In this document: in pieces, positions 1 through 64,000 of the stretch
Position numbering within the stretch: position 1 is the first letter of the stretch
Layout of the letters: each line of letters starts with the position of its first letter
Origin: Negaprion brevirostris
Taxonomy: Eukaryota
Reading direction: 5' to 3'
NCBI GenBank assembly: GCA_030324005.1
Contig: JARDVH010000031.1
Location: forward strand, 27,117,456 to 27,181,455
Length of the DNA stretch: 64,000 nucleotides
Program-made: the position numbers and the translations under genes
The notes under the pieces: model-generated
Database searches by the model: none
Seen by the model: only the letters and a program-made list of their open reading frames with translations
Told to the model about the DNA's origin: nothing

Positions 1-1500
1 GGCAAGGTTTTGCCTGTGCTACAGTGGAAGCTGAGACTGGGATCAGCAGATGCTTCACCTGGATCAATCTGGCGGTGCTACTTTAGAGCTGGCCACAACA
101 GTAGAAGGGATGGTCTTGAAGATCCAAGTGATGGCTGTTGCTGCGTTGATGCCAGATTCCTCAGTGCGTCTATAACCAGTGACTGCAGTCTGTCTGCTGG
201 GCTGGTCAATGCATCATACATCTCACCTGATTTTCAGCAATGTTTTGCCATCTACCCCAATCAGGTCATGCCTGAGCCCCCCTTGCAGTAGAACACGTCA
301 GCAACCCTAGGAGATTGCAAGAGGGTTCATACATCCTCTTGCCCTGGCTGCAGCTCACTCATGCCCAGTGACTCGCCACATGCTGACTCTAACCCGACAC
401 CAGCCTCTAATGCCAGTGCAGTGTTGACATCTGAGCTGGTGGCTAAAATGAGGTGAAGCAACAGTACTTTCTCATCCTGCCGCGGAGCTGCTCTTCCTCC
501 TCCTTGTGGCTCTTTGGAGGCCGAGAAGGCATCAGTTCTTGACTATTTGAAAGTATAAGAAGTGGGTGACGTCAGGGTGGGTGGAGAGGAAAGTGTTTGA
601 CTGTGAAAATCCCAATCTGCATTTCTCATTTCATGGCACCTTTTAGAACAGGGGTGGGGAGAATTGGAAAGGGTGCATCTTACCAGAATCCTGAATGGCA
701 TGGGTAGGTTTGGATGCCACTGACTCCATGATATCTCTTCCAATTACCTGTTGCACCATCCCCTCAAAGACAGTAAGGGCACACAGGCATACTGGTCCTC
801 CATTGGTCCTATGGCTTTCCCTTCCATTGTAGACCACCTTCTCCTGCAGAAAAGAGGGCACAATATCAGTGACCATGTGTTTGGGCCATGGCTGAATTGC
901 AGTAGGCTTGCAAAGGATTAAAGAGGCGTGTGTGTGGCTGATATGATTGGAAGATGTTTGTGGGCGAGATGCACTGTAGTGATGTTAAGGTTAAGTCTGA
1001 ATATCATGCTGTGCTGCTGACTGAGTGCTGGGGATGTATTCAGTGAGCAGAGACTGGTGGCTTGTCTTGCAGGTTTGAGTTTTTAATGTGTTGATGCCTA
1101 TTGTGACCACCCAATTATGGTTGTTGAACCTTTCTTTGTCTCCCAGTGAGAGTTTCTTCCAGCCTCCATCTGTGTTACCGCTTCTCCAGGTTGCCTTACA
1201 GAATTGGGGAGGCCTTTCCATGCAACATCGCCCTTTAGCCAGAGTATTCCATGATGATCAGCCAGCCACCTACACTCTAGAATACAACTTCTCCTTATAA
1301 AAGGGAAGGCTGCCTGGAGTACATGGTTTGCTTACAACGCTAGGGCAGGCTCCCTGCAGAGCCCAGAGGCCAAAGACAATTATGGCGGAGAATAGAGAAC
1401 AGGATCTGCTTGGGCTTTGCTACAGTCATAAAAATGAGGTATGTGCTCCCAACTTCCATCGGAATTGGGAGAACCTGCTGCAAATGACAGCCCATCCCAT
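1..1500. mobile_element. Decayed PIF/Harbinger transposon: transposase C-terminal remnant (+, about 20-130) convergent with Myb/SANT-like gene remnant (-, about 640-1260)
   Basis: agatgcttcacctggatcaatctggcggtgct resembles the RCLDxSGGAL motif. The minus ORF 643..876 has an acceptor ctgcag followed by EKVVYNGRESHRTNGGP..LTVFE, the KxAHNxRExxxTGGG motif of Harbinger DNA-binding proteins. Confidence 0.65.
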
Positions 1501-2879
1501 CTGAAAAGAGTAATGCTATTTCTAGCTCTAAGAAAAGCAGAGCTCTGTTTTATATTAGCTGCACATGGTAAGTCAATGATTTCAACACAAAGCTATTATC
1601 ATGTATGTTAGGGCATAGCTGACCTGGGGTGTGGGGTGAGCTGGTTCCACCCTGAGTGGGCAGTCAACGTTTGGACTGTGGAGTGAGTAGACTGAATGAA
1701 GACCTGTGTTCCCTGATGCCTGGCTGTGGAGTTGATCTTGAGGAGATAACTCAGTACTCAGAAATGTAACAGTCTGCATTTGAGATTAAAGGGGTCAGGT
1801 TTACATTTTGAGGTTCTAAAATTAAAAATATATTGTGAAGTTTAAAAAAATCCAGCCCTGTTAACCCAAGCCAAAGTATGCTATCTTCTCCAGGATCACA
1901 GACATATCCCCCTTCCCTTGGATAACCAGGAAGCATGGAAATATATGCTTTGTGATGACCATTTACACTCCCTGCAGACCTCAGTGTGTTGAGCTGTTTG
2001 GGCGATCCTTGTGCAAGGGGTTTAAATAGCTTTTTACTAAATGTGCGACATAACCTTCTATCCTTGGCAGGTTGGAGATTTATGTGAAATAATGAAACAA
2101 TACTCAAAGCTCAAATTAAACACTAGTAGCTTTGTTAGGTTTGGTAGGAATACTAGCTAATAATACAATACAGCCATTAGTCACAAATGCGTTACAAGAA
2201 ATTATTCATATAATTTCTCCCATTGATCAGACCAGACAGCAAAAGACCAAATTGTCTTTAAAATCAAGGAGATGATGGAATTTGCGAACATCATTCTTTC
2301 GGGACTTGATAGTCTGGGAGATGTTGGTCCGGTTACTCTGTTTACACTAATAAAGTAATTGGAAGCACTTAAGTTGGTCATATAATCATGGTAACAGAGT
2401 GATTAGGAAAGGTTGAGTGCAATTTGCTAGCTCCAGGTCTGATGGCCATTTTATTTGTTTTTGATGCACTGTGATTTCGTAGTAGATTAAGAATTAGTAA
2501 AAGAATTGTCAGTGAACCACTAGATGCTGTATTTATGTGGGGTTGTGCTGTGACTAAGCTCTTGTATTGAGTCGTGAGTTAAAGACAGATGTACATATTT
2601 TGGAATTGTGTTGTCTCGTTAAAGAACTGATTCTAAGAGTGTTACGACTGATCAAATGTATGCTTGTGCTTAAAGTGACAAAATGAATTACAATGAAAGG
2701 AGTCCCAAATGTTCCACATACCCTTCAGTGATTAGAAACATCATGCTTACTATCACATGGGATAAAGTAAACTGGCAGCTAGCAGTACTGTTTTAATTCA
2801 TCCCTATTTACACTTGTTTTAATGAAAACGGCTTGTTACAATAAATCATTTTCCTTGCCCTGCCCATTTACATTTTTTC

Positions 2880-3145
2880 TTTTGATTTTGATTTGATTCA
2901 TTATTGTCACTTGTATTATTATACAGAAAAAGTATCGTTTCTTGCACGCTACACAGACAACGCATAACATACATAGAGAAGGAAACGAGGGAGTGCAGAA
3001 TGTAGTGTTATGGTGATAGTTAGGGTGTAGACAAAGATCAATTTAATGTGAGGTAGGTCCATTCAAAAGTCTGATGGCAGCAGGGAAGAAGCTGTTCTTG
3101 AGTTAGTTCGTACGTGATCTCAGACTGTTGCATCTTTTTTTGTCA
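2880..3145 (-). mobile_element. Rex1/Babar-type LINE 3' end
   Basis: The reverse strand ends ...gtgacaataatgaatcaaatcaaaatcaaa and contains aagaacagcttcttccctgctgccatcagacttttgaatgg (NSFFPAAIRLLN), a typical Rex1 C-terminus. Confidence 0.7.
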
Positions 3146-3527
3146 ACGGAATTGGTATTTCATTTTGTTCTGTTATTTGCTTTTTCCCTCATTCATTTTC
3201 TTCTTCATTTTTGTTTCTGGGCCACATTTTTCATTTTTTGCATCATTGCTTTCCATTCCACCAATGTTTCTATGGTATTTGACCTTTCTTCTCTCTGTTT
3301 TACTCTTGCGATTTCATATTTACCTCCTTGCTCCCGTGTTTGATTTTCCAATGTTGTCCTTTATTGTGATTACTTATCACAAGTAATGACAACCCCAGTG
3401 TTAACCTGCCAGATTGACCTGTGCAAGATTCCTTTTTTTTAAAAAATGTGTTTTCCAGAATTGTGTTGTAAGTTCTATAATGTAACTGCTGTAAGAAATG
3501 TATTTGTCAGATGCAAGTGCCCTTTAT

Positions 3528-4655
3528 GGGTGGCACAGTGGTTANNNNNNNNNNNNNNNNNNNNNNNNNNNNNNNNNNNNNNNNNNNNNNNNNNNNNNNN
3601 NNNNNNNNNNNNNNNNNNNNNNNNNNNNNNNNNNNNNNNNNNNNNNNNNNNNNNNNNNNNNNNNNNNNNNNNNNNNNNNNNNNNNNNNNNNNNNNNNNNN
3701 NNNNNNNNNNNNNNNNNNNNNNNNNNNNNNNNNNNNNNNNNNNNNNNNNNNNNNNNNNNNNNNNNNNNNNNNNNNNNNNNNNNNNNNNNNNNNNNNNNNN
3801 NNNNNNNNNNNNNNNNNNNNNNNNNNNNNNNNNNNNNNNNNNNNNNNNNNNNNNNNNNNNNNNNNNNNNNNNNNNNNNNNNNNNNNNNNNNNNNNNNNNN
3901 NNNNNNNNNNNNNNNNNNNNNNNNNNNNNNNNNNNNNNNNNNNNNNNNNNNNNNNNNNNNNNNNNNNNNNNNNNNNNNNNNNNNNNNNNNNNNNNNNNNN
4001 NNNNNNNNNNNNNNNNNNNNNNNNNNNNNNNNNNNNNNNNNNNNNNNNNNNNNNNNNNNNNNNNNNNNNNNNNNNNNNNNNNNNNNNNNNNNNNNNNNNN
4101 NNNNNNNNNNNNNNNNNNNNNNNNNNNNNNNNNNNNNNNNNNNNNNNNNNNNNNNNNNNNNNNNNNNNNNNNNNNNNNNNNNNNNNNNNNNNNNNNNNNN
4201 NNNNNNNNNNNNNNNNNNNNNNNNNNNNNNNNNNNNNNNNNNNNNNNNNNNNNNNNNNNNNNNNNNNNNNNNNNNNNNNNNNNNNNNNNNNNNNNNNNNN
4301 NNNNNNNNNNNNNNNNNNNNNNNNNNNNNNNNNNNNNNNNNNNNNNNNNNNNNNNNNNNNNNNNNNNNNNNNNNNNNNNNNNNNNNNNNNNNNNNNNNNN
4401 NNNNNNNNNNNNNNNNNNNNNNNNNNNNNNNNNNNNNNNNNNATGTTCTCCCCGTGTTTGCGTGGGTTTCCTCCGGGTATTCCGGTTTCCTCCCACAGTC
4501 TGAATGATGTGCTGGTTAGGTGCATTGGCCATGCTAAATTCTCCCTCCGTGTACCCGAACAGGCGCCGGAGTGTGGCTAGTAGGGGATTTTCATACTAAC
4601 TTCATTGCAGGGTTAATGTAAGCCTACTTGTGGCATTAATAAATAAACTTAAACT
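3528..4655 (+). mobile_element. HE1-type tRNA-derived SINE, tail type B, split by an N gap
   Basis: Head gggtggcacagtggtta before the gap; body tgttctccccgtgtttgcgtgggtttcctccggg and tail gttaatgtaagcctacttgtggcattaataaataaactt after it. Confidence 0.8.
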
Positions 4656-5944
4656 TATGGACCAAAGTAAATGGAGCTCGAGAATAGACCATGTTTTGTT
4701 TTGGTCAACATTTTACAAATTGAAAAAAATATGGAGTAAGAAACGTGTTTGTCTGAAGTGGTGGTATGCAGGCTGCATAGGTTCCCCAAGGGCTGGCAGC
4801 ACAGTGGGCAGTCACCGACATGGTTCACATGATGTTCACCACTGATATCATTGAGGTTCTATTCCTTTGGGGCAATTCCCTTACTCGGGTATTTGCATGT
4901 TAATGCTTCTGATATGACCTCGCAAATGTGGAGCTGCACATATTGCCATTCCACACTGTTTTATGGACCAAGCTTTAATCTCCAACTCAGTCACAGATGA
5001 CTAAAAACAATTACAACAGAATCAAGATGGATTTTCTTTTAGTTGCACCGAGGTTCTTTTTTTTAAAAGAGAATTCTCTGTTCATTTACAAATTATTTGA
5101 AATAGTGTTCTGGGCAGAGACAAATCCTATGGTAGCAAATCCGTTTAGGTTTCCCTTTTAGAATGGAAACTGGGCTTAGATACATACTCTGTCACCAGAA
5201 TGTGATTCCATTAAGCTGTTATAGTGATTGGATTCTTGCCTTCCAGGACCATTAAACATGGAATTAGAAAAACTTGTACACCACAGGTGATATCTGATCA
5301 ACTGCTCTGGCTTTAATCTTGCAGCATCCAGTTAACGATTTATTGCTTTTAATCGTGCATTGCAAGAGAAGGAGAAAAATCTCTTTCCTTTTATTTTCCA
5401 CAGGTGATATGTAGTAAAACAATAGCACAAAATCAATAAATTAACAACATTTTAAATCTAGATACCATTTGATTATTTTCAAGCTGTTTGATCATGGAAG
5501 TGCTCCCTAGTTGCCAATTATTTTGTTGTTGTGAGATTAGTGTCTTTATTTTGGAACATGGCAATGCAAATTTGGATGCACACGTTCTTAATTAAACTCT
5601 GCTGAACTGCCAGTTAGTGTAAGAAATCAAAAAACTCAATCCTTGGGATCATTACTTCCGCGACATTGGTAGAAATGCTATAGCTGAGGGGAGCAGGGAA
5701 CCAAGGATTGGCTCCTGTTAATGTACCCTGACCTATTTTCCATTCCTGTTTACTTTTAGCTGAAGGAAAAAACAGACCGATGTCACGCTGGATTTAATTC
5801 CTGGAGCAGCTATCACCCATGGATTCAGAAGCGGGTGTTGTTGCTGAATGTAACAGCCAGTCAGTTAGCATCGCGGAGGTGCAGAGCTTGTCCGATGCTA
5901 TAATTGGGATGGGCAATGCCAATCCCACCATCATCTGAAACGCA

Positions 5945-7655
5945 GAAAGGAACATAGAAAATAGGAGGAGGCCATTTGGCTCTTCAAGCCTGCCCCACCA
6001 TTCATTACGATCCTGCTTTCTCCCCATAACCTTTGATCCCATTCACACCAACTACTATATCCAGCCACCTCTCGAATACATTCAAGGTTTTGGCATCAAC
6101 TACTTCCTGTGATAATGAATTTCACAGGCTCACCACTCTTTGGGTGAAGAAATGTCTCCTCATCTCCATCCTAAATGGTCTACCCTGAATCTTCAGACTG
6201 CGACCCCTGGTTCTGGACTCCCCCACCTTCGGAAATATCCTTCCTGCATCTATCCTGTCCAGTCCTGTTAGAATTTTACGGTCTCTTATAAATGAGATTT
6301 TCCCCTCATTGGTCTGAACTCCAGCGAAAACAATCCTAACTTAGTCAATCTCTCCTCACACATCAGTTCCGCCATTCCCAGAATCAGCCTGGTAAATTTC
6401 ACTGACTCCCTTGAGAACAAGAACATTCTTCCTCAGAAAAGGAGACCGTAACTGCTCACAATATTCTAGGTGTGGCCTCACCAAGGCCCTGTATAATTGC
6501 AACAACACATTGCTGCTCCTGTATTTGAAACCTCATGCAATGAAGGCCAACATGCCACTTGCTGCCTTTACCACCTGCTGCACCTGCAGGCTTATCTTCA
6601 GCGATTGGTGCATAAGGACACCCAGATCCCGCTGCACACTCTCCCAATTTACAGCCACTTAGGTAGGAATCTGCCTTCTTGTTTTTGCTTCCACATTGAA
6701 TAACCTCACATTTATCCAAATTATACTGCATCTGCCATTACTTTGCCCACTCACCCAACCTGTCCAGATCATATTGAAGGATCTCTGCATCCTTATCACA
6801 GTTCACACTCCCACCCAACTTGGTATCGTCTGCAAACTTTGAGATGTTACATTTCGTTCCCTCATCCAAATCATTAATACATATTGTAATAGCTGGGGTC
6901 CCAGCACTGATCCCTGTGGCACCCTGCCAGTTACTGCCTGCCAATTTGAAAAGGACCCATTTGTTTCCTCTCTGCCAGCCAGTTTTCTATCCATCTCAAT
7001 GCACTTTAATCTTGCACAATAATCTCTTATGTGGGACTTCGTCAAACATTTTCTGAAAGTCCAAATATACCACATTGACTGGCTCCCCCTTGTCAATTCC
7101 ACTNNNNNNNNNNNNNNNNNNNNNNNNNNNNNNNNNNNNNNNNNNNNNNNNNNNNNNNNNNNNNNNNNNNNNNNNNNNNNNNNNNNNNNNNNNNNNNNNN
7201 NNNNNNNNNNNNNNNNNNNNNNNNNNNNNNNNNNNNNNNNNNNNNNNNNNNNNNNNNNNNNNNNNNNNNNNNNNNNNNNNNNNNNNNNNNNNNNNNNNNN
7301 NNNNNNNNNNNNNNNNNNNNNNNNNNNNNNNNNNNNNNNNNNNNNNNNNNNNNNNNNNNNNNNNNNNNNNNCACAGACAGTGACCCGAGCCGGGAATCGA
7401 ACCCAGGTTCCTGGAGCTGTGAAGCAGCAGTGCTAACCACTGTGCTACTGTGCCACCCAAAGAGCTCCAACAGGTTTGTTAAGCATGATTTCCCCTTCAC
7501 AAATCTATGCAGACTCTGTCTGATCCTGCCATTGCTTTCTAAATGCTCAGCTATAGATCCTTGACAATCGATTCGAGAATTTTCCCCACTACTGCTGTTA
7601 AGTTTACTGGTCTATAATCCCCTGTTTTCTCTCTACTCCCTTTTTGAATATTGAT
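5945..7655 (-). mobile_element. CR1-clade LINE (HER1-like), 3' part, decayed reverse transcriptase
   Basis: Minus-strand fragments KGKSCLTNLLE, VYLDFQKMFDEVPHKRLL, VPQGSVLGPQL and SKFADDTKLGG; 3' tail aatggcctcctcctattttctatgtt. Confidence 0.9.
7372..7458 (-). mobile_element. HE1-type SINE head nested in the CR1 LINE
   Basis: Reverse complement gggtggcacagtagcacagtggttagcactgctgcttcacagctccaggaacctgggttcgattcccggc carries Pol III A/B boxes. Confidence 0.85.
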
Positions 7656-7740
7656 GCTGGTGCCATATTTAAAGGGTTTTGAAAACCAGCTCCCTTGACC
7701 TGTCTGATCACTTCAGTAACAGTGATGAAATTCCCGCCGG

Positions 7741-7855
7741 AAACCCCTAAATTCCTCAGTCTGTACTGGAAAAGCTGAACCTCTCTGGCTACATTAGAAA
7801 ACCCCTGAACTCCTCTGGCTACATTGGAAAATCCCTGAACCACCCTGGCTGCAAT
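7741..7855. repeat. 30-bp minisatellite, about 3.5 units
   Basis: Unit about acccctgaactcctctggctacattggaaa; appears as repeated VQGFSNVAR in the minus ORF. Confidence 0.8.
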
Positions 7856-7859
7856 GGGC

Positions 7860-8600
7860 ACCCAAGGATCAGACGGGGAGATAACAGCCAACACGCTGAA
7901 GGGAAGTCAACGGGTGGCCTCATAGTTTTCTGATGCCTTTTGAGTTGCAAGGGGCAGCAAAAGGAAATCTTCCCATCTGACTGACTGGGTGTAGAAAACA
8001 GCAGGGGTCAGCAGTAGTAGATTTCACCCTCAATTCTGGGTGCAGGATATCAATGTCCTCCTCTGAGTGAGACTTATTTATTGCACAGTTCCTTGCGGCT
8101 CAAAATTGGCAATGTAGGATGGAGTGCACGTGGGGAGGGAGTGCCCAACTGGCATTGGCGATGGGCAGTACCACAATAGCCGCCTGATGATGCATGGCCA
8201 CATCTGGACAACTGACATCCATCTATCTTTACCAACTCCCTCCAGATCCCTGGAGAGTTGAGATGTGGAGAATGTGTTACGCTTCTATAGACTGGGGGCT
8301 TATAGCAGGCATGGTGGGGGGGAGGAATAGTGAAGCCCTAACCCATAATTGTTTACGTTTTTTTTTCCTGCAGGTTTCAGCATCCCAAGAGGACAAGTAG
8401 CTGCTTAGACCAGAAATCTTTGGGGAGGAAGAGGACAAGGAGTGTAACGTCACACCATTCCCCGGCTCCCTCCAGCAGGGCAAGACTTTCACGTTGGTGG
8501 ATATGCACCAGCTTACTGAATGTCGGAACCCAAGTGCCTCCTGTCATTCTCCATCACACTCCTGGGCAAATAGAGGTTTGCCATGTTTCCCAAGCTTATT
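7860..8600 (+). mobile_element. Harbinger Myb/SANT-like gene relic
   Basis: Degenerate APxFSDA-like segment, AxNxxxxxxTxGG-like segment and tttcctgcag acceptor, similar to other relics in this window. Confidence 0.4.
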
Positions 8601-8604
8601 TTGT

Positions 8605-8827
8605 TTATTCAAGTAAGGCTTACATTGACACTGCAATGAAGTTACTGTGAAATCCCCCGAGTCGCTACACTTTGACGCCTGTTTGGGTCAATGCACCTAA
8701 CCTGTACACCTTTGGACTGTGGGAGGAAACTGGAGGACCCGGAGGGCATCCGGACAGACACAGGGAGAACATGCAAACTCCACACAGACAGTGATCCAAG
8801 TCAGGAATCGAACTTGGGTCTCTGGTG
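8605..8827 (-). mobile_element. HE1-type SINE, tail type B
   Basis: aagtaaggcttacattgacactgcaatgaagttactgtgaaatcccc...ggactgtgggaggaaactggag is the reverse of the tail and body. Confidence 0.85.
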
Positions 8828-8927
8828 NNNNNNNNNNNNNNNNNNNNNNNNNNNNNNNNNNNNNNNNNNNNNNNNNNNNNNNNNNNNNNNNNNNNNNNNN
8901 NNNNNNNNNNNNNNNNNNNNNNNNNNN

Positions 8928-9075
8928 TAATCTCTAAACTGCCTGTGCTGTATATGCTCTGTCCGAGGCCAGAACTCTCCATTCACCTGACGAAGAGGGT
9001 GTCCTCTCGAAAGCTTGTGAGTTTACTATCAAATAAATCGGTTGGACTAAAACCTGGTGTTGTCAGACTTTTTCC
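8928..9075 (+). mobile_element. Penelope-like element terminal (pLTR) fragment, family 1
   Basis: aataaatcggttggactaaaacctggtgttgtcagactt, shared with copies at about 13956, 16000, 25085 and 37470; includes a hammerhead motif. Confidence 0.75.
8981..9022 (+). ncRNA. Minimal type I hammerhead ribozyme motif (PLE-borne)
   Basis: attcac-CTGACGA-a-gaggg/tgtc/ctctc-GAAA-gct-t-gtgagt: stem I attcac/gtgagt, intact core, palindromic AGCT stem III. Confidence 0.7.
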
Positions 9076-11009
9076 AATGGGGGTACCATACGCATACACA
9101 CGGGTCTAGGTACGTGTAGGAAAATGCTTTGTTAAGATGGCAGTGCAGGCTCGTTGGGCTGAAGGGCCTGTTTCCCGTGCTGGGTTGTTCTTTGTTCTTT
9201 GTTTTATAATGTTTCCTGGTTACTTTGAGAGGTTATCAGTCTGAAATATGGACTCCTCATTTCTTACTCTGTAGATGCCCATCTGGCGTGAGGGTATCCA
9301 GGAATTTTCTGTTTATGTTTAAGTTTTGGATGCCAACTGTATAATGACAATGGTATTTTATAAATGTGCAGAGACTATCTATACCTAATGTACATGCAAC
9401 AAATTCAACAGACAAGGCTGCAAATATAAGTAGGTAGCTTTGTAATACAGGTAGAAATAAGCAGGTAGCTTTATAAGTAGGTAGATTAACCATAGATTTT
9501 AGGATACAAATCTCTTAGTTCAATATAATCAGCCATGGATTCGGTGAATTGGATGACCTATCATTTATGATACACCAGCTCTCTTTCATTCTATGTCAGC
9601 CTTTTAGTGTTAGGGATGGTTTGGGAGAATGAATTCAGGTTCACTGCGCTCAATACCTCAAATGACTGGAATTCCACATAAAACTCTTTGAAAAATCCAG
9701 CCAGCTGATTAAAGTTCTGGCAATTTCCTGTGAAAGTCAGTCAAAAGGAAGGCATGGCCATATGTGAAGATCTTCACTGGGTGAAAAAAAGAGGAGAGAC
9801 AATGCTTCTTTTCAAATCTTATACTTAGGAGTCATGAGCTGTCTGACAAATGATCCTGTCCCAATCTGAGGAGAATTACATCATTGTACATCAATAGATT
9901 AAAAAAAAATACTGAAAGCCCAACAGAATTCAAATAAATAAAAAATCCAGCTGTGAACTGGACACTTCAAAAGCCTGTAACGCAAGATAAAAATCATTAA
10001 CCTAACCAGGGGTGCGGTATTTCTCCAACATCTGATCAACGCAGATTATTTTGGAGCTCACTCTCCCAGAGATCATATCCACTTCAGGGAAAGGCTCTCC
10101 TCCAGTGGGCTTTATAATCTCTAGCCAAAGCAATTATTCCACTTTCGACCCCCAAGACAATCCAAACTTATACACCTCTCGTCCAGCTAGCATCCAAAGT
10201 CAATATGCTGTATATTTTTCTTCAAAGTTCACTGCAGTTAGGGCAAGCTAAGAAAGGGATGGATGATCTCGGTGGTTGGTCAATTTCTTAGCACCTCCTG
10301 ATCAATGTAACTACAATTTGTCAAACGCCTGCCTTCTTTTTGTTTCTATTTTCCCTAAGGTCTGAGAAAATCCCTGTGTCATGTCACTTTAAAATTTCAC
10401 CAGCACCTCAGGTTTGCATGTTGTTACGATGATCAGTACTGCAGAATTTCCACTCCATTACCAAGCTTTATATTCCCTTCCTTCCCCGATATAAAGATGT
10501 CACCAACATGTGCTTGTGGGAATTGGACTGAAGATATTTTAATATTAGCGGAGAAAGCTTTGTGTCAGGCAAGCAAAATCATTTTCTGTTTATCAAACTC
10601 GACATAAAAAGAATTGCTTTCAGCTCATTCTGAGCGCTGACAGCACAATTCCATTCTGAGTGGGAGAAGACAAAACATAAAAAAGGAGAAAATTAATGAG
10701 ACTGAATGAATCTCAAAGACTGTCAGATGACAATGGAGCAGAAAAGACCTGCAATGAATTTGGCAGCTCTCTAGCATCAGCGCTTGAGGAGAATTGGTTC
10801 ATACCTCACGTTAGGGTTTCAATATATATTCTAGTTTTAACTATATGCTTGGAGATGCTGTTTCTTTATCTGAAAGGATGATTAAACCAAGGCACCATCT
10901 GCCTTTTCCAATTGGTGTGACAGGTACTATTGTACAAGTTGAAGAGCAGGGTTAAAAAGAGAAATAGCTGGTTAAACTCAGCAGGTATGGTAGTTTCCAT
11001 GGAGAGAGA

Positions 11010-11893
11010 CTGGCAGAATCTTGCCCTATTTGTTCAGTGTCAGGTTCAGACTGAAAACTGGCCTGTAGCCTCCAACCACGTAGACAAGTTTTCTTACAGA
11101 TCTTACAAGTAAGNNNNNNNNNNNNNNNNNNNNNNNNNNNNNNNNNNNNNNNNNNNNNNNNNGCAAGGCCTGATTGAGATTGGGGTGCCATCTTTAAATG
11201 GTGCCCTGATCAGAACGGAAGTAGAACTGCAAACCCTCTGTCCAGTCCCTACTCCAACACAGAGGTATCAGTGGCTCCACCACCCACCACACACAATCAT
11301 CAGGACTCCTCCCTCAACCCCCTGGCACAATCACCCCTCCCACCACTAACAATTATCAGGGGTTTCCCTCCCACCGCCGTGTAAGTATTGTTGGTGTCCA
11401 CCCCCACTCTCCCACTCCTTACTGTCTACTCGCCCCAGTGCCTGAAACTTCCCCCTGACTGCCCGCTCTCCCTTCTCCCCACCATACATAAATGCCCACC
11501 AAGGGCCTGCTATGGGGGCCCACCCTGGCACTGCCTTTGGTACAAGTTGGCACTGCCAGGTCAGGGTTTGCCCTCCTGGAGGGACCCCATCTACTCATTC
11601 TTGTTTTTATTGAGCTGTTGTAAAGCTTACTTGCCCATGTTGGCAAGGTTTGAATATTGAGTGAGGGGGGGGAACATGTGGTGGGGGGGTCCTGAATGCA
11701 CATATTAAAGTGTATTTGAGTCCATTAAAAAGAAGTCTGCATCCTCTTTGGGCAAGAATCTCATGACATCATGGGAGAAGTGTGGGAAAAATCAGGAACT
11801 GTGATCTTTCTGGAGTGAATTGCATTTCCCAACTCTCTCTGGATTTTCTCTGCCATTCCCTCTGACGGTGAATATGGGCTGAAAATCACCGCA
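11010..11893. mobile_element. Non-autonomous DNA transposon (Harbinger-like) inserted in a PLE tail
   Basis: Ends ggcagaatcttgccc ... gggctgaaaatcaccgc. The flanks ctcagcaggtatgg...ggagagaga and tttcaaatccatatgactcctcttcagag are the two halves of a PLE family-2 tail. Confidence 0.45.
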
Positions 11894-11934
11894 ATGGTTT
11901 CAAATCCATATGACTCCTCTTCAGAGCGGAACAA

Positions 11935-12140
11935 TTGAGTTCCCCCAGGGTCCAGGACAACATTCTTCCCTTTGCCAAAAGCACTGAAACAAAATTCAAC
12001 TGGTTAATCACTCAGTTATAGCCTGTGGGATGGAAAAATTGGCTGCACTTGCAGACACAGAATAATTCATTAGCTATGGGGCACTTCAGGATGTGCTGAG
12101 GTTGTTGAAGATGCTATATCGATGCAAATCTTCTTTATTT
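11935..12140 (+). mobile_element. Old Deu-domain SINE 3' portion with L2-type tail (SacSINE1/AmnSINE1-like)
   Basis: aaattggctgc...ttcattagctatggggcacttcaggatgtgctgaggttgttgaagatgctatatcgatgcaaatcttcttt resembles the recalled DeuSINE/L2 tail. Confidence 0.55.
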
Positions 12141-12769
12141 GATCTTGTAAATAAATGTAAAAGTAAGCATATTGAAAAACAATGTCAGCACATTTCTATG
12201 GAATTTTCCTGCAACTTACAAGAAGAAACAAAACTATGAAGTTTCATTCTGGAATATAAATGTAGTGCTATTTATAAACCATATAAGCCTATTTAACATG
12301 CAACACTTGCTTATCATAATGTGTCAATTTAAGAAGGAAAGAATGTGTGCTGGTTTCATTAAGGAAGGAATGTAAACAGAGCAGCTTTTAGCAAGTGGCC
12401 AGATTAGAAATTGACCCGTACATTAATAGGTTATCCTTCAAAACTTTTTGAGCGGGTCTAATTTAGTGAGATATAATTACTCTCACTTATGCATCAAAAA
12501 CAATCATCTCACCAAACTCTGCCTGTTGACAGGAGATTAGTAAGGGAGCTATATCAATTTGGAACATTATGTTGCACTCTGTAAAATAAATTATGCAAGC
12601 AATAAAATATAAGAGGTTTCACACAATTCCTGAGGTCACTGTTGCATTTAAGGGGAAACTAGATAAGTTCATGAAGGAGAATGAAAAATGCAAAACGCGT
12701 TGATGACAGCAAGTGCAAATGTATTGTGAACTGTGCGCAGACTAGTGATAAACGCCAAGAAGGCATAGC

Positions 12770-13030
12770 TGGTGAAATGAGCAAACACATGGCAGAAGAA
12801 ATTTAAAGCCACAAATGGCAAGCGATTCATGATGAATGGAGGAGATGCAACATTAGCAAAAGGGAACAACTCTAAAGGAGATGTGGGAAGAGGACAATCT
12901 GGGCGAATGTGGGCCCAAATCTTTGAGAAAGTGGTTAAAATGGCAGTAGGAATCCTGAGATTTATGAATCGAGGTGTGGAGTACAAAAGCAAGGAAGCTG
13001 TGGTGAATCTCTGTAAAACATGAGTTTGAC
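12770..13030 (+). mobile_element. Decayed CR1 LINE fragment
   Basis: WQxxFN..K and QIFEKVVKMAVGILRFMNRGVEYKSKEAVVNLCKT, typical of CR1 ORF2 C-terminal region. Confidence 0.65.
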
Positions 13031-13955
13031 CTCAGTGGAGCAGTGGACAGAACTTCACTCGCCCCAGGGTGGCAGGCTGTGAATGTAGGGGTTGGGGGAC
13101 ACTGTTTCAATAGTGGTGAGCATGTTGGGCCCGCTGTTGAAGGCATTTCTGCCGCTGGGTCATATGTCGAGTGGCAAGGCTACAATGTGGATCCTCTGTC
13201 TGCTACAGGTAGGTAGGCAGGCAGACAATTTACATAATTAAAGACCCTCCTCGAGATCATCTTATGGAACTGCTGGCATTTTGTTGATAGCGAAGTATCT
13301 TCATTTCGCCATGTGGGGACACCACCAGATTAATGGAGATGGCGCCCCCTGCGGGGGCCTGAGTGGGGAGGGTTGGTTATTGGAGCCAAAGGCTCCAAGA
13401 CATAAAGAGAGAGGACCAAGGATAGGGAAGATCATTTCTGTAGGCCAAGTAACTGCTCTGGAGCAATTTTAACTCCCACTTCATGTATTTTTCATTTCTT
13501 TCTACAATACCTGGCTGAGCTCTCATTGCCCCTTGCCTGCTACATAAAGCACAATCTCTTTTCAACCTGCTGTGTAGTGTGTTTACATCTGATTTCTGCT
13601 TTCACATCTATTTTGAAGCAAAAAGGGATATCAACACTATGAGAATGCTGGCGGTCCCCCCATGCTCTTACTAGAGGTTCCACAGCTTGAAAAGTTTAGG
13701 AAACCCTGACATTTAGGAATTGTAGGAGTTAGACTGTTACCCCCTTAGATAAGAGAAGGTTGTAGGAAGATTAGATAGAAGTGTTCAGGGTAGTGAGAGA
13801 GAGAGAGAGAGAGAAACTCTTCCTATTAGTGGAAGGGTTTGAAAACCAGGGGACACTGATCTAAGGTGATTAGCCGAAGAACCAATGGCGACATGAGGGA
13901 TTGCTTTGCTCACGCAGCAGGCGGTTAGGATCTTTAGTATGGTAAGCTCAGATTT

Positions 13956-14378
13956 AGTAAGAAGTCTCACAACACCAGGTTAAAGTCCAAACAGTTTATT
14001 TGATAGTAAACCTACAAGCTTTCGGAAACACTGTTCCTTTGTCAGGTGTGTGAAAGTTCTGATCAGAGAAGGGCATATAAAGGCGCACACAGTTTACAGA
14101 ATACTGATTAGAATGCGAGTCCTTACAGCTAATCTGCCATTCAAGTCTTAAAAGTGCAGACAATGTGAGTGGAGATAGCATTAAGCATAGGTTAAAGAGA
14201 AGTGTATTGTCTCCAGACGGGACAGTAAGTGAGATGTTGCAAGTTCAGACAAGTCATGGGGGTTACAGATAGTGTGACATGAACCCAAGATCCTGGTTGA
14301 GGGCATCCTCGTGTGTGAGGAACTTGGCTATCAGTCTCTGTTCATTGACTCTGCACTGTCGTGTGTCGTGAAGGCCAC
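13956..14378 (-). mobile_element. Penelope-like element 3' end: GIY-YIG C-terminus plus pLTR
   Basis: Minus strand translates GLHDTRQCRVNEQRLIAKFLTHEDALNQDLGFMSHYL*, followed by a pLTR with a mutated hammerhead (CTGACAA) at 14011-14050. Confidence 0.85.
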
Positions 14379-15129
14379 TTATTTGGGTAAATATGTGGGG
14401 TTATAGGTCAGTGCAGATTTGATAGGCCAAATGGCCTCCTTCTGCACTGTAGGAATTGTATGATTCTATGACATACCATGGAATAGACCAGTTGTGTTGA
14501 AGGGGTTGTGCATAAGACTATTTCCTTGTCAAACAGTTTACAGGGCTTGGACCTGTGGATCAAACAAGTCAAAGCACAGATTTCTAGAATAAGTTCATTT
14601 TTACTGGAAATTCAGCATGATGTTACAAGTTAGTTTCCAACAACCTAGCAATTCCAGATTACACCTAAAAGCATGCACAAATCCATCCCTTAACTCTAGG
14701 CTCAAGTGAATAGAAACAAAATCCTCATGTAAGTGAAAGGCAGTAGACAGTCTATTTGGCAATGACTTGATGTGGCCCTCTAACTAGCCATCATGAGGAT
14801 GTCTTTAACTGCAGCAGCTCCCAGTACTTTTGTTACAATTTTTACACTTTGTAAGGGGTGGACTTGACTGTCATATTGTCAGGATCTTATTGTCTTCTAC
14901 AAAATCTTCTTCATACATAAAATATCCAATGGATTATTGAGTTCTTTGTTTAAACCAGGGAGTAAATGCCCACCCTCCAGTTATATTCCAACTTCCATGG
15001 CATTCTATAGCCTTTGCATATACAGCAGGATCAGGAGCGCATTCCTTATCTTTTCCTATTTAATTTTTGGCTTGACTTTTTATTTCAATACAAACGTGAA
15101 ACTTCCTATAACCCAAGACTTCAGCTTGT

Positions 15130-15690
15130 AAGACAGTTTTGGCCACAATGCCATCATTCTTAGCCAGCCTCAAGATACAATCATCTGACTCACCCATCCT
15201 ATGGATAGCGCCACAGATGAGCTGTACATCATGAGCTCTACAGACAGCATAGGTTTTGTGCTGGCCATTAAATCTCCCTGTTACTTTGTTGACATCAGCG
15301 AGGTTGATTCCTATTCACTGTGGTCAATTCCATGACTGCCAAGAAACAACTCATCCCCACCTTCGTGTGCGTTTTCAGGGGCCTCATTGTCTGTATTTGC
15401 CTGTTATCAGTTTGTATTTGGAGTTGTTCAAGTAGACCTGCTAAAGAACTGTTCAAAATGGCTATCCAGCCAAACCAGGCTTATTACTTCTACACACTAA
15501 CTAACTTTTGCATTCCAATGAGTGTTGGTTCCACTTTCTTTTATCAGTATAGCCTGGATATATGCTTGTTTTCCATCAGGGTTCAATAATTCATTCCTTC
15601 CCAGGATCTTATCTGTGAAAAATGCTTTTCAGCATCTTCATTTTTCTTTGAAGATGTCTTTTGACCTTGCAAAACATGTTGGTATTTGAT
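15130..15690 (-). mobile_element. Possible highly decayed Gypsy-type RT fragment
   Basis: Weak SxDIFxxKM-like and IQTMRPLKT..V..FL-like traces on the minus strand. Confidence 0.25.
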
Positions 15691-15996
15691 CAATTTTCAA
15701 GTTAGATTAAATTATAAAAAAACTGCAGAGAAGTAATTTGCATTCTCACTGTAGGCACCGCGTAGTTCAATGTAACTGCAACAATTAACCAAAAGGCTTT
15801 TCAATTTTCTCTCCTCCACTTCTGAAGGTGCTGATTCATGCTGTGATATGAGCCAGAATTTCTGGGCACATTGGCAATGGGCTGGGAGGAGGATCGGCTG
15901 TAAAAATGGCATAGGGAGGTTTCAGTATCTTCTCACTGGCATGCCATTTGATATAAAACCATGACTTCACACAGTACTATGTGTGGTTTCATGAAA

Positions 15997-16232
15997 AAGT
16001 CTCACAACACCAGGTTAAAGTCCAACAAGTTTATTTGGTAGTAATCAACCTAATTGATTAAGTGTAAAGGCTCACATTCTAATCAGTATTTTGTAAACTG
16101 TGTGTGCCTTTATATGCCCTGTGATCAGAACTCCCCACTCACCTGACGAAGGAGCAGCACTCCGAAAGCTAGTGGCGTTTACTAGCAAATAGACCTGTTG
16201 GACTTTAACCAGGTGTTGTGAGACTTCTTACT
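15997..16232 (+). mobile_element. PLE pLTR with inverted partial pLTR
   Basis: 15997-16044 aagtctcacaacaccaggttaaagtccaacaagtttatttggtagtaa is the reverse complement of 16179-16227; inverted truncated pLTRs are characteristic of PLE insertions. Confidence 0.8.
16139..16175 (+). ncRNA. Minimal type I hammerhead ribozyme motif (PLE-borne)
   Basis: tcac-CTGACGA-a-ggag/cagca/ctcc-GAAA-gct-a-gtgg: intact core, UA cleavage site. Confidence 0.72.
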
Positions 16233-16648
16233 GATGTGAGACTTCTACATACAAAGTAAGTGTGTCACCTGCGTATGCCATAGGTGACACATTTACTTTG
16301 AAATTAAAGAAAGATGGCCAAATGGGATAAAAGTGAAAGAGAGAGGGATGAATTCAGGCTGGGGAATGTCTATGTGGGCAATGAGAAGGATGAGAGGAAT
16401 AGAGGCAGCTGAATGGATGAATATTATTTTGGAAACAGAAAGTTCACAAAGCCTTTCTACTTGTTATAAGCTAGGATGGGGAGTCGAAAGAGATGGATTT
16501 AAGGAAAAAAGTTGATGTGAGGTAAAGAAACCATGTTTTATCTTGGCTCTATAGAATAATTCTACACTCGGGTAGTTTTGGCTTTGTCATGTTGATACCA
16601 TTGGCAGTTCAGGTGTGTTAAATGTCTTCATTTTTTCTGTTTTTCCAG

Positions 16649-16706
16649 GTCTAATCCCTGGTGGGAAGATAAAATTGATCCACAGTTCTTCTATTGACGT
16701 GAACAG
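16649..16706 (+). CDS. DYNC2I1: Internal exon of dynein 2 intermediate chain 1 (WDR60), (G)LIPGGKIKLIHSSSIDVN(S)
   Basis: Polypyrimidine tract plus ccag acceptor (ttttttctgtttttccag) and gttggt donor. The 58-nt exon, phase 1 to phase 2, matches the recalled human WDR60 segment [20 protein letters not shown]. Confidence 0.9.
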
Positions 16707-17509
16707 GTTGGTTTGATGGTGCTGATTGTACGATGATGCACATTGTACAATGGTAGTTGTGGGCTGATCTTGCTGTATACTGTCGGCTGTGTACTTGATT
16801 CAGGCCTGCTGAGTCCCAAACGCAGACAGAGCACGTGAATTCTAAATTTGCGACGCTTTCCCAAGCCTTAATTGGAAAAAGCCTATTTAAAATTGACTTG
16901 GCAGGAATAAAATTCAGTTGATATGGGGCATTTCAACTTCAAGGGAAATGCTAAATTTGGCCTAAGTTTGTAAACTTTGCCTGCCGCCTGTTATTCTAGT
17001 GGGAAGCTGACATAGACACAGTGAGCCTAACTGTTTGTTTCTGAGCTCAAAACCTCGATTGTTTATTGTTTAAAACTGTACTAATTACAGATTCTGCCCC
17101 ATTTGTGACTTTGAATTTCGAATTGTCTTAGTTATTTTTAGAGCATGTACATGTTATTTGGTTTTTGTTTCTCCTTATTCTGTCCAGTATAAACTAGAGA
17201 GTTCTTTTTTTGCTCATCTTGCTTTTAGAAATAAGAAAACATGATATGTGGAACATTAAAACATTTCTGAAATGGTTGTGCATTTGCATCTCTGGGAATG
17301 AGCTACTGCATGCATTTAATTCTACCACTGTGGACTTGATTCACGCTGTTCATTGATCTGTGTCATGAAATAGTTGTTTGCTGACAGCCTTTAAGCTTGC
17401 CCTTCCGCTTTGTGTCAGCATCATGGATTAATGTTCACATTCCAGCCACGTTTACGTCAGGAGTGCTAGCTAAACAGGTATGACCTGTTGAAATGGTAGT
17501 GGCTACAGA

Positions 17510-18022
17510 CACTAGGAATACTGCAGCAAGTAACTCACCTCCTGACTCCCCAAAGCCTGTGCACCATCTGCAAGGCACAAGTCAGGAGTATGATGGAATA
17601 CTGCCCACTTGACTGGATGGATGCAGCTCCAACAACACTCAAGAAACTTGACACCATCCAGGACAAAGCAGTCCGTTTGACTGGCACCACATCCCACAAA
17701 CATCCATTTCCTCCACCATTGACGCTTGGTATCTACAAGATGCACTGCAGCAATTCACCAAAGATCTTTAGACAGCACCTTCCGAACTCTTGACCACTTC
17801 CATCCACCACCCGCAAATTCCTCTCTAAGCCACTTCCCTCACAGTTGTTCGGTCAAAATTCTGGAATTCCCTCCCTAACGACATTGTGGATCAACCCACA
17901 GCACGTGGACTGCAACGATTCAAGAAGGTGGCTCACCACCACCTTCTCAAGTACAACTAGGGATGGGCAAAAAATGCTGGCCAGCCAGCGACGCCTATGT
18001 TCTGCAAATGAACTTCAAAAAA
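17510..18022 (+). mobile_element. LINE 3' end (CR1/L2-group family distinct from the HER1-like one)
   Basis: THLLTPQSL.TI.KAQVRSMMEYCPLDWMDAAPTTLKKLDTIQDKAVRL; tail gctggccagccagcgacgcc. A related fragment lies at about 48420-48730. Confidence 0.75.
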
Positions 18023-18255
18023 TGGTTGTCCTGACAATGAAAACTTTTAAATGGAAGTAATCCAAAGATGGTCTTGAAGATCCCAAATGATGGGGCTGTG
18101 ACTATTCTGTTTGGCAGCTTGTTCCATTGTGGGATTGTCTGTGTACCAATGAACAATCAAGGAATTGGACTATACGCTAGATGGGATGCTTTAATCATAG
18201 TCCACATCTTTCAGTTCAATTTATTGATACTATTTTTCTGTTGTGTTTTGATCAG

Positions 18256-18355
18256 TTTTTTTCCAAGAAATCTTATGCAGCTGGGACCTCCTCAAACTCT
18301 GAGTATCAGGTTTCTGCCTTCTGATCCTAATCATTTCTTCATTGGAACAGATATT
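18256..18355 (+). CDS. DYNC2I1: Next internal exon of DYNC2I1/WDR60, (S)[33 protein letters not shown]
   Basis: ttttgatcag acceptor and gtgagt donor. The 100-nt exon continues the frame of the previous exon (AG|T = Ser) and matches recalled human [22 protein letters not shown] in the WD40 region. Confidence 0.92.
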
Positions 18356-18599
18356 GTGAGTAGTAGCAAAATAAAAACCTTTTTTGTTCCCTATGAAAGC
18401 ACTCTTTATTTTTTGCTTTCAGACAGCAGTACACCTGCTCCAGGCACTTTCTTTATTCCATTTCTTGTCCCATCACTACTCCCTTTGGCTCTGGGAAACT
18501 AACTCTTACGTCTCCTATTTTGTACCCTATCATGCTCTTGCTCTTCTCCTACTTTTGTTCTTGTCCTACTCCACCTTGCTCGAACCTACTACCAAGCCA

Positions 18600-18846
18600 T
18601 AGAACTATCTGTAACTCCCAATCCCATTAAATCCCATATACTCATCCAGAAGTCTTTTAAAAGACCCCAGTGAGTTCGCCTCTACCACCACCGACGGCAA
18701 CCAATTCCACTCACTCACCACCCTCTGAGTGAAAAACTTACCACTGACATCTCCTCTGTACCTACTTCCCAGCACCTTAAACCTGTGTCCTCTCATAGCG
18801 ACCATTTCAGCCCTGGGAAATAGCCTCCGAGAATCCACCCTAATCG
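18600..18846 (-). mobile_element. CR1 LINE 3' fragment
   Basis: LFPRAEMVAMRGHRFKVLGSRYRGDVSGKFFTQRVVSEWNWLP..FKRLLD. Confidence 0.85.
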
Positions 18847-19429
18847 TCAAGTTGACAGGGGAATTGGCTAACCTGACTCAGTGAGAAGCACCTTCCACAG
18901 CAGGGAGGATGCCTGATCAGTGTAAGTGGCCACTCAGGATGAAGTGAGACATTGGAATCCAGAGATCGACTTGCTAAGAACTCTTTTGATCGCTGTACCT
19001 CAAGCAACGCAACTGAACAGGAGTTGAGATCAGATAACCATCGGACTGACATGCCTGCTTCACAAACTCATAACCAATGTTCCAGTTATTTCCGACACAA
19101 AAGCATTTTCTTGTAGTCAGTGCTGTCTGCTCTCAATGCAGCTTGTTATCGCTGCTGGTGAAAGGAGTGGCTCCGCTTCAGAGATTTTAGTTGCATCCAC
19201 ATTTTGCATAACAGGGTGACTCACAAGATTAGTTTACGTCTATAACTCGAGGGTCATGTTGGTTTTGGGAATACAGGTGATTCAGCCCCTCGAGTCTGTT
19301 CTGCCTTTCAATACTTGCATGCTCATAAAGATCAAAGAGAACAAAGAAGATCACAGCACAAGAACAGGCCCTTCGGCCCTCCAAGCCCATACCGATCATG
19401 ATGCCCTAACTAAGCTCAAAGCAAAACCT

Positions 19430-19699
19430 TAAGATCAAAGCAAAATACTGCGGATGCTGGAATCTGAAAGAAACACAGAAAATGCTAGAAAATCTCAATA
19501 GATCTGACAGCGTCTGTGGGGAGAGAATAGAATCAACAGGCCAGGGGATTTATAGCCTCGCCTGGGCAAGACTGGAAATCCCAGCTGGAAGTGGACAGAC
19601 ATTTCCTTTGTCAGGCCCTCACCCGCTCCGATTCCACGGGAGGCGAGGTGATAGAGTTCCAGCAAACATTTTGAGTCTGAATGACCCTTCATCAGAGTC
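19430..19699 (-). mobile_element. PLE family-2 tail with decayed hammerhead, interrupted by a MITE (about 19539-19662)
   Basis: gcaaaatactgcggatgctggaatctgaaa...tctgtggggagaga; minus strand CTGATGA-agggtcattcagactc-AAAAtgtt. MITE ends ggccaggggatttatagcctcgcc / ggcgaggtgatagagttccagc. Confidence 0.6.
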
Positions 19700-19975
19700 A
19701 CTACTGTCTCCGAGCGCCAGGGGCCCGGGTTCGATTCCCGGCTTGGGTCACTGTCTGTGCAGAGTCTGCGCGTTCTCTCTGTGCCTGCATGGGTTTCCTT
19801 CCACAGTCCAAAGGTGTGCATGTTAGCTGGGTTGGCCATGCTAAATTGCCCCTTAGTGTCAGGGGGACTGGCTACGGTAAATGTGTGGGGTTATGTGGAT
19901 AGGGCCTGGGTGGGATTGTTGTCGGTGCAGGCTTGATGGTCCAAATGGCCTCCTGCACTTTAAGGATTCTATGCC
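19700..19975 (+). mobile_element. HE1-type SINE, tail type A (CR1-derived)
   Basis: cccgggttcgattcccggcttgggtcactgtctgtgc...aatggcctcctgcactttaaggattctatg. Confidence 0.85.
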
Positions 19976-20096
19976 ATGGATCATTGTTCCCTGTGGCAAC
20001 CCTTTTTCATCTTTGTCAATTTTACCACAATTTGTCCCTTTTTGGGAGTGGTGGAATGGGAGAAAATATCACTGGGAAAAGCGTTAAGTCGCTTAA

Positions 20097-20330
20097 GGGC
20101 AGCACGGTGGCACAGTGATGAGCACTGCTGCTTCACAGCACCAGGGACCTGCGTTCGATTCCTGGCTTAGGTCACTATCTATACGGAGTCTGCACATTGT
20201 CTCCTCCAGTGCTCTGGTTTCCTCCCACAGTGCGAAAGATGTGCACGTTAGGAGCATTGACCGTACTAAATTCTCCCTCGATGTGTCAAAGCAGGTATTG
20301 GAGTGTGGCGACTCGGGGATTTCCCATAAG
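20097..20330 (+). mobile_element. HE1-type SINE, tail type B, 3'-truncated
   Basis: gggcagcacggtggcacagtg...ggagtgtggcgactcggggatttccc. Confidence 0.8.
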
Positions 20331-20594
20331 TACATGTATTCCATTCTCTCTCTCTCTGGTAGTGAGTTGCGTACCCCCCCCACCCCCATTCTGTGGTTAT
20401 ATGCAGGGGCACAATGGTTAGCACTGCTGCCTCGCAGCACNNNNNNNNNNNNNNNNNNNNNNNNNNNNNNNNNNNNNNNNNNNNNNNNNNNNNNNNNNNN
20501 NNNNNNNNNNNNNNNNNNNNNNNNNNNNNNNNNNNNNNNNAAACTACCCCCACCCCTCTCCCCCCGCAAACTCTGTTATCTTTCATCTTAAATT

Positions 20595-22260
20595 TTTCTG
20601 AGGTGCCCTATTGAATGTCTTTTGGAAATCCAAGTGCATTACATCTATTGGCTTCTCCTTATCTACTCTAATTGTTGCATCCTCAAAAATATTCCAATAA
20701 ATTCATCAGACAGATTTCCCTTTCATAAATGGAAATTGACTTTGTTTGATAATACTGTGATTTTCTAAGTGCATTGTTAAAACTGTCTTAAGCTGCATTT
20801 TCCTAAAGACTGATGGCAGGTTAAATAGCAATGTTACATTTAATAATTTATATGCCACTGGGAATATTCCATAATCGAGGAGATCTATGAAAAACCAGTG
20901 TGATCCCTGCAATTATCTCTCTTAAAATCCTAAGGTGTGGGCTATCATGTCCTGGGGATTTGTTGGATTTTAGTCCCTTAAACGTTTCTACTACATTTTC
21001 TCTGATATTAATTACATTAAGCTCCTCACTTTAATCAGACCCTTGGGTTACCCACTATTTTTGGCATGTAATTTGTATCTTCCAGTTTAAAGAGGCACAA
21101 AAATATTTGTTCAACTTCCCTACTGTAATAATTCTGCTAAGGCCAGTCTTCCATTACCAAAAACCCTTTAATGATAACACTAGAAAGAGCCACACCAATG
21201 GCTTACAGCACACATGTCAATGCCTGGGGACCTACAGAATACCGGTCCAGGTTGAACCAATGGGTTTTAACCCCCTCATTTCTCTCTTCCAAATGGACAA
21301 GCCTCCGCTCACTCTGTCAGGGAGTTCCTACTCCACAAAGCCCATTGGGAGATCTATCGACAATCCTCCGAGCCCTTTGTGGCCATCATAATACCTGTCA
21401 TTTTCGTAATCCCCATGATAATTTCTCCTGCCTCTGTTTATAAGAGACCATTTTTTACTTTAGCCTTCCTCTTTTTATATACTTGCGAAAGCTTTTACAG
21501 CCTGTTGTTTACATTCCTAGCTAGATTACTCTCATTACATTTCTCCCTTTTTATCAACTATGTGGTTTCTAAAGTTCCCATATTTTTTAGCTGTCCTTTG
21601 CCACATTGTAAGCCACCTCTTTTAATCTGAAGCAATCCCTAGCTTTCCCAGTAAAACACAGATGGTTCTTTCTCGCTGAGTTTTTGTTTTCCAGTGGAAT
21701 ACGTTTTTGTTGAATGTTTTGAATAGCTTCTTTAAATGTTACCCAAATTTTATTTATCACCATTCCTTTTTACCTATTTGTACCTAATCAACCTTAGCCA
21801 GCTCTCCTCGTACTTAATTTTAAATTTAAACAAAGCTAATTATCAGGTCCAATACGTTAAGTAGTGTTGCCCCGAACTTAAATGGGAATTTAGTTGAATT
21901 ATGATAACATTTTCCCCGGAGCATCTTTTATTATGAGGTCAAAATAAACCTGGCCGCAGTACACAATGCCACAGTACTTTCATCCCTAGTTGGTAATATT
22001 AACATATTGTTCCAGGAAGCTTTTATGAAAACATTCCACAATTTCATCTTCCAGATTAAACTTGCCAATTTGATTTGTCCAGTCCATATGAAGATTGAGG
22101 CTACCATAATTATTATATTGCCTTTGGTGCAAGTTCCACTTACTTCTTGGTTAATATTCCAACAACTAGTGTTAGGGGACTTCTAAACAAAACACCTGTT
22201 TTCTGACCCTTGTTATTCCTAATTTTCAGCATGCGAATTCTACTTCCTGATCATCTGAGT
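20595..22260 (-). mobile_element. Old CR1 LINE ORF2 remnant
   Basis: HLENHSIIKQSQ..FMKGKS and gaatgtcttttggaaatccaag (reverse of LDFQKxF); heavily decayed. Confidence 0.6.
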
Positions 22261-22263
22261 CAA

Positions 22264-22390
22264 GGGGTGGGAATTCCTGGCTAAGCTCACCCCAAGGCCA
22301 GAAATTCCTACTCGAGGTCAACGGATCTTTGTATGGCCTGCCCCCACCCGCTAGGATTCCCCACCCGCAGGATGAGAAAATTCCATCAAA
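22264..22390. mobile_element. Short MITE (Harbinger-type); similar copies at about 25758-25895, 34525-34625, 39735-39870 and 42455-42590
   Basis: About 130 bp with imperfect ggg...gaatt / aattcc ends and a shared core (ggtcaatgga..., cccacccgct..gattccc). Confidence 0.5.
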
Positions 22391-23579
22391 GGTCCCTCTT
22401 TCTCTGCTGTCAGGGCTACCCCTTCTCATTTTTCATTCTACCTGTCTTTTTGAAATGTGTACCCTTGGAAGATTCATTTCCCAACTTTGGTCACCCTGCA
22501 AACTATGTTTCTGTTTTATCAAATCAATTATCTTTAATTTAAGTATGAATGCTTTGTGCATTAAAAAAAGTTTTAATTTAATTTTATAACCACGGTTCTT
22601 GCGTGGAACTTTTTCACTCTTGCACGATTATCATTTAAACTTTGTTGCCCTTTGTTTCCTGCTCAGCTTCTCTTTACACCAAATTGTTGTACTATGTTAT
22701 CCCTTAAGACATTTTTCTCGAGGTTTCTAAATTTCCATCAACAGACCCCTTTCACATCTTTTAGTTTAAAACTCAATCAAAACTCAATTTGCAGAGTTAC
22801 TGCTTTCAGCATGGTTTAGGTGGAGCCCTTCCCAAAGAAATAGTTCCATCTTTCCCCAGTGTCCCATAAAAAAACTCTTTTTTCCACATCACTCTTCAAT
22901 CCATGTATTTGATTCTCTAATCTTCCTGACTCTGTGCCAACTTGCATAGGATTCAGGCAGCAATCNNNNNNNNNNNNNNNNNNNNNNNNNNTACATTTGT
23001 ATTCAAGCTCCTCAAAATTCTCTCAATAGAACCTCCTTTCTAATTCAACTTACATAGTTGATTTGTAGGTGGCCCACAATAACAAGATCCTTTCTCTACC
23101 ACTCCAAATATATCTGCAGCAGTGAGGTGATGTCTTTAACCCTGACTGTGGGCATGCAACACACCCTTGGAACTCCTGACTATAGCTATAGAGATCCATT
23201 TATCCCTCTGGAAATACTGTCCCCTACCACCACTGAATTGAAACATGTTGTAGTTACAGATACTGCACAGTCCCTGTCATTTCTGTGCATCCTTATTTAC
23301 TGATTTGGCCAGTTAATTGGCTATTAATTTGGTACTGTAAAAGAATAGCAAGCCACAGTTGCTTAAAGATAATAGAAAAGCTCTCACCCATTTATGGGAG
23401 GTAAAACCAACAGATAAACAAAGTAATTCTTTCTTCCTCCTCTCTACCAAATTCCCACTTGCACTAAATTCCTTACTTTAGCACTTATTTTATCAAACCT
23501 TTCCCAATCATTCTGGATTCTGGGCTCCCTGCGTCTATCTGGTAAGTAGTAAAATAATTGTCAAGGTTATTGAGAAGCC

Positions 23580-24913
23580 AATTATGTGGCACTTTTGTCC
23601 TGAATCATGGATTTCCAGCTACTTCCTGACATGTCATGAACTCACCAAATTCATCAGGATGAGTCCAACAGTGGGAAGAGCCCCTTCAGTGAACCTGACA
23701 GGCTGGGAAGTTACAATGAAGAGCTCCAGCCATTGAGAGGTGGCTGTTCAAAGCACTTCTTATCTCAGAACACAATTTCACTGCTTGACAGATAATTGCT
23801 AACTTTGTCGAAGGAACTTCACTCACTTTCAGTAGGATTTCCCTCTGCCAGCGTGGGAGCAGCTTACACAGCTCCACTGTCCATCCCTGCTGAGGGGCAA
23901 GAACAGAAGCCACGCCACTGCCAAAAGCTCCAGCAGTCAAAGGAGCAACACCAACACCATTGGCTTTCTCCTCATTATGTACCTGTCCAAAGAGTAGACG
24001 TGATGGATTCCAAGGTCAAGTTGGAAGGAGGCAAGATCCCCAAATCCCAATACAGGGTCTTTAGGCAGAGGATTAGCTCTCTCTCATCCTGTCTGAGTAC
24101 CGATGCCTCAGGACGCTCAGGCTCACACAGATCCTCATGCTCAATGTCCTCAACCTCCTGCAGCAAGACTGCCCTTCCAGTAGAGCAGGCGGGCAGGCAT
24201 TGCCAATGGCGCCATCACTGGAATAGATCACCACACTGCGTCTTACTCTCTCATCCTCATTACTTTCTTTCTTCCTATCCTATGAAGGACCAGTAAACAT
24301 TTTTGCCACATAAATGTGAATGTAACATCAGTCTTCCAGAGGTCAGAGCACACATCCAAAATCTGCAGCACATCCCCATTCAAACAAAGTATGATTGCAT
24401 TGGTTTAGATTATAACCTAGAAAACAGACACCACTTCCCATTCATCATCCTTCCTTTGGCATGTTCACTGTCTCACCAGTTTAAAGATGGGAAAGCCAAG
24501 TCAATGTGTGTCTGTTTCTAGTTTAACCTTGCTGGCCATGGCATCTGCTCTGGATTAGGTATGCTGCTCATTTGAATGTCTGTGCCTCAGAATCTGCTGG
24601 TGACTTGAAATGAACACCTCCAGCACAGCTGATTCAGAAAACTAGGAGCTAAAAAAGGTTAAGAACAGTTAGATCCAGTATCTGGGTAGTTGTTTTTCCA
24701 GTGGGATTTGGGGTCCAGGAGGTTCAGGAATATTTGACCCTTCGAGCAAAGCTGCTGCGTTATACTTCACCTCCTGTGTACTCCTCCTCAACATCTCTCT
24801 CACTCACATCATTGTCTGCATTACTTGTCCAGCCTCCCTGGTCTCTCCAACAACTCCAGTCTGTTTTATTGCCAACTTCTCCAGCAACCTGTGCCATCCA
24901 GCTATACACTAAC
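23580..24913 (-). mobile_element. Decayed Harbinger transposase region
   Basis: Minus-strand traces of the N-terminal RR..Y..R..LNL / AxKV segment and the C-terminal GALxY-like segment; multiple frameshifts. Confidence 0.4.
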
Positions 24914-25084
24914 NNNNNNNNNNNNNNNNNNNNNNNNNNNNNNNNNNNNNNNNNNNNNNNNNNNNNNNNNNNNNNNNNNNNNNNNNNNNNNNNNNNNNNN
25001 NNNNNNNNNNNNNACACCTATCTATAACCCCCAATCCCATAAAACCCCATATACTCGTCCAGAAGTCTTTTAAAAGACCCCAGC

Positions 25085-25185
25085 GAGTTTATTTGGTAGC
25101 AAACCTGTTGGACTTTAACCTGGTGTTGTGAGGCTTCTTACTGTGTTTACCCTAATCCAATACCGGCATCTCCACATCATGGCTA
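25085..25185 (+). mobile_element. PLE pLTR fragment abutting a CR1 3' fragment (25015-25088)
   Basis: cctgttggactttaacctggtgttgtgaggcttcttactgtgtttaccc; the CR1 part is near-identical to 18605-18675. Confidence 0.7.
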
Positions 25186-27597
25186 CAGAAAGCAGTCAGA
25201 GAAATCTCTCCCTCAGAACAATCAACAGCCTCGGTGAAGGTTGCCATAGCAACCTTTAATCAGTTCCACACTCCATCTGACCCAGTCCTGCTCCTGCACC
25301 CAAAGGCTCTGATTAGACAAAGCACTCAAATCCAGATCAATTCAGGGCTAACCCCCTTGAAAATCAAATCTCTTATCAGTTTCCGGACTCAAAAACAAAC
25401 CCGACTTTTGTTTCCCATCTCTGTTTAGCCCACAGTTTTCACAACAAATTCAAAATCAACATTTTGCTTTTGATGTTTCTAAGCAACAATGTCCTGTTAG
25501 ATACGATGACCAAAATAGTGTGATCCATTTTGGCAAAGGACTGGCTTGCTGACAAATATTTTCAAGGAACTTAAGATATAATTTAAATGCAGGCTAAAAA
25601 TAGGCCTCACTTGTCATTCTCCATACATATCTACTTCTTTCATATCAAGGCTTGTTGTCAGCTCACGCACACAATTGAATGGTCTCTTTAGTTCTGCCCT
25701 CTTGCACATCTTGACCTTCACAAAGAAGCAGGCTTGAAGGAATATCTTCCGAGTGCAGGGCCCAATCTTACTGGTCGTCTATGCCACGCTCCTGCTGCAG
25801 CGATGTTGAAGAATTTGGCACCCAACCAAATATCTGTTCACTGCAACGGGATTGGGAAAATCGCGCTGCTATGAACAGTGGTTCAATTCCAGCCATAGAG
25901 TCCATTTAAGCACAGGCGCAAGGGAAGTAAGAAAACATGAGAAAACCTCAATATTGCTTTCTATCACCTGGTCACTCATGTCTAATTTTGTTAAACATTA
26001 GCTCAGAAGAAAATATATCCCAAGGGAGCACTGAGAAATGTTGGCCATGATTCTTCCATTGCGACCCGCAACTTTTCTGTTGGGTCGTGGTGGGAGATGC
26101 GTGTCCCTGGCCTTGAACAGGGATTTGCGCATGTGCCGTGAAAGCACGCACATCTCCCAGAGCTGGCAAACACTTGCCAGTCAGACCACACTGGAAACTG
26201 GCAGGAAAACAGGTAAGTCATTTAAATCTTTTTAAAATATGTTTAAATAAGTATATGAGTAACTATCTGTACCTTTCAGGGGTTTGGGGCAATCGGTGGG
26301 GGTGGAGGTTCCCGCTGCCATTTTGCAGACAGGATCAATCTGGGATGGAGGGAGGGTAGCGATTTGGGGGGAGGAGTGGTCTACTGGAGGTGGGGTTGGG
26401 GTTCAGCTGTCTCCGGAGGGGGGTTTTACCCTCGGGGAGGGGAATTGCCACTGCTGGGGGGGGGGGGGGGGGTAGGCTGTGAATCGGGGCACTCTGNNNN
26501 NNNNNNNNNNNNNNNNNNNNNNNNNNNNNNNNNNNNNNNNNNNNNNNNNNNNNNNNNNNNNNNNNNNNNNNNNNNNNNNNNNNNNNNNNNNNNNNNNNNN
26601 NNNNNNNNNNNNNNNNNNNNNNNNNNNNNNNNNNNNNNNNNNNNNNNNNNNNNNNNNNNNNNNNNNNNNNNNNNNNNNNNNNNNNNNNNNNNNNNNNNNN
26701 NNNNNNNNNNNNNNNNNNNNNNNNNNNNNNNNNNNNNNNNNNNNNNNNNNNNNNNNNNNNNNNNNNNNNNNNNNNNNNNNNNNNNNNNNNNNNNNNNNNN
26801 NNNNNNNNNNNNNNNNNNNNNNNNNNNNNNNNNNNNNNNNNNNNNNNNNNNNNNNNNNNNNNNNNNNNNNNNNNNNNNNNNNNNNNNNNNNNNNNNNNNN
26901 NNNNNNNNNNNNNNNNNNNNNNNNNNNNNNNNNNNNNNNNNNNNNNNNNNNNNNNNNNNNNNNNNNNNNNNNNNNNNNNNNNNNNNNNNNNNNNNNNNNN
27001 NNNNNNNNNNNNNNNNNNNNNNNNNNNNNNNNNNNNNNNNNNNNNNNNNNNNNNNNATACGTGCATTGCACCTTTGAATATTTGTGATTCAGTTTCCTAT
27101 TTTTAAATACAAGTGGTCAGTGGTTTTAGTAAGTTAGCCTCTAGTCTGGGTGGAAATATGCGCAATTTTGAACAGAATTTGGTGGCTTGGTGCAAATCAT
27201 ATCAAATCGAGGCAGATGGAATGAATACTTCCCCTGCATTTCTGAGGCGGAAATATAGCAAATGGTACACCTTTCCAACCTTGGGGGTGAAACATTTGTT
27301 AAAGAGAACAACTATTAAAGTAGTTAGGGAACAGTCCTGAAACTGTAACAGTTTCTTAATAAATGAAACATTTAGTTCTCCAAAATGTAGCCTTCTGTAA
27401 ATTTAATCTCTCAGGAATTGACATCAGAATCTGGCAGGTTCTGAGCCCTTGTGAGCAAATCATAGCAGACCACTTTATATAAAAACAACTTCAGCTGGCA
27501 ATTGTTCCTATTGCATTTGCAATAAACTATATAATCAAAGTTAGCAGTGACAACACCTTAATGCAATATAAGCAAGCAAGTGTCACTTTTTTTTACT

Positions 27598-28346
27598 TGT
27601 AACTTGCTCGATGGAAAGAAAACACAAGTTGAAAAGATATCACACAACAGATTTATTTAGTTTTAGGCTTTAGGTAAAAGCAAAACTTCCAGCTCCGGAG
27701 GCCCAAAAATTCAAGCGTTTGCCAGTTCCGTGACTGAGGTTCAAACTCTCAGGGAGCAGATATTCTCCACAGGTCTCTGTCAAACTGAAGAAGAGTTCTG
27801 CAAAGGGGGACACAAGTTAATTCCCTGTCTTTACTCCAAAGAGAAGTGCATATCCCACTAATTCACTAGAGGATTGGACACCAGACAATCAATTTCTGTT
27901 TCATTGTAAAAAAGAACAAACTCAGACAGGTGACTAATGCCGTTGTGCTTCCAATCGATAGGGGTTGTGTTTGGCAGTGGTCTGATTGAAATATACAGAA
28001 TAGGTACACTATCAAGCCACCAACCTCAAGTCACACAAATAATGTTCTTGAGCCAGTCACTAAGAGGGAACAGCTTAGGTGGTTACCCATTACCCTTCTT
28101 CACCTAGGTGAAGAACCAGTCAATCCTTTAATATTAATTTTGGAGGGTTGAGTGGAATGTACACATATCCATCAGATGCAAGTAGCCACACTGGATGTTG
28201 TAACAATAGTATTCAGAGCTCGTGCTGCAGTCTTCATTCACTTGGGTTCTCTGGAGAGGGGATAAATTATTTAACAAAACGGTTCCTTGAATTAATGCTC
28301 ACTCGATCCAGACCTCAAATCACAAGTGAAACCATATAATGTTACA
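27598..28346. mobile_element. Candidate solo LTR (Gypsy-like)
   Basis: TGTAAC...GTTACA inverted 6-bp ends, about 750 bp, with a reverse polyA-like signal (tttatt) near the left end. No matching TSD seen. Confidence 0.3.
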
Positions 28347-28359
28347 GAACACCTTAGGT

Positions 28360-28600
28360 CCCTCTGCAAGCAGAATCCAAACCTTCCTATTGCTTGCCAT
28401 TTAACACCCCACCCTCATGTTCACATGTCTGTCCTTAGCCCTGTTGCAATGTTCCAGTGAAGCCCAATGCAAACTGGAAGAACAGCACCTCATCTTCTAA
28501 TTAGGCATTTTACATCCTTCCAGAGTTCAACAACTTCAGATCATGAACTGTCTACTCCATCTTCACCCCATTTTTCCTCCACCTATTTTATCTCACTTTA
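28360..28600 (+). mobile_element. PLE GIY-YIG C-terminal fragment; its tail resumes at about 30070-30720 after SINE and CR1 insertions
   Basis: LPIACH...HMSV..LLQCSSEAQCKLEEQHLIF...FNNFRS*; downstream cagatgctgtcagacctctgaggttttctagcattttc tail with a decayed hammerhead at about 30586-30625. Confidence 0.75.
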
Positions 28601-28719
28601 CATCTTTTTTGAGAAAATGGGGAATTATTGAATCCTAAAGTGCAGAAGGAGGCCATTTGGCCCATCAAACCTACACTGACAGCAATCCCACCCAAGCCCT
28701 ATCCCCACAACCCCCACAG

Positions 28720-30066
28720 ACTGGTTAGCTTGACATCAATGGTGGGGAAAATGCTGGAGTCAGTTACTAAGGATGTAATGACTGAGAATTTGGAAAACGG
28801 TGACAGGATTGGTCCAAGTCAGCGTGGATTCACTAAAGGGAAATTGTGCTTAACAAATCTGGAATATTTTGAGGATGCGACCAGTAAAATGGACAAGGGT
28901 GAATCAGTGGATGTTGTATATCTGGACTTTCAAAAGAAAGGCTTTTGTCAAGGTACCGCACAAGAGATTAGTGAGCAAAATTAAAGCTCCTGGTGTTGGG
29001 GGTAATGTAATGATGTGGATAGAGAATTGATTGGCAGATCGGAAGCAGAGAGTGGAAATAAAGGGGTCTTTTTCAAAGTGGCAGGCAGTGACTAGTGGGG
29101 TACTGCAGCATTCATTGCTGGGACCCCAGCTCTTCATAATATACAGTAATGATTTGGATGAAGGAATCGAATGCAATATCTCATAAATTTGTAGACTACA
29201 CTAAACTGGGTGGCAGTGTGTGCTGTGAGGAGGATGCTAAGAGGCTGCAGGTTGACTTGGACAGGCTGGCTGAGTGGTCAAATATAATGTGGATAAATGT
29301 GAGGTTATCCACTTTGGTGGCAAAAATGGGAAAGAAGATTATTATCTGAAAATGGCAGTGTAGGAAAAGGGGAAGTGCAACGTGACCTGGGTGTCATGGT
29401 GGAACAGTTATTGAAGGTTGGCATGCAGGTACAGCAGGCGATGAGGAAAGCTAATGGCATGCTGGCCTTCACAGCAAGAGGTTTTGTGTATAGGAGTGAG
29501 GATGTCTTGTTGAGTTCATACAGGGCCTTGGTGAGACCACACTTGAGTACTGTGTGAAGTTGTGGACACTCTTGCTATTGAGGGAGTCCAGCAAAGGTTC
29601 ACCAGATTTCTGGACTGACATATGAAGAGAGATTGGATTGACTGGGCTTGTACTCACTGGAATTTAGAAGAATGAGAGGAGATCTCGTAGAAATACATAA
29701 AATCCTGATGGAATTGGACAGGCAAGATGCAGGAAGAATGTTCCCGATGTTAGGGAAGTCCAGAACTAGGGATCACAGTCTAAGAATAAGGGACAAGCCA
29801 TTCAGGACTGAGATGAGAAAAACTTCTTCACTCAGAGAATTGTGAACCTGTGGAAGTTTCTAGCAGAGAAAGCTGTTGGGACTGGTTCATTAGGTATGTT
29901 CAAGGAGAGCTGGATGTGGCCCTTGTAGCTAAAAGGATCAAGGGATATGGGCAGAAAGCAGGAGTGGGACACTAAAAGTTCATGATCAACCATGGTCATA
30001 TTGAATGGAGGTACAGGCTCAAAGGGCTGAATGGCCTACTCCTGCACCTATTTTCTATGTTTCTGT
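28720..30066 (+). mobile_element. CR1 LINE, 5'-truncated, about 1.35 kb
   Basis: LVSLTSMVGKMLE...GFTKGKLCLTNL..VDVVYLDFQK, KFVDYTKLGG, RALVRPHL; tail gaatggcctactcctgcacctattttctatgtttct. Confidence 0.92.
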
Positions 30067-30309
30067 GTCTCCCCCACCCCACTCAGGTCATCTGTCATAT
30101 GTCTCAGGTTGTCCTTTGACACTCTGCTTATGTTTGTTCTGCCATTAACAGATCCAGATTTCTTCGTGTGTCACTATCAACACCTTTCTTAACCATGATC
30201 CCCATTATTTCCATTCCCTTTGACTTCTTTTGACCATGACATGCTGTCAATCTCTCCCTACCCTCCAGTTATCACTGGCCCACTGCCCAGCCCATACCCC
30301 GCATCCCCC

Positions 30310-30310
<1 letters not shown>

Positions 30311-30382
<72 letters not shown>

Positions 30383-30482
30383 NNNNNNNNNNNNNNNNNN
30401 NNNNNNNNNNNNNNNNNNNNNNNNNNNNNNNNNNNNNNNNNNNNNNNNNNNNNNNNNNNNNNNNNNNNNNNNNNNNNNNNNN

Positions 30483-30551
<69 letters not shown>

Positions 30552-30556
30552 ACACA
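30311..30556. repeat. (CA)n microsatellite spanning a 100-N gap
   Basis: Directly visible. Confidence 0.97.
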
Positions 30557-32084
30557 ATGAATCTCATCCTTTTTCCAGTTCTCTCTAACTCCAATGAAGA
30601 GTCATCCAGACTTGAGATTTCAATTTTGATCTCTGTCCGCAGATGCTGTCAGACCTCTGAGGTTTTCTAGCATTTTCTTTGTCTGTTTCCGATTCCAGCA
30701 TTCCACAGTAATTTGCTTTGATATATACAGGTGGAAGGAGATCCTCATTCTGACTTGGACCATTATTTGTATCCAGTTATATTTAATGAAAATCTGGGCA
30801 TTGACCATCATATAAAGTAACAACATCCGAGGTGAATCATTGACATCCAGGTGCAATTGGATGTTGGAGTTTTAAATTTCAGAAATGGTGTGCTGAAAAG
30901 GGTTAAAATGATTACCATATGAGAAATAAGAACATGGAAATCTCAGGGAATATGTGCCAAACTAGTTAACTTGCTGGGTTTTAGTCATTTTAGGCTATCA
31001 TTTTTGACAGTGTGTTAAATTTTGACTAAGTGTGTGCAAAGACTTGAACTGATACCTTTCTTGCCCAATTAACATGTCCACATAGAATTGCCATTAATAT
31101 TCTTTTTGGTAGGTTCAGTGCACAGTGCTGCTGATGTTGTCCTTAATCCACACAACAGCATTGGCACTAGTTCCTTGCACACAAATGCCAGCTGTGCATT
31201 TAGTTAAGCCAACATAAATAGAAACTAAAAGCTACCAGTTAATAATGCCACCTCGATGTGAAGTAATCAAAGCTGAATAATTAAAACTAGTGCATTATTT
31301 TTCATTCTCTATTAAAACTGATGGATATATTCCAGCAGAGATTTCCATGCCACCACGTTGCTTAATTAATGCACTAATGGAATATCTATTCATTTTGACT
31401 GTAGATTGTGAAAGGCCAGGAGCAGCAAATGAAACAAAATTATGAAAAACAGAAGATGTGAGAATGGGGGAGGGGGTGCGGGGGTGGGGGGTGCGGTGCT
31501 GGNNNNNNNNNNNNNNNNNNNNNNNNNNNNNNNNNNNNNNNNNNNNNNNNNNNNNNNNNNNNNNNNNNNNNNNNNNNNNNNNNNNNNNNNNNNNNNNNNN
31601 NNNNNNNNNNNNNNNNNNNNNNNNNNNNNNNNNNNNNNNNNNNNNNNNNNNNNNNNNNNNNNNNNNNNNNNNNNNNNNNNNNNNNNNNNNNNNNNNNNNN
31701 NNNNNNNNNNNNNNNNNNNNNNNNNNNNNNNNNNNNNNNNNNNNNNNNNNNNNNNNNNNNNNNNNNNNNNNNNNNNNNNNNNNNNNNNNNNNNNNNNNNN
31801 NNNNNNNNNNNNNNNNNNNNNNNNNNNNNNNNNNNNNNNNNNNNNNNNNNNNNNNNNNNNNNNNNNNNNNNNNNNNNNNNNNNNNNNNNNNNNNNTATGC
31901 CATTCAGGCAATTAATAGGCCAGCAGTGGGCCTTCACCCAGGGTGGGGAGGTCCTGCCCACTGAAAGCTAGCTGACCAATGTTGTCTGTCCATACTTTGA
32001 TTTTGAAGAAAGCTTTTAAACTCAATGTAAAGATTTGAAAACAGAAGTGTGCTTTTAAAAACTGTTGACCTTAAAGTCCATTAT

Positions 32085-32420
32085 GTCATAATTACACATT
32101 CGTGACGCCTCCATTTTACAATTCTCATCCTCCATGACCTCACCCCTCCCTAGCTGTCTCACCTCTTCTATCGCCATAACCTTCCAAGGCAAGATCACTA
32201 CACTTCTCCAATTTGGGCCTCATGCCAATCTCCTTCCACCCCATCACTGACAGCTATACTTTTAGCTGTGCAGACTATAAACCTGGGAATTTCCTCCCTG
32301 GATCTCTCCACTTCTCTCACCCTCCTTGGAGATTCTTCTTAAAACCTTCTGTAATCAAGCTTAAGGATACCTCTCTCCTTAAGGGTCTCAGCATTAAACA
32401 CCATGGGATGTTTTCCTACT
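32085..32420 (+). mobile_element. L2 LINE 3' remnant
   Basis: ctccatgacctcacccctccct...tttagctgtgcag..ctgggaatttcctccct resembles the L2 C-terminal F...P.LWNSLP segment. Confidence 0.5.
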
Positions 32421-32459
32421 TAACAGCACAAATCAACCATCAGTTCAGTGGTTGTCACA

Positions 32460-32975
32460 GAATCATCAAAAATAGGAGCAGGAGTAGACCATGTGGGCCC
32501 ATCGAGCTTGCTCCACCATTCATTAAGTTGATCCAATTGTGGCTCAATTTTCCTGCCTGACCCCCATAATCCTTGATTCACTTGTCAATCAAAAATCTGT
32601 CTAACTCAGCCTCGAATATATTTAATCAGCCTCGACTGCACTCTGGGGAACAGAATTCCACAGAGTAATCAACCTCTAAGAGAAGGAACCGCTTCTGACT
32701 TTGTCTTAAATGGGACACCCCAGTGTTCCCTTTATTCCCCCAGCCTTCTCTCTGTCAAGCCCCCTCAGTATCTTACATATTTCAGTAAAATCCTCCTTAT
32801 TCTAAACTCCAATGAGTACAGGTCCAATCTGCGCAACCTTTTCTTACAGTGCAATCCAGGAGTGAACCGAGTGAACCTTCTTTGAATTGCTTCCAATGCA
32901 AGTATATCCTTCCTTAAGTAAGGGGACAAACACTGTACAGTGTTCTGGGTGTGGTCTCACCAATGCCTGTAAAGT
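32460..32975 (-). mobile_element. CR1 LINE 3' fragment
   Basis: aataggagcaggagtagaccat tail (reverse) and gtgtggtctcaccaatgcc (reverse of ALVRPH). Confidence 0.8.
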
Positions 32976-34806
32976 TGTGGCCCATTGGAAGATTGCTGAA
33001 GGAGCCTATCTTCATCTCTAAACCTAAGCAATGATGACTTGCTAACAAATTGCCCATGAGACATGGGATAGCGAATGTGAGAGTGTGGGTGGGAGNNNNN
33101 NNNNNTATTCCATTCTCACCTTGGAGTTCATTTCTACAATTTGCAACACAACGAAATGAAGAGCAGTGAGGGACAGCATTTTATGGGGGTTCATTACTCA
33201 CTTCCCTGCCCCATAAGTAGAGTCATCTGGAAGATCACTCGCTCAAAGCCAGTCCACCCCTCAGCCATACAATGCTGCGAGAAAGCTGTATGAGTGGAGA
33301 GTGGAACTTCCATCCCTCACCCTGGATTGGCCAGCAGCCTTCATCAGTCCAGGCAGGAGCAGGCCGAATACTGAGCAAAAATCTGAGGAACATCAAGGCT
33401 GTCTTGAGAGGGTAAGTCCTGGGTTCAAGGGCAGAGTGGAATTCCAGAGTCCAAGCAGCAGATGGGTGGATGGAGGTGAAGGGGTAGGGAGGTAGACAGG
33501 TTCTNNNNNNNNNNNNNNNNNNNNNNNNNNNNNNNNNNNNNNNNNNNNNNNNNNNNNNNNNNNNNNNNNNNNNNNNNNNNNNNNNNNNNNNNNNNNNNNN
33601 NNNNNNNNNNNNNNNNNNNNNNNNNNNNNNNNNNNNNNNNNNNNNNNNNNNNNNNNNNNNNNNNNNNNNNNNNNNNNNNNNNNNCATGCTTTCTTCGGGT
33701 AGCGGCACAGAAGGAAAGGGGGTGACATTTTGCGGGCGGTGCCCCCGATTCACACAGGGCATGCTCCAAATGTCGTCCTCCCAATGCCCACACTTCGTTT
33801 CTCATTTAGGCTTTTAATAGTGGCATTTGCATGGGCAGTACATTATTGAGTTGAATGGGCCTGTTAACAAACCTGAACGACCCTTAGTTATTTGTTTATA
33901 TATGATGGACAAGCTACTGATTTTGGCAGCCGCGCTCTTAGTGTATTATGGGGGTGAACTCAAGGACAGAATATGGTGGGTTAGCCACGGACCTATTTTA
34001 TGTGCACCTGACTTTGCCAATTAATATCAGCCCACCAAATGGATATTTTGTCTGATTTTGCTCCTTTGCAGCTCGGGACATTATGACTAATTGTAGAGTT
34101 TTGATCAGTTGAGATTAGTTACTTGTTCTGTTTTGTCAAAAGACATACCACATGAATGTTTGACAGTGATTAACAGGAAAAGTCCCACTTGTTCATTGAG
34201 TCTGTCCCACACAACTGCAATATCGAGTGCATCATAATATCCACACACTCCAGCTCAGTTAAGGTCATGTAATTTCTGGGGAAACCAAATAAAACCCAGA
34301 GCAATTTGGAAAGAAAATGCAAGAAGAATTTCTCTCCAAATCCTTTCCGACAGTCAAAACTTGTCAGAAAGCTATTGCAGCTCTGATTAATGTTATACTG
34401 CCATTTATATGATATCATCTGTACTCACCAGAAACAGGTCTAGTTTTCATAGAAGGAAGGGCCTGAGAAGATTGTTTTCAACAGTGTCACCATAAATATG
34501 TGTTGAAATCTTCCGTCATCAGTCGTGGATGGGATTCTCCACTGCCGCTGAAAGTGAATGAAGTCTTGGCTGGGACGTCAAATTCTCCGTTCTCATTTGT
34601 AACAGGGTGGGGTCAGAGAACCATCAAATTGTCATTGAAAGTAAAGGTTCAAGATCGGCACTGCTGACACACAGCTTGTTGCTGCATGGAAGCAAAAATA
34701 CAACAAATCTTTATTGCATAGCCAAGTTGTAAAGAAAGTAATACTGTATAGAATATAAATAGAACAGAACTCCATTCTTGCTTATAGAGGTTTACAGCAT
34801 GGAAAC

Positions 34807-35085
34807 TGCAGTGCAGAAGGAGGCCATTTGGACCATTGAGCCTCCGTTGACAGGAATCCCACCCAGACACTATTCCCGTAATCCTGCTGAGCCCCTTGAC
34901 ATACAGAGCAATTTCTCATGGTGAATCCACCGAACCTGCACATCTTTGGAGTGTAGGAGAAAACTGGTGCAAACACAGAGAGAACATACAAACTCTACAC
35001 AGACTGTGACACAAAGCCAAAATTGAACTTAGCCACCTGGTGCTCTGAGGCAGCGGAGCTAACCAGCGTGCCACTGTGCCGCCCA
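34807..35085 (-). mobile_element. HE1-type SINE, tail type A
   Basis: tgcagtgcagaaggaggccatt ... gctaaccagcgtgccactgtgccgccc. Confidence 0.8.
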
Positions 35086-35861
35086 CAATCTATTGAAAGA
35101 AACTTCTGGCACTCCGTTCGTTCCTCTATCCATTACCCTCCAGCCACATGTTCCAGCAATAGTGTGGCCAACACATTTTAATAAAGCTCAAGCAGTGTGC
35201 AATATGATGAAATGCCTCCCACAATGCTATTATTTTAAAATATCATAATAAACCACCAAGATCAAATTAAAATTGAAAGAAATTCGTAAGCCTCAGACCA
35301 AGGGCATCAGAGGGCATAACTAATTAATATTAATAATCATGTTAATATTGCTCCAAATTGTAAGGATTTGCCTGTGTAACATTAAAGCAGTGTGACGTGT
35401 ATTTCTCATTAAGGAGCTCCTTTGAAGACAGCTTTGCACATGCAGAGAGACTATTTTGCTATTCATATTTCACCTGTCACAAATGTCACTCCCATTTTTT
35501 TTGAGTATCATTCAAATTTAAATCTTCTCCCAATACAACAGTGCTTCTTTTTTCAAAATATGTCAAACAATTTATTGTGGGGGAAGCTTGTCACAATGTT
35601 AGTCAAAAACAACATCCCATCTTTTCCTCTGAATTTTGGTAACAAAGATATGTTAAGCAAGAAGATATGAATTTTCAGTGAAAATGTCTGTCAACTACAA
35701 ACATATCAAGTAAAGGTTCAAGAACGGCACTGCTGACACACGGGTTGCTGCTGCATAGAAGCAAAAATACAACAAATCAGAATCACATAGCCAGGCTGTA
35801 AAGAAAATAATACTGTATAGAATATGAATTTAAAAAAAACTCCATGCTTGCTTATAGAGTC

Positions 35862-36350
35862 ACAGAGGTTTACAGCATGGAAACAGGCTCTTCGGCCCAA
35901 CTTGTCCATGCCATCCTTTTTTTTAAACCCCTAGGCAAGTCCCAATTGTCCACATTTGGCCCATATCCCTCTATACCCATCTTACCCATGTAACTGTCTA
36001 AATGCTTTTTAAAAGGCAAAATTGTACCCACTACCTCTGGCAGCTTGTTCCAGGCGCTCACCACCCTCTGAGTGAAAAAATTGCCCCTCTGAATCCTTCT
36101 GTATCTCCCTTCTTACCTTAAACCTATGCCCTCTAAATTTAGATTCCCCTATCTTTGGAGAAAGAGATTGACTATCTAGTTGATCTATGCCCCTCATTAT
36201 TTTATTGATCTCTATAAGATCACCCCTCAGCCTTCTACGCTCCAGAGAAAAATGTCCCAGTCTGTCCAGCCTCTCCTGGTAGCTCAATCCATCAAGTCCT
36301 GTAACATCCTAGTAAATCTTTTCTGCACTCTTTTTAGTTTAATAATATCC
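35862..36350 (-). mobile_element. CR1 LINE 3' fragment
   Basis: SYQERLDRLGHFSLERRRLRGDLIEINKIMRG; WNKLPEVV..FKKHLD. Confidence 0.88.
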
Positions 36351-36700
36351 TGTTCTGAGACACTGAGCTCAGTGCTGGGTCTGGAGAGCTTGGGTTATTA
36401 TCAGAAGAGCTGGATCAGTCTCTGTCTTGAGACACTGGGTGCAGGGAGCCATTTTCAGTCCCTGTCCTGGGACACTGGGCTTGGTTTGTTGTCAGGAGAG
36501 CAGGATGAGTCCCTGGGACATTTGGTGCGGGGAGCTGTATTCAGTCCCTGTCCTAGGACACTGGGCTTTGTTTGAGGTCTGGAGAATGGGATTCAGTCAT
36601 TGTCCTGGGACACGGACGATGGAGTGCTGGGCTCGCTTTCAGTTGATGAGTGCCAAACTCTGTACTGGGAGGACTGGCACTGTTCTTTCTGGAACACTGG
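36350..36700. repeat. Degenerate tandem repeat with tgtcc(tg/ta)ggacactgg motif (about 43/86-bp period)
   Basis: tcagtccctgtcctgggacactgggcttggtttg (36455) versus tcagtccctgtcctaggacactgggctttgtttg (36541), plus about 5 looser copies. Confidence 0.7.
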
Positions 36701-36777
36701 CCTCTGTTCCAATTTCAGAGTAAATTGGAAGCAAAATACTGTGAATAGTGGAAATGTGAAATAAAAACAGGACAAGT

Positions 36778-37078
36778 GAGTGGCACAGTAAGTAGTACTG
36801 CTGCATCTCACTGACAGGTGTCAATTCTAGCATCAGATGACTGTGTGGAGTTTGCATATTTTCTCTGCAAGTACGTGGGTTTCCTCCGGCTGCACCAGTT
36901 TCCTCCAAAAGTGTGAATGCTACATGGATTGGCCCTACTAAATTGACACTTAATGTCAGGGGGATTAGCAGGGTAAATATGTGGGGTTATGGGGATAGGG
37001 CCTGGATGGGATTGTTGCGATGCAGGCTCGATGGGCTGAATAACCTCCTTCTGCACTGTAGGGATTCTATGATTCTAA
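36778..37078 (+). mobile_element. HE1-type SINE, tail type A
   Basis: gtggcacagt...gtgggtttcctccggctgc...cctccttctgcactgtagggattctatgattcta. Confidence 0.85.
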
Positions 37079-37467
37079 ATCTGTCTTTTTTACCTGCCTT
37101 TAGTCTAACTTATCAACGGAAGCTCAAATTTCCTTTAAAAGCTCCAGTTATCTCCTCTCCTCCTCTGTGACATGCTCAAAGACATTTTTCGACGTGCGTC
37201 GTGCTGTGTCTTCCGTACCCTTCAACAGCTAAGGTTCCTTGTGTCTTTTCTTACTCCTCAGTTGTGGGAACATAAGATCAGGATTTGTAGGATGGCGGGG
37301 TGTTGACACCTTGAGGGGCACATTTCTGCCGTGCTGGCTTCCCCACAGCCACCTAATGCTGCAAGGACCATTGGTTGGATAGATGCCGTACTCCCAGTCC
37401 CCACTCGGGAGAAAGTCCCCACCGCAAAGGGCTGCCAATCTGGTTGGCCAGCAGGCTGTTCAATCCA

Positions 37468-37664
37468 GCAGTAAGAAGTCTGACAACACTAGGTTAAAGT
37501 CGATCTGATTTATTTGATAGTACACTCACTAGCTTTCAGGGTTTGTCCCTTCGTCAGGTGAATGGAGAGTTCTGGCCTCAGACAGATCATATAAAGCACA
37601 GACAGTTTACAGATTACTGATTAGAATGCGAATCTTTACACCTAACCTGCTGTTCAAGTCTTAA
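37468..37664 (-). mobile_element. PLE pLTR fragment, family 1
   Basis: cagtaagaagtctgacaacactaggttaaagtc...tttatttgatag; homologous to 13956-14150. Confidence 0.8.
37523..37564 (-). ncRNA. Minimal type I hammerhead ribozyme motif (PLE-borne)
   Basis: Reverse complement cattcac-CTGACGA-aggg/acaaa/ccct-GAAA-gct-a-gtgagtg: 7-bp stem I, perfect stem II, intact core. Confidence 0.75.
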
Positions 37665-37764
37665 NNNNNNNNNNNNNNNNNNNNNNNNNNNNNNNNNNNN
37701 NNNNNNNNNNNNNNNNNNNNNNNNNNNNNNNNNNNNNNNNNNNNNNNNNNNNNNNNNNNNNNNN

Positions 37765-38160
37765 TTTCCAATTCCCTACCATTAACTGAGTAAGTCCTGC
37801 TCTGGTTCAATCTATCAAAAAGCATCATCTCGCATTTATCTAAATTAAAATCCATCTGCCATTCGTTAGCCCACTGGCCCAATTGATCAAGATCCTGTTG
37901 CAATCAGAGATAACCTTCTTCACTGTCCACTTGGCCACCAATCTTGGTGTCATCTGCAAACTTACTAATCATGTCTCTTATAGTCTCATCCAAGTCATTA
38001 ATATAAATGACAAATAACAATAGACCCAGCTGTGATCCCTGAGGCATACTGCTGTTCACAGGCCTCCAGTTTGAAAAAGAACCCTCTACGACCACCCTTT
38101 GGCTTCTATCATCAAGCCAATTTTGTATCCATTTAGTTACCTCACTCTGGATCCATTGAG
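37765..38160 (-). mobile_element. CR1 LINE RT fragment
   Basis: PQGSQLGLLLFVIYINDLD..SKFADDTKIGG..LQQDLDQLGQWANEWQMDFNLDKC. Confidence 0.9.
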
Positions 38161-38221
38161 ATATGTTTCACTGCAGTTCTTTATTCTTTTTTAGTAGATT
38201 TATTAACATTTAAAGAACATT

Positions 38222-38465
38222 GGGGCACCACAGTGGCACGTTAATTAGCATNNNNNNNNNNNNNNNNNNNNNNNNNNNAGTTTGCACTTTCTCCCATGCC
38301 CACTTGGGATTCCTCCAGGTCTCCGGTTTCCTCCCACAGCCATGCTAAATTCTCCCTCTGTGTACCCGAAGAGGCGTCGGATGTGGCAACGAGGGAATTT
38401 TCACAGTAATTTTCATTGCAGTGTTATTGTAAGCGTATACGTGACATATGTAAGCATATTTATTT
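38222..38465 (+). mobile_element. HE1-type SINE, tail type B
   Basis: Head ggggcaccacagtggcac; tail tcacagtaattttcattgcagtgttattgtaagc. Confidence 0.75.
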
Positions 38466-39884
38466 TGAAAAATATTTCTGAATTAAAGCTCTTGGTACAG
38501 TTGCTGGTATGTCAGGTTATGCTGTAATCTAACCACATCAGTCACCGACCAAGTAGATCATAAATAAGATCATGCATCACAAGAGCTCCATCATTGAATC
38601 AGACAACTCTTCCATAGTAAAGGCATGATGGGTCTTACCCTTAAACAGCAAAAGCAACAACAATCACTCTCATTTCCATACAGGACAATTACACCTTGTC
38701 CAGATAATGATCAGAAGATGCAGTAGCTACTTCAATCTAAATGGTTATTCAGTCCACATTGATAGCATCGTGGAAAATAAATGGCTGTCTGCAAACTGCA
38801 CATCTATGATGGATATGATAGGCAGCCTCTAAGGTTGTCATTACAGATAAAATTGTATATTTTATGTCCCAGGGAATTTAAAAGTTGATTTCACCATTTT
38901 TGAGATTTATTTTGTTCACAATAACAGGCCTGTCATGTGGTTATATCATTATGTTATAAATTCTTGAGGGAGAAAAAATAACTTTTATCTCTGACAACTG
39001 CAACAAAGCAAGATAGAAGCAGCAGCCGTCCCTGACATATGTTTGATTGGAAAATGCCAAAGCAGTGAATAGAGACCAAATGTATGTGTATGAGGGCAGT
39101 GAAAGCAGNNNNNNNNNNNNNNNGGGGGGGGGGGGGGGGTGGTCTGGAGAGGGGGATGTATTTGTGCTGGTGGCAGCTTTGGGAATATGTTATTAGTTAG
39201 ATGCAATACTTACAAGTGGTAGTTCAGTTTAGGGCAAGATTGCTCAGCTAGGGAGGGGTTAAATGATTAGCCAGAATTTCAACAAATGATTGACGTCTGA
39301 TTATTTTTGTTGGAACGTGTGCATGTGTGGTTATTGATTCACACTCTCACATTAAATAGCGTGCAGGCAATAATCACCTATTCTCAGGTACGAAAAATAA
39401 CCCCTTGGAGTAATGCTGGAAACTTCCAAAATTCATTGAGCTTCCTTAGCACTTTGAGGGGAAAAGAGAGGAAAAATAAAACAAGTACCATATCCACTAT
39501 GAAATCTCCAACATTTTCAGTGAATTTTGAGCTATAATTTGATTTAGGAAATTAATTTAGTACCTGCAGAGTTCTGCATTATAAATATTGAACATTAAGT
39601 GTTTGTTTATAGTGCTTTACATACATTGAATGCTGAAAATAGCATTCAACTTAAAACATCAAGTGATCACTGAGTAATTAAATACCTTGCTGAGCAGTCA
39701 CAGTTCCGGAATTACAAAGGGAAGCTGTTCTTTGGAGGAGTTCTATGGCCTGTCCTGCTCGTAGAATTTTCCAGTCCCACCTAAGTCAATGGACGTTTGA
39801 GAAGCACACCACATCTTACGCTCCAGTTCCTAAACCAAGGGATTTGGAGAATGGGTGGGAGTAAAGGCAGATGGTCAGGTGTGC

Positions 39885-40670
39885 TAGTAAGTGCATCAGT
39901 AACAATTGTTGTACCTGGGACTATAAGCTTCATTAATCTATGAGGATCGTCCTTACCCACCCTTGAGTAGTTGTTCAATGCTATAATTTTTGCTCATGTC
40001 TAGCAGATTCTCCTGGAATAGAACTGGCGCAATCGTCAAATCAACAATTTTGTCTGCTAGCTCTGCGTTTGAAAAATCACAGTACATACCCTTTCCCTGC
40101 ATCTGCTGACAAAATGATTGATGGATTCTCAGTCTGTTGTGGAAATGACATGAACTCTCATCAGTAAATACAGATGTTCTACCTGATTCTAAAGCAGGGT
40201 GGCATGGTGGTGTAGTGGTTAACATTGCTGCCTCACAGTGCCAGGGAACTGGATTTGATTCCCAGCTTGGATTACTGTGCGGAGTCTGCACGTTCTCCTC
40301 ATGTCTGCGTGGGTTTCCTCCAGGTGTTCCGGTTTCCTCCCACAGTCCAAAAGACATGCTGGTGAGGAGCATTGGCCGTTTTAAATTCTCTCTCAGTGTA
40401 TCAGAACAGGCACCGTTTTCAGCATTACTCCAAGAGATCATTTTTCATGTGGCAAAAAGGGGATTTTCACAGTAACTTCATTGCAATGTTAAAGTAAACC
40501 TAACATTGTGACACTTAAGTATTCAATAAAGTCCATTTGGAGATTAGCTCTTAATTCTGATGAGCTCATGCCTAAATCAAGTTCTGTACACAGTTTAAAC
40601 ATTTTGAATTCTGATAGTAGGTTAGTCGCATTCCGATTCAAACTGGGAAATTTTGTGGATATTCTGACAA
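39885..40670 (-). mobile_element. Gypsy-type LTR retrotransposon gag remnant, interrupted by a SINE
   Basis: Minus strand KFPSLNRNATNLLSEFKMFK (gag N-terminus-like), then CDFSNAELADKIVDLTIA..FQENLLDMSKNYSIEQLLKGG; resembles recalled fish/shark Gypsy gag. Confidence 0.55.
40196..40533 (+). mobile_element. HE1-type SINE, tail type B
   Basis: gggtggcatggtggtgtagtggttaacattgctgcctcacag...cacagtaacttcattgcaatgttaaagtaaacc..gtgacact..aataaa. Confidence 0.88.
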
Positions 40671-43078
40671 TATTCCTTTGAGCTTCCTTCTTTGTAGTAA
40701 CTGGGATGAATGACACTGTTACTATTTTTATGCACTTTTCCAAAGTTCTGCTCACGAAGGTGGGTTGTGACAAGAACGCATCATGGAATATTGTGTTTTT
40801 GCTTTTTATTCAAGTTATTGTTCAGCAACTCCAGTTAAGTTCACGGAACACCCTGGTCCAACTTTTTTTTACAAAGCTTTTGTTTCTTTAAAATTTGATT
40901 CTCCCTCACTCACAATCGATCTGGCATCCACATGCTGGTCACTTGGCTTTCTCATCTGAGCTAATGCTGGTTCCCGCACGGTGCTCTGCCACTCACTGAA
41001 TTGGCAGAATATATGCTGCAATGTCACCACTTGGGATTCATCTGCTTACCAGCTCTTTACCTGAGCCCTAGCTTGGTATTGTGTCTCTAAAATTTTTTTA
41101 AATCACAGTTATCAGACTGCATTTTCAACACTTTCCAATGTTTAAACTTCGTTGCTATTTGATCAAAAGATCAAGGGGCTTTTCATGCCATGTCAAATGA
41201 TTCTAGGCTGTTCCCCATGCCTCATTATATTTCATAAGACTTCATAAGTCCAAAGATGTGCAGGTTAGGTTGATTGGCCATGCTAAGAAATTGCCCCTTT
41301 GTGTCCAGGGATGTGTAGGTTAGAGGGATTAGTGTACGGGATTAATGTAGGGACATGGGGGTAGGGCCTGGGTGGGATTGTGTTCGGTGCAGACTGCAGT
41401 GTAGGGTTCTATGGTTATGGTTCATCTTGCTGCCACTATCTTACCACCACTGGTCACCATTGTGTTATTATAATGAGATAATATCTTGGGATTTTTTTAC
41501 TGTACAGGACTCAAGGCACCAATTGCTCATCAGGAATTGGATAAACATGTGGGTTCATTTATTTAGACTGGGCACATGAGAACAGTTAGACATAGGTACA
41601 CAGCTTGAAGATTCCAGAGCTGTGAATGTGTGCTCNNNNNNNNNNNNNNNNNNNNNNNNNNNNNNNNNNNNNNNNNNNNNNNNNNTCAAGTGATGTCATG
41701 TTGATATCCCTTAAAGACATATCACAAAAGCCAACTAAACCTTCAACAAATTTCATCTGAAAAGGTAAGAGATTCAAAGCCAGCAATTCGAGGCTCAACA
41801 GCAACCAAATTTTCATGTCTTTTACCCACCATTTGGTGCATAATTATTAAAGGTACAAAATGGGGGCAGTGGATCGGTCACCATTATACACTCTACCTTT
41901 CAATTGATGAGCAGAAATGACTATTATTCAGCCATAATTCTTAAGAAGTTTCTTACTGTGCTTTTCCTACCTCACTCTTACAAAGTTGAATCAATTGTGC
42001 TGATCTGTTGTCTTGGTGTCAAATCATTCAAAAGGTACAGTTATTGAAAAGCCTTTTTTTCATTTTCTCTTTGCTTGATGGAAATTGAAATGTATTGAAT
42101 TTTTTTATTTCATGTTAACAGGTCCAAGATAATAAAATTGCACAATGTAACATTTTCCATTATTTGGACCTCTTTTCCCCCGCGGACTACGATGGAGAAT
42201 TGTGATGTATGCCAAGTACCTTCTTTTTAAAGGAAACATGATTAAATGTAACTATTTTTCAGCATGTTACCGTGGCTTTTTTAATGACATACAGCAGCAA
42301 ATGTATGTTTGGTTGATTATTTACACAATTAGCCTGTGGAAATTAAATCAGGTGACTGTATCTTATTAAATTATCATTGATCAGAGTGCATGGGTTGACA
42401 TTTGTTCCACTTACAATGGGAAGCTTAGAAATGTTTGCTTCATTTGGTGAAAGGTTGGCTGGAATGTTCCCACCCTGCCCACCATGGGAATTGTAGCGGG
42501 TGGAAATAAAATTCAGGGACAATTCAAAGGTCTGTTGACCTCAGGTGGGAATTTTGAGTCTTTGGGTGCATGTGGCCAGGAAATCTGTTATCTTTTGTTA
42601 TTCCACAATGTATTGAACAATGAGTCCACATTATAGTATTACACAGTTATTATACTACACTGGCACAATGCGTGCTAATGGATAGGAATTAAGGTTTGTT
42701 TTGGAACAGTTATTATTCCATCAGTTGATTCAAATGTGTCAATCACATGATTCCCATGTCGTTGTTCAGGCCACAAAAGAAACCGTGTAAGGAATAAACG
42801 CACAACATAGTTCAGTGATTCCTCCATAGGGATCAAACACATGTTTAATAATGGAACAATTATGGCTGTCTTGCTAAGTCTTTGTGCAATAGTTTAATGT
42901 TCAAAAGGACTGGTATTTATCATCTTCAGAGATTTTTTGATTCACAAAACATACATTTTCAGCAATTTGAGGAATTGAAAGTGGATTTGGATTGACAACT
43001 TATATAATGACAGTGCAAGTGGAAGTGATCACCAGCTTTTCCTTCCATGCAACTACACAAATGGTCCTTCAGCAATGC

Positions 43079-43640
43079 TGGGTGGCATAGTGGTGAGCAC
43101 TGCTGCCTCACAGCGCCAAAAAACCAGGTTCAATTCAAGCTTCAGGTGACTGTGTGGAGTTTGCACGTTCTCCCTGTGTCTGCGTGGGTTTCCTTCAAGT
43201 GCTCTGGATTCCACTCTCAGTCCAATGATAAGGAAAGAATTCCTATATTCAAGTTAGATCAATTGCCCATGTTAAATTGCTCCTTAGTGTCCATGGTTGT
43301 ATAAGCTGGGGGGATTAACTTGCTAAATGTGTGGGGTTATAGGGTAAGGTTGAGCCTGGGTAAGAAGCTCTGTTGCAGAGTTGATGCAGAATCGATAGGC
43401 TGAATGCATCTTACTGCACTGTAGAGATTCTATATCCTGGGCAGCATGGTGGCTCTGCTGCCTCACAGTGCCAGGGACCCAGGTTCGATTCCAGCTTTGG
43501 ATCACTGTCTACGTGAAGTTTGCACATTCTTATCAGAGTAAATACATGGGGTTACGGGGACAGGGCCTGGGTGCAATGGTCGTCAGTGCAGTTATGGGCG
43601 AAATGGCCTCGTTGTTCACTGTAGGGATTCTATGAATCTA
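43079..43640 (+). mobile_element. Two head-to-tail HE1-type SINEs, tail type A
   Basis: First copy 43079 to about 43435; second starts gggcagcatggtgg at about 43439 and ends gtagggattctatga. Confidence 0.8.
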
Positions 43641-43804
43641 CTAATACCCATTTCTCAAGAAATCTCTTGGGTTCCGAAATAAGCTTTCCTACATTCAAAG
43701 AACAATTACTGAAAAACAAACAGGAATTCTTAGTGATCTTTAGACAATATTGGATGTAGCAATAATTCCATTTTATGAACATAGAACTTAATTAAAATTT
43801 AATT

Positions 43805-43990
43805 TTGCCATAATCCCAGATGACCATAGGCAATGACTGATGGTGATTTAACCTGAGGATCAGCATACCTCAGGTGAGGGGTAAGGTTGAAAAGGCCGCA
43901 GCTTCCTGAATATCCTCAGCCAGTACAGAAATTGAATCCATGTTATTGGTGTCGCTAACCAGCTGTCCAGCCAACTGAGCTAAAGCGGTC
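43805..43990 (-). mobile_element. Second tRNA-derived SINE family
   Basis: Reverse-strand head ctttagctcagttggctggacagctggtt and tail cctatggtcatctgggattatggc. Confidence 0.6.
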
Positions 43991-44254
43991 TCGCACATAG
44001 AACATAGAACATAGACCATTACAGCGCAGAACAGGCCCTTCGGCCCACGATGTTGCGCCGACCAGTTAAAAAGNNNNNNNNNNNNNNNNNNNNNNNNNNN
44101 NNNNNNNNNNNNNNNNNNNNNNNNNNNNNNNNNNNNNNNNNNNNNNNNNNNNNNNNNNNNNNNNNNNNNNNNNGTCCTATAACTACCACATAGAACTATA
44201 AAATGGGAAGCTCATATTCTTAAGTATATAGACATCTTCTGTTGCCAGTAAGTT

Positions 44255-45145
44255 ACATAGAAACATAGAAACTAGAAGTAGGAGTTGGCCATTTGGCCCT
44301 TCAGTCTGCCCCTTCATTCATTTTGATCATAGCTGATCATCAAATTCAATATCCTGATCTCCTCCTTCCCCTATATCACCTGATCCCTTTAGACCCTAGA
44401 GCTACATTTAATTTCGTCTTGGCTTCAACTACATTCTGTGATAGTGAATTTCACACATTCACCACCCTCTGGGTGAAGAAATTTCTCCTCACCTCCCCCA
44501 CCATTGGCAGCATTCTTTCTGAATCTACTCTTTTTAAGTCAGTTAGAATTTTATAAGTTTTTATGAGATCCCCTCTCACTCTTCTAAACTTCAGTGAATA
44601 CAATCCTAACTGACTTAGTCTCTCCTCACATGACTGGCCTGCCATCCCAGGAATCAGCCTGGTAAACTTTTGCTGTACTCTCTCTATAACAAGGACATCC
44701 TTCCTCAAAAAAGGACACCAAAACCGCACACAATACTCCAGGTGTGGTCTTATACAACTGCAGCAAACCATCCCTTTCTCTTTACTCAAATCCTCTTGCT
44801 ATGAAAGCCAAAATACCATTTGCCTTTTTTACTGCCTGCTGTACTTGTGTGCTTACTTTCAGTGACTGATGAATGAGGACACCAAGGTCTCGCTGAGTAT
44901 CCACCTCTCTCAATTTACATCCATTCAAGTAATAATCTGTCTTCCCATTATTGCTCCAAAGTGGATAGCCTTACATTTATTCACATAATACTGATCTGCC
45001 ATACATATGGCCACACATTCAGCCTGTCCCCATCATGCTGAAACATCTCTGCATCCTGTCACAGCTCACCTTCCCATCCAAATTTGTATCATCTGCAAAC
45101 TTGGTGATAATACATTCAGTTCCCTCTTCCAGGTTATTAATATAA
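44255..45145 (-). mobile_element. CR1 LINE 3' portion
   Basis: IRPHLEYCVRFWCPFLRKDV..ERVQQKFTRLIPGMAG..CEERL..LGLYSL..RRVRGDLI. Confidence 0.9.
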
Positions 45146-45469
45146 CGTTAGACACCACTTTAGACTCAAAATACTGGTGCCTCATTGTATATATTTCTTT
45201 CTGTTCACCAGGTAGCTGGTAGATTGATACATTTTTACTTGGCACATGACTTCAATGCAACATTGAATATGGCACCTCAAGATACGTAATAGTTATCTCC
45301 CAGCTTTTCCTGAATAATTAAAAAAATCAATACAACTGTTCTGACAATTAGCTATTAATTTTATTTAGCTTAGAAAAAAAATCAGCTTTTATAATTAAAC
45401 TGGACACTTTAAGAATCTTTTATTTTCTCAGAAAAACATTATTATTTAAAAGATATTATATTGTGTCTC

Positions 45470-45950
45470 CATCTTGTAGATTTGGTATTCATCGCTGTCA
45501 ATAGTGCATTGACACACTGTATGGGTGATGCTGTGCACATTGCTCCTGGTGTTGTCAGAGTTAATCTTGATGTCGCTATTATTGTGTCCTTCATCGGTGA
45601 CATTGTACATGTTACGTTGCTTGTTAGTGATGCTGTTCTCTCACTGGTAAGTGATGATGCTGGTGTGTTGATGATCTTATCTGCTTTCCCAGCTCAGGTG
45701 TAGATTAAATATGTTCTCTCTCATTTGGTCACCAGTTTCAGTACCTTGGAATCTCAGCTTCAGCAAGAATTTTCTCTGGATTTCAGGTTTTCAAGATTGG
45801 ATCCTATACATATAGAATTGTCCTTTCAATAGTTGGGGCAGGTACTTAGCATACTTGTTGAAGTGTTTACCTCTTATCTGTACACCTAGTTGCCTTACTT
45901 CCTCCAGCCTCCTGGTCACTTGGAGGGAGTATCCTGCTCGATAGAGTTGG
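45470..45950 (-). mobile_element. Gypsy-type pol C-terminal (post-integrase) remnant
   Basis: Minus strand KHFNKYAKYLPQLLKGQ...DPILKT..KILAEAEIPR, like LPxLxxGQxVxxQDP..W.P..V....PRSY, followed by a T/S/D-rich tail. Confidence 0.55.
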
Positions 45951-46211
45951 ATCATAGAATCCCTAACCCCATGTATCTACTCTACTAATCCCCCTGTCAC
46001 TAATGATCAATTTAACATAGCCAATCAACCTAACTTGCACACTTTTGGATTAAACTTTGTCTTAAACTTTCTTCCATTCAACAACTGCTCAAGCAATTTC
46101 ACATCACTCTCAAGAGATGTGGAGCAGAGTGACAAAAAGGCAAGGTTTGGGTCTTCCTTTGTCACTTGGCATTTTGTGAGGCTTCTCTTGATGTCAGGGT
46201 GGGTCTATCTT

Positions 46212-46453
46212 TAAACCTTTTCCCCAGGGTAGGGGAGTCCAAAACTAGAGGGCATAGGTTTAAGGTGAGAGGGAAAAGATTTAAAAGGAACCTAAGGCGC
46301 AACTTTTTCACATAGTGGGTGGTGCGTATATGGAATGGTTTACCAGAGGAAGTGGTAGAGGTGGGTACAATTACAACATTTAAAATACATTTGGACAGGT
46401 ACATAAATAGGAAAGATTTAGAAGTTTATGGACCAAAGGGAAATGGAACTAGT
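46212..46453 (+). mobile_element. CR1 LINE 3' fragment
   Basis: LFPRVGESKTRGHRFKVRG..FK.NL..NFFT..VVRIWNGLPEEVVE. Confidence 0.88.
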
Positions 46454-48834
46454 NNNNNNNNNNNNNNNNNNNNNNNNNNNNNNNNNNNNNNNNNNNNNNN
46501 NNNNNNNNNNNNNNNNNNNNNNNNNNNNNNNNNNNNNNNNNNNNNNNNNNNNNNNNNNNNNNNNNNNNNNNNNNNNNNNNNNNNNNNNNNNNNNNNNNNN
46601 NNNNNNNNNNNNNNNNNNNNNNNNNNNNNNNNNNNNNNNNNNNNNNNNNNNNNNNNNNNNNNNNNNNNNNNNNNNNNNNNNNNNNNNNTTTAGCTCACAT
46701 CTGCATCATCTGACAGGAAGGTAGGCATAAAACTGAAAGCATTGGGGTGGGCTCCCTTAAAAATGAGAATGGGTTCACAAGTGATCCTGTATGTATTTCC
46801 ATTCCTGTGAACGAGCCCCTTTCCTTGAATGAATCCAAACCTGTCCCTGTGAAAGAATCCCAGTCTGTTTAATCTTTCATACCATGCTGAGGTGTAAATA
46901 ATACTGACTCAGATAAGTTCTGAAGGGCTACTAACCCAATTATTTGCCAGCCAGAGTCAGCAAAGGGAGGAATATGTGAAAAGATGAGATTTGGCAAATA
47001 AAACTTTAAAGACAGGAAAACTTCGCATTAGCAATGTTGCAAGACTTTTCTAATCACTAGCAGTCCCCTTTATAGCAATCTTTATGCTACAAACGCCTTG
47101 GGGAGATTCCACTCATCTTCTGCAAGAACATTGAAAATGATTAATAAAGAAGTAATTCCCCATTTATAAATGCAGGCAAATTCAAACCTCCTTTCTAATC
47201 TCATGCAATATTTAATCAAACTCAGTTGTATAGAAATGTTCATTCACTGAGCTTTTCCAATAGGATTTTCATTTGCAACTTTGGAAGAATGAGAAAACTT
47301 ATATTAATTTTGAGTGTCACATTATTTCCCAGAGACACAAGGAACAAATATTTCATTAAAATATATCCAGGCTGTGATATTTCCTGCAAGAAGCAGCAAG
47401 ACAAAGCATCTGACTTTAATTCAAATCATGTTTCACCAGACGCACCAGTTAAAAAAATCCAAATAACATGATAAAGTGTACTGCGTGATGATTTCCAGGC
47501 TTCCAGCCAGAACTAACAGCATTAAATCACAGAATGGTTGCAGCGCAGAGAGAGGCCATTCAGCCTATTGAGTCTACACCAGCTCTTTGAAGGAGCAACT
47601 AACCTAATGCCACTCCCTCACCTTCTTCCCATAGTCTGGACACTCTTTTCAAATTATTTTCCATTTCCATCATGCATGCCTTGGTTGATCTTACTTCTAC
47701 CATACTCTCAGGAAGGACATGCCAGATCCTAACCACTTGCTGTGTGGAAAAGGTCATCCTCATTGCTTCCATTGTTTATCTTAAATTTGTGCTCCCTTGT
47801 TCTCAACCCTTCCACCAAAGGGTGGAAGTTTTCTCCGATTTACTCTGTCCAAAATGTACATTCAGAACTACACACTCATCAGATTGGTTAAAGATAGGAT
47901 TAAACTCCTCCAATCAGTTCCATTGGATGGATTATTAATTAATGGATTATTGATTCTCCAGTACCACTGTTCACAGTGAGTAGAAAACAAAACTTTCCTA
48001 TTAGAACCGTTTAATGCGCAGTGTATTAACAGAGCCATTGATTCCCTGTGACAGAGATATTGGAGGCAGCACTGGGATGGGTGGGAGTTTTAAGATATGC
48101 GTGAGTAAGGGCAGGCACACCTTGTAGTTTAGCCTATCGGTATGATTTGGGGGCACTGATTGGACAACCCTGAGTTCAATCTTTCCAAAATTGCAGAGTA
48201 TTGGATTAGGTGAGAAAAGATGTGTGAGCATTGTCGGTTTCAGAAGTATGTTTTCAAGACTGAATTAAAGGCACTCTGGGCAATTTTAAAGTCCTGACAA
48301 GGATCGCACAGTCAGCTGGCGGGGCAAGGCCTAACCATGCTGGCTAAACTGGGATTCTGCGTTTGGAGCATCCTTTAAAAAGGTGCAAAGTGGCAGGAGT
48401 GTGTACTATTTGCCAAATACACTGTAGAAACTCAAGAACTCCTTTGACAGCAACTTTCAATCCTTCGACCTCTATCACTTAGGACAAGGCAGTCGATGCA
48501 TGGGTACATCACCATCTTCATGTTCTCCTCCAAGTCACCCACAGACCTGACTTGGAAATATATCACTGGTCCTTTACTGCCACTGGGTCAAAATTTCAGA
48601 ACTTCCTCCCTAACATCAAATGGACAGCAGTAATTCAAGAAAGCAACTCCCCATGATCTTCACCAGCATAATTAGGGATGGTCAAAGGTGGCCTTGCCAG
48701 CAACACTCACATGCCTTGAATGAATTAAAGAAATGCAAATTCTCTTCACGCAAATCTGAAGAGAGTATAACATGAGGTCAATGGATCATGCTGGCGTTTA
48801 TTGAATGTTGACACGCACTGATTTAGTATTAAAT

Positions 48835-49150
48835 CACCGCGGCACAGTGGCAACAGTGGTTGGCACTGCTGCCTTACAGCGCCTGGGACCCAGGTTTGAT
48901 TTTCAGCTTGGGTCACTGTCTGTGAGGAGTCTGCATGTTCTCCCCATGTCTGCATGAGTTTCCTCCCACAGTCCAAAAGACATACTGGTTAGGTGCATTG
49001 TCCATGCTAAATTCTCCCTCAGTGTATCCGAACAAGCACTGGAGTGTGGTGACTAAGGGGCGCCACACTTGAGTGTGGCGACAATAACTACATTGTAGTG
49101 TTAATGTAAGCCTACTTGTGACACTAATAAATAAACTTAACTTTTAAACT
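48835..49150 (+). mobile_element. HE1-type SINE, tail type B
   Basis: Complete tail gttaatgtaagcctacttgtgacactaataaataaactt. Confidence 0.88.
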
Positions 49151-49429
49151 TCTAGAACAAACCGAAGCAGGGTGTGATTCTATCCTACAGAGAGTCACAC
49201 TTCCTCAGTTTTATTGTTTTGCAGGATTCAGATTGGAACCTGATTCCAATGCTTAGATGACACTTTTCCACTGATGGAAATTTCAGATCACCAAGTGTCA
49301 ACATAGGATCTTGAAATTACAGCGTTCTTAATATCGAAAGTTGATCTTTTCCTATCCACCAAACCTTTACTATGTGACCATATCTATTAATCTTTACTTG
49401 AGGGAAATTCTACAGTGTCACAGGGAGCT

Positions 49430-51190
49430 ACAAAATCTGAGCATGGTGCACAGTTCTTTCACATTGCTTCTGCTGTGATCCATGCCATGCCCCATGCTGG
49501 GAAGAGCTCTCATGTGCTAGCAACTGCTCAACTAACCCCATTCTGACATTAAGGTACCATTCTGGCTGATTGGACACACATATTCCACATTTGGACCACC
49601 CAGATCCAGGAATTCACTCACTAAACATGTGTTCAACTGCAAATGGCAGTGCTTGGGTTAGACAGGAATTGCTGCTGCACCCTCACAAGNNNNNNNNNNN
49701 NNNNNNNNNNNNNNNNNNNNNNNNNNNNNNNNNNNNNNNNNNNNNNNNNNNNNNNNNNNNNNNNNNNNNNNNNNNNNNNNNNNNNNNNNTTATAGAAAGG
49801 CTGTAACACATATGAGGAGCTGAAGTTGAAAAGCTTCTGGGTCTGCAACATGAAAGAGAAGTGTAGCAGAGGCTGCAGACAGGGGGAGATCAAGAGAGAA
49901 TAAGGAGGAAGCATGCAAGGTGCTTTTAATCTGGATAGACTGTGTGCGAGCATCTACTCTGACTCCAGTTCTCTTGGGATTGTGTCACTTCAGCACCATG
50001 GCTCTTTTATTTCCCAACGGCCCATTCATCTGTGATGTCTCTTCAGTGTCCCCTTGGCCAGAAATCCTACAATAAAAGCTACCAACAAAAGCCTCACAGG
50101 GCAACTTTGAGCTGCTCTGAAGCTTGCGGTCCTGCCTCTGGATTGTGCCACCTTAACTTCAGTACAAGCACCTGAATGCCTGAGAAGCAACGGCAAAGAC
50201 ATTGGAGGATTGGCAGTGGTGGGAGCTGGAATGCTGTCATCCCAAGAGATGGTACTGGGTTTGTATTCCACAGAACCAAACTCACTCCCTTCAGTCATCC
50301 TAGCTGGAGCACAGAGCTTGCTAGCCACTTTGAGTATCGAGATTCACACCCATGATGACAGTGTCAGGCATGACAACAACCATGGATTTCAGTCTACCCT
50401 GGTGACCTTAACCTGTGTGAGATAGAGCAGAATATCAGCGAGTGTGTTGTATTGTACTTGGGTGACGCGCGTCATACAGTTGAATTGCTGAAAGTATGTA
50501 CAAGCTGTGAGCAGTAGTTGTGGAGCTAGCATCATTGGGGTGGATGTGAGATGGAAGACTGAATATTATGTCTGTGTTCCGATTGCAAGGGGAAGGCTGC
50601 AAATGAATGAGTGATGGGAGTATGGTTCCTTGAGCAACGTGAGATGTTGGCAGTATAATATGTAGGAGTTGACATGTAAAAATATTTTCACTGACTTTGA
50701 CCCCCATGTGAGGTCTTTGAATTTTTTTTGACACTGTTAGCAGATCCTTGGGCAAGGTTCCTTGGCATCCTTATCACCTGNNNNNNNNNNNNNNNNNNNN
50801 NNNNNNNNNNNNNNNNNNNNNNNNNNNNNNNNNNNNNNNNNNNNNNNNNNNNNNNNNNNNNNNNNNNNNNNNNNNNNNNNGACACTGTTAGCAGATCCGT
50901 GGGCAAGGTTCCTTGGCATCCTTATCACCTGCTCCCATTCTCTTTAGAGAGCTCTCCTTAAGGGCTTTCTGCACTTCCCCCACCCCATCAAAGTTGGCCT
51001 CTCTCCTTCTCTCAGTCTCCACCAATAATGCCTCCAGCAGCACTATACTCACAAACATAGGAGCTGTCTTCACCACCATCACTGTACCGTTTGTATAACT
51101 CCTACTTGCAGCTAGTGTCAGAACAGGTAGTCAGCTGCAGCTCCAGTCCACTGAGTGCAGCTCCCCTTTCAGAGGAACAGGCTGGCTGNN
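49430..51190 (-). mobile_element. Harbinger relic with Myb/SANT-like N-terminus
   Basis: Minus ORF 50888..51082 KTAPMFVSIVLLEALLVETERRREANF resembles the APxFSxxxLExLLxEVExRRxxLF motif; outer boundaries uncertain. Confidence 0.5.
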
Positions 51191-53274
51191 NNNNNNNNNN
51201 NNNNNAGCTCAGGCCCCTGCTCAGTGCTCAGTCTGTCAGCAGCATGGGCCCTACATAACCAAAATCTACAATCATTCAAATGATAAGGTAGAACTGAGGT
51301 GCTGCTGACCTAACAAGAGTGTGCATGGGGCAATTTCTGAATCTCGATCTCTGCATCCAAAAATGGACCGGAACAAATTTTCAGTCTTCAGTATATTGTT
51401 CATCATGGTGTAGGAATAAACATTTCCAAAATCCTCTACAATAAAACATGCATTAGTTATAACTTCCTTTCCTGATCCATTACTGGAACATAATGGGAAA
51501 AGAGAACAAGGTCAACTCACTCTGATAATTTCAAAGCAGTGTATTAACAAAGTGACAAATGACCCTGACAACTATTTTAAGGCAATCAATGAATATAAAT
51601 GTTCTGCCAAGAGAGTGAAAAGAGGGCAATATGGCGTTAAGTTCTAAATGGGGACAGAGGAATAGTCCAAAGAATGATAAACTTGTAAGGTTAATGTGTG
51701 TAGTGAGTGGAATAAAAATACATGCTGAAGGAGAGGACGTAAGAATGATTTGCAGGATTAACCATTCAGCCATTCGAGCCTGTTCCTCAATAGCATCATT
51801 TCCCTGCACTATCCCCTTATCCCGTAATGTCTTCAATATGGAGAAACCTATCAGTCTTAGGCCAGGATTTTCCACTCCCTATCATGTCAGGTAGGTTTAG
51901 TGACAGGACCAGCCAAATCACTTTTACATCAATGCAAACGTGTGGCATAATTGTCCCCTCTCCCTGTCAGTAATGGGCTGTGTTTCTCACTGTTTATCAG
52001 GAATATCATTCGCATTTTTTAACATATCATTATCAGCCCTGTCACCTGAATCACCCCACTCACTGTGTGTCAGAAAATCCATACATGTTGGCATGATGGC
52101 AGAATTATGTGAATCAGGAATGGTCTCCCAAGGCAAGTACCTGGCAAACAGCGCTCCCAAGGGGACTCAGGGAGTCAATTGGTAATGGGGTGAGAGGGAG
52201 GGGGGTTGTGGGGGCAGAGAGAGAGAGGGGGAGAGAGAGTCATGCTTGGGCACTTCACTCCTACTGGTCCCAGCACTGCCCAGGGACTGATCCCTGGCAG
52301 TGTCCAGGTAGTGCCTGGTAGTGTCAATGGGACAGTGCTGGGGGTAGTGCCATGGAGTGGGTGTGGAGGGATTGCAGGGTGAAATCCTTTGGGCTGAAAT
52401 GACCTTTATAAATGGCATCCCAATCCTCATGTTGCTAAGTTGCCAGTGGGCAAATCGGAGATATGTTGTGGGACCCTCCCCATCATGCTTTTTTTCCTCA
52501 GGTGCTGCACTGTACGGTGGAGAAAACCACTGTTGCTGTCAAAGGCTTCAATGCCACTTCTCCCACCTGACTTCGGCTTTTGCTGACTGCTGAGAAAACC
52601 TCCCCCTCAGTCTTGAACCTGACAGCCTTTGCAGCCTCTGGGACAGATAATAATGTGGCATCAAAAGAAATATGTATCAGAGTGAGAGGGTTGCTGTATA
52701 GATAGAGGAAGTTTAATGTGTATTGGAATTTGACGTTGAAGTATAATTAGTTTGAGTCCTTGAGGTCCATTTGCTGTGACATGATAGTGAAAAGCAGTGG
52801 TGCATAGAGCTACTAGGAAAACCTCAGCCTTTGGGAATCATCAGACTGGTTGAGCTCAGTTACTTATCTTGAGAAATCACTGTAGACGTTCCAGATTAGA
52901 CAGGAGGAGGAATGTTTCTGAGTGTACACATTCAGAGGTAGGGCAGAGGTACAGGAACAGAAGTGGGTGACCATCTTCTGGGCAGTGGTAAGGAAAAATA
53001 GGTGTGGAATTTAACATTGATCAAGGAAATAGAGAATGAGTTGGGCAGGGATGCTACATTGGGCAGGAAGCAAAGTTTCAAATTCCTGACTTCTCCCAGC
53101 AGCGGCTTGAAGGTGGAACAACCTTTGCAACTGCATATTGCAGGAGGCTAATTTTAGCTAATGCTGCTGGAGCAGGCGGAGCAGTCTTCTAGTTGGAACT
53201 TAAACAAGTTGGGAGAGTCTGTCAGCACCGGTGGAGTCTGCAGGAACGGGGGAGAGGTAGCTGAGAAGAATCAT

Positions 53275-53625
53275 GGATCAGGTCAAGGGTGACCTAAGGC
53301 AACTCCACGGTGATTGAGGGAGGGTCGAGGGTGACTGAAGGCAGCCAGAGGATGATTGAGGGAAGGTCAAGAGCATTTGAGACAAGGTCGAGAGCGATGA
53401 AGGGATGGTTGAGGGGGACCAAAGAAAGGTCAAGGGTGATCGAGCGAAAGTCAAAGGGTAAGGCGGGATCGGGATATTGAATTTGACGATCGGCCAAGCT
53501 CAAAATGAATGACGGAGCAGGCTTGAAGGGCCAAATGCCCCGCTCCTTCTTCTATTTTCTATATTTCTAACAAGGAAAGGCCAAAGATGATTGAGGGAAG
53601 GTCATGGGGCAGGGAGGTTGGAGGA
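53275..53625. repeat. Degenerate 21-bp tandem repeat (gagggaaggtcaagggtgatt-like), interrupted by a CR1 3' tail (about 53455-53570)
   Basis: Recurrent aggtc(a/g)ag motif; 7-aa periodicity (LDLPS..LDPPS) in minus ORF 53294..53503. Confidence 0.7.
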
Positions 53626-55949
53626 ATATCACATCAAGACCAGTCTGGAGCCCAAAGAAACATGGGCCTGCAGTAGACCAGGGTGTGGCTAAATTTAAGC
53701 TTGACTTGTTGATAGGTGCAGGATTCAGACCGAGGGCCTTTGATTGAACATTCACACTGTTGGTTATGTTGCTCCTTATCATTGGTCAGAAGTGAAACCA
53801 CACAGTGGAACCAACAGTAATCTGGTAGATCACAGCTGCAAAAATGCAAGAAAGCAGCTGTGAGATTTCCCTGTTTTTTCTTCAGCCTCACCATTGCTGT
53901 TGTTTTCACAGGTGAGTTCCAGGAAGCATGGGAAATCGAAACCACAGTCAAATCCATGTTAATAATGAGCTGAGTGACTAAGATATGGAAATTGGCATTT
54001 CCATATCTCTTTCCTGAGGCTGTCGGTCAGACACAGCCTAATGTGCTGCTGTTTTATGCCAAAGTCAGCAGGTTTGCGACTGCTTTAATGTCTGTGCTTC
54101 TAATTCTTATCAGTCCCATTCCTGCTTCTGCCAAGTTATAATTCATCCCAATTTTCTGGGGTTTCCATAGATCTATTACCTAATGCACAATAGGCATGCA
54201 GGAAAGATCTCGGAAATTTGGATTTCATTAGTCTGCTGTCTTTTAGTGTGGCTTCAGTCATTTCCAGCATTTTCAGAGGTCATAGTTAAAAAAAAGAGGT
54301 AGGGCCTTTTTAGATTCAGTTGTTGCCTCAATTTGTGTCTCTAGTGGGAAACAATTTAAGTAAGAGGTGGGCACCAGAAATGTTGAAGCAACATCACAAA
54401 GTGGCATCAGGGCTTACGTGGGCATCAAGTCTTCATCCGGGCCCCAAGGTTTTCAGATGCAACATCGGAGATACCGCTGGAACAGGTTATCTAAAGGAAG
54501 TGAGGTATCTTCTCCAAGGATGGCCTACAGATACTAGAGAAAATTGGTGAATGGGCAGGGTGAGAGGTTGCATAATATGTGAATGCATTAGCAATTTCTC
54601 CAAGATCTGGCTGTAGCGTCAAAAGGAACTCAGTGATCTGTGCCAAGGCAGGAATTCTCTTCATGGCTCTCATACTTACTGTGCAGTTCTGAAAGTCCAT
54701 GGGTACAAGCTTACCAGCCCACCGGTGAGCGTGGTGAGCTGGGTATATTGCAAAGGAGGCCCTGTTTAACAGGTGATAATGGTTTTGTGCCCAGAAAGGG
54801 CGTGAAGTCTATTTATATAAAACTGAGGTGATTTAAAATCACTTACCTGCTCCCGCAGCACTTCTTCTGGCCTCACAACTGCTTCTCCCACCGAGAATCA
54901 GTATGCTGTGCAGTAGCAGGGTCAGGGACTGTGGTCATGCCAGGATATCAGAGGTCATTGAATTCCCTGGGTGGTCGGAGGCATGGCCAGAGTGCCCAGT
55001 TCACTAATTGGGCACCCTGGTCAATGGTGCCCGAGTGCTCTGCAGCCTATTTCCCCAGATCCGCTCACCCCACCACCTCCCACAAGCACAAAGCTTCCAG
55101 CTGTCAGAAAAACTGACAGAGTGCGGGAAGATTGTAGTGCCAAACTTGCCCAAAAGACCAATGTGGAATACTTCTGTTTTCAGACTTTTATAAAACTTTT
55201 GATTTTTTTGGGAAGATTCTGCCTGTATCTTTGCTGAGATTTCTAACGTTGCCATGGCTTTCCGTAAATCAATACCTTCTTTCAGCTTGGAGTCACCTTT
55301 AGAAGCTGATACTGCTCTCAGAGCTATACTCACCCTCTNNNNNNNNNNNNNNNNNNNNNNNNNNNNNNNNNNNNNNNNNNNNNNNNNNNNNNNNNNNNNN
55401 NNNNNNNNNNNNNNNNNNNNNNNNNNNNNNNNNNNNNNNNNNNNNNNNNNNNNNNNNNNNNNNNNNNNNNNNNNNNNNNNNNNNNNNNNNNNNNNTTTCT
55501 ACACCCTGAGCTCATTTTTCAGTACTTCAAGTAAGTATGTCTGTTTACGTTTTTCTCTATTTTTTACTCTATTTAATTCTATTCTTCTCTATTTTCACAT
55601 TTTTCCTGTCACACTAGGCAAAGCAATCCTCTGAGAGATCGTGTCGCCACTGAACTGCTACTGCCCATCCTTGTCTCCCTAAACTGTTGCTGGGTTATTC
55701 AGACATCTTGGGTCACAAGAGCCAGGCAAAGTTAATTCTAAAGCACTGGAAAGGGAGATGAGGGGAGGTAAATTATATCCAGGTGAAGAAATGAGTGATA
55801 GTAAATCAATATCCTGTTTTACACTTCACACCATCTTATTCCTTGTTGACTCTCTATTCGGCAACCTAAACCCCACAAGATCCTAGTTTCCTTTTTTTTA
55901 AACTGTTGCTGGCGGCACCTGGAAATTCCAATGCTTAATCTTAAAACAT

Positions 55950-56230
55950 CGGTAGGAAGGAACTTTCCCTCTTAGTAGAAAGATCAATAACGGGGGGGAG
56001 GGCATAGATTTAAAATAAGGAGCAGGAGATTTAGAGGGAATTTGAGGAAAACATTTCCAGCCAGAAGGAATCTGAAACTCACTACCTGAAAGGATGGTTG
56101 AGACGGGAACCCTCACAACATTTAAGTAGCGCTTGAAAAACTTAGTGCACAAGGTTAAGGACCAAGTGCTGGAAAATGGGATGAAATTGGATAGGACACA
56201 ATGGGCTGAAGGGCCTCTTTCTGTGCAGCA
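55950..56230 (+). mobile_element. CR1 LINE 3' fragment
   Basis: tttccccttagt..agggcatagatttaaaataagg..atttagaggg..gggctgaagggcctctttctgtgc. Confidence 0.7.
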
Positions 56231-56639
56231 AATCACTCTATAAAGAAGCATATCTCAAATGCCAACTTCACAAAATTGGAAATTCCTGCTGAAGGATGAA
56301 TAATAATACCGCTCAAGGAAATTGATGAAGCCAAATTAAATTATAACATTTCCATAGCACGGGTTACCACAGCATGGGCCTACATTAATAATTTTCAAAT
56401 AAGTTTGAGCATCATTCATGCGCAGCATGTATTAAAGCACCACCACATGACTTTAAAGATGAATAATTTACCACTCATTGCTATAATGAGGCAACTGGCC
56501 ATTAACTTTAAAATTAGCCAAAATAACGGTGACAGCATTTCACTAGAGCAGAATTAACTCATTGGATTCTGTTCTTCATCCATTTCTGGTCATTTTCTTT
56601 AGCAAATTTCAAAAATGTTCCAGTTATCTCTCAAAAATA

Positions 56640-57240
56640 AGTGTGGACAATGGAATCTGAAACAAGAACTGAGGACGCTGGAAAATCTCTACAGGTCTGG
56701 CAGCACCAATTCCGACAGAAACAGAGTTAACTTTTCGAGTCCTGAGCCTCTTCATCAGAAGAGAGGGAGAATTTTGTTTATTTATTGGTGTGATAAGTCG
56801 GCTTATATTAATACTGCAATGAAGTTACTGTGAAAATCCCCTCTGTGTTAGAGCTGCAGAAACTGTAGCAAAAAGTAGCATCTTTAAGAATGAATGACAG
56901 ATGGCCNNNNNNNNNNATGGCCGGGGGGAGGGGATGGTTAGAATTCAGGCAAAATACATGCGTTGGATATTAAATGGGGGCAAGGGTTTAAGATGAGGAG
57001 AAAGGTTAAAATATAAAGTTGCCAAACTCAATATTAAATCCCAAGGGTTGCAGCTAGCCCAACTGGAAGATGGGAAGCTGCTCCTCCAGCTTGCGCTGGG
57101 CTACACTGGAGTATTGCAACAAGCTGGGGACGGACATGTGGACAGGAGAGCAAAATGCTGAATTAAAATGGCACTCAACAGGAAGGTTGGTGTCATGCTT
57201 GCAGACTGATGTCTCTCTAACTGATTGAAGCAGCAAAGTC
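56640..57240 (-). mobile_element. PLE family 2: GIY-YIG C-terminus plus tail with hammerhead-like motif (56725-56760)
   Basis: SVCKHDTNLPVECHFNS..HMSV..LLQYSSVAQRKLEEQ..IFQLG; reverse complement ttCTGATGAagaggctcaggactcGAAAagttaac. Confidence 0.75.
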
Positions 57241-58089
57241 AATTTGTTTTTCCGGTGTTGATAATTTTCCTGAAAATTATTAGGAATTACTTTTTGCGTT
57301 GTGCAGGGAATACAAATGGCAACCTATTTTTCAAATTCAAGCAACCCTCTTCATTTATAATTTTAGCCGACGCAGTCAATTGCAAATAACAGGGAAACGT
57401 GAATCAATTTAGGTACAAAAGAATCTGGAGAGAAATGTGAGATTCAGAATTATGGAATACAAATGAAATGGCTGAGGATTGCAGGATTGCTAAATGATAA
57501 ACTGTGAACAGTAAATAGGAGAAATAGATGCACGAATGAGCATATAAATATTCAAATTTAATTTAGGAATGTTAGATCACTGTTAGAGCTCAAATAGTCA
57601 TGATGAGAATGCAATAGACTTAATAAACAGTTTCTTTAATAAACTGGAACAAAACATGATTAGTTAAATGAAGGTGTTCAGCAGACCATACGTACATAAC
57701 CTCTGAGCTTTAGCAATCTAAGCCTTGAAGCTCAGGTAACTCAACTTAATTTGTTCTGAAATTTCTTGTCTGCTGATTTGTTCTGTTTAATTTTTATGGA
57801 GCTGGAGTTTTGAAAAGAGTTATTTTTAGCACCGTCTTCTTGTAGATAAAGACTAATTCAGTGGAGAGTTTTTGCCTGCTTCTCATTCATTTCAGTTTTG
57901 CTGGGGTCCTCGAGTCAATGAAAAGAATCTGGAATTGAAAGCTGGCCTCAGTAAAGGGGACCATGAAACTATCATCAATTGTCATAAAAACCCATCTGAT
58001 TCACCAACATCCTTTAGGAATGGAAACCTGCTGTCCTTACGTGGTCTGGCCTATATGTGACTCCAGACCAGGGCAATGCTCAAATAACA

Positions 58090-58395
58090 TCATAGAATCC
58101 CTACAGTACAGAAGGAGGCCATCCAGCCCATCAAGCTTGCACTGACAGCAATTTCACCCTATCCTCATAACCGTTTTTTTACCTTGCCAGTTCCCCTGAG
58201 ACTAAAGGAGCAATTTAGTATGGCCAACATAAGCTGCACATCTTTCAGACTGTGGGAGGAAACTGGAGCACATGGTGGAAACCCACACAGACACAGGGAG
58301 AACGTGCAAACTTCACACAGTCACTCAAGGGCAGAACTGAACCCGGGTCCTTGGCGCTGTAATGCAGCTATACTAACTGCTGTGCCACCGTGCTA
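58090..58395 (-). mobile_element. HE1-type SINE, tail type A
   Basis: catagaatccctacagtacagaaggaggcc...ctaactgctgtgccaccgtgc. Confidence 0.85.
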
Positions 58396-58877
58396 TGTAA
58401 AACCATGCCATGCCGCATCCCATGTAAAAATAAATAAAAGTTGATCAAAAGAGCTCTCCTTACTGAATATAGTTTTAATGTAGAATTGTCTTTAATTGGA
58501 TTTGAATGCCCCAGAAATCAGGAATGCAAACAGATACTTATTGATTTCTTCGCATGAAGTGGGGAATATCAGCCTTATTGTAATCACTTCACTAACGTCC
58601 CGCTCAGCAACACCCTAGTTTGAAGCGTTTACAAGGATTGTAACCCAGCCACATGAATTGGTCAGAGGCAGATGCAGGGAGAAATGAGAAGAGTTGATCT
58701 CCTGCCTAAAGGGACATGTGCAGGAAACAACAGGAAACATGCTACCAGCAAAGGAGAAGTATGATTAATTCATTCAGGATAAAGCTGTGTAAATATTAGT
58801 TTGGATGCAATTGCAACTTTGTCCTTTTGGGAATCAGTAAAGCAGGACTGAATAATTAAGGCAGAAATGTAGATAAT

Positions 58878-59700
58878 GGGCCTGATTCTCCTGTTTTGAG
58901 ACTAAGTGCTCCTGCCAATGGGAAAATAAGAGTGCATCATATTGCTGCTGGCAGCAGTGTCCACAAGCCATCCCACCTATTCAAATGGAATAGCCCAGCC
59001 CCCATGTAAAACACACGGTTTCTCCAACTCCTGCCATTGAGAAATCACCTCAATGGGCAACAAGTGGGAGCAGCTTAAAAGCGTTCCCTGTCCATCCTGC
59101 AGTCACATCACCAGAGAAAATAGCCTGAAGCCCACCAGCCTCCTTTTCCCCAGGGTAGGCAGAAGAACATCAGCAGAGGTAGTGGCAGAAGCCTGGGAGG
59201 CAGCAGTTGAGGCTGTCAGCAGCAACAATCTGGCCAGGGGGAACGCAGTGCAATGCAGGGAGAAAATTAACAACCTCCTCAGAGCTGCAAGAGTACTCAG
59301 TTGTCCTCCCCGGTATCATTCCTGACCCTAACGCAGCCATCTAATATCATCAACTCCAGCCTACTAGCATCTGCCTAAAAAACCTGCATTTCCCCAACCT
59401 CAATAATCCCCATCTTTACCACACTCTCCCCCCAACACCCATTATGCTCCTTCACAGGCTTGCCCCAGGCCACCCTCTCAAAGTCTCCTTTTCCTTTCCC
59501 CCAAGGATAGAATAGTACAGTACAGGAGGGAGTGAGGGAAGACTGACAGGTACATAGCCATGCTGAGGGTCCTTACCCCCTTTGACAAAAGGGCCCTGGA
59601 AATCACAGGGGACGCTCAGGAGTGGTCAGTCGCCAACTGCGAGTTTGGCATGCCTTGAGTAAATGAGGGTCCAAAGCACCTTTGTACTGCGAGTAAGTCT
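58878..59700 (+). mobile_element. Harbinger Myb/SANT-like gene relic with a retained intron (pseudogenised)
   Basis: Exon 1 LFPRVGRR..EAWEAAVEAVSSNNLARGNAVQCREKINNLLRAAR|gt (59293); acceptor ccccaag; exon 2 from 59506 DRIVQYRRE*GKT..LRVLTPFDKRALEITG; TIR-like start gggcctgattctcc. Confidence 0.7.
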
Positions 59701-59984
59701 AATATTCTCCACACCATTGAGAGATTACCAAAGCTAGCTCATTCCACGCTTAATTTTCACTTTCATTTTCATTTTCCCGCTCGACAATTACATCAAGATC
59801 CCATGGATACTTAAACAAACGTTTCTCTTGCCTCCTTGTCTTTGATAAAACCACCCTGTTGGATGGAATATTCCCAAGGTATTATTTGGATCCCTTTTTC
59901 CTTTATCTGGAAGAGTTCCTCTTCCTGTGTGCATGTAGGTAGGAAACAACATTATCCTATTGACCCTCAAGCACTCAAAGTGGA

Positions 59985-60170
59985 GACGATGGCCTACTGG
60001 TATTATCGCTAGACTATTAATCTAGGAACTCAGCTAATGTTCTGGGGACCTGGGTTTGAATCCTGCCATGGTAGATGGTGGAATTTGAATTCAATAAAAA
60101 AAAATTAGAATTAAGAATGCTGGCCAGCCAGATGTGTCTATGTCCCACAAATTGACTTTTTTTAAAAAAA
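59985..60170 (+). mobile_element. Third tRNA-derived SINE family, internally deleted; body fragment also at about 57915-58075
   Basis: tggtattatcgctagactattaatc..ggggacctgggtttgaatcc B-box; tail gctggccagccag shared with the LINE at 17510-18022. Confidence 0.6.
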
Positions 60171-62719
60171 GTCAAGTCCATGAGATCTAAGTACGAGAAG
60201 TAAATTGGATTCATGAAATGGCTCAGGGAGAAAAGGTGTTTTTCAGCTGCAGTGTTATTTCCTGTGCAATCCTGCAGGGTTCACTATTTAGGTCGCTTGC
60301 TTTTTGTGGTATACACCAGTGATTTAGGCTCTCTCTCAGAAATATTTGTGGTAACTTTCTGATCTTGCTGTGCCTGGCACAGATCAAGGCGATCCCGGAA
60401 AAAGGGTGCGGGCCTATAAATCTATTTCGTACCCGGCGTTAGAACACAGAACATTACAACGCAGTACAGGCCCTTCGGTCCTCAATGTTGTACCGACCTG
60501 TGAAAAACCAATCNNNNNNNNNNNNNNNNNNNNNNNNNNNNNNNNNNNNNNNNNNNNNNNNNNNNNNNNNNNNNNNNNNNNNNNNNNNNNNNNNNNNNNN
60601 NNNNNNNNNNNNNNNNNNNNNNNNNNNNNNNNNNNNNNNNNNNNNNNNNNNNNNNNNNNNNNNNNNNNNNNNNNNNNNNNNNNNNNNNNNNNNNNNNNNN
60701 NNNNNNNNNNNNNNNNNNNNNNNNNNNNNNNNNNNNNNNNNNNNNNNNNNNNNNNNNNNNNNNNNNNNNNNNNNNNNNNNNNNNNNNNNNNNNNNNNNNN
60801 NNNNNNNNNNNNNNNNNNNNNNNNNNNNNNNNNNNNNNNNNNNNNNNNNNNNNNNNNNNNNNNNNNNNNNNNNNNNNNNNNNNNNNNNNNNNNNNNNNNN
60901 NNNNNNNNNNNNNNNNNNNNNNNNNNNNNNNNNNNNNNNNNNNNNNNNNNNNNNNNNNNNNNNNNNNNNNNNNNNNNNNNNNNNNNNNNNNNNNNNNNNN
61001 NNNNNNNNNNNNNNNNNNNNNNNNNNNNNNNNNNNNNNNNNNNNNNNNNNNNNNNNNNNNNNNNNNNNNNNNNNNNNNNNNNNNNNNNNNNNNNNNNNNN
61101 NNNNNNNNNNNNNNNNNNNNNNNNNNNNNNNNNNNNNNNNNNNNNNNNNNNNNNNNNNNNNNNNNNNNNNNNNNNNNNNNNNNNNNNNNNNNNNNNNNNN
61201 NNNNNNNNNNNNNNNNNNNNNNNNNNNNNNNNNNNNNNNNNNNNNNNNNNNNNNNNNNNNNNNNNNNNNNNNNNNNNNNNNAACCTGGGACCCTGGCACT
61301 GTGAGGCAGCAGTGCTAACCACTGCCACTGTGCCGCCCCACTCTTCTGCACTGTATGATTCTATGCCACTCCCAGACTGCCCTCCTGATCCAAGTCTCCC
61401 CTATCTGATTTAACTAGCCCTCACTCTCTAACTCCCCCCTTCAACCCACCTCCCTCCTAACCCTTTGACCTCCCATTTCCTCCCACCCCCCTAACAAGAC
61501 TTGATTCATTCCCACCACCCAACTCCCTGCCAACATGACCTGATCCCATCATCTGCCAGCAACCACTCCATCCTGTTCTGACTCGACTAGCCGCTGACTC
61601 AACCTGAATAGCCTCCACCACCCGATTCATTTCCCAACCCAATCTGATTAGCTCCTGGCCTGAAAACCCCTCCCAACCTGACCCGACTAACTCCTTTCCA
61701 ACCTACTCATGCACCCACCTGGCATCCAAATGACCTCACCAACCTACTCACCTCACTCAGCTGCCCCCTTGCCCCTCCCACCACTGCCGTCCTGCAGCCC
61801 CACGCACCTGCCACCCTACTCCTTTCCCATTTACCTACCAGTTACAAAACCTTCTCTCCGTAACCTTTGAAAGAAGCTTTGAAACATGAAATAACTGAGT
61901 TATTCTAAAATTGACAATAGTTTGCATTTACTGATGATTTTTATGATTAATGAGACCAAAGATGAAGGCAAATTTAAATTAGAAAATTCAGATAGCAGAA
62001 AAATTATACATTATTTGGATAACTAATTGGAACTAAAAATTCTGGTAAAAATATCAACAGTGGGGTGAAAGGTTTTTCTCATAAAAAGAACTGACAGAAT
62101 AAATCTGAGTGATGTTGAAGGATAAGTGTTGCGTATGGAGTTTATTCTCTGCTTTTTTTTTAGTCGCACATCACAGAGGTGAAGAACATCTGAAATGTTT
62201 AGCAGAGAATCGCTGACACAGTGAAAAATGTCAAACTGTGGGAATTGGCCCTTCCGAATTCCTTCATGTCTTGCCCTGACCCTGCCATAACTGCAATCTT
62301 TATGTTGCTAAATGTAAGGGCGGCCATTAATCATTGCCGTGCCTGAGATTTCCACACTGTTTAATTAAATAAATCTGTTCAGGAAACCACAATGTCGATC
62401 ACGTCAGGATCTTTTCTCAAATTAAAAAAAAACTGACTAGTTAACATTGTCGTTCAGTATGTGACAAGGAATAAAATGCATCGCAAGTGAAATACAATTC
62501 TCAATAAATACGTTGGGAAAGTTGAAAACCAGACATGAACTCTTGTAAATTATGAGTGCTTCCTTTTCTGAATTTCACCAACTGAACCAATCTGACTTTT
62601 GGTAAATGATGGGGTGGGGTGAGTGGTTGTGGGCTTTTTACCTGTATTGTAACACTGGCCAACTTATATCCATATTATATGAATGCACATAAAATCTTGA
62701 CTTGAGTGTTATAACTGTA

Positions 62720-63060
62720 TAAGGGGAGTAGTAAGGGGCTGAGGAAATTGCCTTGTTGAAAATCAGTGCTGGAGATAATTGTGATGGAGGTGCCATTACC
62801 TTTCCTTACTGATTACTGTCTGTGGGTTCAGAAGTCTAGAAACTAATCACAGAAAAAGGAGACAAGCCATAGACCATGGATTTTGGAAATTAGTTTTGTT
62901 GGGATAATTGTGCTCAAGACTACGCTGTAGTCAATAGATAGGAATCTGACATAAGTGTCCTTGTTATCCAGGTGTTCAGGGGTTGAGTATTGGGCCAGGG
63001 AGAGGGCATCTGCTGTGGACCTGTTGCAGTGATAGGAGAATGAAAGAAGCAGCCCATCAG
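62720..63060 (-). mobile_element. Rex1/Babar LINE RT fragment
   Basis: FSYHCNRSTADALSLA..TPEHLDNKDTYVRFLSIDYS....TIIPTKLISK. Confidence 0.85.
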
Positions 63061-63489
63061 TTTTAAGTGCTCCAAGTCTCACTTACCTGGGTTGCTGTAG
63101 ATTACTGTCAGAAATCACTGTCATTTGATTCTTATCCAAAATGAGACTGAACTATTTCTCCTCTCCAGCCTGACTCCTGTTCACAGTTACTGCCACAAAC
63201 TGCAGAAAATTACTGCCTGACATCCCAGAGAACCGTTGCCAAACAAGCCAGCAAGCTGAATGATCACACCAAACCAGTTTAACTTATCAGTGGACACAAA
63301 ACTCTATTTGTTCCTTGTTAGCCACTTTTATTTATTTTGATGTGTTTTTTTTTGCAAGGAAGCCTGTGCTCTGGGATCTATTGGCAGAATGCATTTCCTC
63401 AGTTTTTATGTTGGATAAGACTACAAGACTTTCTGACCCAAGGGTGCGGTCTACTGATCTGTTACTTTCTATCAGTTATATGAGAAAAG

Positions 63490-63793
63490 TTTAAGTTTAT
63501 ATATTAGTCACAAGTAGACTTACATTAACATTGCAAGAAGTTATTGTGAAAGTCCCCTAGTCGCCATCCTCCGGTGCCTATTCGGGTGCATTGAAGGAGA
63601 ATTTAGCATGGCCAATGCAACTAACCAGCACATCTTTCGGACAGCAGGAAGAAACTGGAGCACCCAGAGGAAACTCACTAAGACATGGGGAGAGTGTGCA
63701 GACTCCGCACAGACAGCGACCCAAGCAGGGAATTGAACCCGGGTCCCTGGCACTCTGAGGCAACAGTGCTAACCGCTGTGCCTCTGTGCCGCT
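63490..63793 (-). mobile_element. HE1-type SINE, tail type B
   Basis: tattagtcacaagtagacttacattaacattgc...gaacccgggtccctggcact..gtgctaacc. Confidence 0.88.
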
Positions 63794-64000
63794 GAAGCAA
63801 TTGAATTAGGGTTACTCAGTTAGAAAATGGAAGGATTCTGCATTGTTGTAGCCACCAAGTTCATACAAAAATAGGAGGAGGGCAGGGGGCAATAGAAATT
63901 TCTTGAGAGGAATTGGCCATGGTAAAAGATTCCTCAGTGTCCAAGATATGTAAGTTAGATGGATTGGCCATGGTAAATATGCGGGGTCATGGAGATAGGG

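Follow-up and report, generated by a model that had tools for sequence, protein, structure and literature searches.

Minimal hammerhead motifs in four remnants of a shark Penelope-like element at the DYNC2I1 locus, likely inactive relics

Introduction

Minimal hammerhead ribozymes occur in the Penelope-like elements (PLEs) of metazoans, a subject reportedly also taken up by Lunse, Weinberg and Breaker in 2016. The minimal motif (min-HHR), its dimer model and its covarying families in metazoan PLE pseudo-LTRs (pLTRs) were described by Cervera and de la Pena in 2014 (PMC4209133), who found no activity of the monomers and low activity of the dimers and left open whether PLE hammerheads are selected for catalysis. 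The anole Poseidon PLE PAc, of the Penelope/Poseidon clade, carries a hammerhead near the element end with the start codon at stem II, and a tail marks alternative starts of reverse transcription; its ribozyme cut only in the presence of the element's own protein (Frangieh et al. 2024, PMC11167929). Type I hammerheads in pLTR-related sequence are also found in non-LTR retrozymes, which are tandem arrays of non-coding units and whose published set includes one chondrichthyan genome (bioRxiv 10.64898/2026.07.22.740005). Finally, the intronic hammerheads domesticated in amniotes (RECK and others; PMC6155905) are type I motifs of retroelement origin, each confined to a single locus and kept across many species.

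The four motifs found in a 64,000-nt stretch of Negaprion brevirostris DNA (the window) are a real, further and ordinary example of the class known since 2014, and likely dead relics; they are called ordinary because nothing indicates present-day cutting by the isolated copies. They resemble the PLE min-HHRs (PMC4209133) in the type I topology, the CUGANGA box followed by one extra base, the G10.1-C11.1 pair and a palindromic 15.2-16.2 pair instead of a true stem III, as well as in the short stem I, the AU-rich 3' flank, the variable and, in the four shark copies, probably covarying stem II, the location in a PLE terminal repeat and the prevalence of solitary truncated copies. The motif matches the published consensus CUGANGAH-G..C-GAAA-palindrome-UH, with a stem II that, at 4-5 bp, is among the shorter ones published. 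Unlike most PLE min-HHRs, in which the palindrome is more commonly CG, the shark palindrome is GC; the published turtle motif also has GC and shares with the shark copies GC-U-U and a downstream AAAUAAA. No shark entries were found in the supplementary file of PMC4209133 that was searched. As in anole PAc, the motif lies near the element end and tail variants are present, but no ATG occurs at stem II of the shark copies.

Remnants of a high-copy PLE family

The four copies are mutually homologous over 140-200 bp at 76-85% identity (blastn, within the window) and split into the subfamilies {1,4} and {2,3}. Copy 1 (8928..9073, + strand) and copy 4 (37469..37664, - strand), both delimited by blastn and alignment, are PLE 3' ends (pLTRs) whose 5' sides are cut by N gaps; copy 1 is 85% identical to copy 4, of its own subfamily, and 77% identical to copies 2 and 3. 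Copy 2 (13956..14376, - strand) is the longest remnant, with limits set by the ORF tip, contig depth edges and loose ends, and comprises the last 36-38 GIY-YIG codons, a stop codon at 14265-14263 and, behind it, some 220 nt of 3' non-coding sequence, with the hammerhead and the element end. Copy 3 (16056..16233, + strand; blastn, alignment and contig depth) is a pLTR of the subfamily of copy 2.

Two further pieces are without a hammerhead: an inverted, 5'-truncated piece holding the last 51 nt of the element (15994..16044, - strand) adjoins copy 3 upstream, a typical PLE insertion structure (PMC8557442), and a fifth piece (25103..25180, + strand; blastn) consists of the last 41 nt and an optional tail extension. 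In each of the four contig runs this tail is the loose end seen most often at 16233. Since inverted truncated pieces and optional tails are hallmarks of PLEs, both count in favour of a PLE origin. The covariance-model check suggested by the first-pass annotation was run on the window alone, with a model built from the four copies, and returned these four and no fifth full copy.

The C-terminal ORF tip of copy 2 (14266..14376, - strand) matches the full-length reverse transcriptase (RT) plus GIY-YIG proteins P0012 and P0021 with 64% identity over 36 aa, and shark relatives in addition. The tip itself (36-38 residues) has no Pfam match, and a first word-index protein search with it found nothing. 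Among the relatives, RVT_1 is recognized in P0012 (E=3.8e-10), GIY-YIG in P0009 at E=0.0017, below the Pfam cut-off, and a CX4CxxC linker in P0012 and P0021; an enterotoxin subunit match of P0012 (E=0.046, below the cut-off) was set aside as noise. In Neptune/Nematis-type PLEs, whose single ORF joins an RT to a C-terminal GIY-YIG endonuclease, a CX2-5CxxC linker precedes the endonuclease (Craig et al. 2021, PMC8557442). Because the full-length relatives combine an RT with the CX4CxxC linker, the family likely belongs to the Neptune/Nematis type, a label taken from the linker motif of the relatives rather than from a tree. The window differs from the elements of that paper in lacking a full ORF, of which it holds the last 36-38 residues only.

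Summed contig depth over the element was 2.5e5 to 1.9e6 versus about 1 to 115 in the flanks (three non-RNA-labelled runs; a measure of depth, not of copy number), and the element is a very high-copy repeat family. Patterns of the family had 0 matches in viral contigs, metagenome contigs and prokaryote genomes, and a protein-based locus search of viral contigs gave no family copy; the L050 match of the protein-based search was a chance match in a bacterial gene. A non-LTR retrozyme identity does not fit the arrangement of the copies, which are dispersed 2-21 kb apart in both orientations, one of them with an ORF tip, and do not form tandem hammerhead units.

The host gene

DYNC2I1 (WDR60) was located on the + strand by tblastn with shark proteins, in agreement with the first-pass annotation. 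Two of its coding exons, with approximate bounds, fall within the window: 16648..16704 (+), with 18-19 of 19 residues identical to shark proteins, and 18254..18355 (+), which also matches shark proteins. No further exon was found in the window, which contains 24 N gaps, and for these reasons the placement of the four copies inside introns, claimed previously, is inferred from two exons. Copies 1 and 3, 7.1 kb apart, lie on the sense strand of the gene and copies 2 and 4 are antisense; copy 3 ends about 415 nt upstream of the first of the two exons.

The insertion of copy 3 may be old: contig ends in the runs of other organisms suggest, tentatively, that it is shared with them. Four junction contigs reach 9-28 letters into the element, where the rule was 31 letters, and one reaches 31. 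Junction contigs mostly extend less than 31 letters into the element, and orthologous copies are swamped by repeat contigs.

Anatomy of the hammerhead motifs

All four motifs lie at the places and on the strands first reported, with cores CTGACGA at 8987 (+), CTGACAA at 14045 (-), CTGACGA at 16143 (+) and CTGACGA at 37557 (-), each followed by GAAA-GC-T-H. A strict descriptor, including the core, a stem II of at least 3 bp, the palindromic 15.2-16.2 pair and a stem I of at least 3 bp, gave three matches in the window (copies 1, 3 and 4) versus a mean of 0.0033 per simulated sequence, and none of 300 simulated sequences of matched trinucleotide make-up reached three. In copy 2 the motif sits about 220 nt past the stop of the GIY-YIG ORF tip, that is, in the PLE terminal repeat. 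Homology, ORF tip and consensus match bear out that these are PLE pLTR remnants whose minimal type I hammerheads are of the dimer type already published. The absence of any Rfam hammerhead match in the window up to E=5 agrees with the expectation that such motifs normally go unannotated, at least by Rfam; together with the shortness of the motif, it is also what could favour chance matches or an alignment artefact, a reading whose probability is negligible and which is refuted by the descriptor statistics, the position downstream of a PLE ORF and the fit to the published consensus.

The core segments C3-A9 (CUGANGA) and G12-A15 (GAAA) are intact in three of the four copies, G8 being replaced in copy 2. 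The extra nucleotide between A9 and 10.1 is A in every copy, that of copy 4 being predicted to pair; the closing pair 10.1-11.1 is G-C in three copies and G-U in copy 4. Positions 15.2-16.2, U16.1 and H17 read GC-U-U or GC-U-A throughout, and no copy has a stable stem III. The AGCT palindrome is therefore shared by all copies as had been claimed, and the core by three, while stem I varies, with 6, 2, 4 and 7 bp in copies 1 to 4.

Hammerhead 1 (8981..9022, + strand) has a stem I of 6 bp, an intact core, the extra A and the GC palindrome, with a predicted cut after 9016 (CUU); its stem II has 5 bp in register, and gaggg/ctctc is possible, but with a probability of 0.02 versus a shifted hairpin in which core bases are engaged (ViennaRNA), so that its stem II register is ambiguous. 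Hammerhead 2 (14010..14051, - strand) is dead: G8 is replaced at 14040 and stem I is reduced to 2 bp, next to a stem II of 4 bp. The break in stem I at 14013 is private to this copy, since about 98% of the family contig depth reads the pairing letter. Hammerhead 3 (16139..16175, + strand), the closest of the four to the published consensus, has a stem I of 4 bp, an intact core, the extra A, G10.1-C11.1, a stem II of 4 bp (predicted p about 0.87) and a predicted cut after 16171 (CUA). Hammerhead 4 (37523..37564, - strand) has a stem I of 7 bp, an intact core, U at 11.1 and a predicted cut after 37530 (CUA), and its predicted fold (p about 0.95) adopts a shifted register with an A-U closing pair and no extra base.

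Variation of stem II

The first-pass annotation described a different and yet paired stem II in each of the four copies and took this as covariation under selection on RNA structure. Of the 16 stem II cells, 15 pair when the copies are read in homologous register, which upholds the first statement in general; it does not hold as worded for copy 1, where the proposed stem is possible but has p=0.02, and for copy 4, where the aggg/ccct pairing lies one base out of register because the conserved extra A is used as a stem base. This pairing was accordingly rejected as covariation; in register, copy 4 shows G-U, G-C, G-C and a mismatch.

Three of the four stem II pairs change on both sides among the four sequences, and one of them tracks the {1,4} versus {2,3} split. 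A simulation of independent neutral decay reproduces the stem II pattern in 0 to 760 of 100,000 cases (at most 0.8%), which speaks for structural selection; against it, with n=4, column shuffling is not significant (35/500 for the covariation score and 76/500 for pairs). Sliding the register by -1 also gives three two-sided pairs, but pairing falls to 43%. Pairwise differences amount to 0-1 of 15 sites in the core, 11-22% in the flanks and 2-5 of 8 in the stem II arms, and the conservation of core versus flanks is not significant in any one pair (best p=0.07). No stem II variants were seen among the 40 listed of 219 variant rows from family contigs. On balance the two-sided changes, in four sequences, probably record past selection in active elements.

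A rather unlikely alternative is that the different paired stems arose by mutation mechanics and not by ribozyme selection, through template switching or quasi-palindrome correction that, in the course of reverse transcription or replication, copies one arm from the other, or through hairpin blocks swapped between subfamilies. Between copies 1 and 4, stem II and its loop differ at 9 of 12 sites, the flanks at 14 of 104 and stem I plus core at 0 of 27 (Fisher p=2e-5, uncorrected), which resembles block replacement, and copy 1 is open to a reading as a 12-nt hairpin to which a 2-nt slip was added. However, stem II has kept its place in all four copies, flanked by the extra A and by GAAA and always with G10.1, and the same anchored pattern recurs in unrelated animal PLE families and also in the metagenome locus L005, which together point to a structural constraint.

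Mechanism and cleavage competence

The four copies are thus, with high confidence, explained as 5'-truncated 3' ends of a very abundant shark PLE, likely Neptune, whose hammerheads are predicted to work only as dimers and whose isolated copies are likely inactive relics. By published work on other PLEs, the transcript of an active element would be a partial tandem holding two pLTRs, whose AGCU palindromes would pair to form stem III while the stem I strands swap; the resulting double hammerhead would cut after GAAAGCUH, probably aided by the element's own protein. Reverse transcription would begin at the element end or tail, so that most insertions retain the last 50-400 nt and hammerheads become scattered across the locus. 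Stem II needs only to pair, so its sequence would have wandered from one source subfamily to the next, with the core held constant. The two-sided changes likely became fixed in source elements that were still active, ahead of insertion; private decay, in the core and stem I of copy 2 and probably at position 11.1 of copy 4, would have come after it.

The suggestion that three copies may be catalytically competent is not borne out: the copies are solitary, stem III needs a partner, two copies (2 and 4) run antisense to the host transcript, a misfold is predicted for copy 1 and the dimers are less stable. By energy estimates, the double hammerheads (four homodimers plus the 1+3 pair) fall 1 to 9 kcal/mol short of the monomers in stability, and none of the modelled pairs beat its monomer folds. 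The isolated copies are, on these models, likely inactive relics.

It is very unlikely that at least one copy still cuts, either because the two sense copies (1 and 3), which likely share a DYNC2I1 intron, form a heterodimeric double hammerhead within the pre-mRNA or because PLE RNA or protein activates a copy in trans. In copies 1 and 3 the core is undamaged and the AGCU palindrome present, swapping could give stems I of 4 and 6 bp, the contig ends mentioned above hint at an old, shared insertion of copy 3, and conserved intronic hammerheads are known in amniotes (PMC6155905). However, the 1+3 double hammerhead is predicted at -19.4 kcal/mol and the monomers at -22.9, and the 7.1-kb loop would cost the former about 13.6 kcal/mol more, neither copy takes the hammerhead fold in a local context of 190-210 nt, the stem I of copy 3 is eroded and half of the copies are antisense, as expected from random insertion. 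Moreover, the min-HHRs in the literature show no activity as monomers and little as dimers, and the anole cut site gave no RNA-seq ends. The shark motifs share with the domesticated amniote hammerheads (PMC6155905) the type I form, the retroelement origin and, by inference, the intronic position; in contrast to these, they belong to a huge repeat family, lie in both orientations and show private decay.

The more specific proposal that same-strand PLE relics dispersed in a single long shark intron, such as copies 1 and 3, 7.1 kb apart and including one old shared insertion, would form a split double hammerhead cutting host pre-mRNA, perhaps only with PLE protein, is exceedingly improbable; if it were true, genome-wide relics would give shark genes a hidden, transposon-switched layer of intron cleavage.

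Wider occurrence

The shark copies add a shark PLE family to the class described in 2014 and indicate that such motifs escape Rfam; their importance would be greater only if relic copies cut host transcripts. With its very high copy number, constant core and fast stem II, the family would offer a deep natural alignment on catalytic selection in PLE hammerheads, and the same resource would bear on why stem II changes faster than the flanks.

A looser hammerhead pattern matched 49 metagenome loci with 21 distinct matches, mostly unpaired chance matches; these loci were chosen on the core, belong to other families and were left out of the covariation counts. About six matches have either a stem II of at least 5 bp or 3 bp in both stem I and stem II, and three of these lie behind GIY-YIG-like ORF ends, namely L005 (tblastn E=0.007) and, by eye, L004 and L049.

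Hammerhead Motifs at Penelope-Like Element Ends

The four minimal type I hammerhead motifs reported by the first-pass annotation are present at 8981..9022 (+), 14010..14051 (-), 16139..16175 (+), and 37523..37564 (-), each within a 3' end (pseudo-LTR, pLTR) of a Penelope-like element (PLE), here copies 1–4 (8928..9073, +; 13956..14376, -; 16056..16233, +; 37469..37664, -). BLAST of each motif against the window returned four homologous stretches of 140–200 bp with 76–85% identity, together with a minus-strand piece at 15994-16044 and a plus-strand piece beginning at 25103, each confined to the final 40–50 nt of the element. A strict minimal-hammerhead descriptor matched the window three times, at copies 1, 3, and 4, against an average of 0.0033 matches per sequence in a simulated set of 300, and a covariance model of the four copies detected no fifth copy in the window (runner-up 11.6 bits vs 63–68). 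The extra A after A9 and the G at 10.1 occur in all four copies of the core-anchored alignment. The expectation that such motifs normally go unannotated holds for Rfam, in which a hammerhead match is absent up to E = 5.

The minimal hammerhead (min-HHR) consensus, as given in PMC4209133, is found here in its core, extra base, palindrome, location, and, in three of the four copies, G10.1-C11.1; a turtle motif tabulated there has GC-U-U as in the shark and AAAUAAA downstream, and genomes are described as carrying min-HHR families rich in covariations, mostly as single truncated motifs. Shark PLE hammerheads were not the subject of any paper identified in a literature search, in which one matching review names shark merely as a simile, and shark is absent from supplementary file 2 of PMC4209133; hammerhead retrozymes are reported for one chondrichthyan genome in bioRxiv 2026.07.22.740005. 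The shark copies are a further case of an already known motif kind.

Upstream of copy 2, 38 codons end at a stop at 14265, and this ORF tip gave 20 matches at E <= 0.001 in a full HMMER search; a second piece of the ORF was not found elsewhere in the window. The family is likely Neptune, because its full-length relatives carry a CX4CxxC linker, a linker of this type before the endonuclease marks Neptune or Nematis PLEs (Craig et al., PMC8557442), and the PLE groups of vertebrates are, per a preprint, Neptune and Poseidon. Two PLE hallmarks described in PMC8557442 recur here: a truncated piece lying inverted next to copy 3, and an optional tail. The tail is present in the window at 25103..25180 (+), behind the last 41 nt of the element, and among the loose ends that follow 16233 it is the most frequent in each of the four sequencing-run contig sets. 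In the three large runs (99,000–124,000 contigs each, on a stretch also holding one other repeat), summed contig depth reached 2.5e5 to 1.9e6 over the element vs about 1–115 in unique flanks, which marks a very abundant family and is no copy number. By depth and loose ends, the truncated 5' end of copy 2 adjoins another very high-copy short repeat (14404-14471). The tail-bearing piece (25103-25190, +) ends near an ATG that may start the next ORF of a tandem element, and immediately after copy 3 a 12-nt stretch of the element end occurs a second time (16222-16252, +), possibly by a slip at reverse-transcription priming.

Stem II Covariation

In the core-anchored register, 15 of the 16 stem II cells pair, with pairs 10.2, 10.3, and 10.4 changed on both sides among the four copies and pair 10.3 tracking the subfamily split {1,4} vs {2,3} read from the flanks. 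Three two-sided pairs likewise arise when the register is moved by -1, but with 43% pairing vs 89%. Under simulated neutral decay (independent decay, tree ((1,4),(2,3)), 6 settings x 3 ancestors) the observed pattern arose in 0 to 760 of every 100,000 runs, and in no more than 6 when rates were flank-like; a column shuffle of the four copies was not significant, since 35 of 500 shuffles equalled the covariation score and 76 of 500 equalled the pair count. Copy pairs differ at 0–1 of 15 core sites, at 11–22% of the flanks, and at 4/13 up to 9/12 positions of stem II and loop, the excess of the latter over the flanks having an uncorrected p < 0.05 in 4 of 6 copy pairs, while none of the 6 shows a significant deficit in the core. 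Among these four copies, stem II is thus fast-changing yet paired, which agrees with selection in the source elements; blockwise rewriting of the hairpin could have acted instead. The earlier reading of the covariation as selection on RNA structure is favored by the two-sided changes and their rarity under neutral decay, and is weakened by the shuffle and the sample of four.

Individual stems required correction. In copy 4, aggg/ccct is not a compensatory change, as had been proposed, but a register shift that pairs the conserved extra A and is the fold preferred by ViennaRNA (p about 0.95). CpG dinucleotides decay by C-to-T change, and such a change at a CpG would explain the shift. A natural hammerhead motif lacking the extra base is known from shrimp. 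The stem named for copy 1 is in register but is outcompeted by a shifted hairpin pairing G8, A9, and G12, which leaves it at p = 0.02. The core mutation of copy 2 does remove G8, but stem I, described as shared, is mostly lost too; this damage is private, and the pairing letter at 14013 makes up about 98% of the family's depth in each of the large runs, three in number, and 81% in the small one.

Catalytic Competence

The motifs are of the kind first described, whereas competence, like one of the four stems, was overstated: three copies had been considered possibly still competent, but modelled double hammerheads are less stable than separate monomers (1+1, -19.7 vs -26.8 kcal/mol; 2+2, -9.7 vs -18.8; 3+3, -14.5 vs -19.0; 4+4, -19.9 or -26.3 vs -27.4; 1+3, -19.4 vs -22.9), energies that are only indicative because Mg2+ and tertiary contacts are left out. 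For the 1+3 pair, the loop-penalty formula adds about 13.6 kcal/mol for the 7.1-kb loop. Published min-HHR monomers are inactive and dimer activity is low (Cervera and de la Pena, PMC4209133). According to Frangieh et al. (PMC11167929), the anole PLE ribozyme cleaves only with the element's protein and is dispensable for insertion in vitro, and RNA-seq ends are absent at its cut site. The present four copies are predicted to be inactive. In a tandem transcript, two pLTRs would form a double hammerhead via AGCU that would cleave after GAAAGCUH, likely assisted by protein; 5' truncation would have scattered the single motifs, and the stem II changes would have been fixed in source subfamilies.

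Host Gene Context

One reading frame of the window matches human WDR60 (DYNC2I1); in a search with this frame, 19 of 23 candidates passed, and the 18 named ones were all shark or ray DYNC2I1, 7 being 100% identical across the matched stretch. Sensitive tblastn located only two exons, at ~16648-16704 and ~18254-18355 (both plus), and no further ones in 18356-64000 (45 kb downstream) or 1-16647 (16 kb upstream), owing either to very long introns or to loss of exons in N gaps. Because the DYNC2I1 protein extends on both sides of these exons, the upstream intron likely holds copies 1–3 and the downstream intron copy 4, a placement that we infer since the neighbouring exons are outside the window and 24 N gaps interrupt it. 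Only copies 1 and 3 share the orientation of the DYNC2I1 pre-mRNA; as antisense copies, 2 and 4 would not show as hammerheads in it.

Other Hammerhead-Like Motifs

Decayed hammerhead-like motifs at 56690-56758 (-; CTGATGA-A-stem-GAAA at 56758), 19695 (-; GAAA lost), 11924 (-), 30560-30720 (+), and 19436-19526 (-) belong to at least one repeat family other than that of copies 1–4; the sequences downstream of 56758, 30630-30720, and 19436-19526 are related to each other by BLAST. In a looser pattern search of metagenomes, contig L010 yielded a hammerhead at 289-339, duplicated in L016, that closely matches the one of copy 3 (42 bits); its stems II and I are 5 bp each, and the surrounding sequence is unrelated to copy 3's. 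Three other loci (L005, L004, and L049) carry AGCU-type minimal hammerheads like those of the window, with unrelated stems II, 30–150 nt behind the ends of GIY-YIG-like ORFs, and are probably other PLE ends.
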